Positions 1 through 64,000 of a stretch of DNA of 64,000 nucleotides are shown here, one piece after another (position 1 is the first letter of the stretch; every line of letters starts with the position of its first letter). Under the pieces are notes generated by a model. It worked only from the letters and a program-made list of their open reading frames with translations, made no database searches and was not told the DNA's origin. The DNA lies in contig JAUNSR010000016.1 of NCBI GenBank assembly GCA_030539115.1, positions 1,999 through 65,998 on the forward strand. The letters run 5' to 3'. The stretch is from Bacteroidales bacterium. Lineage in GTDB: Bacteria; Bacteroidota; Bacteroidia; Bacteroidales; JAUNSR01. The position numbers and the translations under genes were made by a program.

Positions 1-1
1 T

Positions 2-379
2 ATGGCTGTAGGTATTGTAATCGGAGCAGCCTTTGGCAAAATAGTAAGTACGTTTGTTGCAACAATCATTTCACCTTTGATAGGACTGCTTACAGGTGGC
101 TTTGATTTTGTAAATCTTAAAATTGTGCTTCGCCATGCAGTTATGGATGGTGAAAAAATTGTGAAACCTGAATTGGTGTTAGGCTATGGCGAGTTGATAA
201 CAGTGATTTTGGACTTTATAATAGTCGCTTTTGCCATTTTTTGGGTTATAAGAATAATGGACAAACTTGTAAAGCAGCATAAAAAAGAGGAGACTCCTGC
301 GCCTGCTCCTGAACCTCCAACTCCTGAAGATGTAGTTCTTTTAAGAGAAATAAGAGATTTATTAAAAACAAAGCAATAG
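2..379 (+). CDS. mscL: Large-conductance mechanosensitive channel MscL (5' end outside window)
   Basis: [17 protein letters not shown]1, [14 protein letters not shown]2 and C-terminal LLREIRDLL motif. Confidence 0.95.
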
Positions 380-407
380 CGTATTTATACGATATAAAGA
401 TTATACA

Positions 408-452
408 GGCAATCAGATCATGCATAAAATGCATAGATTTGATTGCTTTTTT
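408..452 (+). terminator. Intrinsic terminator of mscL
   Basis: GCAATCAGATC-ATGCAT/ATGCAT-A-GATTTGATTGC stem followed by T6. Confidence 0.7.
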
Positions 453-666
453 AATTTTATAAAGTGATTTCTTTAATCAAAAAATCTTTATTTAACCCCT
501 CTTAACTTTATATCACCTAAAATAGAGTGTATTTTTGTAGATATATGAACATTAATTATTTTAGTGCTGCTTTAATAAAAGAGCAATAGTTTTTAATTGC
601 ATAATTATTTATTTTTTATATTTAGCTTGCAATAGGGATTTTGCCATAAAAACAACAATTTTTCAG

Positions 667-1365
667 ATGAAACTTAAATACGCTATATTATCATTCCTTT
701 TATGTCTTTGTGCAGGAGCCTTTTCACAGTCGGAAGTTGAAACTCCCAACTACGATGAAATAAAGATGTCAACCTTTGACAAGAATTCACCTTTGTATTA
801 TCCAAAACTTATGAATAGATTCATGGAATGCGACACAACATTAACTCTTGAGGACTATCGTTCGCTATATTATGGGTTTGTTTTTCAAGAGGACTACAAT
901 CCTTACAGAGTGAGTCCCTATTCTTTAAAGGTAAAGGAGTATGCAACACAGGACGCAACCAACAGTATAGACTGTGATTCTATAATAAGTTATGGATTGA
1001 AAGCAATGGATGATTTTCCATTTGATATAAGAACAATGAATATGTTGGTCTATGCATATCAATGTACAAACAATGAGACTGAAAAGTTGAAATGGTCATA
1101 CAAATTAAAAGGAATTATTGATGCCATCATTTCTTCCGGAGACGGAGAGGAAGAGGCGAGCGCTTTTCATGTTATATATGCACCTCACGAATATGAATTG
1201 CTGCTTAGATTCGGATTAAGTGCAAAAAGCACCCAGATAATGGATACTAACTTTGATTATATTGAAGTTGAAAGCAATAAATTTAATGTAAAGGGTTATT
1301 TCTTCAATATTCTTAAGCTTCGCGAGGTGTTTCATTCAAAGTTTAACGAAACAGTGATCCAATAG
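667..1365 (+). CDS. DUF4919-like secreted protein
   Basis: Signal peptide; YYPKLMNRF..DTTLTLEDYR.LYYG..FQ.DYNPY and SSGDG...AFHVI...HEY motifs typical of this Bacteroidota family. Confidence 0.75.
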   Translation: MKLKYAILSFLLCLCAGAFSQSEVETPNYDEIKMSTFDKNSPLYYPKLMNRFMECDTTLTLEDYRSLYYGFVFQEDYNPYRVSPYSLKVKEYATQDATNSIDCDSIISYGLKAMDDFPFDIRTMNMLVYAYQCTNNETEKLKWSYKLKGIIDAIISSGDGEEEASAFHVIYAPHEYELLLRFGLSAKSTQIMDTNFDYIEVESNKFNVKGYFFNILKLREVFHSKFNETVIQ

Positions 1366-1449
1366 TCTTAAAGATCGCTTTTTAAATAGCTGTATTCCCA
1401 TCTTATTGATATTTTGCATTAAATAGATAAAATAATTATTCTGATTATT

Positions 1450-4400
1450 ATGACCTCAATAACTGCTCAAGAATATTTTATTGAAATAAAAGAACTTTTA
1501 GAAGATAATAAACTGACCTTGTCCCAAAAATTTAAAAGGACAAGGTTTTTATTTGAGCGGTTATGTAAACAGATAACATCAAAAGAAACAGCACAATTCC
1601 CAAATCTTTTTGCCCGCTTAAGCTGGATTCTTCAGCATATACTCACCGATGATAAAGATGCGGCAATAAGACTCTCCACATTGCGTATTCATCTTAACAG
1701 AGTTTGTAAAGGTGAAGTTGAGCCTAATCAAGATGAGCTTGAAGATGATTTGAGAACTCTTGTAAAAGCTGTTTCCATTTTGCTCGATGAACCGGTAGAT
1801 ACCGCACTTCAATCGTTTGCTTCAAAAAAAAGAAATGCCTACCTGCCTAAAGAATATAAAATAAGCAGAATTAAAAGGATAAGAGCCCGCTTTATTTCTT
1901 ATAAAGACAATGTTTTAAAAGTTATCCCTGAGGAAAAAGAGGATAATGAACCAATAAATGTAAGGCTTAAGTCCGAAAATGACGGCACTCAGCCCTTTAA
2001 AGGTACTTTGGAGAATCTTTATCCCGGGGCTCAAATTAATCTTGTCGACACCTATTTCAGTGTTGAAGAGAATATGATTGTTGCAGACATGGTAATACTT
2101 GAGCCTGATTTTCTTTTGGACATCAGTGCCATTGCAGAGTGTTATCAAGATTATGGCAATCATCCATTAAATTATTTTTACAGCCGTCTTAATGAGACTG
2201 TCAACAGCCGTTACATAATACTGGGAAATATCGCCAATCAATTTCTTGATGATATAATCAACGAAACAGAAGATACTCCTGCTGATTATCTGCTCTCTAT
2301 GAAAAAGGCTTTCGGCGATTATCCTATCAATATTGCAGCTTGTGAAGAGCTTGAGGACAGTAAGATTTCAAAAGATTTTTTTCAGGAGACAAAAAATCAG
2401 TTCTTCAATATAAGGAAAGTCGTAAATACTCTATTCGGTGAAAATTCAATAGACCCTTCAAAAGCACTTCTCGAACCATCTTTTGTTTGTGAAACACTTG
2501 GAATACAGGGTCGTTTGGACCTTTTGCAGGAGGACTATACAAAGTTTATAGAACTTAAGTCGGGAAAAGCAAAAGAAATATTTGGAACAGACAAAATAAT
2601 GAATAAGGAGAATCATTATGTTCAGATGCTTCTTTATTATGCCGTTTTAAAGATTAATAAGGATGTAGACCCCAATAAAATAGATGCTTATCTGCTGTAT
2701 TCAAAATATCCTCTTCTTTATAGGATGCCGCATTATCAATATCTTATTAAAGATGCTTTAAATCTAAGGAATATGATTGTCGCTTTGGAATATCTTATCC
2801 AAAAGCACAATGATTACAATTATTCAAAGTCTGTTTTAAGATCGATCATTGCCGATACATTAAATACAAATCATCTGACAAACCGTCTTTGGACAGGATA
2901 TATAAAGACAAAAATCGATAAGTTTTCATCTTCGCTTTCCGAGCTTACTCCGATAGAGGATGATTATTATTATTCTCTTTTTACCTTTATAACAAAGGAA
3001 CAGTTTACTTCAAAAGCCGGTAATCCCGATAAAGAAAGCAATAAAGGAAATACTCTTTTGTGTAACGGCACTTTGGATGACAAGAAAGATGCCGGGGAGA
3101 TAATTGTGGATTTGAAAATTATCGATTCGTCTATAATAAACTCCAAGCATTATCTTACTCTTTCCATAAACCAATTGCAGGATGATGAGTGCATCCCCAA
3201 TTTCAGGACCGGGGATTCTGTGATACTTTATCTTAGGGATGATGAGACAAAAAATATAAGCAACAGTCAGGTTTTTAAGGCTTCAATAGATGAGATTGAT
3301 GCTCAAAAAATCAAGCTTTGTCTCAGGGTTGTTCAAAAAAACAGTTCAGTGCTCCCCAAAAAAAGCCTCTATGCAATGGAAAGAGATTACATGGATGTCC
3401 CTTTTGCTTCTATGCTTAAAGGTTTGTCACAGTTTTTGTCTGCTACAAATGAACGCAGGTCCTTGCTTTTGGGTGAAAGAACTCCACGTTGGGATTCAAC
3501 ATTGGTGAAGAATGCGTATGACAATGATGTAGACAGAATAGTTGACAAGGCTTATGCCGCTAAAGATTATTTTTTGCTTGTCGGGCCACCGGGAACAGGC
3601 AAAACATCTTATGCACTTCGTCGTATGGTTGAGCGGTTTTACTCTCAACCCAATTGCAATATTCTTTTGTTGGCTTATACAAATAAAGCAGTTGATGAAA
3701 TATGTCATTCCATCAGCTCGATTGCTCCTGATTTCCCTTTTGTAAGGATAGGGCAGGAGGCGGCTTGCGATGATGCTTTTAAAGACAGGCTTTTGAAAAA
3801 TGTAATGCGTGATTCAACCAACAGAATACAGGTAAGAAACAAGATTTCCAATTATAGGGTTTTTGTTGGTACCCTATCATCCGTTAGCCGTGAAACTCAG
3901 CTTTTTCAATTGAAGAGTTTCGATGTTGCAATTGTTGATGAGGCAACTCAAATATTGGAACCTCAAATAATAGGTCTTCTTTGTTCAAAAGACAAGGCAG
4001 GAAAAGATGCTGTTAAAAAATTTATTCTTATTGGAGATTATAAACAGTTGCCTGCTGTTGTTGTGCAGTCGGACGAATCTTCATTGGTTAAAAGCGATAG
4101 GCTTAATGCCATAGGAATAAATTCTTTAAAGGAGTCTCTTTTTGAAAGACTGTATAGGCTTGAGAAAAAGTTGAATAGGAATATGTGCTTTGATATGCTT
4201 ACTCGTCAAGGAAGGATGCATCCGGAAATAAGTGAGTTCCCATCAAAATATTTTTATGCGGGCAGACTTACCGAAATTCCGGTCGAACATCAGAAAGAGA
4301 GTTGGAGTCATGAAGCCAATGTGTACGATTTCTCGATGATGGTTAAAAATAAAAGACTCGCTTTTTTCCCTGTTGAAAAAAAGGAACATCTTACATCAAA

Positions 4401-4863
4401 TAAAATAAACCCACAGGAAGCAAAGGTTGTAGCTGATATTCTTAAATATTGGCTGATGTATAATGTTGACAAGAAAGGCAGTATTTCAGATTATGTAGGA
4501 ATAATCACTCCCTATAGAAGCCAGATTGCAATGATAAGAAAGGAGCTTCAAAACAACAATATTCCTGATGCGGCAAATATTGTGATCGATACTGTTGAGC
4601 GTTTTCAGGGAGCTCAAAAGGATTTGATGATTTATTCCTGCTGCATTAACATGGCATATCAACTTGAGGCGCTTTCCAATACAATAGAAGATGAAGGGCT
4701 TGTTGTCGACAGAAAACTGAATGTCGCTTTAACAAGAGCAAGACGGCAAATGTTTATAGTTGGTAATCCTGCTATACTTAAAAGGGATAATATTTATTGT
4801 AAGCTAATAGATTATATACAGAGTAAATCTTCAATTTTCTTGGGAGATTATCCGGAACTGTAA
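1450..4863 (+). CDS. Dna2-like PD-(D/E)XK nuclease / SF1 (UPF1/DNA2-type) helicase fusion
   Basis: Nuclease motifs LLEPSF..GRLDLL..IELKSGK; helicase motifs GPPGTGKT, AYTNKAVD, DEATQ, GDYKQL, Q.RM, IITPYRSQ, DTVERFQG, LNVALTRAR. Confidence 0.85.
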   Translation: MTSITAQEYFIEIKELLEDNKLTLSQKFKRTRFLFERLCKQITSKETAQFPNLFARLSWILQHILTDDKDAAIRLSTLRIHLNRVCKGEVEPNQDELEDDLRTLVKAVSILLDEPVDTALQSFASKKRNAYLPKEYKISRIKRIRARFISYKDNVLKVIPEEKEDNEPINVRLKSENDGTQPFKGTLENLYPGAQINLVDTYFSVEENMIVADMVILEPDFLLDISAIAECYQDYGNHPLNYFYSRLNETVNSRYIILGNIANQFLDDIINETEDTPADYLLSMKKAFGDYPINIAACEELEDSKISKDFFQETKNQFFNIRKVVNTLFGENSIDPSKALLEPSFVCETLGIQGRLDLLQEDYTKFIELKSGKAKEIFGTDKIMNKENHYVQMLLYYAVLKINKDVDPNKIDAYLLYSKYPLLYRMPHYQYLIKDALNLRNMIVALEYLIQKHNDYNYSKSVLRSIIADTLNTNHLTNRLWTGYIKTKIDKFSSSLSELTPIEDDYYYSLFTFITKEQFTSKAGNPDKESNKGNTLLCNGTLDDKKDAGEIIVDLKIIDSSIINSKHYLTLSINQLQDDECIPNFRTGDSVILYLRDDETKNISNSQVFKASIDEIDAQKIKLCLRVVQKNSSVLPKKSLYAMERDYMDVPFASMLKGLSQFLSATNERRSLLLGERTPRWDSTLVKNAYDNDVDRIVDKAYAAKDYFLLVGPPGTGKTSYALRRMVERFYSQPNCNILLLAYTNKAVDEICHSISSIAPDFPFVRIGQEAACDDAFKDRLLKNVMRDSTNRIQVRNKISNYRVFVGTLSSVSRETQLFQLKSFDVAIVDEATQILEPQIIGLLCSKDKAGKDAVKKFILIGDYKQLPAVVVQSDESSLVKSDRLNAIGINSLKESLFERLYRLEKKLNRNMCFDMLTRQGRMHPEISEFPSKYFYAGRLTEIPVEHQKESWSHEANVYDFSMMVKNKRLAFFPVEKKEHLTSNKINPQEAKVVADILKYWLMYNVDKKGSISDYVGIITPYRSQIAMIRKELQNNNIPDAANIVIDTVERFQGAQKDLMIYSCCINMAYQLEALSNTIEDEGLVVDRKLNVALTRARRQMFIVGNPAILKRDNIYCKLIDYIQSKSSIFLGDYPEL

Positions 4864-4880
4864 ATTGTGTTATAATAATT

Positions 4881-4918
4881 AAGGGCTCGGTAATTAAAAA
4901 TTAAATTACTGAGCCCTT
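4881..4918. terminator. Hairpin between convergent helicase and DUF3843 genes
   Basis: AAGGGCTCGGTAAT / ATTACTGAGCCCTT inverted repeat. Confidence 0.75.
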
Positions 4919-4953
4919 ATTATATATTTTAAGAGTATAAAGACATTAGTCTT

Positions 4954-6288
4954 TTATAGTTCACGTCTGAAATATGAAAGTACAAAGTCGATGTTCTTTA
5001 ATAAAAGTTCTTTTCCATTTTCTCCCGGAAACTTAATGCCGGGATATTTATTTTCAATTATTGCATTTTTTAAATAGTCTGTATTTATTCCGTCGCAGAA
5101 AAACAGAGTCCATTCAAGTTCTTCTTGATTGTCGTCAGGATTCTCTTCTTTTTGATATTTAAGATAGTTCTGAGATATCTTATCCTGCTGCTCCTCGTTG
5201 AAAGGAAGATCAGGCCTTTCATTAAACAGATTTCTTTCATCCTCAAGAGCTTCAATCTCTTTGACCAATTCTTCTGTGTTTTCGTAACTTCTCAGGTCGC
5301 CGATAAACCACCATTCACTTTGCCATTGCACAAAGCCTGCAAAAAGAATAACCTCTTCAGATTTCATGTCTTTAGGGAATCCAACAAGAGAACGATTGGT
5401 AACATGCAAAATTTCTCCTGTGGCAACATGGCGGAATTGAGCATACATTGAATCCTGTTCCACAAAAACAAAATAACCGGATTTCTTTTTAGAAAGTTCC
5501 ATTAAAGGCTCGTAAAGAGAATTTTCTTCTCCAAGAATTTTTGCCAGCCATTGTGGAGATGTAAGGTTGAAAAACTCAGTAACATTGTTGAAAGAAAAGT
5601 CTGTCATAACCATATTTGCCATTTCAATAACCTTGTCTTCAAGATTGTTTTCTTTTGCAACTTGGGTTACATCATTTAATTCTTCTGTAAGGTCAAGACT
5701 GTCAAAATGGAATAAATATGTTTCAATACACAATTGATAGAATTTTGATTGTATTGTGTATAAATTCTCATCCTCCTCATTTAATTCAAACAGCGCTTTT
5801 AGCTTAGTGTTTTCAGGAGCCTCTTCAAAGGCATTGTCAAAAATAGGAAACACTTTATCTGCTATCTCATCAATAAATGCTTCATTAGGAGAGATTGAGA
5901 TATAACCTTTGTTCAATTGTGTCAGATAATGCCAGCAAAGGAATTTTATATCAATCAGATTAATCTCCTCTTCATAATATTCCTCTGTCTGATAAAACGG
6001 AAGATATGTGCCGTATTTCTCTTTTGAAAGACGAACAAAAGTGTTCCATATATTGGTCTCTGAAATAATATCTTCAAAATATGCTGTTAACAGGCAGCTT
6101 AATGTTTTCTTTTCCTCTTGTGAAAGGAAAAAATCATTTTCATCGTCAAAATTCACCGATGTTTCATCAATTGCATATAAAACTTGGTTGGCAAGCTTTA
6201 TATAATATAAGTCAGTATTGCCCGATTGTTTATATGGATGACATTCCAGCCAGTCGGGGCTGAATATCTTTTGTTCCTGTTTTTTCAT
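4954..6288 (-). CDS. DUF3843-like protein of unknown function
   Basis: N-terminal I...DWL..HPY......D.YY..LAN and AYFEDIISE..IW..F motifs resemble the Bacteroidales DUF3843 family. Confidence 0.7.
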   Translation of the reverse strand: MKKQEQKIFSPDWLECHPYKQSGNTDLYYIKLANQVLYAIDETSVNFDDENDFFLSQEEKKTLSCLLTAYFEDIISETNIWNTFVRLSKEKYGTYLPFYQTEEYYEEEINLIDIKFLCWHYLTQLNKGYISISPNEAFIDEIADKVFPIFDNAFEEAPENTKLKALFELNEEDENLYTIQSKFYQLCIETYLFHFDSLDLTEELNDVTQVAKENNLEDKVIEMANMVMTDFSFNNVTEFFNLTSPQWLAKILGEENSLYEPLMELSKKKSGYFVFVEQDSMYAQFRHVATGEILHVTNRSLVGFPKDMKSEEVILFAGFVQWQSEWWFIGDLRSYENTEELVKEIEALEDERNLFNERPDLPFNEEQQDKISQNYLKYQKEENPDDNQEELEWTLFFCDGINTDYLKNAIIENKYPGIKFPGENGKELLLKNIDFVLSYFRREL

Positions 6289-6320
6289 TTATAAGTAATA
6301 ATTTATTTTTTATGCTAAGA

Positions 6321-6392
6321 TATAAATGCGCCATTTATATATCCTTTGTCAGGTGTTTCATCTTTTGATGAGTTATGGCGATTTCATTTATA
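6321..6392 (-). repeat. Structured leader element, copy 1 (upstream of DUF3843)
   Basis: Minus strand TATAAATG-AAAT-CGCCAT-AAC-TCATC(AAAA)GATGA-A-ACACC..GGATAT-ATAA-ATGGCG-CATTTATA; homologous to 48316-48393 and 58662-58933. Confidence 0.85.
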
Positions 6393-6412
6393 ATATATTT
6401 TTTCTATTGGCG

Positions 6413-6420
6413 CAAATGTA
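6413..6420 (-). promoter_or_regulatory. Bacteroidota -7 promoter element for DUF3843
   Basis: TACATTTG(CGC) matches TAnnTTTG and places the repeat element inside the 5' UTR; -33 element not obvious. Confidence 0.55.
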
Positions 6421-6649
6421 ATATATTATTTTAAATGAGCACTTAATAGAATTATTGCACCTATGTTTTTATTGCAAAAGGCTATGTTGAACAATTAAAT
6501 TAGCTGAATTATTTTTGATATTATTTTATTGAAATATAAAACAAAATGATTGATATTATTAAAAAAATAGATAATCTTGATTGAAAAACTCTGAAAATAT
6601 ATCATATTGATTAAAACATGTTAAATTTCGACTTGTTGTAATAGTATTG

Positions 6650-6681
6650 TTTGGAAGATATAATATGACTGTATATATTTG
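6650..6681 (+). promoter_or_regulatory. Canonical Bacteroidota housekeeping promoter
   Basis: TTTG (6650-6653), 20-nt spacer, TATATTTG (6674-6681). Confidence 0.8.
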
Positions 6682-6684
6682 TTG

Positions 6685-6753
6685 AAGTTTTTCATGGTAT
6701 TAGATTTAAGGTTAACAAAGGTTGGTTGTCGTGAGACAACCAATTTTTATTTT
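6685..6753 (+). ncRNA. Putative trans-acting small RNA (~70 nt)
   Basis: Between a full -33/-7 promoter and a TTGGTTGTC-GTGA-GACAACCAA-T5 terminator (GNRA loop); no plausible ORF; both neighbouring genes on the opposite strand. Confidence 0.75.
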
Positions 6754-7009
6754 ACGGTATTTGTAATTTGAAAATTTATCATTCTTTTGACATCTTCCAC
6801 TCAATAAGGCAATTGTTCTCAAAAGTTATTTATCCTTTCAGGATCATCTTTATTAATATAAAAATTGAATTACTCTCTTTATTCATTGATTATTATAATC
6901 CTAAATATGTTTGATAGTAAAAAAGATATCCCTTTCTAATCTCCATATATAAATAGAGTATTAAAAAGGGAAATCAGTATAAAATATAATATCTGATATG
7001 ATAAAAATC

Positions 7010-9253
7010 TTATTTTAAATCAAAGCTGACTTTAGATTTTATATCAGCTGAAGATGCACCGATTAGTATTTCAAACTTGCCGGGCTCTGCAATCCAATCA
7101 TGCTTTTTGTCATCAAAGAATGAAAGCTCATTTTTAGTTATTTCAAAAACGACCTCTTTGGTTTCATCAGGATTAAGATAAACTTTTTTGAAACCCTTTA
7201 ATTCCTTAACAGGACGAGGCAAAGATGACTTCAAATCACTGATATAAAGCTGCACAACCTCTGCACCTTTAACAGAACCGGAGTTTGTGACAGGAATAGT
7301 GATTTTTATTGTCTCATCTTGAGTGATAGATTTCTTGTCTGCAGAAGCTTTGCCATATTTAAATGTAGTATAACTCAACCCATATCCAAATGGGAAAAGA
7401 GGAGATGTTTTTTCTTTGTCAGCCCAACGATAACCGACAAAAAGTCCTTCATTATACTTTTCATCTATTATATTACTTCCGTCATTTCTTTCAATACCGA
7501 GATATTCTCCAAGTTTATGAGCGCCGACTTCTTCTAATGATGCAGGGAAAGTAAAAGGAAGTTTTCCGGAAGGATTGACATCACCAAATAAAACAGATGC
7601 AATAGCATTACCGGCTTCTGAGCCTAAATACCAAGCCTGAAGAATGGCTTTCGTATCTTTAATCCAAGGCATAGTAACAGCATTTCCGGAGATGTTTACA
7701 ACAACTAAGTTTTTGTTTGCTTTTGCCAAGGCATTGATAACCTCGTTTTGAGTGTATGGAAGCTCGATTCCTTTTCTGTCAGAGTCTTCACAATCCTGAT
7801 TGTTGCTTTTATTTAAGCCACCAATAAAAATCACATAGTCTGCATCTTTTGCCGCATTGACAGCTTCAGAGATTAATTCCTCAGAAGAGCGGTCATCCTT
7901 AAGGTTTTGACCTGATTTGACACCATTGTATTCGCCTGTTGGGTCACCAACGTAGCCTCTTGCAAATACAATTTCGGCATTATTGCCTGCTCTTTTAACT
8001 ATGCCGTCAAGAGGTGAGATTTCATATTTGACTTTTAATGAGGAGCTGCCTCCTCCGACTGTCATCATTTTGATTGCGTTTTCTCCAATTACGGCTATTT
8101 TTTTGTTTGTAGACAAATCAATAGGAAGAGTGTTGTCTTTGTTTTGAAGAAGAACTATACCCTCTTCTCCAATTTGCTTTGCTGCATTAAAATGAGCCTG
8201 TGAACATAAAGATCCATAGGGACGCTTGGAGTTCATAGTGGTTCTAAATGAAAGTCTTAGAATTCGCTTAACTTTTTCGTCCAATTCTTTTGTGCCAGCC
8301 TCTCCTTTTTTAATCATTTGAAGATAAGGGTAAGCAAGGTAATAGTTGTCGTAGGCACTCTTGGTGCCTTTGGATAAACCATTTGTCCAACTGCCAAATT
8401 CCATGTCAAGACCATTTGTTATAGCCTCTTTTGTGTCGTGAACACCGCCCCAGTCAGAAACGACAACGCCGTCAAACCCCCATTCACTTTTAAGAATATT
8501 GTTTAAAATATATTCGTTGTGACAAAGGTGCTGATTTTTGTATAGATTGTAGGCGCCCATTATGCTCCAAGCACCACCTTCTATTACGGCAGCCTTGAAA
8601 GCGGGAAGATAGATTTCATAAAGAGTGCGGTCGTCAATAATAACATTTGTATTATGGCGTTTAACCTCTTGATTGTTTAATGCAAAATGTTTAACACAGG
8701 CAGCCACTCCGTTGCTTTGCACGCCCTTTACATAAGGCACCACCATTTTGCTCGATAAGTATGGGTCTTCTCCCATATATTCAAAGTTTCTTCCATTTAA
8801 GGGTGTTCTATAAATATTTACTCCCGGTCCAAGAAGAATATCCTTTTTGCGATAGCGAGCCTCTTCACCGATACTTTTGCCATAGAGGTAAGAAATTTCA
8901 GGATTCCATGTTGCAGCAAGACAAGTTAGTGCAGGAAAAGCCACACAAGAGTCATTGGTCCAGCCCGCTTGGTCCCATTCATCCCAAAGAACTTCAGGTC
9001 TTATTCCATGAGGACCATCAGTTGTCCAAAACTCAGGAATACCAAGACGGGGAACTCCAGGAGAGCTGAATTTAGATTGGGCATGTGTCATTGCAATCTT
9101 TTCAGAAAGTGTCATTCGTGAGAGAGCATTCTCAATTCTTAGTTCAATGTCTTTTGTTTCATCCAAATAGATTGGAAGATTATCCTTTTGAGCCTGCATT
9201 TGAGTTGATAATGCAAGAATTAAAATAGATAAAAATGTTTTCTGTACGGTCAT
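7010..9253 (-). CDS. GH3 beta-glucosidase with C-terminal Fn3-like domain
   Basis: DGPHGIR, GRNFEYMGEDP, CVKHFALN, VVSDWGG nucleophile motif, PLFPFGYGLSYT, GAEVVQLYI; signal peptide. Confidence 0.92.
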   Translation of the reverse strand: MTVQKTFLSILILALSTQMQAQKDNLPIYLDETKDIELRIENALSRMTLSEKIAMTHAQSKFSSPGVPRLGIPEFWTTDGPHGIRPEVLWDEWDQAGWTNDSCVAFPALTCLAATWNPEISYLYGKSIGEEARYRKKDILLGPGVNIYRTPLNGRNFEYMGEDPYLSSKMVVPYVKGVQSNGVAACVKHFALNNQEVKRHNTNVIIDDRTLYEIYLPAFKAAVIEGGAWSIMGAYNLYKNQHLCHNEYILNNILKSEWGFDGVVVSDWGGVHDTKEAITNGLDMEFGSWTNGLSKGTKSAYDNYYLAYPYLQMIKKGEAGTKELDEKVKRILRLSFRTTMNSKRPYGSLCSQAHFNAAKQIGEEGIVLLQNKDNTLPIDLSTNKKIAVIGENAIKMMTVGGGSSSLKVKYEISPLDGIVKRAGNNAEIVFARGYVGDPTGEYNGVKSGQNLKDDRSSEELISEAVNAAKDADYVIFIGGLNKSNNQDCEDSDRKGIELPYTQNEVINALAKANKNLVVVNISGNAVTMPWIKDTKAILQAWYLGSEAGNAIASVLFGDVNPSGKLPFTFPASLEEVGAHKLGEYLGIERNDGSNIIDEKYNEGLFVGYRWADKEKTSPLFPFGYGLSYTTFKYGKASADKKSITQDETIKITIPVTNSGSVKGAEVVQLYISDLKSSLPRPVKELKGFKKVYLNPDETKEVVFEITKNELSFFDDKKHDWIAEPGKFEILIGASSADIKSKVSFDLK

Positions 9254-9344
9254 AATTTTAAAAGGTTTTATTTTTAGTAACTTATTTACTTTGTTGCAAT
9301 TTATTTGTTTGAGAATTATTCTTTCCTCTTTTATTATATGTGAA

Positions 9345-11246
9345 TTATTCTATAAGACCGTTGGCGGCATCATTATTCTCTTGAAGATAGATTTTATATA
9401 ATGAGAAAAATGTTGGTGCATCCAAAAGTATGATATTAGGATCTTTTGTTTTTAAGCATTCCACAACCTCTTTATACCAAGTAGGAGTTTTTAATATATT
9501 TCTAAACCAATGAAATGGTATGTTTCTTGATGATATCCTTTCTATAATAAGGTCGGCTGCTTTGCATGGATCACTGTCTGTTATGTCATAATCGGAACGC
9601 ATAACAGGCATATCTTTATATAATAGAGTAAGAGGCGATTTTTGAGGAATAATACCGTTTTTGCTGAAACTCCTGTAACATTCCAACCCCTCATTATCCA
9701 ATCCGGGAGCATTGCCATCGATAATAAACCCGGTAATAGAGAGATCCCAACGGTCGTAATATTTTTTGCAATGATTTTTCCACACATCAAGACCCGAGGG
9801 AAGTCCGGAAATAGGGCGGGGATTTTGAAGCATGCCGGGATTTAAATAGCCCGCACCATTGTCTGCCGCAACAAAATAGTCATTCTCTGTTGCTGTTTCC
9901 CTATAATTGTCCATAACCATCGGCATTCTTTCCTCAAGAACCGGGCTTATTGCCCACATCATTGGTATAAGGCCTCTATTTGTATCATCCCAAATTGAAT
10001 GTGTTGTATGAGCTATCCAAGATGAAGAATCATAGTCGCCGACATAAAAAATAATAAGTTTTTTATTTCCAATATTTAGTTTTCCATCTTTTGTCAGATA
10101 ACCCTTTTGTTTTAGCTGTTCTTCAGTTATCCATTTTTGAGGATATTTTTCCTTTAAAGGAAAATGCATCCAAAAAGAGGAATTGGCAAGAGCACCAAGA
10201 CCAATTGCATCGGCATCTTTAAAAGCATTGTAAGCTCCTATGATTTTTGAGAATTCCCATTCTGTTGCCACCGGCTCATGATTGCCACCAATATTATTCC
10301 AATCGGTATATTTAAATGCCCAAGCAGGAAAACCGCCTATATAACACATTTCTTTACCTTTATTATTGTTGTATGCACTAAGAAGAAGGGTTGTAAGAGT
10401 TCTGAAATCTTCTCCTTTTATTTGTCCGGGATCATCAGTGGCTTTTTCATCCTCCCAAGGTGAAAGATCAAAGAAGAATGCTTTTTTGCTCACAAAAAAA
10501 TCGTGATTGGTGAGTGTGTGATGATTTTTGGTAGAGGCATTTGGGTTGTCCATCCATTTTTGGTCAATGTAATAGGCGGCATACTTGGTATTGCACTTTC
10601 CTTTTTTAAGATACATTTCATTAAACCATAAATATGCATCGTTTTTGGCAGAACCGGTAGACTTTTTATTTATATCGGGGATTATTTCAGAGCCGAATTT
10701 GGAGGACCCGTCATTGTTGAGAAGCGAAACCTTGACTTTAAGCTTAATGTTTGAATTTGTAAGCTTATTATATAATGAATTAGGGGCAGCATCATAACGA
10801 ACGGCAATCAAATTTTCAATGCCGGCAATAGATGATGCCAGATTGCTTGTGGCTGCAACGTTTGGGTCGTACACTACAAGCCCGTTGATGTCATTGATGA
10901 AATAATAGATTACATCCTCTATGCTTTTAAGCTCTAAGGTGTCTTTGTTGTAAAGCCATTTGCCGGGTTTCCTATACTTATTCCACCAATATTCGTCAAT
11001 GCAAATATTATTCTCATTTACATATTTAATATACAGGCGCGGTTTTACTCTATTGACAATGCCTTGAAGTGTTGAAACGGCATGAAGCTCATCCCATACC
11101 TGTTTGACTTGATTTTGATCGGAATAATCTTTTTCAAGAAGGTATCTCATGTCGAAAATAACTATTGGCTTTTCCTTTATAGTTTTTGCAAACATGAATG
11201 CAGGAGAAAAAAATATTATTAATGTTAGGAGCAAATGTGATTTCAT
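9345..11246 (-). CDS. GxGYxYP-domain putative glycoside hydrolase
   Basis: TLQGIVNR..PRLY N-terminus, YVGDYDS and GAGYLNP motifs; signal peptide. Confidence 0.7.
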   Translation of the reverse strand: MKSHLLLTLIIFFSPAFMFAKTIKEKPIVIFDMRYLLEKDYSDQNQVKQVWDELHAVSTLQGIVNRVKPRLYIKYVNENNICIDEYWWNKYRKPGKWLYNKDTLELKSIEDVIYYFINDINGLVVYDPNVAATSNLASSIAGIENLIAVRYDAAPNSLYNKLTNSNIKLKVKVSLLNNDGSSKFGSEIIPDINKKSTGSAKNDAYLWFNEMYLKKGKCNTKYAAYYIDQKWMDNPNASTKNHHTLTNHDFFVSKKAFFFDLSPWEDEKATDDPGQIKGEDFRTLTTLLLSAYNNNKGKEMCYIGGFPAWAFKYTDWNNIGGNHEPVATEWEFSKIIGAYNAFKDADAIGLGALANSSFWMHFPLKEKYPQKWITEEQLKQKGYLTKDGKLNIGNKKLIIFYVGDYDSSSWIAHTTHSIWDDTNRGLIPMMWAISPVLEERMPMVMDNYRETATENDYFVAADNGAGYLNPGMLQNPRPISGLPSGLDVWKNHCKKYYDRWDLSITGFIIDGNAPGLDNEGLECYRSFSKNGIIPQKSPLTLLYKDMPVMRSDYDITDSDPCKAADLIIERISSRNIPFHWFRNILKTPTWYKEVVECLKTKDPNIILLDAPTFFSLYKIYLQENNDAANGLIE

Positions 11247-11373
11247 TGGGTATTGTTGGTAAATGATTAACTATTAGATGCCAAATGTAATTATTTCTAT
11301 TTTTTTATTCTATGAACTTTAGAAAATAGATACTTGTTATTTAAAAAAGAAAGGAACTTAAATACTTTTATTT

Positions 11374-12108
11374 ATGAGAATGATGAGAAACTTTGTGTTG
11401 TTGATGCTTTGTCTTAGCTTAATTGTACCACCAGGCTGTCAGTCGTTTCAAAATATGAATAAAACCGGACAAAATGCAGTAGTTGGTGGCGCTGCCGGTG
11501 GGGCAGTCGGCGCAGGTATAGGAGCTTTGCTCGGAGGTGGTAAAGGAACTTGGATTGGTGCTTTGATAGGTTCGGCAATTGGTGCGGGAGCCGGAGCGGC
11601 AATAGGAAATCAGATGGATCGTCAAAAGAATGAACTCGAAAGGGAACTTGCTCAGGTAAAAGAGCTTGCCTCTCAAAAAGATACTACTGTGATTATTAAG
11701 ACAATTAAAGATAGCAATGACCTAAAGGCTATTAAAATTGTTTTAGGTGATGCCATACTTTTTAATACCGGTTCTTCAACTTTATCTCCTTTGGCTGAAT
11801 CCGCTCTTTCCAGAATAGCATATAATTTATCTAAAAACCCAAATACAATAATGACTATTGTAGGTTATACAGATAATACAGGAAGTTATGAAACTAATAT
11901 GCGGCTTTCTCAACAAAGAGCTGATGCTGTGAGAAATTATCTTATCTCTCAGGGAATTTCTTCGTCAAGGCTTCAGGCTATTGGTAAGGGATGGAACGAT
12001 CCTATTGCATCTAATGCAACCCCGGCAGGAAGAGCCCAAAACAGACGTGTGGAAATGTATATTACCGCCGGAGAACAAATGATTAAGGATGCTCAGCAAG
12101 CATATTGA
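11374..12108 (+). CDS. OmpA-family lipoprotein with glycine zipper
   Basis: Lipobox-like PGC, Gly-zipper repeats, VGYTDNTG..N..LSQQRADAV, NRRVE. Confidence 0.9.
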   Translation: MRMMRNFVLLMLCLSLIVPPGCQSFQNMNKTGQNAVVGGAAGGAVGAGIGALLGGGKGTWIGALIGSAIGAGAGAAIGNQMDRQKNELERELAQVKELASQKDTTVIIKTIKDSNDLKAIKIVLGDAILFNTGSSTLSPLAESALSRIAYNLSKNPNTIMTIVGYTDNTGSYETNMRLSQQRADAVRNYLISQGISSSRLQAIGKGWNDPIASNATPAGRAQNRRVEMYITAGEQMIKDAQQAY

Positions 12109-12334
12109 AAAGAAAAAAGTTGAGAGTCCTTGTCGTTTTAGGCTTTTCTTACAATTGAATGTAGAGTCGCTTTTTTACAATTGGAGAGAAAATAGAATGA
12201 ATTGTCAAATTGTAAAAATGTAACTGCATAAAAGCTTTGATTGTCCTGCTGTTATTTATTTAAAATGTAAGATTGTATATAAAGGTTTGAATTGATTTGG
12301 TTTTTAATGATTTGATTGATTTGGTTTAGTTGAT

Positions 12335-13354
12335 TTAGTCTATAGAAAATGTTTTTCCGGAGAATAGATTTTCAATATTGATTGTCGATTTACAATTGTT
12401 TAAAATCTGAAAAGCATTTTCTCCGGTGCAATGTCCGGTAAATAGACTTAAATCAGGGTATAGAGAGTTTAGGGTTTTACTTAAATTCTCTATATTTTTT
12501 TTTGTTTCCAAACTATCATCGTCAATCAGGTGAAGCCCTCCAATAAAAGCTTTTATTTTTTTTATTCCGGTAAAGTCAATGCACGAATTTATAATATTGA
12601 TTATTCCATTGTGCGAACAAGGAGAAACAATTATTAAAGAATCATTGTCAATAATTGCTATAGTTATTTCGTGATTGAAAGAATCTAACGAGAGTTCTGA
12701 GTCATTTACTGAAAATCCATTGTCGTAATTTGTTTTTTTGTTGTTTAAACAGGAATTTGAATAAAGATATTTGTTGGCATGTGGCTTGGAATAGGAATTA
12801 AACTTGTTGAAAATTAAAGCTACGTCGTTGGATATAAAACAATTGGCATCGATCTGCTTAATTCTGTCTGCATTGTCGTTTATAATGTCATGACTATTTC
12901 CAATGTTCTTTAGAATATTGTTGTGTCTTGTTGAGAAATAGTTGTGCGAGGCAATCTCTTTTGAGAGATATACAGGAAGTCCTTTAAAGTTTTCTAAAAA
13001 ATCGCTTAATCCGCCAATATGGTCTGAATGTCCGTGGGAGACAACAGCAAAATCAATGGTTGAAAGATCGATGTTCATTTTAAGAGCATTAAAACGGTAT
13101 TTATTACTTGCTCCCATATCAATAATAAAATGTTCTTTATCATCCTTATTTATAAAGATTGAAAGTCCATGCTCTTTTAAAAGTTCATTTTTGGAAATTT
13201 TCAATTCATCATTAGGCTCATAAACAATGGAGTTGTCACTTAAAAGCACGCAGTTAGAATTATTAACCACTCCTTTTGTATCATTGTCCAAGTAATCGGC
13301 TTTTAATTGCCCGCTATTGGAATTGTTGTCTATGAGTATTGAAATTTGTACCAT
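12335..13354 (-). CDS. MBL-fold metallo-hydrolase (DHPS-like subgroup) with Asn-rich insertions
   Basis: EHGLS, SHGHSDHIGG, CSHNGI, IGGLHL, TGHCTG; start at MVQISILIDN preferred over the ORF-track start 13435. Confidence 0.8.
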   Translation of the reverse strand: MVQISILIDNNSNSGQLKADYLDNDTKGVVNNSNCVLLSDNSIVYEPNDELKISKNELLKEHGLSIFINKDDKEHFIIDMGASNKYRFNALKMNIDLSTIDFAVVSHGHSDHIGGLSDFLENFKGLPVYLSKEIASHNYFSTRHNNILKNIGNSHDIINDNADRIKQIDANCFISNDVALIFNKFNSYSKPHANKYLYSNSCLNNKKTNYDNGFSVNDSELSLDSFNHEITIAIIDNDSLIIVSPCSHNGIINIINSCIDFTGIKKIKAFIGGLHLIDDDSLETKKNIENLSKTLNSLYPDLSLFTGHCTGENAFQILNNCKSTINIENLFSGKTFSID

Positions 13355-13472
13355 TATTAATGATTTCTTAAAGAAATAAAATCTAAAGATATTAATAAAG
13401 ACTTTAATTAATTCACAATTAAATAATACCAACATGGATTTCTTTTTTAAATTCGCAAAAAAAAATTACGTT

Positions 13473-14390
13473 ATGCCTTTAAACTTACCCGATAAATTGC
13501 CTGCAATTGAAGCATTGAAAAAAGAAAATATATTCATAATGGATTCTTTTCGTGCTTCTCAACAAGATATTCGTCCTTTGAAAATTGTTATTTTAAATCT
13601 TATGCCCATTAAAATAACCACTGAGAATGATTTAGTAAGACTTCTTTCAAATACTCCTCTTCAGGTTGAAGTGGATTTTCTTATGATAAAGGTGCATGTC
13701 TCAAAGAACACTTCAATGGATCATATGGCGGCTTTTTATAAAACTTTTGACGAGATAGAGTCTCAAAAATATGATGGAATGATAATTACCGGTGCTCCTT
13801 TGGAACAAATGGATTATGAAGAGGTGAGCTATTGGAGTGAACTTCAGATAATCTTCAATTGGACAAGGACCCATGTCACTTCAACAATGTTTATTTGCTG
13901 GGCGGCTCAGGCATCTTTGTATCATTTTTATGGAATACCAAAGTATCCTTTGGAAGAAAAAATGTTTGGAATATTTAAACACACCATATATGATCATAAA
14001 AATCCTCTTTTTAGAGGCTTTGACGATGAGTTCTTTGTTCCTCACAGCCGTCACAGCGAAATAAGAAGAAGCGATATAGAGAAAGTCAAAGACTTAACTA
14101 TCCTTTCCGAGTCGGAAGAATCCGGAGTTTATATTGTTATGGCAAGAAACGGCAGGGAAATATTTGTTACCGGTCATTCTGAATATGCCCCCTTAACTTT
14201 GGATGGTGAATACAAAAGAGACAAAGCAAAGAATCTTCCTATTCAAATTCCTTTGAACTATTATAAAAATGATGACCCTGAACAAGGAGTTATTGTCAGA
14301 TGGCGGGGACATGCAAACCTTTTATTCTCTAATTGGCTTAACTATTTTGTATATCAGGAGACACCTTATGATATAAAGGATATTAAATAG
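13473..14390 (+). CDS. metA: Homoserine O-acyltransferase, probably acetyl-CoA specific
   Basis: QDIRPL, LNLMP, ITGAPLE (Glu at the specificity position), ICWAAQA catalytic Cys, PHSRH, GHSEY; start MPLNLP. Confidence 0.93.
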
Positions 14391-14676
14391 AGTTCATAAA
14401 AGGAAACTTGTTTTGTTTTATATGCTTATAGATATATTTTTGTAATACTTTTAAACAAAGATTTCTAACCCCCTGATTGAGTAAGTTTATATTTGTTTTG
14501 CAAACAGAATCGTAATTTAAGGCAAATCAGTAGATTGAAGTTTTAATTTGATTGTTTTATCTCTAAAATTTTCAAATCAACAATTAGGGTTTAATGAGAA
14601 AACCATATCTCTATAATTTAATAAACTTTGGATTATAGATTTCTTGATTTATCGCATTAACTAAAAGCATGCAATC

Positions 14677-16497
14677 ATGACAAGAAAAATAGAGCTTTTA
14701 GCTCCTGCAAAAAATGCTGATATTGGAATCGACGCTATTAACCATGGCGCAGATGCAGTCTATATTGGTGCCGAACAATTCAGTGCCCGTTCCTCTGCCG
14801 GCAATTCAATTGATGAAATTGAAAGACTTGTAAAATATGCACATATTTACAATGCGAAAGTTTACGTTGCTTTCAATACTGTACTTACTGATGACCAGCT
14901 TTTGCCAGCTCAGGAGCTTATTCATCAGCTTTACAATATTGGCGTTGACGCCCTTATTGTTCAGGATATGGGCATTCTGAAACTTGATATTCCTCCGATT
15001 GAACTTCATGCCAGTACTCAAACAGATGTAAGAAGTGTTGAAAAAGTAAAATTCTTTGAGAAAGCAGGCTTTTCCCAAGTTGTGTTGGCAAGAGAGCTTT
15101 CTTTAAATCAAATAAAGGAGATATCTTCACAAACAAACGTTGCCCTTGAAATTTTTGTTCATGGTGCTTTGTGTGTAAGCTATAGCGGGCAATGTTACAT
15201 CTCCGAGGCTTTGAGCAAACGAAGTGCAAATAGAGGAGCCTGCGCTCAATATTGCCGTTTGCCCTATGACTTGACAGATGCAGACAACAATGTTTTGTTA
15301 AAATCAAAGCATCTTCTTTCTATGAAAGATATGAATCAGTCTGACTATCTTGAACAACTTATTGATGCCGGTGCTTCCTCATTGAAAATCGAGGGAAGAT
15401 TGAAAGATGCCTCTTATGTAAAAAATATTACTGCTTTTTATAGAAAAAAAATCGATGATGTCCTTAAAAGAAGAGACGATTTAAAGAGGGCATCCTCCGG
15501 GAAATGTACTTTCTTCTTTGAGCCAAACCCGAATAAAAGTTTTAATAGAGGTTTTACCAACTATTTTCTTAAAGAAAGAGGTGCGGATGAAGTTTTCTCT
15601 TTTGATACTCCCAAGTCTATTGGTGAGTATATTGGAACAGTAAAGGAAATTAAAAAAGGTTACTTTACTGTTGCCGGTTTAGTTGCCCTTCACAATGGTG
15701 ACGGCCTTTGCTTTAAAAATGAAAATGGGGAATTTGAAGGTTTTAGAGCAAATAAAGTTGAAGAAAATAAAATGTTTCCTGCTGAATGGCCTCTAATAAA
15801 GCCAAAAATGAAGCTTTATAGAAATTTTGATCATGAATTTGAAAAAGAACTCTTAAAGAAAACATCAGAAAGAAATATTTCTCTTTCAATGACTCTTGTC
15901 AATATCGATAACGGATTAAAGCTTGACGCTCTTGACGAGGATGGTAATAAAGAAACTGTTATTAAAGAGATAGATCTTCAGGAGGCAAAAAATCCTCAAA
16001 AGGAGAATATTCAAAAACAACTTTCAAAACTTGGAAATACTATTTTTGAATCAAACGATATTGATGTCAAAATGGATAAAGACTATTTTGTCCCATCATC
16101 TTTATTGGCTGAGATGAGAAGAGAGCTTGTTGAAAAACTGCAAAATAAAAGAATAAATCTTTATAAAAGAAGAGAGGCTGCTCCAAAATCAAATGATAAT
16201 CCATTTGTTTCAGAGACGCTTACATATCTTGGCAACGTCACCAACAGTAAGGCTGAAAGCTTTTATTTGGAACATGGTGTAAAGACAATTAATCCGGGCT
16301 TTGAATTGAAAGCAATTGATAATGTACCATTAATGTTTACAAAACATTGCATTAAGTATGCTTTAGGCTGGTGCAAAAAATATCAAAATTCATCCTCCAC
16401 TCCCAAAGAACCGCTTCATCTTGTATATAAAGAGAATATTTTAGAGCTTCGTTTTGATTGCAAAAACTGTCAAATGCAAGTGCTAAGAAAAAGTTAA
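14677..16497 (+). CDS. U32 family protein with C-terminal DUF3656 (RlhA-like rRNA hydroxylation protein)
   Basis: ELLAPA, HASTQ, EIFVHGALCVSYSGQC, NRGACAQYCR, SLKIEGRLK. Confidence 0.85.
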   Translation: MTRKIELLAPAKNADIGIDAINHGADAVYIGAEQFSARSSAGNSIDEIERLVKYAHIYNAKVYVAFNTVLTDDQLLPAQELIHQLYNIGVDALIVQDMGILKLDIPPIELHASTQTDVRSVEKVKFFEKAGFSQVVLARELSLNQIKEISSQTNVALEIFVHGALCVSYSGQCYISEALSKRSANRGACAQYCRLPYDLTDADNNVLLKSKHLLSMKDMNQSDYLEQLIDAGASSLKIEGRLKDASYVKNITAFYRKKIDDVLKRRDDLKRASSGKCTFFFEPNPNKSFNRGFTNYFLKERGADEVFSFDTPKSIGEYIGTVKEIKKGYFTVAGLVALHNGDGLCFKNENGEFEGFRANKVEENKMFPAEWPLIKPKMKLYRNFDHEFEKELLKKTSERNISLSMTLVNIDNGLKLDALDEDGNKETVIKEIDLQEAKNPQKENIQKQLSKLGNTIFESNDIDVKMDKDYFVPSSLLAEMRRELVEKLQNKRINLYKRREAAPKSNDNPFVSETLTYLGNVTNSKAESFYLEHGVKTINPGFELKAIDNVPLMFTKHCIKYALGWCKKYQNSSSTPKEPLHLVYKENILELRFDCKNCQMQVLRKS

Positions 16498-16630
16498 TCA
16501 TTAATGGCAAACAAATAAGATAAAAAATAGTTGAAAAAAGAATCATTTTTCTTGAAAGAAAAGAATATACTATTCATTTAGAAAACAATATTTTGTATTT
16601 TTGCCTATCCAAAAAATAAATTCTGTTAAT

Positions 16631-18154
16631 ATGTCTGAGAGCAAGAGAATTAAAACCGCATTGGTTTCTGTTTATCACAAAGATGGCTTAGAAGAGATTT
16701 TAAAAAAACTTCATCAAGAGGGTGTAAGTTTTATCTCTACAGGTGGAACACAAGAATTCATCGAATCATTAGGAATGCCTTGTGGCGCAGTTGAAGATCT
16801 AACTTCATATCCTTCCATATTGGGAGGAAGAGTAAAAACACTCCATCCAAAAATTTTTGGAGGTATTCTTTGCCGTAGAGAAAACGATAGTGATCTTGCG
16901 CAGATTGCACAATATGAAATTCCGGAGATTGACTTGGTTATTGTTGATTTGTATCCATTTGTTGACACTGTTGCTTCAGGAGCAGATGACAAGTCTATTA
17001 TAGAAAAGATTGATATAGGTGGTATTTCCTTGATTCGTGCTGCTGCAAAAAATCATAAAGATGTTGTTATTGTTGCTTCAAAATCACAATATGATGCTTT
17101 GGCAACAATCCTTAACGAGAAAGGTGCTCAAACAACCCTTGAAGATAGAAAATGGTTTGCCAAAGAGGCTTTTGCTGTCTCTTCAGGTTACGATACAGCA
17201 ATCTTTAATTGGTTTGACAACAACGAAGGAAGTTCTTTGCGCCTTGCTGCTGACAATGCCAAGATTTTAAGATATGGAGAGAACCCTCATCAAAAAGGTG
17301 TTTTCTATGGCAATTTTGAAGATATGTTTGAACAGCTTCAAGGCAAGGAGATATCCTACAACAATCTTCTTGATATTGATGCTGCTGTTTCCTTGATTTC
17401 AGAATTTGATGAACTAACTTTTGCAATATTAAAGCATAACAATGCATGTGGCTTAGCATCACGCTCTTCAATGGTTGAGGCTTATAAAGCTGCCTTTGCG
17501 GGTGATACTTTGTCAGCTTTTGGCGGCGTTTTGGTTACCAATGGCGTTGTTGACAAGGCAACAGCTGAAGCAATGAACAGTTTGTTCTTTGAAATAATCA
17601 TTGCTCCTGACTATGATCTTGATGCATTGGAAATTCTTTCCTCAAAGAAAAATAGAATTATTCTTATTCAGAAAAAAGCTTTCCAGCCCGTTAAACAATG
17701 TCGTACTCTTTTGAACGGAGTTCTTGTTCAGGACAAAGATACGCATATTGAAAAAGCTGAAGAATTGAAAGTTGTTACTGAAAAGGCTCCTTCAGAAAAA
17801 GAAATTGAAGACATGCTTTTTGCAAACAAAATTGTGAAAAACTCAAAATCCAATGCTATTGTTCTTGCTAAGGACAAAACATTGTGTGCAAGCGGTGTTG
17901 GACAGACATCCAGGGTTGATGCTCTTTTACATGCAATCGATAAGGCAAAAAACTTCGGTTTTGATTTAAATGGAGCTGTTATGGCTTCTGATGCTTTCTT
18001 CCCTTTCCCTGATTGTGTCGAATTTGCAAAGAAAGCCGGCGTTACTTCAGTCATCCAGCCGGGTGGCTCTATTAATGACAAGTTATCGATAGCATATTGC
18101 AACGAAAATGATGTTGCAATGGTTACTACCGGTATTAGACATTTTAAACATTAA
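16631..18154 (+). CDS. purH: AICAR transformylase / IMP cyclohydrolase
   Basis: GGRVKTLHP, IDIGG, LRYGENPHQ, KHNNACG, SDAFFPF, RHFKH. Confidence 0.97.
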   Translation: MSESKRIKTALVSVYHKDGLEEILKKLHQEGVSFISTGGTQEFIESLGMPCGAVEDLTSYPSILGGRVKTLHPKIFGGILCRRENDSDLAQIAQYEIPEIDLVIVDLYPFVDTVASGADDKSIIEKIDIGGISLIRAAAKNHKDVVIVASKSQYDALATILNEKGAQTTLEDRKWFAKEAFAVSSGYDTAIFNWFDNNEGSSLRLAADNAKILRYGENPHQKGVFYGNFEDMFEQLQGKEISYNNLLDIDAAVSLISEFDELTFAILKHNNACGLASRSSMVEAYKAAFAGDTLSAFGGVLVTNGVVDKATAEAMNSLFFEIIIAPDYDLDALEILSSKKNRIILIQKKAFQPVKQCRTLLNGVLVQDKDTHIEKAEELKVVTEKAPSEKEIEDMLFANKIVKNSKSNAIVLAKDKTLCASGVGQTSRVDALLHAIDKAKNFGFDLNGAVMASDAFFPFPDCVEFAKKAGVTSVIQPGGSINDKLSIAYCNENDVAMVTTGIRHFKH

Positions 18155-18166
18155 GAAAATTTCAAA

Positions 18167-19186
18167 ATGGGATTATTCTCTTTTACACAGGAAATAGCAA
18201 TTGACCTTGGTACTGCAAATACAATTATTATCCATAATGGAAAGATTGTTGTCAATGCTCCATCTATTGTAGCATTAGACAGACGTACTGACAAGTTGCT
18301 TGCTGTTGGTGACCGAGCACAACAAATGCATGGCAAGACTCATGAGAACATTCGCACTATCCGTCCTTTAAGAGACGGAGTAATTGCGGATTTCTACGCT
18401 GCAGAGCAAATGATTCGCGGTATGGTAAAGATGGCTTTCAAAACAAGCCGTTGGTTTTCACCATCACTACGTCTTGTCGTATGCATTCCTTCGGGCAGTA
18501 CGGAGGTTGAAATTCGTGCTGTCAGGGACTCAAGCGAGCATGCAGGCGGTCGTGATGTATATATGATTTATGAACCGATGGCTGCCGCCCTTGGTATCGG
18601 TCTTGACGTTGAGGCACCTGAAGGAAATATGATAGTAGATATAGGAGGTGGCTCTACAGAGATTGCTGTAATCTCTCTTGGTGGAATTGTTTCAAATAAA
18701 TCTATCCGTATTGCGGGTGATGATTTGACAGCTGATATTCAAGAATATATGCGTCGTCAGCATAACATAAAGGTCGGTGAGCGAACTGCGGAACTTATAA
18801 AGATAAATGTCGGTTCTGCCATGACTGAGCTTGAAAATCCACCTGAAGATTATGTAGTTCATGGACCAAATCAGATGACAGCACTGCCAATGGAGGTACC
18901 TATTTCTTATCAAGAGATAGCTCATTGTATAGAAAAATCTATTTCCAAGATTGAAGCAGCCGTTCTAAGTGCATTGGAGGGTACTCCTCCCGAACTTTAT
19001 GCCGATATAGTAAGAAATGGTATTTATCTTGCTGGCGGAGGCGCTTTGCTTAGAGGATTGGACAAGCGTCTTAGAGATAAGATAGGCATTCCGTTCCACA
19101 TTGCAGAGGATCCGTTGCTGGCTGTTGCAAAAGGAACGGGAATTGCACTGAAGAATATTGACAAATTCTCATTCTTGATTAGATAA
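18167..19186 (+). CDS. mreB: Rod shape-determining protein MreB
   Basis: IDLGTANT, RPLRDGVIADF, EPMAAA, DIGGGSTE, LAGGGALL. Confidence 0.97.
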   Translation: MGLFSFTQEIAIDLGTANTIIIHNGKIVVNAPSIVALDRRTDKLLAVGDRAQQMHGKTHENIRTIRPLRDGVIADFYAAEQMIRGMVKMAFKTSRWFSPSLRLVVCIPSGSTEVEIRAVRDSSEHAGGRDVYMIYEPMAAALGIGLDVEAPEGNMIVDIGGGSTEIAVISLGGIVSNKSIRIAGDDLTADIQEYMRRQHNIKVGERTAELIKINVGSAMTELENPPEDYVVHGPNQMTALPMEVPISYQEIAHCIEKSISKIEAAVLSALEGTPPELYADIVRNGIYLAGGGALLRGLDKRLRDKIGIPFHIAEDPLLAVAKGTGIALKNIDKFSFLIR

Positions 19187-19290
19187 AAAAGAATTCATAT
19201 ACAAGGGGGCTTTCTCATAATGGTTTTTTTTATGAAATACTATTTTGAGTTGCCCTTTTGTTTTTTAATTATTACAGGCATGTCATTTTT

Positions 19291-20118
19291 ATGCGTAATC
19301 TGATTCAGTTTTTTGTTAAGCATTCTTCTTTTTTCGTATTTCTTTTCTTTGCAATAATAAGTTTTGTTTTACTGATTCGTTTTAATTCCTACCATCAGAG
19401 TGTATTTTTCAGCAGTGCAAATTCTATGGTTGCCAATGTGTACTCCATATCAGGAGATATCTCAAGCTATTTTGGATTAAAACAAGTCAATGAGGACCTT
19501 TTGGAAAGAAACCTCTATCTGGAAAAGAAGCTGCTTGTCCTTCAGGAGATGCTCGATGAAAATAATATTCAGTCCGAGCTTGCCGATGAAGATTTAAAGT
19601 ATGATTTTATCCCTGCACAGGTTATTAATAACAGTGTTACAAAAATCAAAAACTACATAACTCTAAATAAGGGTGTTAAAGACAGCGTTGAGGTAGGGAT
19701 GGGTGTCGCCGATCAAAATGGCATTATTGGAATTGTAGCTTTGGTCAGTGACCATTTTGCTGTTGTCAATTCTATTCTTAATCCCAAATGGTCTTTAAGT
19801 GCAAAGGTGCTTGGAAGCGACTATTTTGGCTCATTGGTTTGGGACGGTGAGAACTCCCAATATGCAGTTCTTGAGGAGCTGCCACGCCATGTGGAGTTTG
19901 AAAAAGGAGACACCATTATTACCAGTGGCTTTTCAACTGCTTTCCCGGAGGGACTTCCCGTTGGAATTGTTGAAGGCTACAACAGACAAAAAAACGACAA
20001 TTTTTATTCTGTCAAAGTGAAGCTTTTTGCCGACTTTAATAGATTGAAAAGCGTCAGGGTTATTAAAAACAAAGACAGTAAAGAGCAACTAAATATTGAA
20101 AAGGAGGTGAATAATTAA
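19291..20118 (+). CDS. mreC: Rod shape-determining protein MreC
   Basis: N-terminal TM plus coiled coil, ITLNKG, GDTIITSG..FPEG; operon position. Confidence 0.92.
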   Translation: MRNLIQFFVKHSSFFVFLFFAIISFVLLIRFNSYHQSVFFSSANSMVANVYSISGDISSYFGLKQVNEDLLERNLYLEKKLLVLQEMLDENNIQSELADEDLKYDFIPAQVINNSVTKIKNYITLNKGVKDSVEVGMGVADQNGIIGIVALVSDHFAVVNSILNPKWSLSAKVLGSDYFGSLVWDGENSQYAVLEELPRHVEFEKGDTIITSGFSTAFPEGLPVGIVEGYNRQKNDNFYSVKVKLFADFNRLKSVRVIKNKDSKEQLNIEKEVNN

Positions 20119-20120
20119 TT

Positions 20121-20624
20121 ATGCGTGAGCTTGTACAATATATATTCCTGTTTGTCGCTCTTTTATTATTGCAAGTATTTGTACTTAATAATATCCACAT
20201 AGCCGGATGGGCGACTCCTTTTCTATATATCCTGTTCTTTTTGAAGCTGCCAACAGAGATGTCACGAAATTGGAGCATTACGTTAGGTTTCATCTTTGGG
20301 CTGATAATTGATTTGTTTTCAAATACTCCCGGCTTATTTGCACTGTCAACCGCCTTTCTTGCTTTTTTAAGAAATCCGTTGATATATCTTTATGTGCCAA
20401 AAGATGATGTGAAGAATGGCGCACCGAGTTATCAAACTATTGGTATCGGCGCTTTTTTAAAGTTTGCCATTACTGCATCTTTGATTTTTTGCTTCACAAT
20501 TTTCTTTGTTGAATCATTCTCTCTTTTTAATCTTAAACTCCTATTATTGAAAATCGTAACAAGCACGATACTTACTTTTATACTTATAATTAGTATTGAA
20601 AGCATAAAACCTATCAATAAGTGA
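20121..20624 (+). CDS. mreD: Rod shape-determining protein MreD
   Basis: Hydrophobic protein, GLIIDLFSNTPG, between mreC and mrdA. Confidence 0.88.
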   Translation: MRELVQYIFLFVALLLLQVFVLNNIHIAGWATPFLYILFFLKLPTEMSRNWSITLGFIFGLIIDLFSNTPGLFALSTAFLAFLRNPLIYLYVPKDDVKNGAPSYQTIGIGAFLKFAITASLIFCFTIFFVESFSLFNLKLLLLKIVTSTILTFILIISIESIKPINK

Positions 20625-22477
20625 GAAAAAATTACGAACTGGAAAAAAGAAAATATCTTATCTCAGGAGGCGCACTTCTGATAGTAATGATATACATTAT
20701 AAGGCTTTTTACATTGCAGGTGCTCGACAGCGACTATAAACGTTTTGCCGACAGTAATGCTTTTCTAAAAAAAACTATCTATCCTTCAAGAGGAATGATT
20801 TATGATAGAAACGGCAAACTCCTTGTTTTCAATCAGCCTGCCTATGATTTAATGATGGTGATGAGGGAGATTCAAACTTTTGACACTCTCGAGTTTTGTA
20901 ATACTATTAATATCTCCAAGGAACAATTTGACCAAAGAATTAAGGATGTTAAAAATAAAAGAAAAAATCCGGGCTATTCATCCTATACTCCTCAGGTGTT
21001 TATGACACAGCTTTCTGGCAAAGATTATGGAATACTTCAGGAGAAGCTGTATAAATTCCCCGGTTTTTATATCCAGAACAGAACTATCCGTCAATATAAT
21101 TTTGCAACTGCTCCCAATATATTAGGAAATATTAGAGAGGTTAAAGCCTCGGAAATAGAAAAAGACCCTTATTATACTCCGGGAGACTATACGGGTGACC
21201 TTGGCGTCGAGATGTCTTACGAGAAATATCTCAGGGGAGAAAAAGGAGTTGAAATTCTTCTTCGTGATGCTCATGGACGTGTAAAGGGAAGATATGAAGA
21301 TGGTCAGTACGATATGTCTCCTATTGCAGGAAGAAATCTAAAATTAAGCATAGATGTGGAACTTCAGCAATATGCCGATTCTCTTATGCAAAACAAAATC
21401 GGAGCTGTTGTGGCAATAGACCCGTCCACAGGAGAAATCCTTGCAATGGTATCTGCCCCATCTTATAATCCTGCTGATCTTATTGGCCGTGAAAGGGGTA
21501 AAAACTATTATAAATTGACAAAAGATCCATATTTGCCTTTGTTTGACAGAACTATTACTGCAACATATCCTCCGGGCTCTACATTTAAGCCTACTCAAGG
21601 GTTAATCGGACTTCAAGAGGGAGTAATTACCGAATCTACATCTTTTGGTTGCAGCATGGGTTACCATGTTGGAAATTTCCGTCTTGGATGCCATTCTCAT
21701 GCTTCCCCTCTTTCTGTTGTTCCTGCTATTGCAACATCGTGTAATGCATTCTTTTGTGCTACATTTAGAGCAGTTGTCGATAACAAAAAGAAGTATTCGA
21801 CAGTTCAAGAGGGTTTTGACAAATGGAAAGACTATATGGTGTCAATGGGTTATGGATATAAACTCGGTATAGACCTTCCCAATGAGAGTCGCGGGCTTAT
21901 TCCAAATAGTAAATACTATAATAAATATAAAACAGATAGATGGAAGTCTCTTAATGTAGTCTCTATAGCAATTGGACAGGGTGAAATTCAGGCTACCCCT
22001 CTTCAAATCGCAAACCTTGCGGCTACAATTGCAAACAGAGGATACTTTATTACTCCTCATGTAGTAAAAGAGATACAAGATACAGTACTTCCCGAAAAAT
22101 ATTTGGAAAAACATTATCCAATGGTTGATAAAAAATATTATGAGATAATGGTTGAGGGAATGGCTGCCGCCGTTACAGGAGGTACCGTTAGAAGTGGCGC
22201 TATTAAGGACATTGAAATGTGTGGAAAGACCGGTACAGCTCAAAATCCCCATGGTAGAGACCACTCAGTATTTATGGGTTTTGCTCCAAAAGACAATCCC
22301 AAAATTGCTATCTGTGTCTATGTGCCAAATGCGGGCTTCGGGGCAACATTTGGTGTTCCCATTGGGAGCCTTATTATAGAGAAGTATCTTAAGGGTTATA
22401 TTCCTGAAGAAAGAAAATGGATTGAAACAAATATGTTCAATGCCAATACATTGATTTATAACAATTATAGAAAGTAA
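20621..22477 (+). CDS. mrdA: Penicillin-binding protein 2
   Basis: RG.IYDRNG, PGSTFK (SxxK), SCN, KTGTAQ. Confidence 0.95.
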   Translation: MRKNYELEKRKYLISGGALLIVMIYIIRLFTLQVLDSDYKRFADSNAFLKKTIYPSRGMIYDRNGKLLVFNQPAYDLMMVMREIQTFDTLEFCNTINISKEQFDQRIKDVKNKRKNPGYSSYTPQVFMTQLSGKDYGILQEKLYKFPGFYIQNRTIRQYNFATAPNILGNIREVKASEIEKDPYYTPGDYTGDLGVEMSYEKYLRGEKGVEILLRDAHGRVKGRYEDGQYDMSPIAGRNLKLSIDVELQQYADSLMQNKIGAVVAIDPSTGEILAMVSAPSYNPADLIGRERGKNYYKLTKDPYLPLFDRTITATYPPGSTFKPTQGLIGLQEGVITESTSFGCSMGYHVGNFRLGCHSHASPLSVVPAIATSCNAFFCATFRAVVDNKKKYSTVQEGFDKWKDYMVSMGYGYKLGIDLPNESRGLIPNSKYYNKYKTDRWKSLNVVSIAIGQGEIQATPLQIANLAATIANRGYFITPHVVKEIQDTVLPEKYLEKHYPMVDKKYYEIMVEGMAAAVTGGTVRSGAIKDIEMCGKTGTAQNPHGRDHSVFMGFAPKDNPKIAICVYVPNAGFGATFGVPIGSLIIEKYLKGYIPEERKWIETNMFNANTLIYNNYRK

Positions 22478-22481
22478 CATA

Positions 22482-23930
22482 GTGAGATCACGTGCTGTTA
22501 ATATATGGAGGAGTTTAGACTGGTGGGTCATTGCTATCTACGCAGTTATGGTTTTTGCCGGTTGGGTAAGCATTTATGCCGCCAGCTACAATTATGATCA
22601 CACAAGCATCTTTGATTATGCCAGCCGTTCTGGAAAACAGTTGATTTGGATTTTCCTTGCCTTGGGACTCGGCGGATTTATTTTGCTTATAGATACAAGA
22701 ATCTTTGAGACCTATGCCCCCTTGATATATTTAGGCATGATAGCGCTGCTTGTCGTCACCATTTTTGTTGCTCCCGATGTTAAAGGTTCACGTTCCTGGC
22801 TCGTCTTGGGCCCTGTCAGCCTTCAGCCTGCAGAATTTGGCAAATTTTCTACCGCATTGATGCTTGCATGGCTTTTCAATACCTACAATTTTAAGTTTAC
22901 AAATGCAAAAAACTTTATTAAGGCGGTGCTAATTGTCATGGTGCCTTTCTTTCTTATCATCTTGCAAAAAGAGACCGGGTCTGCTCTTGTGTATTTGTCT
23001 TTTGTACTTGTTTTCTATCGTGAGGGAATGTCCGGACTTGTCATGATTGCAGGCATTGCCTCAATAATATTTTTTGTTATAGGAGTTAAATATGGTGGAG
23101 ATATTGTCGGCATCAGCAATTTAGGTCCAAGTATTGTACTTCAGCTGATAATTTTGCTTGTTGAGGGGATGCTGTTCTTTTTTACTGAAAATAGAAATGC
23201 GGCTAAATATCTTCTTCTTGCCCAAAGCGTTATTTTTGGTATATGCTATTTGATTAATATCTGGTTTCCTATAGACTTTGTTTATGTCGGAATCTTTATG
23301 TGTGCTGCAACATTAATTTATGTGCTCCTTCTGTACATTCAAACCAGATACAGCAAATATTTGGTTATCGGATTGTTTACAGCCTTTTTTGTCGGATTTC
23401 TTTTCTCTGTGGAATATGCATTTAATAATGTATTGGAACCTCATCAACAAATAAGAATTAAAGTTGCTCTTGGTATGGAGGATGATCCCCGTGGAGCAGG
23501 CTACAATGTAAACCAGGCAAAAATTGCAATTGGTTCGGGTGGCTTGTTTGGTAAAGGATTGCTCAATGGAACACAAACCAAACTTAAGTATGTTCCCGAA
23601 CAGGATACCGATTTCATTTTCTGCACTATTGGCGAAGAGGAGGGATTTGTAGGGTCTGTTTTTGTGCTTTTGCTTTTCACGGCATTGATTTTAAGACTTA
23701 TCCATCTTGCCGAGAGACAGCGTTCTATATTTTCAAGAGTTTATGGCTATTGCGTGGTCTCTGTTTTTTTGTTTCATCTATTCATAAATGTTGGAATGGT
23801 GATTGGACTATGCCCTGTTATAGGCATACCGTTGCCTTTATTTAGTTATGGAGGTTCCGGGCTGTGGTCATTCTCAATTCTTTTGTTCATATTCCTTCGT
23901 CTTGATGCATCAAGACTTGAAAAATATTAA
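22482..23930 (+). CDS. rodA: SEDS glycosyltransferase RodA
   Basis: QPAEFGK, IGSGG..GKG, PEQDTDFIF, SYGGS. Confidence 0.95.
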   Translation: MRSRAVNIWRSLDWWVIAIYAVMVFAGWVSIYAASYNYDHTSIFDYASRSGKQLIWIFLALGLGGFILLIDTRIFETYAPLIYLGMIALLVVTIFVAPDVKGSRSWLVLGPVSLQPAEFGKFSTALMLAWLFNTYNFKFTNAKNFIKAVLIVMVPFFLIILQKETGSALVYLSFVLVFYREGMSGLVMIAGIASIIFFVIGVKYGGDIVGISNLGPSIVLQLIILLVEGMLFFFTENRNAAKYLLLAQSVIFGICYLINIWFPIDFVYVGIFMCAATLIYVLLLYIQTRYSKYLVIGLFTAFFVGFLFSVEYAFNNVLEPHQQIRIKVALGMEDDPRGAGYNVNQAKIAIGSGGLFGKGLLNGTQTKLKYVPEQDTDFIFCTIGEEEGFVGSVFVLLLFTALILRLIHLAERQRSIFSRVYGYCVVSVFLFHLFINVGMVIGLCPVIGIPLPLFSYGGSGLWSFSILLFIFLRLDASRLEKY

Positions 23931-23973
23931 AAAAAAGGATATGGTTTATTTGCAGTAAATCATATCCTTTTTT
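23931..23973. terminator. Bidirectional terminator between rodA and gntR
   Basis: AAAAAAGGATATGGTT / AATCATATCCTTTTTT inverted repeat with A and T tails. Confidence 0.75.
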
Positions 23974-23996
23974 CTTTATAATATTGCTTCTTTACA

Positions 23997-24992
23997 TTAT
24001 AAAGTTGACCTTTGAGCAAAATAGAATTCATTTTCTATTTTTTCTTTCCTGTTGTTTATAATAATATCGCACAGATTTTTGCCAAGTTTTTCAAAATCAG
24101 TAGAAATAACACTTACTCCTCTGTTTAGAATTTTCCTTATAGGTGTATCATCAAAGCCTATCAACCCTATATCTTTGCCCAATTCCCAATTGTTTGAATA
24201 TGCCTTCTCCATCACTCTCACCATGCACACATCTGAAACAACCAGATATGCTGCCCCTTTTACTATATCTTCATCATTCAGCGGATCGCATATTTCATAC
24301 TTGAAGCCATAGTCATTGCAAAAATCTACATACCCTTTAATAATACTGTTTGGCGTAAACTGAAACTCCCTGTGTATCGATATTTTAAAAGAATTATATT
24401 TTCTTAAATCGGGAAGAGCCTTAACCAAAGAAGAATATGTCTGATGATAAAATGGCTGAACAATGGATGTATAATTGTTTTCTCTTGGCAAATCTCCATC
24501 TACAAGTATTATTTTTTCCTGAGGAATATTTTTTATTATATCTGAAATGTCATTGTCAAAAAATGGCATGATAGCATAATGAGTGTAATTGCCTGCATTG
24601 TCCTCTATTAGCCTTTTGAATAATTTTAGATTATGATAATGAAAATGTACATCCACCAACGCCCTTTCTCCAATGCTATCTACAAAAGATTTATAAAAAA
24701 CCTCTTTATAGGGTCTCATTGTATCCATTATTAAAAGTATATGGTATTTATGCTTTACATCGTTTGTCAATATATAAAACCCTTTTCCGGGAACAGAAAC
24801 AATATATCCCAATTCCCTTAGCTCATACAAAGACTTTATTACGGTATCTCTTGAAACATTCAATGATGATTGTAATTCATTTATCGATGGCAGCTTGTCA
24901 TCGGTCTTTAAGATCCCTTTTTTTATATTCTCTATTATCGACTGAACCACGGATTTATATAACGGCATTTTCTTGTTTAAGTTGAATTCCAT
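23997..24992 (-). CDS. GntR-family regulator with C-terminal sugar-binding (LacI-like) domain
   Basis: LPSINEL...VSRDTV...L...G......GKGFY HTH; DIGLIGFDD, ISTDFEKLG. Confidence 0.88.
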   Translation of the reverse strand: MEFNLNKKMPLYKSVVQSIIENIKKGILKTDDKLPSINELQSSLNVSRDTVIKSLYELRELGYIVSVPGKGFYILTNDVKHKYHILLIMDTMRPYKEVFYKSFVDSIGERALVDVHFHYHNLKLFKRLIEDNAGNYTHYAIMPFFDNDISDIIKNIPQEKIILVDGDLPRENNYTSIVQPFYHQTYSSLVKALPDLRKYNSFKISIHREFQFTPNSIIKGYVDFCNDYGFKYEICDPLNDEDIVKGAAYLVVSDVCMVRVMEKAYSNNWELGKDIGLIGFDDTPIRKILNRGVSVISTDFEKLGKNLCDIIINNRKEKIENEFYFAQRSTL

Positions 24993-25498
24993 ATTCCTTT
25001 ATCGATTATCGGCTCTTCTTTTTTGAATAATGTTGTAAATGAATAAAGTTGAGCATACCCAGTGTGCTCCTTTTATTGTGATAAGCTATCTGTTTCAATT
25101 GTAATGTGGTATATGAGATGATAAAAAATTATCAGCTAATGTCACATACTTTTCTTACATATCTCAAAATTAAAAAGTTAGTTTAAATATTCAATTAAAT
25201 TGTTTTTTATTTATTATATGAAGCTCATCTATTCTGCTGACAATAAATTAATTTCCTTTGTCAATTTTTTTATTTTGATTGTCAAAAATGTAAAAATACA
25301 CTAATATAAACAAATAAATACTATAATGTTTTATATAATATATTTAAGTGTTTGTTTTATTATACTTGAATGCACTACAAAAATTGATGGCAAAAATAAA
25401 AAAAATGCTGATCAAAATGTATGAATTGACGATATCATTTAGAAAAGTAATAATTTGAAAATATATATGTTATAATTAATATCAAGTTAATTAATTTA

Positions 25499-25531
25499 TA
25501 TATTTGCATGAAACATAACAGTGCATAACAG
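25499..25531 (+). promoter_or_regulatory. -7 promoter element followed by CATAACAG direct repeat (candidate operator)
   Basis: TATATTTG at 25499-25506; CATAACAG at 25514 and 25524. Confidence 0.45.
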
Positions 25532-25761
25532 ATTAGGCAGTGAAAAACAGACTATTATTACCAATTATAATATTTGTTTAATATGTCTGCAACTGCGTGG
25601 AGGAAAGGAGGAACAAGAAAATACAAATTGGAGGAATGTCAAGTATATTGCCATTGGAGATTAGGAAACCGAAATGTCCTGTTACTCAATAGTCTATTTA
25701 TTAAATGAAAAGGCCTGTAAGTATAAAAAATATAATAAAACTGCCATAAAAACATATTATT

Positions 25762-27189
25762 ATGAAACACATATTATTAAAATCTATAATGTCGTTGTTT
25801 TTAAGTTCATCGTTGAGCTTAATGTCCCAGAATTCAATGCCAGATATTCAAATATCTGAAAACAAGCATTTTTTGCAATATGAAAATGGAAAGCCTTTTT
25901 TCTATTTAGGAGACACGGCTTGGGAGCTTTTTCATAGGTTGAACCGAGAGGAGATGGACAATTATTTTTCTGTAAGAAAGCAGCAGGGCTACAATGTTGT
26001 TCAGGCGGTGGCTTTGTCTGAGGTTGATGGACTTAATGTTCCCAACAGATATGGTTTTCTACCTTTTAATGAATTTAACCCTGAAAAGCCAGCAGTTAAA
26101 GATGGCGACAACAATGATTATTGGGATAATGTAGATTATGCAGTCGAGAAGGCAAACAGTTTGGGCATTTATATTGGACTTTTGCCTACTTGGGGAAGAT
26201 ATTGGAATGATGGAAAGCCACTGTTTAACAAGGATAATGCATATAAATATGGCCGTTTTATCGGCAGCCGTTATAAAAACAAGGGCGTTATATGGATTCT
26301 CGGAGGAGACCGCCCTGCAGACAATAAGAACAAGAAAGAGATTCTTAGAGCCATGGCAAAAGGTATCAGAGATGCAGGCGCCAAGCAATTAATGACATTT
26401 CATCCCTGCGGAGGGTGTGGCTCCTCACAATGGCTTAATGATGAGGATTGGCTTGACTTTAATATGCGTCAAAATGGTCATGCAGTAAATTACACCGGAA
26501 GATATTCAAATACGATAAACGATTACAATTTAAAAAGAGTAAGACCTGTAATCGATGGTGAACCTGTATATGAGGATCATCCAATAGATTTTAATCCGGA
26601 CAATCAGGGCTTTTCTACATCAGCAGATGTAAGAAGAGCAATTTATTGGGATCTGTTTAATGGTGCTTGCGGACATACCTATGGTCATCATGCTGTTTGG
26701 CAAATGTATGATAAAGAAGCCGGAAGAGGTCCAATCAATTCTCCGCTTCTTTGTTGGAAGGATGCAATACATCAGCCTGGAGCCACTCAAATGGTTTATG
26801 CAAAAAAGCTTGTTGAAAGCCGTCCATATTTTACCCGTGTTCCGGCTCCTGAAATTATAGTTGAGAGTGAAGTTAGAAATTCTGTTCCGGGGGCAGGGAG
26901 ATATCATTTTAATGCCACTAAGGATTCTAAAAATACCTATGCTTTTGTTTATGTTCCTGTCGGACGTCGTTTTGAAATAAATCTAACCGAGGCTTTGTCT
27001 GATAAGAATCTTGTTGCATGGTGGTATAACCCAAGAAATGGAGAGGCTAAGAAGATCGGTAAATTTAAAAATGAAGGCAATTTGTCATTTATATCTCCAA
27101 CACCTGGTGAGAACCTTGACTGGATACTTGTTGTGGATAATGCTTCATCAAGATATAAAGTTCCGGGTAAACATAAAGAAAACAAATAA
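25762..27189 (+). CDS. DUF4038 / GH140-like (apiosidase-like) glycoside hydrolase with C-terminal collagen-binding-like domain
   Basis: PFFYLGDTAWELFHRL, LLPTWG, WILGGD, MTFHP, IDGEPVYE, GHTYGHH, WWYNPRNG. Confidence 0.85.
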   Translation: MKHILLKSIMSLFLSSSLSLMSQNSMPDIQISENKHFLQYENGKPFFYLGDTAWELFHRLNREEMDNYFSVRKQQGYNVVQAVALSEVDGLNVPNRYGFLPFNEFNPEKPAVKDGDNNDYWDNVDYAVEKANSLGIYIGLLPTWGRYWNDGKPLFNKDNAYKYGRFIGSRYKNKGVIWILGGDRPADNKNKKEILRAMAKGIRDAGAKQLMTFHPCGGCGSSQWLNDEDWLDFNMRQNGHAVNYTGRYSNTINDYNLKRVRPVIDGEPVYEDHPIDFNPDNQGFSTSADVRRAIYWDLFNGACGHTYGHHAVWQMYDKEAGRGPINSPLLCWKDAIHQPGATQMVYAKKLVESRPYFTRVPAPEIIVESEVRNSVPGAGRYHFNATKDSKNTYAFVYVPVGRRFEINLTEALSDKNLVAWWYNPRNGEAKKIGKFKNEGNLSFISPTPGENLDWILVVDNASSRYKVPGKHKENK

Positions 27190-27198
27190 TTGGAAGTT

Positions 27199-29406
27199 AT
27201 GATAAGGCAATTGATCTTATTTTTCCCACTGTTGATAAATTGTTATGACTCGGATTCTACTGTCTCGGATGAAGTTGAGCCTATTGATAAAACTTTTAAG
27301 GAGTACACAACATCATGGATTGGCAATGACGGAGGAACTCAAATGACTCATATCCCTCACGATATGCTTAATTTGTATGTGAGTAATGATGGATTGGCTG
27401 CTACGGTATGTCAATGGGATGAGGGTGGAAGCAATGTCGTGGTGTTTAAAAATGGAGAAATATTATCTGTACCAGAGGGTTCGGGAACCGGAGGCTGGGG
27501 CCGTTTCTCGGAAAGATATGTTGCACTTGACAAAAAATATACCTATCAACTATTATCACAAAACGGATGTGACGGAGCAAACAAGGATAATAATAAAAAC
27601 GGGCTTCCGCAATACCCTGATTGTAATGATGAGTCTTTGTGGAGAACCGTAAGACGATATGAGATAAACACCGGGAAAGGAGCTCCATTTAAAAATGGCT
27701 ATGGTTATAATGGCGATATGCTGATCGTATGTCATGGGGAGCAAAGAAAAATGGGCGGATTGGCAATTACTGACAATGATTTGTTTGTTGCAGTTTCAAA
27801 ATCCAATTCATCAATGAAAGATTCTATCTTTATTTTTGATAAGGCATCAATGACAAAGAAAAATCGCTTTGCGCTAGATTTTATGCCTGATGATATACAT
27901 GCTGATTCTAAAGGATTATTATGGTGTTTGTCAGATAATAAAATAATTACCGTCTCACAAAAAGATGGAAGCAATAAAAATATTGTCATTTCTTTGCCAA
28001 AAGAGAGCAGAAGTTCAACATTTTGCATTGATGAGAATGGTCAAAGAGCATTGATTCCTAATTGCGGGGTTGACATGGATATTTTAATCTTTAAAAATAT
28101 ATACAATAATCCCAGACAAGATGTATCATTTGGTGTAAAAGGCGGTGTTTTCGCAAAGGAGAGGAATTTTATTCAAGGAGAAGCCGGACCTTTAAGATTT
28201 TCAGGTCCTCGAGGTGTTGGCATCGATGAGAATGGAAATATTTATGTTGCCAATCAATTTATTGGCGGAGGCAGAGGTACAAGTCTTGAGTGCTATAATG
28301 AAAAGAGCAAGAAACTTATATGGAAAAAGGAGGGCTTGATATTTACCGCTACAGCGGCATTTTCAAAGACAGATAAGAATATTGTTTATTCTCCTGAGAA
28401 GATACATCGGTATGAAAATACTGATAAAGGAGTGCGTCAGGATAAACTGATTGGTTACACTTTAAATCCTTTTAAATTTAAAAATGATGAAAGAGGCATA
28501 AAGGATGGAGCGTTTATAACCTCAAGTTTTACCTCACAGATTAATGGCAAAGATTTTCTTTTTGTTTCCGATATGTATGGCGGCATGATTGAGGGTTATC
28601 GCTTTGATAGAGAAAAGGAGGGTTATATCGGCATACCATTTTTAAATATGTATAATGGCGATCCGGATAAAGATTATCCGATAAAGAGTTGGGTTGATAG
28701 AAACGGTAATTCTATAAAAGAGGATAATGAGATCGAAAATGTTAAAGAGCCAAATCAATATTCAATGAGCTTTTGCGCCGATGTAAATGGAAATATCTGG
28801 CGTGGAACAAGAAATAAAGGCTTTATGCTTTGGAGACAAAAGGGATTGAATGAGAATGACATACCTGTCTATGACAAATGTCATCTTTTCCGGTTGCCGC
28901 AAGGAATAACAGATTCGAAAAGAATTTGGTATGATACAGAAAAGGATGAATTGTTTTTAGCAGGCTTTTCAGATAAATATCCTGATAAACAAGATACTTG
29001 GTGGTGTATGGGCAGCACAATCGTAAAGTTGAAGGATTTTCTTAAACGAGTGGATTCAGGAGATACTGATGTCCAAAATTGGAAGCCTGATATGGCGGTT
29101 TATATTCCATTTAATATAGAGGATGGAAGCAAAAAAGATTACACCAATGCAAAGGCATTTACAGTTTGCGGTGATTATATTTTTGTTGCCATAGCAAGAG
29201 AAGGCTTTGTTACTGTCTATGACAGAATAAATGGCAAATACATTGGCAAATTAAAGCCGGGAAAAGAGGTTAATGAACAGAGTGGTTGGAGTGACTTTAA
29301 TTATACTCTCAATGTAAAACACAATTCCGATGATTCATATTCTATATTTAATGAAGAGAATGCATTTGGTAAAGTGATTAAATATGATATTAAAAAATTC
29401 GATTAG
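27199..29406 (+). CDS. Uncharacterised beta-propeller (NHL/SMP-30-like) probable lipoprotein
   Basis: Short hydrophobic leader ending INC followed by an acidic stretch; TSWIGN start motif, F.GPRGVGIDENGNIYVA NHL-like blade, WVDRNGN Ca-binding-like loop. Confidence 0.6.
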   Translation: MIRQLILFFPLLINCYDSDSTVSDEVEPIDKTFKEYTTSWIGNDGGTQMTHIPHDMLNLYVSNDGLAATVCQWDEGGSNVVVFKNGEILSVPEGSGTGGWGRFSERYVALDKKYTYQLLSQNGCDGANKDNNKNGLPQYPDCNDESLWRTVRRYEINTGKGAPFKNGYGYNGDMLIVCHGEQRKMGGLAITDNDLFVAVSKSNSSMKDSIFIFDKASMTKKNRFALDFMPDDIHADSKGLLWCLSDNKIITVSQKDGSNKNIVISLPKESRSSTFCIDENGQRALIPNCGVDMDILIFKNIYNNPRQDVSFGVKGGVFAKERNFIQGEAGPLRFSGPRGVGIDENGNIYVANQFIGGGRGTSLECYNEKSKKLIWKKEGLIFTATAAFSKTDKNIVYSPEKIHRYENTDKGVRQDKLIGYTLNPFKFKNDERGIKDGAFITSSFTSQINGKDFLFVSDMYGGMIEGYRFDREKEGYIGIPFLNMYNGDPDKDYPIKSWVDRNGNSIKEDNEIENVKEPNQYSMSFCADVNGNIWRGTRNKGFMLWRQKGLNENDIPVYDKCHLFRLPQGITDSKRIWYDTEKDELFLAGFSDKYPDKQDTWWCMGSTIVKLKDFLKRVDSGDTDVQNWKPDMAVYIPFNIEDGSKKDYTNAKAFTVCGDYIFVAIAREGFVTVYDRINGKYIGKLKPGKEVNEQSGWSDFNYTLNVKHNSDDSYSIFNEENAFGKVIKYDIKKFD

Positions 29407-29446
29407 TATGTGTTTTATGATTCTTTAAAAATAGCTGATTTATATA

Positions 29447-29487
29447 AAAGAGCCGGAAATTTTATCTGATGATTTTTTCGGCTCTTT
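29447..29487 (+). terminator. Terminator after the beta-propeller gene
   Basis: AAAGAGCCGGAAA / TTTTCGGCTCTTT inverted repeat. Confidence 0.65.
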
Positions 29488-29536
29488 CTTATTATTATTA
29501 AATGTGATGGCAATTGTGAAAATAATCAGATAACAA

Positions 29537-30030
29537 TTTAAAAGATGTTCTTAAAGTAATAAATATGTTTCTACCGGACGCGTTAATGCCTGAAAGAAAG
29601 CCGGGTTATTGAGATTCATGAATATTTTTCAATCCCAATTGCAGTGTCATATAATTTAGAACATTGTATTCTGCCTTTAAATTTAATGTAAACCATGCCG
29701 AAAATTTCATTGCCCTCTTTACCAGGATTTGTGGCATATTGTATATTGCTTTCTCCATCCGAATTATATCCGGAAAGACTTTTCCTGTCATTAAAAATAG
29801 AATAAAGAGAAACTCTGTATCTGTTGTTGAAAGATGCATAGTTAAAACCTGTTTTGCCATAAAGAGGAGAAATGTAATCCAATGGAGCTTTTGAATGAGA
29901 AACTATCTGATCAAAACAATAATTCAATGAAAGTACTGAACTGAAGCCTTTGACAATATCTGTATTTACAGTGGTGGTCCTGTCGGATGTATAAGACCTG
30001 CCGATATCCTTTTTTTCAAAAAGCTGTTTA
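29537..30030 (-). pseudogene. C-terminal remnant of a TonB-dependent receptor
   Basis: APLDYISPLYG..GESNIQYAT, then frameshift to AWFTLNLKAEY..TLQLGLKNI..Q*..SGINASGRNIFITLRTSF; internal stop at 29606-29608. Confidence 0.75.
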
Positions 30031-30198
30031 TCTCACCTTAATACATTATCTATTCTTTCCCATTTAAAAAAGTCTATTCTTCTATTTATTGCTGTATAAT
30101 TAAAAAAATAAATCTAATAGATTATTATGCAAAATCAATCTTAGATTCTATATTGTTTAGAATATCATGATATGTATCACAATATAAAAATTAATAAC

Positions 30199-30248
30199 AA
30201 AAAATCCGATTGAACATTTAGCAATCATTTGCAAATGTTCAATCGGAT
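30199..30248 (-). terminator. Terminator of the rny-ricT-gldH unit
   Basis: ATCCGATTGAACATTT / AAATGTTCAATCGGAT inverted repeat with T-run on the minus strand. Confidence 0.75.
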
Positions 30249-30332
30249 ATATCTATTAAAACAATAATTTTAATGACAATAAGCCCGTTTCTGTTCTTTT
30301 AAGCACACTGAATAATCTAAAATAAATAAAGA

Positions 30333-30827
30333 CTATTCTTTGGATATCTTCAGATTAATGCTTTCAATACCATAAATATTATGATCTTTCATTGCTTGAC
30401 GAACAACGAATAAATAATCTCCGGAAACAGGAAAACTATATTTACTTTTTATCAAAGTACTGGAATTAATTAATGAGCCCCAACCTTTTTCTTTCCATTT
30501 GCCATCGTCATTTGTTAGTCTGATGTCGAGAGTGTCCTTGTATAAAACAGAGTCGGAGGAATCAATAATTGTGAATTCCAAACCGATATTTTGATATTTA
30601 TAATTATAATCGTTGCGAATACCAATACCAATCTCATAAAAAGAGGCAGAATCATTAATTGAAGCAATCCATTTTAGTGAATCAGTGTGTGTCCATCCTT
30701 TTGGATAGGATACCAAACTTTTATTATAGACTGTATTCTTGTCTATGCAGGCTGCAAAAAGAGATAGAATAAACAAAAAGATTATTCTATTCTTGAACAG
30801 GTTTAATGTTCTTAGCAGGGTTGTCAT
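30333..30827 (-). CDS. gldH: GldH-family lipoprotein
   Basis: Lipobox FAAC, GW..DSL, IRND.NY.YQNI, DTL...L....G.W..KG.G; start MTTLL overlaps the ricT 3' end. Confidence 0.8.
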   Translation of the reverse strand: MTTLLRTLNLFKNRIIFLFILSLFAACIDKNTVYNKSLVSYPKGWTHTDSLKWIASINDSASFYEIGIGIRNDYNYKYQNIGLEFTIIDSSDSVLYKDTLDIRLTNDDGKWKEKGWGSLINSSTLIKSKYSFPVSGDYLFVVRQAMKDHNIYGIESINLKISKE

Positions 30828-32439
30828 TATTATTGCTATCTCTATTTTTATTAAAATGACGTTTTGGAGGTTTTCTGAATTTCCTATTAGAACTATCTGT
30901 CGTTCCCTCTTTTTTATTGATTGAAGAGCCATTTTGAACGTCATTCGTTGCCGATAAATCTTTAGGTTGTCCGGAATTATTCTTTTCTACAATTTTACCA
31001 TTATTAGGTTGTTGGCTTCCATCATTAGGACGCTGTCCATTATTACCCTTATTGGAAAAATCCTGATTTGAACGCTGGCTGCCACCATTGGTTTGTGGAT
31101 TACCAACACCGGCCTGTCTGTTGCCACTGATAACAGGTTGGGTTACGCCATTATCCTGCTTATTTACGCCATTGGAACGCTGTACTCTTAAGCCTTTTTT
31201 ATCGTTTTGATATTGAGGCTTTAAATTTCTTTCACCTTTGCCATCTATTTCATCAGTGCCATTTTGAAAACTTTTATCAGTGTGAGCATCATTTAGAGAA
31301 TTTTCTTCAGAAAGCTCATTTTGATTGCCGCGATTATCCTTTTTTCTTTTCTTGTTTTTTGCCAGCTTGCTTTTATCAAAACGAGTAAGAGAATCTTGCC
31401 CAACAATATCTCCGAATTCCTTCTTAACCTCCTCTTTTTCATCAGGTATAGCCAAAGAATCAACCTTAACACCTCTTTTGTTAAGAGCAATAATTTCAAA
31501 AGCTCTTGATGCGGGAATGGTAACAAGGTTGGCAGGGAAATCTTTGTTTGTCGAATAGCTAATCATTCTCTTGTGAATATCAGTCTTGAAATGATAATAT
31601 TCACCATCCTTAGTAAGAAGCGCAATTTCTCTTGATGGAAGTTGCTTTTGTGCTTCTACATAAGTGTCGACTTCATAGTTAAGACAGCATTTTAATTTGG
31701 CACATTGGCCGGCAAGTTTCTGAGGATTTAAAGAAATATCCTGATATCTTGCAGCAGAAGTGGCAACACTTACAAAACTGGTCATCCAACCTGAACAACA
31801 AAGCTCTCTTCCGCAAGGACCAATACCACCAATTCTTCCTGCCTCCTGACGTGCGCCGATTTGTTTCATCTCAATTCTTACTCTGAAATTCTCTGCAAGA
31901 ACTTTGATTAACTGACGAAAATCCACACGGTCATCAGCAATGTAATAAAAGATAGCTTTATTGCCATCGCCCTGATACTCCACATCTCCAATCTTCATAT
32001 TAAGATTCAAGTCTTCGGCAATTTTTCTTGCACGAAGCATAGTATCATGTTCCTTGGCCTTAGCCTCTTCATATTTTTCCATATCCACAGGCTTAACCTT
32101 GCGGTAAACTCTGCGAATATCAGGATTGTCGAGACGAACGTTGTTTTTCTTCATTTGAAGAAGAACAAGTCTGCCTGTAAGAGTAACTTCTCCAATGTCG
32201 TGACCAGGATTTGACTCGACAGCCACCATATCGCCTTTTTCAAGGCTTACATTGTTGGAATTTCTAAAGTATCCTTTCCTTGTATTTTTAAACTGAACTT
32301 CAACAAAATCGCTGTCATTAGAATCCGGGATATCCTGAAGCCAATCATAAACGTTCAGTTTTTTATTAGAACTGTATTTACAGCGGGGACAAGTCCCATG
32401 TTTACTGCAGCAGCCCTCTTTTTTTTCGTTTACATCCAT
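30787..32439 (-). CDS. ricT: PSP1-domain RicT/YaaT-family Fe-S protein with long disordered tail
   Basis: VEVQFKNTRK, FYYIADDRVDFRQL, GGIGPCGRELCC, KLAGQCAKLKCCLNYE. Confidence 0.88.
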   Translation of the reverse strand: MDVNEKKEGCCSKHGTCPRCKYSSNKKLNVYDWLQDIPDSNDSDFVEVQFKNTRKGYFRNSNNVSLEKGDMVAVESNPGHDIGEVTLTGRLVLLQMKKNNVRLDNPDIRRVYRKVKPVDMEKYEEAKAKEHDTMLRARKIAEDLNLNMKIGDVEYQGDGNKAIFYYIADDRVDFRQLIKVLAENFRVRIEMKQIGARQEAGRIGGIGPCGRELCCSGWMTSFVSVATSAARYQDISLNPQKLAGQCAKLKCCLNYEVDTYVEAQKQLPSREIALLTKDGEYYHFKTDIHKRMISYSTNKDFPANLVTIPASRAFEIIALNKRGVKVDSLAIPDEKEEVKKEFGDIVGQDSLTRFDKSKLAKNKKRKKDNRGNQNELSEENSLNDAHTDKSFQNGTDEIDGKGERNLKPQYQNDKKGLRVQRSNGVNKQDNGVTQPVISGNRQAGVGNPQTNGGSQRSNQDFSNKGNNGQRPNDGSQQPNNGKIVEKNNSGQPKDLSATNDVQNGSSINKKEGTTDSSNRKFRKPPKRHFNKNRDSNNNDNPAKNIKPVQE

Positions 32440-32454
32440 AATAAGTTTACTAAA

Positions 32455-33990
32455 TTACTTAGCGTAACTTACAGCACGGGTTTCACGTATTACTGTAATC
32501 TTAACCTGTCCCGGATAGGTCATTTCATCTTGAATCTTTTTAGCAATTTCACCTGAAAGCTTCTCTGTCTCGGTATCGTCAATCTTATCAGCGCCAACAA
32601 TAACGCGAAGCTCCCTTCCTGCCTGAATAGCATAAGTTTTAAGAACGCCCGGATAAGAAAGCGCCAACTGTTCCAAGTCGTTAAGACGTTTAATATAAGC
32701 TTCAACAATCTCACGACGGGCTCCAGGGCGAGCACCAGAGATTGCATCACACACCTGAACCAAAGGAGCAATCAAAGACGTCATTTCAACTTCATCATGG
32801 TGAGCTCCGATAGCATTACAGATATCCGGTTTTTCTTTATATTTTTCAGCAAGCTTCATACCAAGAATAGCGTGTGGCAATTCCGGCTCATCATCAGGCA
32901 CTTTGCCTATATCATGAAGAAGACCCGCTCTTTTTGCTTTCTTAGTATTTAGTCCAAGTTCAGAAGCCATCACAGCACAAAGGTTTGCAGTTTCTCTTGC
33001 ATGTTGAAGAAGATTCTGACCATAAGATGAGCGATATTTCATCTTGCCTATCAATCTTATAAGTTCAGGATGCAGTCCATGAACGCCAAGATCGATAGCT
33101 GTACGCTTACCTGTTTCAATGATTTCCTCCTCTATTTGTTTTCTTACTTTAGTAACAACCTCTTCAATACGAGCCGGATGAATACGTCCGTCTGTTACAA
33201 GTTGGTGAAGAGCAAGACGCGCTATTTCACGTCTTACAGGGTCAAATGCTGAAAGAACAATTGCTTCTGGGGTATCATCTACGATGATTTCAACGCCTGT
33301 TGCAGCCTCCAAAGCGCGGATATTTCTACCCTCACGACCAATAATTCTACCCTTTATTTCGTCTGATTCAATATGGAAAACAGTTACTGAATTTTCAATT
33401 GCTGTTTCAGTAGCCACACGTTGAATAGTTTTTATTACTATACTTTTAGCCTCCTTGTTGGCTGTCATTTTAGCCTCATCCATAATATCATTGATATAAG
33501 ATGCAGCTTCTGTTTTAGCCTCTTCTTTCAAAGACTCAACAAGTTTTTCCTTAGCTTCTTCTGCAGAAAGACCTGCGATTTGTTCAAGTTTAACAATTCC
33601 CTCTTTATGAAGTTTTTCAAGGTCTTGTTTTTTATTGTCGATAATTTCAAGTTGTTTCTCGAGATTTTCCTTTACAGCATCCACCTCCTGACGTTTTCTT
33701 GAGATGTCTTCTTGCTTTTGATTCAATTGCAGTTCTCTTTGTTTGAGTTTTGATTCAGCAGATTGCAGCTTTGAGTTTCTTGCATTTGCAAGTTTCTCAA
33801 CCTCAGCTTTCATTTGAATACCCTTCTCTTTCACTTCAAAGAGTTTCTCTTTTTTTATAACCTCAGCTTCTTTATTGGCGCTCTCTATGATAGAGTTATA
33901 TCTCTGTTTTAAAAGGTATCTGACTGTAAAGTATGTTAGTCCACCTCCTAAAATCAGACATGCAATGGCTGCTAGCACTATTGTTGTCAT
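32455..33990 (-). CDS. rny: Ribonuclease Y
   Basis: N-terminal TM, coiled coil, KH motif [15 protein letters not shown] motif [17 protein letters not shown]. Confidence 0.97.
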
Positions 33991-34009
33991 CTTCTAATTT
34001 ATTATTGTT

Positions 34010-34055
34010 AAAAAAAAGCACCACAAATACTTCTCTAAGGAAGTATTAGCAGTGC
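34010..34055 (-). terminator. Terminator-like hairpin between zapA and rny
   Basis: GCACTGC-T-AATACTTC / GAAGTATT-T-GTGGTGC followed by T8 on the minus strand. Confidence 0.65.
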
Positions 34056-34081
34056 AGAATATTATAATATGTTTTATAAAC

Positions 34082-34378
34082 TTACTTATTTTTAAGAAAT
34101 TCCTCTACATCCCGAGTAATCTCCTCAATTTTCTCTCCAAGCGAGTCAATGCCTTTGTTTTCATCAACTTTAAGGTATTTAACTGCAAATTCAAGAGCTA
34201 CAAAAGAGAGAAAATGATTATCATCCAAATCGATGTTTTTATATTTCTCTTTATAATCGGCAAGTCTTTGATTCACCAACTTTGCAGCTTTGCGGTAAAG
34301 CTCTTCCTGATCTCTATTTATAGTTAAAGGATGAGAAGATTCCGCTATCTTTATTCTAATTGTAAATTTATCGTTCAT
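34082..34378 (-). CDS. zapA: Cell division protein ZapA
   Basis: I.IKIA....PLTI....EE.YRKAA..VN motif; upstream of rny. Confidence 0.85.
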   Translation of the reverse strand: MNDKFTIRIKIAESSHPLTINRDQEELYRKAAKLVNQRLADYKEKYKNIDLDDNHFLSFVALEFAVKYLKVDENKGIDSLGEKIEEITRDVEEFLKNK

Positions 34379-34383
34379 TGCAT

Positions 34384-34683
34384 CTATTCATTAAGTAATG
34401 CGATGCATTTATCGATCTCCCGCACTAATTTATTAAACCTAAGTTTAGTTTCTTTCATATCGGTAGGTTCCCCCGATAATGCATGCGCTGCTTTTAGGTT
34501 CAGATATTTGGTACTATATTCTTCTTTTTCGTGAATAACTTTCATTAATTGAGCTTCTTTCTCATCCAACTTCAAAAGAAGATCCTGTTTTTGTTCTTCT
34601 AAATTATCACAAAGAAACATGAGTTGTCTAACTCGTGCTTCAAGAACATTCAATAATTTTTTAGGATCATCAGCCATTTTCAT
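34384..34683 (-). CDS. Coiled-coil protein (ZapB-like) upstream of zapA
   Basis: Heptad pattern; C-terminal LVREIDKCIALLN typical of this Bacteroidota gene. Confidence 0.75.
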   Translation of the reverse strand: MKMADDPKKLLNVLEARVRQLMFLCDNLEEQKQDLLLKLDEKEAQLMKVIHEKEEYSTKYLNLKAAHALSGEPTDMKETKLRFNKLVREIDKCIALLNE

Positions 34684-35051
34684 ACCAAAATCTACACAAA
34701 TGTAGAAATAAACGCGGAATTTTAAAATTATTAGGAGCCTATTTTAGGATAATTACTCTTTTTGTCCCCTTTTTTATTCTTTTTCTCTTTATTGAAGCTT
34801 TCTATTTAAATTAAATATTTATAAAAGTCGTAAATATTATGCCAATTATAAAGTCTTTAGCGAAAATATCTATTTTTTCTTCATGCATACTTTACAATTA
34901 AGTATCACTCTTAAGTTTTTTATTAATACTGATTTTGTATATTTGAGCATTGCGGAATCGATTTTTATTTAAACAAGTTCTAATGCCAATAACCAATAGT
35001 TTAAATAAACCATTATACTTTGAAATTTTTACTTTAACAACTTTTTATCAA

Positions 35052-35435
35052 ATGAATGAATTAGAAAATGGCTATCCTGTAAGGAAGTATAAAATGCCGA
35101 TTAAAAGATACTGTCAGACCTTAACACTGAATTGCGATAATGAGAAGCTTGAAAAATATATTTCTGCTCATTCTCCACAAAACATCTGGAAAGAGATTCC
35201 CCAAGGAATCAAACAGGTTGGAATACTTAATATGGAAATATTTATAGATGGGCATTTACTTTTTATGATTGTTGAAACTCCAATTGATTTTGATTGGAAT
35301 GTGGCAATGAAAAAGCTGGCTCAGCTTCCTCGTCAGGCAGAATGGGAAGCTTATGTGGCGTTGCTTCAAGGTGTAGATCCTTCGGCAACATCTGATGAAA
35401 AATGGAAACTGATGAAACAAATTTTTTCTCTTTAA
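35052..35435 (+). CDS. L-rhamnose/L-fucose mutarotase family protein
   Basis: KRYCQTL, Y...H....W.EI..GI..VGI..MEI, LFMIVET, EWE, KWKLM; start MNELENGY preferred. Confidence 0.82.
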   Translation: MNELENGYPVRKYKMPIKRYCQTLTLNCDNEKLEKYISAHSPQNIWKEIPQGIKQVGILNMEIFIDGHLLFMIVETPIDFDWNVAMKKLAQLPRQAEWEAYVALLQGVDPSATSDEKWKLMKQIFSL

Positions 35436-35467
35436 AGAAAACCTTAACTATTTAATCAATTATAAAT

Positions 35468-36826
35468 ATGGAAAACATTACACAAGAATTAAGCTCTCAA
35501 ACTGATATCGCTATCGAAAAGAAGAGCCGGCATGAAAAAGAATCTTTGTTTGTCAAGGATGGTGTTAACTATCTGGTCCCTTTTATACTTGTTACATCTT
35601 TATTCTTCATATGGGGACTTGCAAACAATATGACAGACACTCTTCTTTCTGCATTTAGAGAGATTATGTCGATGTCTTCTTTACAAACGTCATTTATTCA
35701 GATGTCTTTTTACGGTGCATATTTTTGTTTTGCACTGCCTGCAGCTCTCTTTATCCGCAAATATTCATATAAATCAGGGATTGTTCTTGGACTATTGATG
35801 TTTGCCACGGGAGGCTTCCTTTTTTATCCAGCAGGTTCAATGGCAAGTTATCCTTTCTATTTGATTGCAATATATATTCTTGCTGCAGGATGTTCAATAC
35901 TTGAGACAACCGCAAATCCATTTATTCTTTCAATGGGCCCGGAGGAGACCTCAACAAGAAGGTTGAACTTTGCACAATCTTTTAATCCTATTGGCTCTAT
36001 AACAGGTCTTCTGATAAGTAAATATTTTATTCTCTCTGCGCTTGCAACCGATACTGAAAGAGATTCAATGAGTGAAATTGAGATTTTAAAGAATCAATCC
36101 GGTGAGTTGTTCGCCGTAAGCGCTCCTTATATGATTACGGGATTAATTATGTTTGCAGTAATGGCGGTTTTTATTTTTTATCCTCTTCCCAAAAGTTCAG
36201 ATACTGATAAAAGTTCAATGTTTGAGGTCTTAAAAAGACTTTTAAAAAATAAACATTATTCATACGGCGTAGTAACTCAGTTTTTCTATGTAGGGGCTCA
36301 AATATGTACTTGGTCATATCTTATACAATATATTTGTTCTGACTCAACATTAACACCCGAAGAGGCTTCGACTTTCAGTGTAATATCATTGGCATTATTC
36401 ACAGGTGCAAGATTTCTGTTTACATATCTTATGAAATTTTTTAAACCTGCATTGTTGCTTTCAGGGTCTGCCGTGATGGCTGTTTTATGTACTGCAATTG
36501 TAATCTTCAGCTCAGGCACTTTAGCCATAATAGCAATAATCGGAATATCATTCTTTATGTCATTAATGTTCCCAACAATATACGGCATAGCATTAAAGGG
36601 AATAGGAGAGGATGCAAAAGTTGGAGCTTCAGGACTTATTATGGCTATTTTAGGAGGAGCCTTATTCCCAATAATTCAAGGATGGATTGCTACTAAAGCA
36701 AGTTTTACAGATCCTTTAACAGGAGAGGTTTTGGAAAATTTCAAACTCTCATACATAGTTCCTTTTGTATGTTTTGTTGTTGTGCTTTTTTATGGCATGT
36801 TCTCATTGAAAAATCACAGAGAGTAA
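35468..36826 (+). CDS. fucP: L-fucose:H+ symporter family MFS permease
   Basis: LFFIWG, FYGAYF, LETTANP, RRLNFAQSFNPIG, SLMFPTIY, IMAILGGA. Confidence 0.85.
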   Translation: MENITQELSSQTDIAIEKKSRHEKESLFVKDGVNYLVPFILVTSLFFIWGLANNMTDTLLSAFREIMSMSSLQTSFIQMSFYGAYFCFALPAALFIRKYSYKSGIVLGLLMFATGGFLFYPAGSMASYPFYLIAIYILAAGCSILETTANPFILSMGPEETSTRRLNFAQSFNPIGSITGLLISKYFILSALATDTERDSMSEIEILKNQSGELFAVSAPYMITGLIMFAVMAVFIFYPLPKSSDTDKSSMFEVLKRLLKNKHYSYGVVTQFFYVGAQICTWSYLIQYICSDSTLTPEEASTFSVISLALFTGARFLFTYLMKFFKPALLLSGSAVMAVLCTAIVIFSSGTLAIIAIIGISFFMSLMFPTIYGIALKGIGEDAKVGASGLIMAILGGALFPIIQGWIATKASFTDPLTGEVLENFKLSYIVPFVCFVVVLFYGMFSLKNHRE

Positions 36827-36856
36827 ATTCTATTTAATCAATTCAATATAGCTTAT

Positions 36857-36900
36857 AAAAAAAGCAGATTGTCTCAGGAGAAGAGACAATCTGCTTTTTT
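36857..36900. terminator. Bidirectional terminator
   Basis: AAAAAAGCAGATTGTCTC / GAGACAATCTGCTTTTTT perfect inverted repeat. Confidence 0.85.
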
Positions 36901-36913
36901 ATTTGTGCTATTA

Positions 36914-38344
36914 TTAAACTTCAAGTTTATAAGGATGACGATATTGATACCAATATAAACGGTGGTTTTTAGCCTCCTCATCATCAATAAAGCTTTTAGT
37001 TGCAGGGTCCCATTTAACAGGACGATTAAGTTCTCTTGCAATGTTGTTTAGGCAGCAAAGAGTGTTTGTGCTGTTCCCAACTTCAACAGGCGCAACCGGA
37101 TTCTTTCTTGAACGAACGCAATCGATAAAGTTTTGCATGTGGGAAGCATTGATTTCGTAGCTTCCTGATGTCCCGCCGTTACTCCTTTGACGAGCCTCAG
37201 CATCGCGTTTCTTCTTTTCCTCTTCCCATTTTTTGCGCTCTTTGTCACTCATCGGACTCATGTGCTTAACATTGTCAGGAATTTTAGAAGGATCGGAGCA
37301 ATTGATATGACCGCGTGCTACAGTAATCCATCCGTTGTCTCCAATAAATTTGATACCTTGAGCCCCTTTGTTTTCTTCAAGATATGGCTGTTCTGTCATA
37401 ACAATACCGTTTGCATAGATCATTGTTGTATATTCTGTGCCTTTATATCCTTTTGGAACAAACTCAACCGGACCTGAACCATCCATTCCTATTGCTGCCT
37501 GAGCGATATCAAACATGTGAGCGCCCCAATCGGCAGTAAATCCATTGCCTGTTTCCTGATACCAGCGCCAACCGCCCCAGAATTGTTCGTTTTTTTCAGG
37601 ATCTAAAGATACCGGAGGACAAAGCTGTTCGTTATAATGAATTTTCGGATCGTTTAGAGGGCCTAACCAAAGGTTAAAGTTTAGACTCTCCGGAACATCC
37701 TGCTCAGGAAGAGTGTATGGCGTAGGAGGTTCACCAACTTTTGCATATATTTTGTTGATGTGTCCAATTTGACCACCTCTAACCATTTTTATTGCTTGAA
37801 TAAATTCCTGACTTGAACGCTGTTGACTGCCCATCTGAAGCACTCTGCCATTTCCTCTTACAGCTTTTGCAATTGCGTCACCCTCTGTGATTGTATATGC
37901 AAGAGGTTTTTGGCAATAAACGTCTTTTCCTGACTGAGCTGCCCAGATTGCGCAAAGAGCATGCCAGTGGTCAGGAGTTGCAATAGAAACTGCATCGATA
38001 TCTTTTCTGTTTAATAACTCTTCAAAAAGTTCGTATTTATCACAGCGCTGATTCATTTTGTTTTCAGACTGCCATTTTGTTACTCTTCTTCTAAAACGTT
38101 CAGCTTTGATACTGTCTACATCGCATCCCGCTGCTATTTGTACTCCCGGACACCCTGTAAAAGACCAAAAGTCTGACAATCCTTGTTGTCCTAATCCAAC
38201 AAATCCCATAACGACTCTGTCGCTTGGTGCAATTTTTACTCCGTCAATAACAAAGCTTGGCAATATGGTCAAACCTGTTAAGCCGAGAGCTGACAATCCG
38301 AGAAATTCTCGTCTTGACATCCCTTTTTTTGAAATTTTCTCCAT
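36914..38344 (-). CDS. Tat-exported Gfo/Idh/MocA oxidoreductase
   Basis: SRREFLG twin-arginine signal, VGLGQQG, IATPDHWH, YCQKPL, DWGAH..D. Confidence 0.88.
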   Translation of the reverse strand: MEKISKKGMSRREFLGLSALGLTGLTILPSFVIDGVKIAPSDRVVMGFVGLGQQGLSDFWSFTGCPGVQIAAGCDVDSIKAERFRRRVTKWQSENKMNQRCDKYELFEELLNRKDIDAVSIATPDHWHALCAIWAAQSGKDVYCQKPLAYTITEGDAIAKAVRGNGRVLQMGSQQRSSQEFIQAIKMVRGGQIGHINKIYAKVGEPPTPYTLPEQDVPESLNFNLWLGPLNDPKIHYNEQLCPPVSLDPEKNEQFWGGWRWYQETGNGFTADWGAHMFDIAQAAIGMDGSGPVEFVPKGYKGTEYTTMIYANGIVMTEQPYLEENKGAQGIKFIGDNGWITVARGHINCSDPSKIPDNVKHMSPMSDKERKKWEEEKKKRDAEARQRSNGGTSGSYEINASHMQNFIDCVRSRKNPVAPVEVGNSTNTLCCLNNIARELNRPVKWDPATKSFIDDEEAKNHRLYWYQYRHPYKLEV

Positions 38345-38517
38345 TTAATATTGTTTTTATGGTAAAAAGATATGTGATGTTGCTTAATCGATTAAATTAA
38401 TTATTTCTCAAACGATGGCATAAAAATAATAAACTAAATTTATAAAAAATAAACAAAAAACATTTTTTTAGTGTTGTAGCTCATTTAACTGGTAAATTAA
38501 CTCTTAAGATCATCATT

Positions 38518-39411
38518 ATGAAAAACTTCTGCTTGTTTTATCCTTTATTTGTGGCTTTTACATTAATGCCATTTATAAACTATGGCAATAATAATGAGCT
38601 GAATTTCCTCTCTAATGAAAAATAGGAGAATTCCATAAAACAAATCAGTAAAGTCGATAAAAAAGCTGCTCATTTAAAGAATGAAATTTTAAACTCCAAA
38701 ACCAAGGTTAAGATCAAGGGGGTGTCATATTATGTTTCTGCCATAGGAAATGACAATAATGACGGGCTATCAGCTGAAAAAGCTTTTAAATCATTAGATA
38801 AAATCAACAATTTAAAATTAAATCCCGGCGATGGCGTATTTTTTAAAAGAGGAGATTTGTGGAGAGGCTCTGGTATGGCACAAAAAGGAATTACTTATTC
38901 TGCTTATGGCAAAGGGGAGAAACCAAAAATTTATGGCTCTCCTTTTGATGCCGCCAAACAGTATAAATGGGTTCTTACCTCTGTGCCAAATGTTTATTAT
39001 TTAGACTATGATCTTAACAAAGATGTTGGAACATTGGTGTTTAATGGGGGAGAGGCTTGTGCCTTTAAAGTTATGAAAAGAAGAAATCAAACAACAGGCG
39101 AGACATTACATATTGAAACAGGCGAAAAGTTTGACAATTATAAGGATTTAAAAAGAGACCTTGATTTTTTTCATGACTATAATGGTACAAAGAAGATTTA
39201 TCTGTGTTCTACAAAAGGAATCCCGTCTGAAAGATTTAATTCAATAGAATTGCTTGAAAAACAAAATATATTCTCTGTAAGACAGAATGATGTGTGGATT
39301 GATAATATTTGCCTTAAATATGGAGGAGCTCATGGAATTGGCTGCGGCAAGGTTGACAATACAAAATTAAAAAACTTAAATCAAAGTCCGATATGTAGTT
39401 CTAAAATTTGA
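38518..39411 (+). pseudogene. Disrupted secreted right-handed beta-helix protein
   Basis: ATG 38518 with signal peptide, in-frame TAG 38623-38625, then YYVS..GNDNNDGLS, PGD.V.FKRGD.WRG, YG.G.KP; ends soon after YGGAHGI. Confidence 0.7.
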
Positions 39412-39482
39412 TACTATCATTTTCTTTTGATTTTTGGTTTTTGCAATTTTGTAAACATCACAAAATCAGGAGTATATAAATT

Positions 39483-39585
39483 AGCGCTGAATTTGATTAT
39501 TGAAAAGTGAAATTTCATTAGTCAAAACGAAATTTTCATTATAGAAAATTTAATTTTGATTATCGATTTTTTAATTTTCAACAGT
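39483..39585. repeat. Degenerate 21-bp tandem repeat (5 units)
   Basis: T(C/G)A anchors preceded by T-runs at 39494, 39515, 39536, 39557 and 39578. Confidence 0.55.
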
Positions 39586-39908
39586 CTTTTTCAGTTTATT
39601 AAAATGACATTGATTTTTTCTCAAAAGATATTTGTTTTCATATTTATAAAATCACGATTTTGACTAATTGAAATCTATTTTCTTATTTATAAAAAACATC
39701 TGAGCATGTATGTAATTGTATTTGCAATATATAAGCTTTTTTATTGAATACTCTATATTATGCATTCGAAAAAAAAGAATAACAATATGCGGTTTTAAAT
39801 TTAAATCAATTTGTCTGAATATGTTTATCAGTACTTTATGAAACTATATATATTTGCCGGTATTAAACACGTGTTGTACTTTTTTCCTAATATAATAAAT
39901 ACCATAAA

Positions 39909-41069
39909 ATGAAACATCTGAAAGTTTTTCTATTGGCTTTATTTGCCGCAATAGTTGTCAATGTAAATGCAGCTGATGAGAGCCGAATTTTTAAATCAAA
40001 ACCCTATTTGCAATCTTTATATAATAATGGCATCACAGTCTCTTGGATAACCAATGTTCCTTGTTACAGTTGGGTGGAATATGGTATTGATAAAAACGAC
40101 CTTCAGGCAAAACATGCTGTTGAGGATGGTATTGTGATAGCAAACAATAAAGAAAATGCAATAAGACTTGAGAATTTAACTCCCGGAGCTACCTATTATT
40201 ATAGAGTGTGTTCGAAAGAGAACAAAAACTATCAGGCTTACAGCAAAACATTTGGAGAGACAGCAGTTTCTGATATCTATTCTTTTAAAGTTCCTGAATT
40301 GAATGTGAAAGATTTTACAATCATTGTTTTTAATGATATTCATAGAAACAATGCTGTATTGGAAAAATTGTACAATCAGGTAAAAGATATAGATTATGAT
40401 TTTTCGGTTTTTAATGGAGATGACCTTAATGATTGTGAGAATGATGAGGGGATAGTTAATGAAGTATCTGCAATTACAAACATTGTAAAGGGCTATTCCA
40501 AACCGATTTTATATGTTAGAGGCAACCATGAACTTAGAGGCTCTTCGGCTCTTAACATTAAAAACTATGTAGACAGAATAGGAAATAAATATTACAGCGG
40601 TTTTAGCTGGGGTGATACAAGGTTTGTAATTTTAGATTTAGGTGAAGATAAGCCGGATGACAGTCCTGTGTTTGGAGGTTTAATAGATTTAAAACAATAT
40701 ATTGCCGATCAGTCTGAGTTTTTAAAGAAAGAGGTAAAAAGCAAAGAGTTTAAAAAAGCTCAAAGAAGAATTCTTATTCATCATGTGCCTTTCTATCATA
40801 ATGAAGATACCTATAATCCTTGTGCTTTTTATTTGGATATTTTGAAAAATGCCCAAATTGATATAGACCTGTCAGGACATACTCATACATATAAATATTG
40901 GTCTAAAGGAAAAGATCAATTGTTCCCGGCTTATATCGGAGGCGGTCCTAATGAAAATCCTGAGTCAAAAAATTTTGGAACCGTAGCAATACTTAAAAAA
41001 GAGAACAAAAGGCTAACTCTAAGAGTACTTAAAGTAGATGGCAGTGAGCTCCTTAATGTTGAATTGTAG
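39909..41069 (+). CDS. Secreted metallophosphoesterase with purple-acid-phosphatase/Fn3 N-terminal domain
   Basis: PYLQ, NDIH, NGD, RGNHE, HHVP, SGHTH. Confidence 0.87.
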   Translation: MKHLKVFLLALFAAIVVNVNAADESRIFKSKPYLQSLYNNGITVSWITNVPCYSWVEYGIDKNDLQAKHAVEDGIVIANNKENAIRLENLTPGATYYYRVCSKENKNYQAYSKTFGETAVSDIYSFKVPELNVKDFTIIVFNDIHRNNAVLEKLYNQVKDIDYDFSVFNGDDLNDCENDEGIVNEVSAITNIVKGYSKPILYVRGNHELRGSSALNIKNYVDRIGNKYYSGFSWGDTRFVILDLGEDKPDDSPVFGGLIDLKQYIADQSEFLKKEVKSKEFKKAQRRILIHHVPFYHNEDTYNPCAFYLDILKNAQIDIDLSGHTHTYKYWSKGKDQLFPAYIGGGPNENPESKNFGTVAILKKENKRLTLRVLKVDGSELLNVEL

Positions 41070-41143
41070 ATATTTAAAGGTGTTATGAAATATATAGTGG
41101 TTTAAGTTTTCTCAATGCATTTTAAAAGATATGCTATTAAAAA

Positions 41144-41180
41144 AATAAGAGCAGTAAGATTTGATCTTGCTGCTCTTATT
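41144..41180. terminator. Terminator between phosphoesterase and trxA
   Basis: AATAAGAGCAGTAAGAT / ATCTTGCTGCTCTTATT inverted repeat. Confidence 0.75.
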
Positions 41181-41201
41181 TAGTATATTATAATATCAAT
41201 A

Positions 41202-41516
41202 TTACAATAAAGCGTCTATTTTAGCTTTAAGTGCACCCTTTTGAGTTGCTCCAACTTGTTTGTCAACAAGCTTGCCATCTTTGAAGAAAAGAATAGTAGG
41301 AATATTTCTAATGCCATATTCAGCACTAAGATCGTTTTCTTCGTCAACATTGTATTTACCGATTTCAACTTTACCATCATATTCAGAGGCAAGTTCTTCA
41401 ATAATTGGAGAAACCATACGGCAAGGGCCGCACCATTCTGCCCAGAAATCAATTACAACAGGTTTTCCCGAAGCAATAATTTCTTTAACGCTATCATCTT
41501 TAAATGTAGTAGCCAT
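41202..41516 (-). CDS. trxA: Thioredoxin
   Basis: DFWAEWCGPC, IRNIPT. Confidence 0.96.
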   Translation of the reverse strand: MATTFKDDSVKEIIASGKPVVIDFWAEWCGPCRMVSPIIEELASEYDGKVEIGKYNVDEENDLSAEYGIRNIPTILFFKDGKLVDKQVGATQKGALKAKIDALL

Positions 41517-41661
41517 AATTGTTAATAGGATATATTTGTTAATAATAAATTCTCTTCGAACCTCCCAAATTTAGCAATTTTCATATTAAGAAATATATAC
41601 ATTCATCTAAATGTTGCACTCATTTTATAAATATAGATATTCATAACATCTATTGATTTGG

Positions 41662-44600
41662 TTAATTCTTTGGCTCCATGCCGTTTATCTTATAGTATAA
41701 ATGATCGTTCTCCTGAAGAAAGTAAATGAGTTTTTTATTTACAGTAACTTTCTTTGATCTTGAGAACAGGTTTACTCTGTAGTTTGTCTCGGGATCAAAG
41801 ATCTCGAAAAATAATTCTGCCTTTGAATCCTTGTCGGAAGTAATTATTTCGTCAATAGTTTCAACCATCACTTTATGAACCTCCTGAAGAGGAATGCCGA
41901 TTGTTATTGATTCGATCAGACGGTCTTTAACATCCGGAAGAAGCTCTATAGTTCCAATTTTAAATTCAAGTTCCTCTTTTTTAAATCTCTTGGGAGTGTA
42001 TTTACCTTGAATGAAAAGATACATTCCATTGTATCCATATTTTCTAAATTCAACAAAGTCATTTCCAAAAAGAGGAATCTCGAATGAACCTGAATAATCC
42101 TCCAATTTCATAATGCCATAAGGATTCCCTGTTCTGGTAATGCCTTCACGAAAATTTGTAACAATACCGCCCATTCTAATCTCCCTGTTATAAAGATTCT
42201 CAGGAGCGGCAAACTCTGCCAATTGTGTATTGCACCCATAGTCAAGAGCTGTTTTGAATTCATCGAGAGGATGGGCGGAAAGGTAAATACCTACATATTC
42301 CTTTTCTTTGTTAAGTCTTTCCAAATCACCCCATGCAACATATTCAGGAAGAGCGGGACGTGCCACCTCAAAGGCTTCGGTACCTCCGAAAAGAGAGTTG
42401 ACAGAAATGTTTTTATCAGCCTGAAACTTGTTCCCATATCTTACCAAGACCTCAAGGAAAGTTTCACCTTTATTGCTTTGTTCAAAGAACTGCTCTCTTT
42501 TAATCTCTTTAAAATTGTCAAAAGCGCCGGCAAGAGCCAGAGCCTCTATGGATTTTTTATTTACAGCTCCAAGATTCACCCTTTCAATAAAGTCATATAT
42601 TCCTGTAAAAGGTCCATTTTCCTTTCTTTCATTTATTATATTGATAACAGCATTTTCACCAACACCTTTTATGGCAGCCATTCCAAAACGAATGTTACCG
42701 TCATGGTTGACAGTAAACTTGACATTACTCTCATTAACATCAGGACCGAGAACTTGAATCTTCATCATCTTGCATTCGTCCATGTATTTCACAAGCTCGG
42801 TGATGTTGGAAAGATTTCGGCTCAAAACAGAGGCCATATACTCGGCAGGAAAGTTAGCTTTCAAATAAGCTGTCTGATAGGCAACCCAGGAATAGCATGT
42901 GGCGTGGGATTTGTTGAAAGCATAGGATGCAAACTTTTCCCAGTCGCCCCAGATTTTTTCCAGAATTTTTGGATCGTGACCATTTTTTTTCCCTCCTTCT
43001 ATAAACTTAGGCTTCATGTGATCAAGCTTTTCTCTAAGCTTTTTACCCATGGCTTTACGAAGGGCATCAGATTCACCTCTTGTAAAGTCGGCAAGCAAAC
43101 GGGAAAGAAGCATGACCTGTTCCTGATAGACAGTAATACCATATGTGTCTTTAAGGTATTTCTCCATTACCGGGATGTCGTAAACAATAGGTTCAGCCCC
43201 ATGTTTACGTGCAATAAACTGAGGAATGTAATCCATCGGACCCGGACGATAAAGGGCATTCATCGCAATAAGATCTTCAAAAGTCGAAGGCTGAAGCTCC
43301 CTAAGATATTTCTGCATTCCGGCAGATTCAAACTGAAAAGTACCGGTGGTGCGCCCATCGCCATATAGTTTATATGTGGCTGGATCTTCAATTGAGATTT
43401 TGCTGATGTCAAGGTCAATGCCGCGTGAAAGCTTAATGTTTTCAAGAGCCTCTTTAATGATAGAAAGAGTCTTTAACCCAAGAAAGTCCATTTTGATAAG
43501 ACCTGTATCCTCAATCACGCAACCTTCATATTGGGTAACGAGCATTTTCTCCCCTGTTTCCTTATCGTCTGCTGTGCTCACAGGAACCCAATCGGTAATA
43601 TCATCACGACCAATAATGATTCCACAGGCATGCACTCCGGTGTTTCTGACATTACCCTCAAGCATTTGGGCATATTTCATGGTGTCTGAAACAAGCTGGT
43701 TGGGAGAGTTTACAGCCATCTGAAGCTCAGGCACATTCTCAATACAGTTCTTGAGATTTATTTTAAGTGACTTCCCATTAACCTCAGGCAAACGGTCAGG
43801 AATGAGCTTTGTAAGCCTGTCTGATTCGGAAAGAGGAAGTTTCTGAACCCTGGCAACATCCTTAATGGCAAGTTTTGTCGCCATAGTGCCATAAGTAATA
43901 ATATGGGCTACCTTTTCATGTCCATATTTTTCTGTTACCCATCTTAAGACTTCGCCACGTCCGTCATCATCAAAGTCAATATCGATATCTGGAAGGGAGA
44001 TACGGTCAGGATTAAGGAAACGTTCAAACAGAAGATCATATTTTATTGGGTCAATATCGGTAATCTTAAGGCAATAGGCAACAACAGAGCCGGCAGCAGA
44101 GCCACGACCCGGACCTACAGAGACACCCATTTTTCTTGCAGCGGCAATAAAATCCTGTACGATAAGAAAATATCCTGGAAATCCCATGTGCTTTATTGTA
44201 GCAAGCTCAAAGTCAAGTCTGTCTTTTTGTTCTGGAGTCATTTCACCCCAGCGCTCCTTTGAACCTTCGTAAGCAAGATATTTTAGATAGTCATCATCGT
44301 TTTCAAACCCCTCAGGAAGAGGAAAGTTGGGAAGAATGGGACCATGGTCGATTGTATAAAATTCAACTTTGTCAACAATTTCAACAGTATTGGTTAATGC
44401 TTCAGGAATGTCACCGAAAAGATTGTTCATTTCTTCAGTGGTTTTCATCCATTCCTGCTTTGTATATCTCATTCTGTTGGGATCATTAAGATCTTTGCCG
44501 GTATTTAAACAGATAAGACGGTCATGAGCCTCGGCATGCTCTTCGTTTACAAAGTGAACATCATTTGTACAGATTAGTTTGACGTTGAGCTCTTTGCTTA

Positions 44601-45330
44601 ATTCAACAATAACTTTGTTAACCTCCTCTTGGATGGGATATACTTCGCGGTTTGCATTTGGATTGTTAGTCTTATGACGCTGTATCTCAAGATAGTAGTC
44701 ATCGCCCCAAATATTTTTAAACCATTTGATTGTATCTTTGGCTCTCTCTATTTGTCCGCTGTGGATAAGCTTTGGAATTTCACCTCCAAGACAGGCTGAA
44801 GACACAATTAAACCCTCAGAATATTGTTCAAGTATTTCCTTGTCAATTCTTGGTCTGTAATAGTAGCCTTCCACCCAACCCATAGATACCAACTTGATGA
44901 GATTATGATATCCCTTGTTGTTTTTCGCCAATAAAATAAGGTGATGACCGCTTTGATCCTCCTTGCCATTTTTGCTTTTACGACCACGTCGTGCCACATA
45001 GACCTCACATCCGAAAATCGGTTTGAAAAGTTTTTGCTGAGCCTGAGAAATCTCATCTTTAATCTTGCTAATCTCCTCTAATGGAGGATTTCCCTCTTTC
45101 TCAAATTCGGAGAGCTTCTTTTTTAAAGATTTTATTTCATCATTTACCGCACCGTTTTTTTTGTTGGTATAATTGAAAAACTCTTTAATACCAAACATAT
45201 TGCCATGATCGGTAACGGCAATTCCTTTCATCCCGTCTTTAATAGCTTTGTCAACTAAAGCAGGAATGGAGGCTTGACCGTCAAGTATAGAATATTGGGA
45301 GTGAACGTGTAGATGAACAAATGGATACAT
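41662..45330 (-). CDS. dnaE: DNA polymerase III alpha subunit
   Basis: HLHVHSQYSILDG, TDHGN, GPGRGSAAGS, PDIDIDF, KMDFLGL, YAFNKSHA; no intein evident. Confidence 0.97.
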   Translation of the reverse strand: MYPFVHLHVHSQYSILDGQASIPALVDKAIKDGMKGIAVTDHGNMFGIKEFFNYTNKKNGAVNDEIKSLKKKLSEFEKEGNPPLEEISKIKDEISQAQQKLFKPIFGCEVYVARRGRKSKNGKEDQSGHHLILLAKNNKGYHNLIKLVSMGWVEGYYYRPRIDKEILEQYSEGLIVSSACLGGEIPKLIHSGQIERAKDTIKWFKNIWGDDYYLEIQRHKTNNPNANREVYPIQEEVNKVIVELSKELNVKLICTNDVHFVNEEHAEAHDRLICLNTGKDLNDPNRMRYTKQEWMKTTEEMNNLFGDIPEALTNTVEIVDKVEFYTIDHGPILPNFPLPEGFENDDDYLKYLAYEGSKERWGEMTPEQKDRLDFELATIKHMGFPGYFLIVQDFIAAARKMGVSVGPGRGSAAGSVVAYCLKITDIDPIKYDLLFERFLNPDRISLPDIDIDFDDDGRGEVLRWVTEKYGHEKVAHIITYGTMATKLAIKDVARVQKLPLSESDRLTKLIPDRLPEVNGKSLKINLKNCIENVPELQMAVNSPNQLVSDTMKYAQMLEGNVRNTGVHACGIIIGRDDITDWVPVSTADDKETGEKMLVTQYEGCVIEDTGLIKMDFLGLKTLSIIKEALENIKLSRGIDLDISKISIEDPATYKLYGDGRTTGTFQFESAGMQKYLRELQPSTFEDLIAMNALYRPGPMDYIPQFIARKHGAEPIVYDIPVMEKYLKDTYGITVYQEQVMLLSRLLADFTRGESDALRKAMGKKLREKLDHMKPKFIEGGKKNGHDPKILEKIWGDWEKFASYAFNKSHATCYSWVAYQTAYLKANFPAEYMASVLSRNLSNITELVKYMDECKMMKIQVLGPDVNESNVKFTVNHDGNIRFGMAAIKGVGENAVINIINERKENGPFTGIYDFIERVNLGAVNKKSIEALALAGAFDNFKEIKREQFFEQSNKGETFLEVLVRYGNKFQADKNISVNSLFGGTEAFEVARPALPEYVAWGDLERLNKEKEYVGIYLSAHPLDEFKTALDYGCNTQLAEFAAPENLYNREIRMGGIVTNFREGITRTGNPYGIMKLEDYSGSFEIPLFGNDFVEFRKYGYNGMYLFIQGKYTPKRFKKEELEFKIGTIELLPDVKDRLIESITIGIPLQEVHKVMVETIDEIITSDKDSKAELFFEIFDPETNYRVNLFSRSKKVTVNKKLIYFLQENDHLYYKINGMEPKN

Positions 45331-45556
45331 AGTAGATGCTTTCTTTTAATAGAACGGATATAACATAATACGGCAAAAACAATTTTTTGTTTGAAACGAT
45401 AAACAAAATATTCAAGTACCGGCAATTAAATCAATCATTGACAAAGGTAAGAATTATCAACCCTTACTCTAATTAAAATAATTAAAATAGATTCTTAAAG
45501 ATATTGTTTTGGATTGAGTGAAATAACATTAAATGCAAAATTTATTTAAGATAAAA

Positions 45557-45602
45557 AAAATAGTCTGTGTTCGTTATATAAAATATCGAACACAGACTAT
45601 TT
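45557..45602 (-). terminator. Terminator of aspC
   Basis: AAAATAGTCTGTGTTCG / CGAACACAGACTATTTT inverted repeat. Confidence 0.8.
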
Positions 45603-45627
45603 AAGTATTATAAAAAAAATAAGGAGA

Positions 45628-46821
45628 CTATTTTAAAAGAGAAATAGCCTCTTTGATACGTTTCATTGCTTCAACAAGATTTTCATCCGAAGTGGCATAA
45701 GAAAAGCGAAGGCATTCGGGCGCTCCAAAAGCATTGCCTCCAACAGTTGCAACAAGTGCTTTCTCAAGCAAATACATTGCAAGATCATTGGAATTGTTGA
45801 TTACCCATTTGTCGTAAGATTTGCCAAAAAGAGAGCTTACTTCAGGAAAAAGATAAAATGCCCCGTCAGGCATGTTTACTTTAAAGCCAGGAATCTCTTT
45901 AGCAAGATTATAAACTAATTTTCTACGACGATCAAATGCTAAACGCATTTCTTCTACACATTGCTGAGGACCGGTATAAGCGGCAACGGCAGCCTTTTGA
46001 GCAATTGAAGAGGCTCCAGAAGTATATTGACCTTGAAGTTTATTGCAGGCTTTTGCTATCCATAAAGGAGCGGCAATATAACCGATACGCCATCCTGTCA
46101 TTGCATATGCTTTTGAAACTCCATTTACAATGACAACTCTGTCTTTAATATTGTCAAACTGAGCAATGCTTTCATGCTTGCCTATATAATTAATATGCTC
46201 ATATATCTCGTCTGCAATAATAATTATTTTTGGATATTTGGCAAGTACATCGGCAAGACCTTTAAGCTCCTCTTTGCTGTAAACGCTTCCTGTTGGATTT
46301 GAAGGAGAACAAAGAATAAGGGCTTTGGTTGCAGGAGTAATTACACTCTCTAACTGTTCTGGAGTGATTTTAAAGTCCTGTTCAATGCCCGCTTTAATGA
46401 TAATATTTTTGCCATCAGCAAGTTTTACCATTTCAAAATAACTTACCCAAGCAGGGGTAGGAACGATAACTTCGTCGCCTGCGCCAATAATACTAAGAAG
46501 AGTGTTGCAAACCGACTGTTTTGCTCCGTTTGATACAATGATTTGTTCAGGGGCATACTCTAAACCATTTTCATTTTTAAGCTTAGCACAAATAGCCTTT
46601 CTTAAATCCATATATCCGGGAACCGGAGAATAGAAGGAAAAGTTGTCGTCGATGGCTTTTTTGGCAGCTTGTTTGATATGATCAGGTGTAAAGAAATCAG
46701 GTTCCCCGACGCTAAGATTAATAACGTCAAAACCTTGTGCCTTTAACTCATTACTTTTTTGAGACATGGCCAAAGTCTCAGAAGGAGAAAGGCTGGCCAA
46801 ACGAGCAGATACTTGATCCAT
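45628..46821 (-). CDS. aspC: Aspartate aminotransferase (class I PLP-dependent)
   Basis: GEPDF, SPSNPTG, DEIYE, SKAYAMTGWRIG. Confidence 0.9.
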   Translation of the reverse strand: MDQVSARLASLSPSETLAMSQKSNELKAQGFDVINLSVGEPDFFTPDHIKQAAKKAIDDNFSFYSPVPGYMDLRKAICAKLKNENGLEYAPEQIIVSNGAKQSVCNTLLSIIGAGDEVIVPTPAWVSYFEMVKLADGKNIIIKAGIEQDFKITPEQLESVITPATKALILCSPSNPTGSVYSKEELKGLADVLAKYPKIIIIADEIYEHINYIGKHESIAQFDNIKDRVVIVNGVSKAYAMTGWRIGYIAAPLWIAKACNKLQGQYTSGASSIAQKAAVAAYTGPQQCVEEMRLAFDRRRKLVYNLAKEIPGFKVNMPDGAFYLFPEVSSLFGKSYDKWVINNSNDLAMYLLEKALVATVGGNAFGAPECLRFSYATSDENLVEAMKRIKEAISLLK

Positions 46822-46890
46822 GCGTAAAATGATTTAATTTTTTTAGTTATAGCTTAAGTCTGCAAATGAACTAAAAAAGAGTGAATAAAC

Positions 46891-46938
46891 AAAAAAAGCA
46901 AAAGAGTTTTGACTTTTATAGTGACAAAACTCTTTTGC
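46891..46938 (-). terminator. Terminator after ribBA
   Basis: GCAAAAGAGTTTTG / CAAAACTCTTTTGC inverted repeat with T7 on the minus strand. Confidence 0.7.
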
Positions 46939-47064
46939 AGTTTATTTTGGGCTTACATTTATTGCTGAAAATAAGAATGATAAAAGACGAATGCAATCCT
47001 TTGTCCAGTTTTAATTGCAGAATGAAATGTAATTGTTCTATTGTGTACAATAAAAATGAAACTA

Positions 47065-48282
47065 TTATTTTACGCTTTTAAGGATATGCCCCATTCTTTC
47101 CTTTTTTGTATGCATATAAAATTCATTATATTTATTAGGCTTGATTTCTATAGGCACATTTTCAACAATTTCAAGGCCATAACCCTCAAGACCAATTCTT
47201 TTAACAGGATTGTTGCTCATGAGTCTCATTTTTGTAACTCCAAGGCACTTTAATATGCTTGCTCCAACACCATAGTCTCTTTCATCGGCATCAAATCCAA
47301 GATGAAGATTGGCGTCAACAGTATCCATCCCCTGCTCCTGAAGTTTGTAGGCTTTAATTTTGTTCATAAGACCGATACCGCGTCCCTCTTGATTCATGTA
47401 AACAATAACGCCTTTTCCCTCTTTGTCGATAGTTTCCATAGCTTTGTGAAGCTGCTCACCGCATTCACATCTCATGGAGCCAAAAATATCGCCGGTAGCA
47501 CATGAGCTATGCACCCTTACCAATATAGGTTCATTCTCGTCCCATTGACCTTTAATCAAAGCAACATGTTCAAGTCCGTTTGACTTTTGTCTGAAAGGTA
47601 TAATCTTAAAATCTCCATAGTGAGTTGGAAGATGTACCTCTTCACCTTGCTCGACAATTGACTCCTCTTTAAGACGATATTTGATAAGATCGGCAACTGA
47701 AATGATTTTCATGTTGTTTTCTTTGGCTATCTCGACAAGCTGAGGCAATCTTGCCATAGTGCCATCTTCATTAAGAATTTCAATTAAAACGCCAACAGGA
47801 TTTAAACTTGCAAGACGACAAAGATCAACGGCAGCTTCTGTATGGCCAGCTCTGCGAAGGACGCCTCTATTGCGCGCTCTTAAAGGAAAAATGTGTCCCG
47901 GGCGACCTAAATCCTCAGCCTTAGTAGAGGGGTCGGCAAGATATTTTAGAGTAGTTGCTCTATCATAAGCGGAAATCCCTGTTGTGCAACCATGAGTCAA
48001 AAGATCTACTGAAATAGTAAATGGAGTGGCGTGCAAAGATGTATTTGAATTAACCATAAAAGGAAGTTCAAGGCGGTCAGCAACTTCTTCACTCATGGGA
48101 GCACACATTAAACCTCTTCCGTAGCGAGCCATGAAGTTTGCTTTTTCAGGAGTCATAAGTTGGGCACAACCAATGAAGTCTCCCTCATTTTCTCTATCCT
48201 CATCGTCAACAACAATGATAAGGTTACCTTTTTTGACCTCCTCAATTGCTTCGTCTATAGTATTGAATTGAAAATCTTTCAT
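47065..48282 (-). CDS. ribBA: DHBP synthase / GTP cyclohydrolase II
   Basis: [48 protein letters not shown]; start MKDFQF preferred because the upstream ATG lies inside the repeat. Confidence 0.95.
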
Positions 48283-48315
48283 TTTTATGTAATTTATTTT
48301 TTTAACATTAAGGCG

Positions 48316-48393
48316 TAAATGCGCCATTTATATACCTTTTGTTTAGTAAACCAATATAGATTTGGCTATGGTAGTTAAAACTTTATTCATTTA
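48316..48393 (-). repeat. Structured leader element, diverged copy upstream of ribBA
   Basis: Plus strand TAAATGCGCCATTTATATACCTTTT...GCTATGGTAGTT...TTCATTTA, homologous to the other copies. Confidence 0.75.
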
Positions 48394-48428
48394 TCTGTAA
48401 CACAATTCCTTAAATATCTCTTTGAGAA

Positions 48429-50333
48429 CTAATCAAGTGAATATGTTTCTTTTATAACTTGAATTAATTCTTTGTTTTTTTCAATTATAGAAGATATAGC
48501 CATTAATCTTTTCTTTCTCTTATACATAGCAAATATATAATATGGTATGCTGAAAGGTAATAAAAGAGCAATAATTATACCTAATTTATTGTTATGTGTT
48601 GGAGAACCAAAGTTAATTTTAAATAATACAGGATAGTCGGATAATCTTAAAAGAATTTTATTATTGTCTGCATTACTTCCTGTTTCAAAGAATATATTAT
48701 ATTTTACAATCAAATCGTCCCATCCTTGAGCCTGATGTTTGTCCTCAAAGAAATAAATAAAATTCTTTGACATTTTGTTCGTCGATTGTTCAATATATTT
48801 CTCGCACACTTGATTAAGAGACTCAATCTGTGCTACATATTCTGAAGGCTTGACACTTTCAATGATGACCTCTTTCTTTTCAAAAAGTCTCTTTTTCTGA
48901 ATGCCAAAAACATTTCTCATAAAGTTTAGATAGGTGTCAAAGCTGAATAAGACAGAATCGTTTACTGCCTTATAGGTAAAGAAGATTCCCAAAGGAAGAA
49001 GTATTGCAGAACTCATCCACATGCCTTCCCAAACAGCCATGTTACCGTCTCTTGACATCTTGACTCCGGTGTTGTCGATAACATAATAAACTATGAAAAG
49101 AAAAATTGAAACAATTACCGGCATTCCCAAACCGCCCTTTCCTATAATGGCTCCAAGCGGGGCACCAATGAAAAAGAAAACAAGACAGGCAAAAGAGAGA
49201 GAAAACTTTTTATGCATTTCTATTTCATGTCTTCTTATGGTTTTATTGTCATCTCTTTGTATGGTCTCTTTGAAGCCATAATCCTGACGAACGTTGTTGA
49301 CCTTTTGCTGAGACTTTGAAAGTATTGATTCCTTTGTCTTTATAGAAAGTGAATTGTATATGCTGTCAAGACTTAAATCCTTAATATCTGAAGAGGCAAT
49401 TATAGAATCATCTTTGGCATCAAAAGAGACATTTGTAATATATGTGGAATTTACCAAAGCTGTAGCATAAGTTCCCGTTATTGAGTCTCTTTTTACAGTT
49501 AATGAATCAATCGATTCCTTTAACTTGGCAATGTTTTTGCCAACATATTGACCTGCCATGACAGATTCATCCATTCTGTTGAAATTGGCGTCAAACTCAA
49601 TTAAAACCTCTTTTTTGGAAAAAGATTCTCTCCTATATGGAACGTTGGATTTGGAGCCCCTTTGGTCTTTTAAATTCTCAAATGACTCACCATTGTAGAG
49701 GGTTAAATAAAGAAACTGCTTGTCATCAGTCATCTTAAGCTTGGCAGAGTCGGCAACATAGACGCCGGCATCTTCAAAGCTTCCGCTATAATTATAAATC
49801 ATAACATCGTAAAGCATCCCTGTCTGGGGATTTTTTTTCTTTACATATATATTATAGCCGTCAATCTCTTTATAAAAAACTCCCTCAGGAATATCTAGTT
49901 CAGGTGACTTGTGTCTCATTGAAAAGAGCAGGGAAAACATTTTAACCTGAGCCCTTGGAAGAACTTCATTCTGAAAGAAAAATGCCCCCACAGCAATAAA
50001 TGAAACCACAAGAATTAGTGGCGTCATTATCCTAATAAGAGACACTCCGGCAGCTTTCATTGACAAAAGCTCGAGCCTCTCTGCCAAATTTCCAAAAGTC
50101 ATCAATGAGGCTAAAAGAATAGCCAAGGGAAGTGCCAAAGGTGCAAAACTTAAACCGGCATAGAAAAAAAGTTCGGCAAGAATCTTCATGTCAAGTCCCT
50201 TGCCAACCAAATCATCTACCTGCTGCCAAAGAAATTGCATCAGGACAATAAATAAGCAAATGAAAAATGTCATGCAAAAGACAGGTATAAATGTCTGAAG
50301 CATGAAAGTATCTAATCTTTTTATGCGAAACAT
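48429..50333 (-). CDS. LptF/LptG-family LPS export permease
   Basis: LPLAILLASLMTFGNL.E..EL..MKAAG, IEMHKKF, IGAPLG; start MFRIKRLD. Confidence 0.88.
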   Translation of the reverse strand: MFRIKRLDTFMLQTFIPVFCMTFFICLFIVLMQFLWQQVDDLVGKGLDMKILAELFFYAGLSFAPLALPLAILLASLMTFGNLAERLELLSMKAAGVSLIRIMTPLILVVSFIAVGAFFFQNEVLPRAQVKMFSLLFSMRHKSPELDIPEGVFYKEIDGYNIYVKKKNPQTGMLYDVMIYNYSGSFEDAGVYVADSAKLKMTDDKQFLYLTLYNGESFENLKDQRGSKSNVPYRRESFSKKEVLIEFDANFNRMDESVMAGQYVGKNIAKLKESIDSLTVKRDSITGTYATALVNSTYITNVSFDAKDDSIIASSDIKDLSLDSIYNSLSIKTKESILSKSQQKVNNVRQDYGFKETIQRDDNKTIRRHEIEMHKKFSLSFACLVFFFIGAPLGAIIGKGGLGMPVIVSIFLFIVYYVIDNTGVKMSRDGNMAVWEGMWMSSAILLPLGIFFTYKAVNDSVLFSFDTYLNFMRNVFGIQKKRLFEKKEVIIESVKPSEYVAQIESLNQVCEKYIEQSTNKMSKNFIYFFEDKHQAQGWDDLIVKYNIFFETGSNADNNKILLRLSDYPVLFKINFGSPTHNNKLGIIIALLLPFSIPYYIFAMYKRKKRLMAISSIIEKNKELIQVIKETYSLD

Positions 50334-50415
50334 ATCTTTTTTGATTGTACGCAAAAGTAATTTAATTTTTTGAATCCGCTTAAACAGGTTTTTCTATTTA
50401 TATAAATAATGGTAA

Positions 50416-50799
50416 TTAGAGTCCAATTTTTCTTTTCAAACTTTCAATTTGTAGATTCCAAAGTTCAATAGTCTCATCTTTTTCATCAGGCTCACTAAAA
50501 TCTATTATTTCGAGAATGGTATCTCCCGTTAATTCCACCTGAAGTATCCTAAATTCAAAATATATTCTATTATCAGTCTCATCATCCCATCTGAAACGAA
50601 TGAATACACCTGTACGGCACCCTATTTGCTCTGCGCTTTGAGATGTCTTATCCCAAATAAAGGTGAACTTTTTCCCACTTATCTTGACATCGTCGGCAAA
50701 CCAATTGGCAAGTCCCGAGGGAGTGCTTATGTAACTCCACAAGACAGTCGGAGAAACTGTTAAAAGTGTATATTCAATGTTTATCTTTTCTTTACTCAT
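50416..50799 (-). CDS. START-like (SRPBCC) domain protein
   Basis: LW.YISTPSGL..WFADDV, IRFRW, YFEF, L.I.DF motifs. Confidence 0.8.
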   Translation of the reverse strand: MSKEKINIEYTLLTVSPTVLWSYISTPSGLANWFADDVKISGKKFTFIWDKTSQSAEQIGCRTGVFIRFRWDDETDNRIYFEFRILQVELTGDTILEIIDFSEPDEKDETIELWNLQIESLKRKIGL

Positions 50800-51156
50800 A
50801 GTATGTGATTTTTCGCAATATAGAAATAAAATTATATATAGGCAATAAACATAAAATAAATGTGAAAATAATATAAAGACATATTATTAAATATCTGTAT
50901 TTCAGTTAAATATAAAACAATGAATTTAGTTACAAATTGAAAGTGTTTTTTCTTTTTTTAGATGATTATTAATTAAATTATTCATTTTCTCAAATAGATT
51001 ATTCTTGTCTATATGCTGATCTTGCCTTAATTATGACATATAATACTTTTTTTTATTAAGTAAGTTATTGATTTTTTATTGTTTATTTTTTTTCTCCTTA
51101 TAATTATTTAAATAAGTTTGTCGCTCTTAATTAATATTAATTCTCAAATTTATCAC

Positions 51157-52341
51157 ATGTCAACTGCACAAACATCATCAGCATCTTTTTTAGATTCCAA
51201 ACCGCATTACAATCTTCTTGACGGATTAAGAGGGGTAGCGGCATTAATGGTAATATGGTATCATGTTTTTGAGGGCTTTGCCACAAGTCCCACTGATCAA
51301 AAATTTAATCATGGTTATTTAGCGGTAGATTTTTTCTTTATTCTATCGGGCTTTGTAATTGGTTATGCTTATGATGACAGGTGGAAATCAATGAAACCAA
51401 AGGATTTTTTTAAAAGACGACTCATTCGTCTGCATCCTATGGTAATATTAGGCGCAATATTTGGTGCAATAACATTTTATATACAGGGAAGCGTGAAATG
51501 GGATGGCTCTTCGGTGGGTATTTCTATGATTATGCTTGCACTTCTTGCAAACCTTTTCCTTATTCCTTCAGCCCCAGGCGGAGCAAGCGAAGTAAGAGGC
51601 AACGGAGAAATGTACCCTTTAAACGGACCAAGTTGGTCTTTGTTTTTTGAATATATAGGAAATATTCTATATGCATTGTTTATCAGACGACTCTCAACAA
51701 AAGCTCTGACAGTATTGGTGATTCTCTCAGGAGCAAGTTTAGCTTCCTTTGCATTATTTAATATGTCAGGATATGGCCATATCGGAGTTGGCTGGACATT
51801 GGCTGACTACAATTTATTGGGTGGTTTTTTAAGAATGATGTTTGCATTTTCTATTGGAATGCTGATGTCGAGAAAATTCAAACCTGTAAAAATTAAGGGA
51901 GCATTCTGGATATGCAGTTTATTTGTAATCGCTCTTTTATCAATGCCTTACATTGGGGATGAAACCACTCCTTGGATGAACGGTATCTATGATTCTGTTT
52001 GTGCTATACTTATTTTCCCTATCTTGGTCTATTTAGGTGCATCAGGAACGACCACCGATATTAAATCTACCAAAATATGTAAATTTCTTGGTGACATCTC
52101 CTATCCTTTATATGTTGTCCATTATCCATTTATGTACCTGTTTTACGCATGGGTATGGGCAGAGGAATTGTCTTTTGTGCAGGCATGGCCGGTAGCTGTA
52201 GGTCTTTTCTTTGGAAACATCCTGTTGGCTTATGTTTGCTTAAAAATTTATGACGAGCCTGTAAGAAAATACCTTACAAAGCGTTGGCTTCAATCGGAAA
52301 ATAAATCAGTTGCTGCCCAAACGGTAGAAAAAACTGTTTAA
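51157..52341 (+). CDS. Acyltransferase family 3 (OafA-like) membrane protein
   Basis: LDGLRGVAA, AVDFFFILSGFV, RRLIRL.P, WSL..E, LGDISYPLY..H.P; TAAGTTTG -7 element at 51113-51120. Confidence 0.88.
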   Translation: MSTAQTSSASFLDSKPHYNLLDGLRGVAALMVIWYHVFEGFATSPTDQKFNHGYLAVDFFFILSGFVIGYAYDDRWKSMKPKDFFKRRLIRLHPMVILGAIFGAITFYIQGSVKWDGSSVGISMIMLALLANLFLIPSAPGGASEVRGNGEMYPLNGPSWSLFFEYIGNILYALFIRRLSTKALTVLVILSGASLASFALFNMSGYGHIGVGWTLADYNLLGGFLRMMFAFSIGMLMSRKFKPVKIKGAFWICSLFVIALLSMPYIGDETTPWMNGIYDSVCAILIFPILVYLGASGTTTDIKSTKICKFLGDISYPLYVVHYPFMYLFYAWVWAEELSFVQAWPVAVGLFFGNILLAYVCLKIYDEPVRKYLTKRWLQSENKSVAAQTVEKTV

Positions 52342-52360
52342 TATCTCTATCCTATAAAAT

Positions 52361-52402
52361 AAAAAAGAGCGTCTTTTGAAATATTCAAAGACGCTCTTTT
52401 TT
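52361..52402. terminator. Bidirectional terminator
   Basis: AAAAAAGAGCGTCTTT / AAAGACGCTCTTTTTT inverted repeat. Confidence 0.8.
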
Positions 52403-52528
52403 ATTATATCTAAATAGATTTTTTAAACATACATAATAGAAAGCATTTTATAATATGAATCCTTTTTAATTAAGAAGCTATCCTTAAAGTTTCAAATACT
52501 TCCATTATTGCTTAAAAAAGTTTTTTTC

Positions 52529-55500
52529 TTAATCAATATATTTTATTGATTCAATAACAACAGGACCAACCAAACCGGAAGGTTCAAGAGGTGTTTCAGC
52601 ATTCCATTGCTGAACGGTCATCCAAATTTTTCTTTGATCCTCAGGCAATCTTAAATCGCCGACGATTCTATTAACCCAAGTGTTTACCACCTCAATTTCA
52701 ACATCATTCTCTCCTGTTTTAACAAAATTGGAAATATCAAGTCTGTAAGGCTCTGTCCAAACTCCACCGGCATATTGACCATTAATCTTAACCTTAGCCA
52801 TCACATACACCTTGTCCATATCAATAAAAATATTGCCTTCAGGTTTTGAGTCAAGATTAAACTTGTTCTTATAGATAATATTTCCTGAATAATATTTCAC
52901 ATCATCAATTTCACTCTTTGATAAATCCTGAGGCTCTGTCATTTTTAAAGATTCCTTTGGCCCGCGCTTGTTTTCATCCAGCTTAACCTCCCAGTCGGTA
53001 ATTGAAGCTATAACTTTAGGCTGAGGATAATTCATGTTTACATCGATTTTTGAAGAAGATGACGATTTTTCATTAAATACAATAAATGCACTCTCAAGAG
53101 ATGCCAATTTCATTGGTACTATTGTTCCGGTTTCTGTCTCTGAGTATGAGGGCAGTTCTCTTATTGAACCCGTTGTTGCATCCCAAAGTTGAGGTTTCAA
53201 GCCTTTTACCCTGAATTCAGGGGCAATTTCAATATCGCCATAACTTTGATTGCTTACAAAATAAATCTCTTTTCCATCAACTGTGCGGTGCCCATAAAGG
53301 ATTGGATCGTTGTCTTTTGTCTTGCAGTCAGGCACACATTTAATAAAATCGAGAGCCTCTTTCATATCCATGCCATTTATTACCATTCCATTGCCAATCT
53401 TTGCAGATTTCACATTTGTGCCATCAATTTCTTTCCAAAGTTGCGCAGCCATCAATTTTACCTGATTGTCTGCCTGAGGATAATTTTGCAAACTTGGAGA
53501 ATACTCAGGAGCAGGTCCAAGAATTACCGCACCTTGCTCAACAAGATATTTAATCTTTTCCAAAAGAGCAGGTCTCATTGTCATCAGTTTAGGCAAAACA
53601 AGTATTTTGTACTGAGTGCCATGAGGCAATGTCAGTAATCCATCCTTTACAGTCATGTTCTTTTCGATAACCTCTGCATTGATATAATCAAACTGGTATC
53701 CTTTAGGAATTTCAGGGTCACGAACACCTGTCATCTTTGGCGCATCCTCGCCAATAAAGTATGCTACATCAGCAACGTTCAAACCTTGCTGAAGCATGAA
53801 ATTCACTCTTTTTAGATAAGAGGTAAAAAGGTCAATTTGTTCAAACCAAGTGTTGTTTCTGTTAAACTCGGTTCCCCAAGGAGCATTTACTCCCGGCAGC
53901 CTTGACTCGTCATAAGGCTGCTCGATATATACATGCAATAAAGTATTATTGATACCTTCAGAGAAGAAGCGGTCTCCGCGCTGTTTCATCATGCCTGGAT
54001 ATCTTTTAAAAGGAGCTCCTCCGCAAGTAAATGATTCGGCAGAGATTTTTGTTTTTCCATAAATGTGACCGCATGAGGATGCTGCACGGTTTTCAATATT
54101 ACCCAATTCTCCTTCGCCCCAATATTCTCCACCAATCTCATCGGATTGACCGCCATATTGAAGAAATTCTCCCGGAAAACCCCAGTGTCCGTAATTTTCA
54201 AGCCATGTTGTCAACCCATATTTATGAGAAACATCTCTTAATCCTCCTACATAGTCATAAGCCACCTTATCTGCGATTAAACGCCTAAGGTCCCACAGAA
54301 AACGGTCAGAGATATCCTCGTTTTTTACAATCTTTCCTGAAAATACAGGAAGGAAAGGTATAGGGTCATAACCATACACCTCTTTAAATTCTTCAAGAAA
54401 TTCGTCAGTGAAATTCTGACCACCGGTTTCATAGCTGTCCTGAACAACCACTTTCCAGCATTTGCGGTCCTGTTCAGGTATTCTTCTGATTATTTCACCC
54501 ATATATGCGTCAAAATGAGATTCGACATGCTTCTTGCTCATCTTGTCAACTTCAAGACCAACAGCTTCTTTACTTGCAGGGCCGTTAGTTACGCCCGTTG
54601 TTCTCATTCCTGTTCTTAAGATTACCCATTTTCCCTGAGGAGCATCCCATTTAAGATTGTCCCCGTCAAGGTTTGCCGTCAGGTCAATGATTGAATCGGG
54701 ATTGATAACGCCTTTTCCATCTGTCGTTTCAAATTGTCTCGGCCACTGGTATTCATTCCAATAAGGAAGCGGGCTTTGAAACATTTTGGCAAGTGTTTTT
54801 TCAGGATATCTTTCCAGTGCAGGAGCATCGGAAAGAACTATTTGGCGAAAGCCGTTCCCCGGATTCTGACCCTTAATTATAAGGCGCACATCTTTTGCCT
54901 GTGTTGGAGCAAAGGAAACAACAACCGGTGCTTTTGCATCAAAACCGACATTTGAGGCTGAGTTATATCTATCTATCTTAAACTCAGAGATTGTTGTGTA
55001 GTTGCCATCCGAATTTTTTACCTGAAGTCGGGCAGGAGAGTTTATAGCCCCATCATTTACATAGAGCTTTATAGAGCGAAGCATTACAGGCTTTTCTGTG
55101 CTGAAGTCAATAGTCCAGTCACTGCCCGGGGTGCCATCAAAATTGGCTGTCGTTTCCAAACTGCCATCGATAAGATTGTTCAAGTCTTTAACGGCAGGGG
55201 TGGATTTAACTCTTGAATTGCTTGTCCGTAGTATTGTTCTCGCACTCTCATTGAAAGCGGGATATGCCAAAACTCTGACATCTTCAAAATACCCCTCAGG
55301 TTTTGAAAGAGTGATATTAACCTCCTTGCCGCCATCAACTTCTGTTGAAGTTGAAGCAAGATATCTCATTGCCTGCTCAGGCTTAATCCAGGGACCTCCC
55401 GACTGACTCCAGCCCGGGGAATTGAAAACGCCGAGTTCTATATCCAAATCGGTGGCTGTTTTCATAGCTGTGTGAAGAATTTTCCACCATTCTTCAGATC

Positions 55501-55777
55501 CGAACTTTACATCTCCATAGGCTACCTCATTATCTCCAAGACCGATGTTTCCAATAAAAGCACGGTTTATGCCCGCTTCTTTCATTGACTTTAAATCTTT
55601 GATAACTCCCTCTTCAGAGATATTATCAGATACCCAATACCAATAAACGGAGGTTTGAATACTTTTTGGTGGATTCTTAAATCCTTTTTCCATTTCACCA
55701 TCCTTAGAGCAGGAAGAAAAAAACGAAAAAGCTGTCAATGCTAATGAAATTGACAATAAGCTTAGATTCTTTTTCAT
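52529..55777 (-). CDS. GH106-like glycosyl hydrolase (alpha-L-rhamnosidase-like), lipoprotein
   Basis: Lipobox FSSC; YWYW..NIS..G..KDL..M, PGWSQSGGPWI, GLEVDK, DSYE, AESFT, VVNTWVNR..GD, PSGL.GPV. Confidence 0.8.
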   Translation of the reverse strand: MKKNLSLLSISLALTAFSFFSSCSKDGEMEKGFKNPPKSIQTSVYWYWVSDNISEEGVIKDLKSMKEAGINRAFIGNIGLGDNEVAYGDVKFGSEEWWKILHTAMKTATDLDIELGVFNSPGWSQSGGPWIKPEQAMRYLASTSTEVDGGKEVNITLSKPEGYFEDVRVLAYPAFNESARTILRTSNSRVKSTPAVKDLNNLIDGSLETTANFDGTPGSDWTIDFSTEKPVMLRSIKLYVNDGAINSPARLQVKNSDGNYTTISEFKIDRYNSASNVGFDAKAPVVVSFAPTQAKDVRLIIKGQNPGNGFRQIVLSDAPALERYPEKTLAKMFQSPLPYWNEYQWPRQFETTDGKGVINPDSIIDLTANLDGDNLKWDAPQGKWVILRTGMRTTGVTNGPASKEAVGLEVDKMSKKHVESHFDAYMGEIIRRIPEQDRKCWKVVVQDSYETGGQNFTDEFLEEFKEVYGYDPIPFLPVFSGKIVKNEDISDRFLWDLRRLIADKVAYDYVGGLRDVSHKYGLTTWLENYGHWGFPGEFLQYGGQSDEIGGEYWGEGELGNIENRAASSCGHIYGKTKISAESFTCGGAPFKRYPGMMKQRGDRFFSEGINNTLLHVYIEQPYDESRLPGVNAPWGTEFNRNNTWFEQIDLFTSYLKRVNFMLQQGLNVADVAYFIGEDAPKMTGVRDPEIPKGYQFDYINAEVIEKNMTVKDGLLTLPHGTQYKILVLPKLMTMRPALLEKIKYLVEQGAVILGPAPEYSPSLQNYPQADNQVKLMAAQLWKEIDGTNVKSAKIGNGMVINGMDMKEALDFIKCVPDCKTKDNDPILYGHRTVDGKEIYFVSNQSYGDIEIAPEFRVKGLKPQLWDATTGSIRELPSYSETETGTIVPMKLASLESAFIVFNEKSSSSSKIDVNMNYPQPKVIASITDWEVKLDENKRGPKESLKMTEPQDLSKSEIDDVKYYSGNIIYKNKFNLDSKPEGNIFIDMDKVYVMAKVKINGQYAGGVWTEPYRLDISNFVKTGENDVEIEVVNTWVNRIVGDLRLPEDQRKIWMTVQQWNAETPLEPSGLVGPVVIESIKYID

Positions 55778-56136
55778 GGTAATAATCTTTCAAACTATAT
55801 ACTATAATAAATTTCTGAATACATTCTTTTTTACATGGTTCTCTCCAAAATATATATACATTTTATACAAAAGTAAAAATATCCGATATCTAAGATGTTT
55901 TAAATATGACCTATCACTTGTTATTTTTGATAATATTTTTTCTTTTTTGATTAATAAATAGATGGTTATGTAAAATATTAAATTATTTGTTGAAACATTT
56001 TATTACTAAAATAATAAATTTGTGAATAAATAAGCGTAAAAGATATTTTCTTAAACATTTTATAGATCTGATTGGTGCTGATGGAATTTTTGAAACAAGA
56101 GATTTATATTTTTTTAAATCCTATAAATAATTACCG

Positions 56137-57594
56137 ATGAAAAAGACATTCCTTTTAATTATGGCGCTCTTTGCAATGAATCTTGCAAATGCCGCTATTA
56201 AGCTTCCAAAAGTTATTGGAGACAATATGGTGCTTCAAAGAAATTCAAATGTAAATCTTTGGGGCGAAGCCTCTCCAAACAAAACAGTAAAAATTAAAAC
56301 ATCCTGGAACGGTAAACAATATTCCGTCAAGTCAGACAATGATGGCAATTGGAAAGTTGCTGTTGTTACCTCTTCAGAAGGGGGCCCCTATACAATAGAA
56401 ATCACTGACGGTGAAAAATTGGAACTTAAAAACATTCTTCTTGGAGAGGTTTGGATCTGCTCAGGACAATCAAATATGGAGATGCCTGTTAAAGGGTTTG
56501 TTAACCAACCTGTTGAGAATGCGGCAAAATATATTACTGAGGCTTCTCAATATCCTCAGATAAGAATGTTTACCGTAGAAAGAAATTCAATTGATGAGGC
56601 TCCTCAAAAAGATTGTAAAGGAGGAGAATGGCTTACCTCAACACCAAAAAGTGTGGCAGACTTTAGCGCGACAGGCTATTTCTTTGGATATACACTAAAT
56701 AAAATGCTGAATATTCCTATTGGGCTTATAACAACCAATTGGGGAGGGTCAACTATTGAAACTTGGATGACAAAAGAGTCGATAAGCTCAATCCCTGGTG
56801 TAAATATGGAGGTTATTTCAAACTATAAGAATGATAATGCAAGAGCACAGGCTTTATATAATGGAATGATCAACCCGATAAAAAATTTTACAGCCAAAGG
56901 TTTTATCTGGTATCAAGGCGAATCAAACAGAGGTAATTATTATGATTATGCGTCTCTAATGAAAAAAATGATCGAGCTTTGGCGCACTGAATGGAATGAC
57001 CAGGAGATGCCTTTTTATATGGTTCAGCTTGCACCTTACAATTATGAGGGAGCTCAATATCGTAGTCTGCCTTTGGTTATTGAAGCTCAATATAAAGCAG
57101 CTTCAGAGCTAAAACACTGTGACGTTGCCGCTACAACAGATATCGGTCATCCTCAGTGCATTCATCCGAGTCGTAAGCTTCAGGTTGGTCAGCGTCTTGC
57201 TTATCTTGCCTTGGCAAATGACTATGGCATTGAAGGGCTTCCTGCAAATTCTCCTACATATAAATCTCTTGAGATTAAAGATAATAAAGTTGTTTTATCA
57301 TTTAACAATGTAAACAATGATAATAGTTTTTGCGGTTTCTCCACAACAGGAGTTAATAGTTTTGAGGGATTTGAGATTGCCGGAGAAGATCAGGTGTTCT
57401 ATCCTGCACAAGCTAATCTTGTATGGTGGCAAAATAAAATGGAGGTAAAAAGCGACAACGTTGCTAAGCCGGTTGCTGTCAGATATGGTTTTGCAAACTT
57501 CAGCACTGCAAATGTGACAACAGCCTTGGGACTTCCATTAGTGCCTTTTAGAACTGACAACTGGGACATTCCACAAAACCAGATATTCAAATAA
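56137..57594 (+). CDS. Sialate O-acetylesterase-family esterase
   Basis: DNMVLQR, GEVWICSGQSNM, WYQGESN, IHP..K..VG.RLA, VAVRY, PFRTD. Confidence 0.88.
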   Translation: MKKTFLLIMALFAMNLANAAIKLPKVIGDNMVLQRNSNVNLWGEASPNKTVKIKTSWNGKQYSVKSDNDGNWKVAVVTSSEGGPYTIEITDGEKLELKNILLGEVWICSGQSNMEMPVKGFVNQPVENAAKYITEASQYPQIRMFTVERNSIDEAPQKDCKGGEWLTSTPKSVADFSATGYFFGYTLNKMLNIPIGLITTNWGGSTIETWMTKESISSIPGVNMEVISNYKNDNARAQALYNGMINPIKNFTAKGFIWYQGESNRGNYYDYASLMKKMIELWRTEWNDQEMPFYMVQLAPYNYEGAQYRSLPLVIEAQYKAASELKHCDVAATTDIGHPQCIHPSRKLQVGQRLAYLALANDYGIEGLPANSPTYKSLEIKDNKVVLSFNNVNNDNSFCGFSTTGVNSFEGFEIAGEDQVFYPAQANLVWWQNKMEVKSDNVAKPVAVRYGFANFSTANVTTALGLPLVPFRTDNWDIPQNQIFK

Positions 57595-57732
57595 TAGGTG
57601 ATTTAAGTCTTTATTTTTATTTGAAAGACTATGTTTTTTGATATTTGAAATTGTTTTATAAAAATAATAAAGAGAGGAAGAATATTATTAATGATATTTC
57701 TTTCTCTCTTTATTATATATAAATAGTCTTTG

Positions 57733-58623
57733 TTACAGAACTTGTGAAACTGCCTCCTCTTTTCTTGTTTTAAGAACAACCAATGCCACTGCAATAAGAA
57801 TTGAACAAATGCCAAATGCATTGCTGAATCCAAAAGGTTCTTTAAAAACCACCACACCAATAGCAACTGCAGTTAATGGCTCCATACATCCAAGAATTGA
57901 AGTAATTGTAGGTCCGATATATTTTACTGCAAGAATTAATGTTAAATCGGAAATAACTGTAGGCAGAAGCGCAAGCAGAAACAAGTTAATGCCGGCAGAG
58001 GTGTCGGGTATCATTTCAATACCTCCGTCTAAAAGTGCATTAATCAAAAAGAATATAGAGCTTGAAAACAGAATGTAAAATGTCAAGGCATATTCGTTGA
58101 GGTGCTTTATATTGCTCTTTTGCAGCCCTACAATATATAGTGCGTAGGTAAATATTGAACTAAGTGCGAAAACTATCCCCATCGGTTCTATCTCTCCAGC
58201 TTTACTCCAGCTTAATACTGAAACTCCAATCAATGATAGGCCTATTGCGGCAATAATTGATGATGAGGTGCTCTCTTTAAAGAAAAATATCATAATTAAA
58301 GCAACCATGAGCGGATAGAGAAAGTGTATTGTTGTGGCTATTCCGCTTGGAATTTTTGTGTATGCTACAAGCAGCAGCAATGCCGTTGCCGCGTAAAAAA
58401 ATCCAAGTATAATGATTGTGAAAATTTCCTTACTGGAAATCTTCTCAAACTTTCCTTTGAAAAAGGTGATCAATCCCATGATAATTGCTGAGAGTATAAA
58501 TCTGTATGACAATACTGAAGATGTGCTCATCCCTGTGTTTAACACCGGTAATGCAAGAAGCGGTATCAAACCGAATGTTGCAGAAGAGGCAATTGCAAAG
58601 AATAATCCTTTTAGTCTTTTCAT
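57733..58623 (-). CDS. EamA/DMT-family transporter
   Basis: About 10 TM segments, ATTIHFLYP, SILGCMEPLTA. Confidence 0.88.
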   Translation of the reverse strand: MKRLKGLFFAIASSATFGLIPLLALPVLNTGMSTSSVLSYRFILSAIIMGLITFFKGKFEKISSKEIFTIIILGFFYAATALLLLVAYTKIPSGIATTIHFLYPLMVALIMIFFFKESTSSSIIAAIGLSLIGVSVLSWSKAGEIEPMGIVFALSSIFTYALYIVGLQKSNIKHLNEYALTFYILFSSSIFFLINALLDGGIEMIPDTSAGINLFLLALLPTVISDLTLILAVKYIGPTITSILGCMEPLTAVAIGVVVFKEPFGFSNAFGICSILIAVALVVLKTRKEEAVSQVL

Positions 58624-58633
58624 TTATTTATTT

Positions 58634-58935
58634 CTTTTATCTAATATTTTTTACATTAATGTACAAATGCGCCATTTATATACCTTTTGGTGGGTATCTC
58701 ATCTATAGGCAAGTTATGGCGGTTTCATTTGTGAATATCTTTTATCTAATATTTTTTACATTAATGTACAAATGCGCCACTTATATACCTTTTTATTGGT
58801 ATCTCATCTATAGGCAAGTTATGGCGGTTTCATTTGTATAAAATTCTATTTTTTAATTTTAGTACAAATGCGCCATTTTTCAGTCTCTTGTGTTGCGTAT
58901 CAACTTTTGGTGGCTGTGGCGATTTTATTTATTAG
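58634..58935 (-). repeat. Three tandem copies of the structured leader element (cores 58662-58733, 58767-58838, 58863-58933)
   Basis: GTACAAATGCGCCA recurs at 58661, 58766 and 58862 (periods 105 and 96 bp); the first two units are near-identical. Confidence 0.9.
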
Positions 58936-58962
58936 CAGCTATTAAAGTTTATGTATAGAAAT

Positions 58963-58998
58963 AAAAAAAGACCTGCTATAAAAATATAACAGGTCTTT
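58963..58998 (-). terminator. Terminator of tRNA-Met
   Basis: AAAGACCTG / CAGGTCTTT stem with T7 on the minus strand directly after CCA. Confidence 0.75.
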
Positions 58999-59000
58999 AT

Positions 59001-59077
59001 TGGTAGCGAGACCGGGGCATGATCCCGGGACCTCATGATTATGAATCATGCGCTCTAACCAACTGAGCTATCTCGCC
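59001..59077 (-). tRNA. tRNA-Met (CAT), elongator type, CCA encoded
   Basis: Complete cloverleaf: GGCGAGA/TCTCGCT acceptor, CATGA-TTCATAA-TCATG anticodon arm; lacks initiator hallmarks; Ile2 not fully excluded. Confidence 0.93.
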
Positions 59078-59107
59078 GTCAAAACATTTTTGTTTTTGAT
59101 TGCGGTG

Positions 59108-59115
59108 CAAAGATA
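59108..59115 (-). promoter_or_regulatory. -7 promoter element of tRNA-Met
   Basis: TATCTTTG(CAC) about 30 nt upstream of the tRNA. Confidence 0.7.
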
Positions 59116-59774
59116 GATGTAATATTGATATGTGCAACTATTTTTGAGCGAAAAATATTTTACCAATACTTCTCCGGTGCTTATGCCGATGGCTTTTGCC
59201 TTAATATTCAAAGTTATAGCCAAAGTATTAAAAAATTAAAAAATCATTTTTGATTTATTTAAAATGCATCCTACTTTCATGAACTTAATTTTATCGCCCA
59301 TTTTATACTTACCCACGTGCTAAGATGGTTAATTGATTGTGGGTGCTTTTTGTACTATTTAATTCTTTTTGTATATAGATTTTTTATCTTCGATGCCTTA
59401 TGATCGTTTTATATGTAATGATTGTTTTTAGTTATTATAGTACACTTGTTTATTTTAATTATCAAATTTTTAATTTTCATCAAACAAAAATTTAATATAC
59501 TTAAGTTGTTTTTACAAATAATATTAATATCGTATTATAAATACTTAAGTCTTTGTTATAAAATATTCAAGTAATTTAAAAAATATGTTGTGGAAAAGTT
59601 GAAAAAGACCGTTCAAAATTAATTAATTGATGGTATCTATTATAAAATAAGCTAAAGACTTGAAAAAAAGGCTGTTTGTTTGAGATGAATGATAAAAGAA
59701 TTTAGAAAGAGGTTGCTTTTGATGGCTTTTGAGGATTTTATCTTAATTTTTAATGTTGGAGTGTATACAATAAA

Positions 59775-59816
59775 TAAAGCCTGTTTAAGATAAATTTTTG
59801 TCTTAAACAGGCTTTA
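59775..59816 (-). terminator. Hairpin downstream of the 59842-60546 gene
   Basis: TAAAGCCTGTTTAAGA / TCTTAAACAGGCTTTA perfect inverted repeat. Confidence 0.7.
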
Positions 59817-59841
59817 AATTATTATGAAAACAAAAAAATAT

Positions 59842-60546
59842 TTAATCCAACTCTTTTATTATTTTATTACATTTTACATCACCGCACACACTTGTTCCAT
59901 ATCTGCATTTTTTAGAATTTATCTTTTTCTCTTCAATAATACCTTTATCGTTAACGGTGTAATTATAATAGTCCAAATCGCCATCCAAAATGCAGCTATC
60001 TACTGTATTAACTACATATTCCAACATTGTACCATTTTTAATATTAAGGCTTAAAAGATCTTTGTTATTTTCACTTTTTTCAAATTCCCCGATAGCAAAA
60101 TGTTGATCACTGGATTTGCCTATTATTTTTTCATCTATAATTTTACCTGATTTGTCATATACTATCATGTAAAAATAATTAATCCATAATCCAAACTTTG
60201 TGGTACAGTCACTACAATTCATATTAAAAATAGCTATAGTGTATTTGTCAAATGTAAATTTGAATCCGTAAGAATAAAAATTGGATTTATTAACTTTTTC
60301 ACATGGATACTTTTCTGAGCAAATAAATTTTAAAACATATTCTGTTGAAATTTCAGAGTTGTCATTTTTTGATTTTTGTAGTTTCTTGTCATAACGAGAA
60401 AAATAGTTACCCAAAGAGTCACTGTTGAATTCCATAGGAAGCTCCCTCTCTTTGAAGTTGTTTATATACTTTTGAAAGTTGTCTTCCTGAGCCATTGCAA
60501 CAAATTGGCAAAAGACCAAAAGAATTGTCAGAATTTCGGTTCTCAT
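59842..60546 (-). CDS. Hypothetical secreted protein
   Basis: Signal peptide ending AMA-Q; several Cys; no recognised family. Confidence 0.65.
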   Translation of the reverse strand: MRTEILTILLVFCQFVAMAQEDNFQKYINNFKERELPMEFNSDSLGNYFSRYDKKLQKSKNDNSEISTEYVLKFICSEKYPCEKVNKSNFYSYGFKFTFDKYTIAIFNMNCSDCTTKFGLWINYFYMIVYDKSGKIIDEKIIGKSSDQHFAIGEFEKSENNKDLLSLNIKNGTMLEYVVNTVDSCILDGDLDYYNYTVNDKGIIEEKKINSKKCRYGTSVCGDVKCNKIIKELD

Positions 60547-60744
60547 ATTTGTATTGGTATTAAATATATTAATAACTAAAATTAATAATGGTGTTTTTTT
60601 ATTATATTAGTTGTCATAACATTTTAGATATGATGTATTCGGTTTTAGATGTGAGGGTGATTCCACTTGGAAATTCTAATGTTATTGTTTATTAACCTGT
60701 TACTGTTTTGACAGCATTTCAATTTAACCTTATTTTTAATGCTT

Positions 60745-61320
60745 ATGGGAAAGCGATTTAACCTTATCATATATCTGACTATACTGATGTTTTGCTTCAA
60801 TACGGTTTTAGGATAGAGAGATTCTGTTTTGTATAGGAACTTGGTAAATCAAAACAATGGATATATTCATGAAAAAGTTTATACAATGACAGACCGCGGA
60901 TATTATTATGCAGGCGATATAGTTTGGTTGAGAAGCTTTATTGTAGATGCGGCAACAAATCGGCTTTTAAACTCAAGCATTTATAATTATATTGATTTGA
61001 TAGACTGGAGAACAAGAAAGACTGTAAGGTCGGTTGTTGTCAGGCGCAGTGACAATGATATATATAAAGGCTATATAGCTCTTGATGATACATTGATGAG
61101 CGGAAAATATCTGTTGAAGTCTTACACCAAATACCAGCTTTCAGACAACCGGGCAAATTGTCTATTTTATAATAATGATATTGGCAGGTATGCCGACTTG
61201 CTTATGATGTTGGAGGAATGGACAAGTTATAATATTGATAGGGCATTAAAAGGAGAAATTGAAAAGCCGATGATGTCGTTTGAAAGTAAGCATCCGTTGA
61301 TATCGATGAACAGGGAATAA
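60745..61320 (+). pseudogene. Remnant of a large MG2-like / TonB-plug-associated secreted protein
   Basis: ATG 60745 with signal peptide, TAG 60814-60816, then EKVY..TDR.YY.AGD.VW, G.Y.LKSYT joined to ADLLMM...W..Y. Confidence 0.65.
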
Positions 61321-61378
61321 GTATTATATTTGAAAATAAATTTTTAATATCACTTGGTGTTCCCAAATTTTCATAGAT

Positions 61379-62461
61379 ATGGGAAATATCAGAGGTACAC
61401 ACATAAAACGCATGAATTCAGTTTTGTTTGACTTCTATAAAAAACACATAAAAAAACACAAGGTATTAACATTCATCATTAAATGGCAATGCCTGTCTGT
61501 ATTAACAGTTGTTCTGTTCTGGCTTTTATGGGCTATTATAGACTTTAATGAATGTATGCGGGAGGGGGTCTCCTTTAAAGTTGTAATATTTGATTACATT
61601 TACTGCACCGTATTTACATTGTTTGTGATTCAGATATGCAAATTTATTCTATTCATTTTCTCATCAAGGATAAAAAATCGCTTGGTATATTTGTCTATTT
61701 CCATCATATATATAGTAGTAAATGTACTATTGGCTCTATTGTTTGAAAAAATCACCAACCTTTTGTTCTTTAATGAACTTGAAAGTAATGTGTTGGTTGA
61801 AGGTTTCTATATTTTTAGCTTGATATCAACATTGTTGTCTATACTTATATTGTCGAACCATCACTATAGTCTTTATATTATGGAATTAAAAGAACGTCAG
61901 AAAACTGAACTTCTAATTCTAAAACAGCAACTGGATCCACATTTTATGTTCAATAACTTAGGCACACTTGACGCATTAATGGAATCTGACACTGAAATGG
62001 CGCATTTATATCTCAACAAATTGTCTCGTTGTTATAGATATATTACAGATAACATCAATGTTGATAGTATAGAAATACGTGATGCAGTTCAATTTATAGA
62101 TATGTATCTTGACCTCTTGCAAACAAGTATGCCTGGACATATCAAGGTTGAAATTGAGAAAATCCTTAGACAGAGTTATGACAAAATAATTCCAATGTCA
62201 CTTCAGATACTAGTGGAAAATGCGGTAAAGCACAATTGCCATTCAACAAAGGTTCCGTTGTATATAATCATAAAAAAAGACGGAGGATATATAACTGTTA
62301 CAAACACATACAACCCTATAAAGCATTCAATTACAACCTCTAAGTCCGGCTTGTGTAATCTTGTAAAAAGATATCAGTATATTACAGGCGAAAAATGTAT
62401 AATAAGCAGTACAGAAACACTCTTTACAGTTAAAATACCCATAATAAAAGACTCTAAATGA
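61379..62461 (+). CDS. LytS/YehU-type membrane histidine kinase
   Basis: 4 TM helices, LKQQLDPHFMFNNL, LQILVENAVKHN; real start may be 61412. Confidence 0.88.
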   Translation: MGNIRGTHIKRMNSVLFDFYKKHIKKHKVLTFIIKWQCLSVLTVVLFWLLWAIIDFNECMREGVSFKVVIFDYIYCTVFTLFVIQICKFILFIFSSRIKNRLVYLSISIIYIVVNVLLALLFEKITNLLFFNELESNVLVEGFYIFSLISTLLSILILSNHHYSLYIMELKERQKTELLILKQQLDPHFMFNNLGTLDALMESDTEMAHLYLNKLSRCYRYITDNINVDSIEIRDAVQFIDMYLDLLQTSMPGHIKVEIEKILRQSYDKIIPMSLQILVENAVKHNCHSTKVPLYIIIKKDGGYITVTNTYNPIKHSITTSKSGLCNLVKRYQYITGEKCIISSTETLFTVKIPIIKDSK

Positions 62462-63219
62462 AAATTCTATTAATTGAGGATGAGAAATATTGCTTTGAGA
62501 ATTTATGCTGCATCTTAAAGCAAATTGAACCGGAAGTTGAAATTGTCGGTCCTGTCTCAAATATTGTTGATATGTATGACCATTTACAAAGGCAGGAGGA
62601 TTATGACATAATATTTTCTGATATAAAGTTGGAGGATGGAATATGTTTTGAGGCTTTTGCTGATATTCCGGAACTTAAAACTCCAATTATTTTTCTTACT
62701 GCTTACGATAAGTATGCAATAGATGCATTTAAAATTGGAGGATTAGCTTATATTCTCAAACCTATAGATAAAGAGGAACTTATATCGGGGATAAATCGTG
62801 CATATAAAATGAAACTGGGAACACAAAATATGGATTTGATATTGCAGTCATATGGATTAGCCTCTAAAAAGCAATATATGTCAAGACTTCTTGTGAGAAA
62901 CTTTGATGGATTGTCTGTTTTACCAGTTGAGGATATAAGCTATATAGTTTTTGAAAGTGGTAAAAATAATGTATATACCAAAAACGGTTCTTGTTTTGCC
63001 TTGATGGATAGAACATTGGATTCAGTGTATAACCGTCTTAATCCCGGAATTTTTTTTAGAGCTAACAGACAATACATTGTTCACATCGATGCTATAAATA
63101 AAATTCATTGGAGCTTTAGGCAAACAGCAAACCTTGAATTGAAACTGTTTAAAAATTTGCGAATCAATTTAAGCAAGTTAAAGGTCTCAGAACTGCAGAA
63201 ATGGATTGAATCAATGTAA
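62458..63219 (+). CDS. LytTR-family response regulator
   Basis: LIEDE, FSDIKL.DG, IIFLTAYD.YA..AF, LKPI, FFRANRQYIV. Confidence 0.92.
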   Translation: MKILLIEDEKYCFENLCCILKQIEPEVEIVGPVSNIVDMYDHLQRQEDYDIIFSDIKLEDGICFEAFADIPELKTPIIFLTAYDKYAIDAFKIGGLAYILKPIDKEELISGINRAYKMKLGTQNMDLILQSYGLASKKQYMSRLLVRNFDGLSVLPVEDISYIVFESGKNNVYTKNGSCFALMDRTLDSVYNRLNPGIFFRANRQYIVHIDAINKIHWSFRQTANLELKLFKNLRINLSKLKVSELQKWIESM

Positions 63220-63389
63220 TGTATATTTCCAATTTATAAGTATAGTCACATTAAATGAAATAAAATATATTTCATTTATCAAATTAGTCGGTTAGATGTA
63301 GAATCTATTGTCATAAAACAAGCGTTAAATTAGTTTTGTAATAATTTATAAATGTCTGTACTAATATTTATTACACTAATTATTTTAAT

Positions 63390-63681
63390 ATGAAAAGAAC
63401 TATTAATTTTATTGGTCCTGCTGTTTTTAAGGAAACATTATTTGAGGTCTGCTTTAGAAGAAAAAATTTTTGTTGGAATTTGGTATAATTATAAATCAGA
63501 AACATCAACGGAATTAAACGTAAATAATAGAATTTACAAAATGGATAAATCAGGTTTCTCTTCTCATGATTATCTATTCCCAAGAACTTTTGTTAATGGG
63601 AATATGGTTCCAATAGATGGTTGTATAGATATTAAATACAGTCCTATTCCTGATACTTTTAGAGTAATAATACATCAATAA
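63390..63681 (+). pseudogene. Possible frameshifted secreted-protein remnant
   Basis: ATGAAAAGAACTATTA... joins the LLILLVLLFL signal-like frame only with a 1-nt shift. Confidence 0.4.
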
Positions 63682-63697
63682 ATATAAAAAAATGATT

Positions 63698-64000
63698 ATG
63701 AAAAAATTATCTTTAGTTATACTTCTAAGTTTAATGTATTTAGGAGTTTTTGCCCAAATAGGGATAAATACGGAAATTAGTTATGGCTTTAAATTATCAA
63801 ATACAGATTATTCTAATGTAAGAATAGAATTTTCACCGGGCTATAATTTAAACAATAATATGTTTTTAGGGTTGGGTGCCGGATACATTTATATGCTTAA
63901 AGAAGCAGATTATTTTAATATGAGTAAGAAAAACTATAATATGGGAGCGATACCATTATATGCTCATATTAAATACTCACCATGGGGTAAATATTCTAAT
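63698..64000 (+). CDS. Outer-membrane beta-barrel-like protein (3' end outside window)
   Basis: Open frame MKKLSLVILLSLMYLGVFA-Q...PGYNLNNNMFLGLGAG...AIPLYAHIKY; not in the ORF track. Confidence 0.7.
   Translation, partial: MKKLSLVILLSLMYLGVFAQIGINTEISYGFKLSNTDYSNVRIEFSPGYNLNNNMFLGLGAGYIYMLKEADYFNMSKKNYNMGAIPLYAHIKYSPWGKYSN

What the first reader, a model, noticed from the sequence alone, without database searches (positions are those of the whole stretch)
6288..58935. Dispersed structured element at a fixed distance before three unrelated genes: candidate new cis-regulatory RNA or mobile leader
Seen: five homologous ~72-bp cores at 6321-6392, 48316-48393, 58662-58733, 58767-58838 and 58863-58933. 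Read in the sense of the downstream gene, they form an outer stem (AAATG/CATTT), a 4-nt bulge, a CGCCAT/ATGGCG stem, then two short hairpins (TCATC/GATGA-like and ATACC/GGTAT) with variable loops, i.e. a three-way junction. There is a compensatory change (TATAAATG/CATTTATA versus TACAAATG/CATTTGTA). All copies share orientation relative to the gene, and the ATGGCG core lies 46, 45 and 52 nt before the starts of DUF3843, ribBA and the EamA transporter. Similarity continues into the A-rich leader (TTA.(T/C).TAAAAAAT). At DUF3843 the element lies between a -7 promoter and the ATG, so it is probably transcribed. It matches no riboswitch I recognise, including FMN despite preceding ribBA. Inference: an undescribed leader RNA, a protein-bound operator, or a MITE/REP-like element that carries its own translation-initiation region. 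G-U pair evidence for the functional strand is mixed.
Basis: partly seen in the sequence, partly recalled or inferred. Interest (0 to 1): 0.85.

Follow-up and report, generated by a model that had tools for sequence, protein, structure and literature searches.

The report
Start-codon-targeting mini insertion element
The "leader" is one of about 225 copies of a 105-base mobile repeat that lands exactly on gene start codons (ATGAAA) and brings its own leader, and it looks like a stripped-down relative of RNA-guided IS110-type insertion sequences whose guide RNA carries that same ATGAAA.

Summary
All five copies are where stated, with the ATGGCG core 46, 45 and 52 nt before the DUF3843, ribBA and EamA starts.

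It is not a gene-specific leader RNA. The genome holds 225 copies at 178 loci. Homology runs through the start codon: each ~105-nt unit begins ATGAAA(T/C)CGCCAT and ends ...TATACAA|ATGAAA. At 116 of 178 loci that last ATG opens an ORF of at least 60 aa.

The repeat occupies 85 of 503 ATGAAA gene starts, against about 55 of 1164 other non-genic ATGAAA sites. It is confined to 5 of 9 genomes of one uncultured Bacteroidales genus, and most orthologous sites in relatives are empty. Rfam has no match and inner-stem covariation is weak.

Eighty metagenomic relatives share this layout. Their conserved 3' non-coding RNA has two unpaired ATGAAA segments whose neighbouring bases co-vary with the left flank and the right end.

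Best reading: a non-autonomous mini-IS of this clade. No transposase was found in this assembly. Other windows of this scan had already noted the repeat, not the IS110 link.

The parts
6289..6387 (-). Repeat unit before DUF3843. The left hexamer ATGAAA is at 6382-6387, followed by the hairpin core and the A-rich tail.
   Evidence: Covariance model: 106.4 bits over 6286-6396.
6283..6288 (-). Right hexamer ATGAAA, which is the start codon plus Lys codon of DUF3843 (gene 4954-6288).
6414..6421 (-). TACATTTG, a match to the Bacteroidetes -7 promoter motif TAnnTTTG. It lies 26 nt before the left ATGAAA, so the unit probably sits inside the 5' UTR.
   Evidence: Read. The motif consensus is recalled knowledge. 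The motif is rare inside the repeat (6 of 225 copies).
48283..48393 (-). Repeat unit before ribBA. The right half and tail are intact and the left arm is degenerate.
   Evidence: Covariance model: 87.5 bits over 48280-48389.
48277..48282 (-). ATGAAA, the start of ribBA (gene 47065-48282).
   Evidence: Four relatives without the repeat start ATG TCA or ATG AGC.
58624..58728 (-). Unit 1 of a three-unit tandem array before the EamA transporter gene (57733-58623). This is the unit nearest the gene.
   Evidence: Covariance model: 111.6 bits.
58729..58833 (-). Unit 2 of the array, nearly identical to unit 1.
   Evidence: Covariance model: 104.2 bits.
58834..58928 (-). Unit 3 of the array. It is more diverged and its left hexamer reads ATAAAA.
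   Evidence: nhmmer: 68.8 bits, E = 1e-18. It fell below 1e-6 with covariance model R1.
58618..58623 (-). ATGAAA, the start of the EamA gene.

Best explanation
The five copies belong to a ~105-nt non-coding mobile repeat. It inserts in one orientation immediately 5' of the hexamer ATGAAA, preferably AA|ATGAAA. ATGAAA is the commonest gene start in this genome (Met-Lys). Each unit begins with its own ATGAAA(T/C)CGCCAT, carries a bulged three-way hairpin, and ends in an A/T-rich tail ...TATACAA. That tail becomes the new, unstructured translation-initiation region of the gene it lands on. The former ribosome-landing site now heads a 4-codon orphan ORF (MK[S/P]P-stop). Units then multiply locally into tandem arrays. 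Inferred: the repeat is a miniature, non-autonomous derivative of a clade of IS110/IS1111-like insertion sequences. It would be moved in trans by their DEDD recombinase together with a guide (seek/bridge-type) RNA encoded after the transposase gene. That RNA carries two single-stranded ATGAAA segments, and the bases next to them spell the target's left flank and the element's ends. Shown here: copy number, architecture, start-codon association, patchy distribution, the shared ends, and the covariation within the IS clade. Inferred: that this recombinase and RNA actually move the repeat, and any effect on expression.
For: 1. Abundance and architecture. nhmmer finds 225 copies at E <= 0.01, in 178 loci: 141 solo, 28 double, 8 triple, 1 quadruple. 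Of these, 211 of 225 do not overlap crude ORF-based genes by more than 20 nt.

2. Orientation. The downstream gene is co-oriented for 185 copies and opposed for 28. At 116 of 178 loci the terminal ATG opens an ORF of at least 60 aa, and 87 of those start ATGAAA. The 62 unfused loci mostly still show ...ACAAATGAAA in the 55 tails printed. Those 55 have near-random orientation, 32 co-oriented to 21 opposed.

3. Occupancy. The repeat sits at 85 of 503 ATGAAA gene starts against about 55 of 1164 other non-genic ATGAAA sites (odds ratio 4.1, p = 6e-15). Second-codon use is AAA:AAG = 87:4 in fused genes against 504:141 for all genes (p = 2e-6).

4. Mobility.
- Found in 5 of 9 genus genomes and in 0 of 32 other families by blastn.
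- Found by covariance model in 2 of 151 order genomes, both of this genus.
- All 70 exact-pattern stretches come from 4 Bacteroidales MAG records.
- For 10 fused genes of this genome, relatives are mostly empty. ribBA and one other gene are filled in G005, and one other gene in G008.
- Of 28 genes fused in relatives, 23 are empty here.
- A subfamily with an extra insert in the tail occupies 45 of 178 loci here and 0 of 85 loci in relatives. Its median pairwise identity is 92%.
- Adjacent array units are 94.8% identical against 77% for other pairs.

5. Tolerated because it supplies an open initiation region. Predicted unpaired probability over -18..+9 is 0.625 for 80 fused genes against 0.503 for 150 native starts (p = 9e-10).

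6. The IS110 link.
- The only PF01548 hit in the genus (G005) has DEDD_Tnp_IS110 at 90 bits and Transposase_20 at 53 bits.
- It lies directly after a repeat copy.
- Its left end, ATGAAATCTCCATAAC..., aligns with about 50 nt of the repeat, and its right end..TTATATATAA, abuts ATGAAA of the next ORF.
- In 80 metagenomic relatives (46-65% aa identity), a left end of the form ATGAAA(T/C)..CCAT is found in 66 of 81 loci.
- The 3' non-coding region is conserved in DNA.
- It folds with 10 of 21 pairs showing changes on both sides.
- It holds two unpaired ATGAAA motifs, found in 59 and 57 of 81 loci.

7. Covariation within the IS clade.
- The 2 nt before motif 2 equal the last 2 nt of the IS right end in 41 of 51 loci (shuffled mean 7.7, maximum 17).
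- The 2 nt before motif 1 equal the left flank in 32 of 48 loci; the -1 base alone agrees in 46 of 48 (shuffled mean 6.2).
- The 7th base of motif 1 equals that of the left end in 48 of 48.
- The IS right end opens an ORF of at least 60 aa in 28 of 51 loci.

8. Fit to the repeat. The G005 IS guides read ..AA|ATGAAAT and ..AA|ATGAAAA. The repeat's left flank is enriched for A at -2 and -1, at 70% and 67% against 35% and 27% at native starts. Its right end is ..CAA.

9. An independent case. Another organism (L125) has its own ~95-nt tandem units sharing the IS left end, placed directly before the IS. At least two left-end motifs occur in 14 of 65 loci.

10. Published support (sections read). The non-coding region lies downstream of tnp in IS1111-type elements, seekRNA segments match the target, and a mini-IS holding only 84 + 71 bp of ends moves when Tnp and seekRNA are supplied in trans (PMC11187229).
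Against: - No IS110-family transposase or guide-RNA region was found in this genome (90% complete, 89 contigs). None was found in the three other repeat-bearing genomes G002, G006 and G008 (72-92% complete).
- The single G005 copy has its transposase split at a poly-A run into two ORFs.
- The repeat's right arm (ATGGCGCATTT..) and the first half of its tail have no counterpart in the G005 IS. The repeat is therefore not a simple internal deletion of that copy.
- The G005 arrangement alone could also be read as an IS inserted into a repeat copy.
- The covariation rows are phylogenetically related, and boundaries were called by regular expressions. One mis-call (L159) was dropped. In 7 to 10 of about 50 rows the dinucleotides disagree.
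- Empty orthologues do not always start ATGAAA. Lys is the second residue in 16 of 34 (my tally) and in 12 of about 17 usable pairs (my tally). ribBA empties read ATG TCA or ATG AGC four times. So either the target arose in the lineage before insertion, or insertion can replace codon 2.
- The hexamers on the two sides rarely co-vary, so there is no classical target-site duplication.
- The 3.6-fold excess at true gene starts over other ATGAAA sites is not explained by the 8-nt target alone.
- Nothing here shows transcription or any effect on expression.
Confidence: 0.7

Rival explanations
1. The repeat is a cis-regulatory leader RNA (riboswitch, attenuator or thermosensor type) that puts about 100 genes under common control. 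The right arm CAUUUGUA would pair either with the left end or with the UACAAAUG that contains the start codon. The 4-codon ORF ending Pro-stop would act as a sensor.
For: The sense orientation and fixed position before start codons fit. The mutually exclusive pairings exist in the sequence. The G/C versus A/T covariation between the right arm and the tail keeps complementarity in 134 of 142 copies. Across species 92.2% of cells pair, and no shuffle in 500 reached the observed values. At DUF3843 a -7-like box lies upstream of the unit.
Against: Orthologous genes in relatives mostly lack the repeat. The downstream genes are functionally unrelated. Within this genome the inner stems have almost no changes on both sides, and G-U departures are about as common as C-A. 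Changes on both sides across species sit almost only in the outer stem and track subfamilies. The predicted ensemble leaves the initiation region more open than native ones, and the AUG pairs with the right arm only as a minor conformer. Sixty-two of 178 loci precede no ORF of at least 60 aa. Rfam's best match is E = 0.27 at 21.9 bits against a gathering score of 55. Secondary exaptation at some genes is not excluded.
Confidence: 0.1
2. The repeat is a REP/REPIN or IS200/IS605-derived palindromic element (PATE). It would be moved as single-stranded DNA by a Y1 (HUH) transposase that reads the hairpin and inserts 3' of TTTCAT on the bottom strand.
For: The element has a bulged hairpin near one end, strict orientation, a short specific target and no target-site duplication. 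Five-prime-truncated copies outnumber 3'-truncated ones, 21 to 5.
Against: Y1_Tnp (PF01797) was found in 0 of 9 genus genomes, including one that is 99% complete in 20 contigs, while the control search hit 6 of 14 reference genomes. TnpB (PF07282) was found in 0 of 9. Orientation shows no replication-strand bias beyond that of genes: 26 of 44 unfused and 58 of 85 fused copies, against 64% for genes. The IS110 clade explains both ends and the target.
Confidence: 0.05
3. The repeat needs no enzyme. It would spread by microhomology-mediated template switching or recombination between ATGAAA sites, with hairpin-induced fork stalling, and then by slippage into arrays.
For: No transposase is present in this assembly. 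The repeat has short direct repeats at both ends with decaying similarity further out. Arrays arise by local duplication.
Against: This does not explain the strict single orientation, the 4-fold preference for true gene starts, the same ends and target in autonomous IS110-type elements of many organisms, or the lineage-specific burst of 45 loci.
Confidence: 0.08
4. The IS110 element is only a guest. It targets the repeat, or ATGAAA, as a safe harbour, as other IS110 members target REP sequences. The repeat itself would be moved by something else.
For: In G005 the IS lies inside a tandem array of the repeat. A paper abstract reports ISPpu9 inserted into REP sequences (PMC12288879, search listing only).
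Against: IS copies from organisms that lack this repeat still begin ATGAAA(T/C)..CCAT and end ..TATAC.. (nhmmer with the repeat model gave no hit in those 80 loci). The shared ends therefore belong to the IS clade, not to a repeat that it interrupts.
Confidence: 0.07

Closest known systems
IS110/IS1111-family insertion sequences with seekRNA or bridge RNA, and experimental mini-IS made of their ends (PMC11187229: abstract and sections 9, 11 and 13 read)
   Same: The autonomous relatives have a DEDD transposase with a Transposase_20 domain. They lack terminal inverted repeats and insert in a sequence- and orientation-specific way. A short sequence is repeated on both sides. A non-coding region downstream of tnp, as in the IS1111 type, holds short segments that match the target and the element ends. 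The paper shows that elements holding only the IS ends can move when transposase and RNA are supplied in trans.
   Different: The constant guide core here is ATGAAA, so insertions fall on start codons, co-oriented with the gene. I found this in none of the papers I searched. The repeat is a natural ~105-nt derivative amplified to about 225 copies. It has a hairpin that the G005 IS lacks. Subterminal inverted repeats were not evident by eye and were not formally tested. No transposase is present in this assembly.
Mycobacterial interspersed repetitive units (MIRUs), as summarised in PMC12548453 (one passage read)
   Same: That passage says MIRUs appear to be mobile, insert at start codons with little harm to the gene, and contain an ORF coupled to it. 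The repeat here is also dispersed, also sits at start codons, and also forms tandem arrays.
   Different: MIRUs keep expression through an internal ORF coupled at -4 nt. Here only a 4-codon orphan ORF remains about 95 nt upstream, and the unit supplies a fresh A-rich initiation region. The phylum and sequence differ, and a palindromic core is present. The tandem-array nature of MIRUs is recalled, not read.
Classical bacterial MITEs such as Neisseria Correia elements and P. gingivalis MITEs (PMC4596501 and PMC3184786, search listings only; their features are recalled)
   Same: These are small, non-coding, high-copy, intergenic and often co-transcribed elements with hairpin potential.
   Different: The repeat has no inverted repeats at its termini. 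Its left end TCGCCATAAC.. and right end ..TTATATACAA are unrelated. It has no variable target-site duplication. Its target is fixed at 6-8 nt and it has a single orientation.
REP/RAYT and IS200/IS605-derived PATEs
   Same: These also combine a hairpin with a short specific target, show no duplication, and are strand-specific.
   Different: No Y1 transposase was found in any of 9 genus genomes.

Membership tests
IS110/IS1111-family element (as a non-autonomous derivative) | An autonomous partner encodes a DEDD (RuvC-like) transposase with a Transposase_20 domain. | tested here: met
   The G005 IS scores PF01548 at 90.3 bits and PF02371 at 53.4 bits. The gene is split at a poly-A run. It was not found in this genome.
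IS110/IS1111-family element (as a non-autonomous derivative) | The ends of the small element are homologous to the IS ends. | tested here: met
   The left end matches over about 50 nt and the right end over the last 10-19 nt. The repeat's right arm and proximal tail have no counterpart in the IS.
IS110/IS1111-family element (as a non-autonomous derivative) | Insertion is sequence- and orientation-specific, without terminal inverted repeats or a variable target-site duplication. | tested here: met
   ATGAAA lies on both sides, 185 of 213 copies are co-oriented with the downstream gene, the termini are unrelated, and the hexamers do not co-vary.
IS110/IS1111-family element (as a non-autonomous derivative) | A non-coding region encodes a structured RNA with segments that match the target and donor. 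| tested here: met
   This holds for the IS clade. The 3' region is conserved, 10 of 21 pairs change on both sides, and guide-like motifs co-vary with the flank and end in 32 of 48 and 41 of 51 loci. The repeat itself carries no such region. No RNA data are available.
IS110/IS1111-family element (as a non-autonomous derivative) | The element is mobilised by transposase plus RNA supplied in trans. | not testable with these tools
   The only evidence is the published precedent for a mini-IS (PMC11187229, section 11).
Classical DDE-type MITE | Terminal inverted repeats lie at both ends and are flanked by a target-site duplication of variable sequence. | tested here: not met
   The inverted repeat is internal and asymmetric. 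It starts at or near the left end (about 7 nt in for the CGCCAT arm) and about 35-45 nt from the right end. Right-hexamer variants usually face a consensus left hexamer.
REP/RAYT or IS200/IS605 PATE | A Y1 (HUH) transposase is present in genomes that carry the repeat. | tested here: not met
   PF01797 was found in 0 of 9 genomes, while the control search hit 6 of 14 reference genomes.
MIRU-like repeat | The unit carries an ORF that overlaps the stop and start codons of neighbouring genes (translational coupling). | tested here: not met
   The only ORF is ATG AAA (T/C)CG CCA TAA, 4 codons long, which ends about 95 nt before the gene's ATG.
MIRU-like repeat | The repeat inserts at start codons and forms tandem arrays. 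| tested here: met
Cis-regulatory RNA family (riboswitch or leader) | The element is conserved before orthologous genes across species, with independent compensatory changes in its stems. | tested here: not met
   Orthologues are mostly empty. Inner stems vary almost only on one side. Rfam has no match.

The most novel reading that the evidence does not exclude
A whole clade of RNA-guided IS110/IS1111-like recombinases has its guide core fixed on ATGAAA, flanked by two programmable bases. This makes the Met-Lys start codon itself a genome-wide safe harbour. The element lands just 5' of the ATG, in the gene's orientation, and its A/T-rich right end replaces the gene's translation-initiation region. 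In one Bacteroidales genus, miniature derivatives of this clade have colonised about one in six ATGAAA-start genes and keep bursting in single lineages. If so, this is natural RNA-guided rewriting of 5' UTRs at genome scale. It would also be a ready-made recombinase and RNA pair aimed at gene starts.
Probability: 0.55. Interest if true: 0.85.

Novelty: new variant of a known kind. Interest (0 to 1): 0.75.

Why it matters
The finding would show how a mobile element can reach very high density in a compact genome without killing genes. It targets the one place where it can rebuild what it interrupts: it keeps the start codon and supplies an open leader.

It gives a mechanistic candidate for a repeat that earlier windows of this scan left without a mover. 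It also points to a large, apparently undescribed target class for bridge/seekRNA recombinases, with a natural series of guide variants: two variable bases next to a constant ATGAAA. That series could be tested directly.

For annotation, it warns that about 100 leader structures in these genomes are insertions and not riboswitches. It also warns that start codons, second codons and 5' UTRs of housekeeping genes such as ribBA can be element-derived.

Tried and rejected
- **Rfam.** The gathering search of the window found only FopS and a tRNA. The E-value search over the EamA array gave a best hit of rox2, E = 0.27. Nothing matched over the G005 IS.
- **Target-site duplication.** The left and right hexamers mostly do not co-vary. 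I saw one clear case (L106) and an ATGCAA pair that I take to come from tandem units.
- **"Insertion adds a Lys" and "insertion upstream of an intact native ATG".** Most fused proteins have the same length as their empty orthologues. The exceptions are one gene with two extra codons and one with a variable N-terminus.
- **Replication-strand bias.** Inconclusive, because local GC skew is confounded with gene strand.
- **Own promoter.** TAnnTTTG occurs inside only 6 of 225 units. Upstream boxes at native distance are found for 8 of 81 fused loci against 15% of native starts, which is not distinctive.
- **A parent IS in this genome.** Self-megablast found no multi-copy family of at least 300 bp (22 rows before removing reciprocal hits). 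Partial copies are mostly right halves. blastn and tblastn with the G005 IS found nothing significant.
- **Other possible movers.** RVT_1 gave one weak hit in G005 only, and TnpB was found in 0 of 9 genomes.
- **Public reads.** No RNA holder was listed. Two runs had small shares (0.16 and 0.09), held as contigs only. Laying them showed high depth over the repeat but no informative joint across a unit. This is no evidence either way on expression or on insertion polymorphism.
- **RNAalifold on 128 copies.** It returned no structure, so the consensus fold was used instead.
- **Literature.** Supplementary files were not consulted, and target logos in the supplements of PMC11187229 might bear on this.

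Full report
**1. What is at the stated coordinates**

Reading the window shows all five copies on the strand of the downstream genes. They align over the 72-nt core and on into the A-rich leader. From my reading, CGCCAT lies at 6329-6334, 48322-48327 and 58670-58675, and the start codons at 6286-6288, 48280-48282 and 58621-58623.

Pfam confirms DUF3843, ribBA (DHBP synthase plus GTP cyclohydrolase II) and EamA, with LptF upstream of ribBA. Rfam at gathering thresholds finds only a FopS sRNA (6685-6753, plus strand) and a tRNA (59004-59077, minus strand) in the window. A permissive search over the EamA array gives nothing better than E = 0.27.

**2. It is a genome-wide repeat**

The window's genome has 3.37 Mb in 89 contigs, 34% G+C and 90% completeness. 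A profile built from the five copies finds 245 matches. After one iteration it finds 225 matches at E <= 0.01, with 107 on the plus strand and 118 on the minus strand.

I built a crude gene set from ATG-first ORFs of at least 100 aa, resolved greedily into 2326 genes. Against it:
- 14 of 225 copies overlap a gene by more than 20 nt.
- The downstream gene is co-oriented for 185 copies and opposed for 28; 12 copies lie at contig edges.
- In same-strand spacers the counts are 127 sense to 16 antisense.
- Divergent spacers hold 58 copies and convergent spacers 12.

The model's end lies 10-19 nt before the predicted ATG for 80 of those 185 copies. Further peaks near +105 and +210 nt are the outer units of tandem arrays.

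**3. Anatomy**

Printing the copies in register shows that homology runs through the start codon...GCGCATTTGTACCTTAG(TG or AGGTAACGG)TTAAAAATTAAATTATATACAA|ATGAAA. The unit itself starts ATGAAA(T/C)CGCCATAA, so ATGAAA brackets every unit and is shared between units of an array.

The copies form 178 loci: 141 solo, 28 double, 8 triple and 1 quadruple. At 116 loci the terminal ATG opens an ORF of at least 60 aa, and 87 of those start ATGAAA. The other 62 are not fused to such an ORF, yet most of the 55 tails printed still show ...ACAAATGAAA. Those 55 have near-random orientation to their neighbours, 32 to 21.

The left ATGAAA heads a 4-codon ORF, MK(S/P)P-stop. The termini are not inverted repeats. 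The palindrome is internal: its left arm starts at the left ATG, with the CGCCAT stem 7 nt in, and its right arm lies about 35-45 nt from the right end.

Adjacent units of an array are 94.8% identical (n = 23), against 77% for other pairs. Arrays therefore grow by local duplication. Five-prime-truncated copies (21) outnumber 3'-truncated ones (5). This is expected if the gene-proximal part must be kept.

**4. Preference for real gene starts**

ATGAAA starts 504 of 2324 predicted genes. Outside repeat bodies there are 503 ATGAAA gene starts, of which 85 carry the repeat. There are 1164 other non-genic ATGAAA sites, of which about 55 carry it. The odds ratio is 4.1 and p = 6e-15.

Fused genes use AAA over AAG by 87 to 4, against 504 to 141 overall (p = 2e-6).

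The left flank of solo or first copies is enriched for A at -4, -2 and -1 (67%, 70% and 67%). Unoccupied ATGAAA starts show 37%, 35% and 27% at those positions. The enrichment at -2 and -1 persists in the 58 copies whose upstream sequence does not resemble a tail remnant (69% and 66%). About a third of "first" copies are preceded by such a remnant.

**5. It is mobile and young**

- By blastn the repeat is in 5 of 9 genomes of the genus (G000, G002, G005, G006, G008). It was not found in G001, G003, G004 or G007, nor in 32 genomes of other families.
- A covariance model with the three-way junction finds it in 2 of 151 genomes drawn across the order, both of this genus.
- An exact two-part pattern scanned over species-representative genomes gave 70 stretches. 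All were in four records titled "MAG: Bacteroidales bacterium".
- Relatives are only about 73% identical in coding DNA.

For 10 fused genes of this genome I located orthologues:
- ribBA carries the repeat here and in G005 but not in G001, G003, G007 or G008.
- A second gene (N-terminus MKKKAL) carries it here and in G005 but not in G008.
- The rfbA-like gene (N-terminus MKGIIL) carries it here and in G008 but not in G005.
- The rest are empty in all relatives examined.

Conversely, 28 genes fused to the repeat in relatives had orthologues here. Of these, 23 were empty and 5 were flagged by a regular expression as filled. One of the five (L103) I judged by eye not to be a copy.

A subfamily with an extra AGGTAACGGTTA insert occupies 45 of 178 loci here and 0 of 85 loci in relatives. 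Its median pairwise identity is 92%, and 28 of its 45 loci are fused to genes.

**6. Is ATGAAA target or cargo?**

By my tally, empty orthologues have Lys at position 2 in 16 of 34 cases and in 12 of about 17 usable pairs (7 AAA and 5 AAG). The background is about 28%. Most other second codons are one change from AAA (ACA, ATA, AGA, GAA, AAT, AAC, CAA). However, ribBA empties read TCA or AGC four times.

One filled gene keeps ATGAAT, as its empty orthologue does. When the right hexamer deviates (AAG, AAT, AAC, AGA), the left one is usually still ATGAAA. I saw one clear exception.

Protein length is unchanged in most pairs. So the left hexamer travels with the element and the right one is mostly the gene's own. 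There is no classical target-site duplication. Replacement of codon 2 at some sites is not excluded.

**7. RNA structure**

Within this genome, stem positions vary almost only on one side. G-U and C-A departures are about equal (for example 7 to 5, 3 to 5, 5 to 8 and 8 to 8). That is not the pattern of an RNA under strand-specific selection.

Across 104 distinct copies from five genomes (106 aligned), 92.2% of cells pair and 13 pairs have changes on both sides. No shuffle in 500 reached these values. The alignment is fitted to the model and the rows are related. The double changes also sit in the outer stem.

There the base after CATTT co-varies with the base before AAATG in the tail: G/C 102, A/T 32, G/T 5, A/C 2 and G/A 1.

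The right arm can pair with the left end or with the start-codon region. In the predicted ensemble, however, the initiation region of 80 fused genes is more open (0.625) than that of 150 native genes (0.503; p = 9e-10). The AUG itself is no more paired, 0.42 against 0.40. The unit has no TAnnTTTG box of its own (6 of 225 copies). At DUF3843 such a box lies 26 nt before the left ATG.

**8. Looking for the mover**

- Y1 transposase: 0 of 9 genus genomes.
- TnpB: 0 of 9.
- Reverse transcriptase: one weak hit, in G005.
- Long multi-copy families in this assembly: none.
- IS110-family DEDD transposase: one hit, in G005.

Fetching the IS110 place showed a repeat copy directly before it (69 bits). 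After that copy's ...TATACAA|ATGAAA, the sequence continues ATGAAATCTCCATAAC... for about 50 nt that align with the repeat. It then runs into the transposase gene. That gene scores PF01548 at 90 bits and PF02371 at 53 bits, and it is split at a poly-A run into two ORFs. About 258 nt after the second ORF, the sequence ends ...GTTATATATAA|ATGAAAACC, which is the start of the next ORF.

**9. The IS clade**

A metagenome scan with the transposase confirmed 589 relatives among 598 matching stretches, and the best 80 were kept (46-65% identity by my tblastn). None of the 80 loci matches the repeat profile. Even so, the G005 IS left end is 80% identical over 69 nt to that of L122, and the 3' non-coding region is conserved in DNA in many loci, for example 79% over 142 nt.

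By eye, L122 and L125 have the same layout. In L125, two 95-nt tandem units that start ATGAAATCGCCAT sit directly before the IS left end ATGAAATATCCATGA. The IS right end ...AACACAT abuts ATGAAAAAAATA..., an ORF beginning MKKIIYTENA.

A scripted table of 81 loci shows:
- a left end of the form ATGAAA(T/C)..CCAT, 47-125 nt before the transposase ATG, in 66 loci;
- motif 1 (nnATGAAA[T/C]TGA) in 59 loci and motif 2 (nnATGAAA[A/T]TTT) in 57, both in the 3' region;
- right ends of the form TTAT(A/T)(A/T)AC-nn next to ATGAAA.

After dropping one mis-called row (L159), one search gives:
- The two bases before motif 2 equal the last two bases of the IS in 41 of 51 loci (shuffled mean 7.7, maximum 17 in 5000).
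- The two bases before motif 1 equal the two bases of the left flank in 32 of 48 loci. The -1 base alone agrees in 46 of 48 (shuffled mean 6.2, maximum 16).
- The crossed controls give 13 of 51 and 13 of 46.
- The 7th base of motif 1 equals that of the left end in 48 of 48.
- The right end opens an ORF of at least 60 aa in 28 of 51 loci. Many loci end at a contig edge.

Twelve of these RNA regions align and fold with 21 predicted pairs. Ten of the pairs keep pairing through changes on both sides. Both motifs fall outside the predicted helices.

**10. Putting it together**

According to the sections I read of PMC11187229:
- IS1111-type elements carry their non-coding region after the transposase gene.
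- That region yields a seekRNA with short segments complementary to the two strands of the target.
- A mini-IS holding only 84 and 71 bp of the ends moves when transposase and RNA are given in trans.

A review passage mentions a core dinucleotide and handshake guides in bridge RNAs. The finer LTG/RTG scheme is recalled, not read.

The clade found here fits that picture, with a constant ATGAAA and two variable neighbouring bases. The G005 guides read AA before both motifs. This matches the repeat's left-flank preference (A at -2 and -1) and its right end ..CAA. Motif 1's 7th base, T, matches the repeat's ATGAAAT, found in 71% of copies.

I therefore read the window's five copies as members of a miniature, non-autonomous derivative of this clade. 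The weak points are these:
- No transposase or guide RNA is present in this 90%-complete assembly, nor in three other carriers.
- The only copy in the genus has a split transposase gene.
- The repeat's right arm has no counterpart in that IS.
- The rows behind the covariation are related and were parsed by regular expressions.

**11. Relation to earlier notes of this scan**

Five notes on other windows of the same genome describe the same repeat as inserting at ATGAAA start codons, with MIRUs, Correia elements and IS200/IS605 as nearest kin and the mover unknown. My counts agree with the start-codon association.
- I could not reproduce a general co-variation of the flanking hexamers.
- The IS200/IS605 lead fails on the absence of Y1 transposases.
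- The MIRU parallel is supported by the one passage I read.
- The IS110 link was not in those notes.

**12. Verdict**

The "new riboswitch" reading is not supported, and the "mobile leader" reading is. The element is a new variant of a known kind: an IS110/IS1111-type system and its miniature derivative. Its unusual and, as far as my seven searches show, undescribed property is that it targets start codons and replaces the leader. Confidence is about 0.9 that it is a start-codon-targeting mobile repeat. Confidence is about 0.65-0.7 that the IS110-type recombinase and RNA move it.

Noticed in passing
window 6685-6753 (+): A FopS-family sRNA (Rfam RF04319, 72.7 bits against a gathering score of 56). 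It lies in the divergent spacer about 300 nt beyond the DUF3843 repeat copy.
   Followed up: no
window 59004-59077 (-) and about 58966-58995: A tRNA gene followed by a terminator-like hairpin, directly upstream of the three-unit array before EamA. No TAnnTTTG box is visible between the hairpin and the gene, so where EamA transcription starts is unclear.
   Followed up: partly
G000 genome-wide, e.g. C27:119090-119420 (outside the window): The lineage-specific subfamily carries an extra near-palindromic insert (AGGTAACGGTTAG) in the tail, 8-9 nt longer. It occupies 45 of 178 loci here and 0 of 85 loci in relatives.
   Followed up: partly
L125:2190-2390 (metagenome contig): A different ~95-nt tandem unit in another organism starts ATGAAATCGCCAT and has its own GGCGAT inverted repeat. 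It sits directly before an IS110-type element. Miniature derivatives with a hairpin therefore seem to arise repeatedly in this IS clade (at least two left-end motifs in 14 of 65 loci).
   Followed up: partly
L120:3140-3190 (G005): The IS110-family transposase gene is interrupted at a run of nine A's, and the rest of the Transposase_20 domain continues in another frame. This could be an assembly error, decay or programmed slippage.
   Followed up: no
G005 ribBA locus, L010:1380-1560: The stop codon of the upstream lptF-like gene overlaps a 5'-truncated repeat unit. The end of that gene may therefore be element-derived.
   Followed up: no
G000:C42:2768-7012 (outside the window): Three 450-870-bp segments, 94-99% identical to each other, are interleaved with repeat copies. 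This may be a local duplication mediated by the repeat.
   Followed up: no
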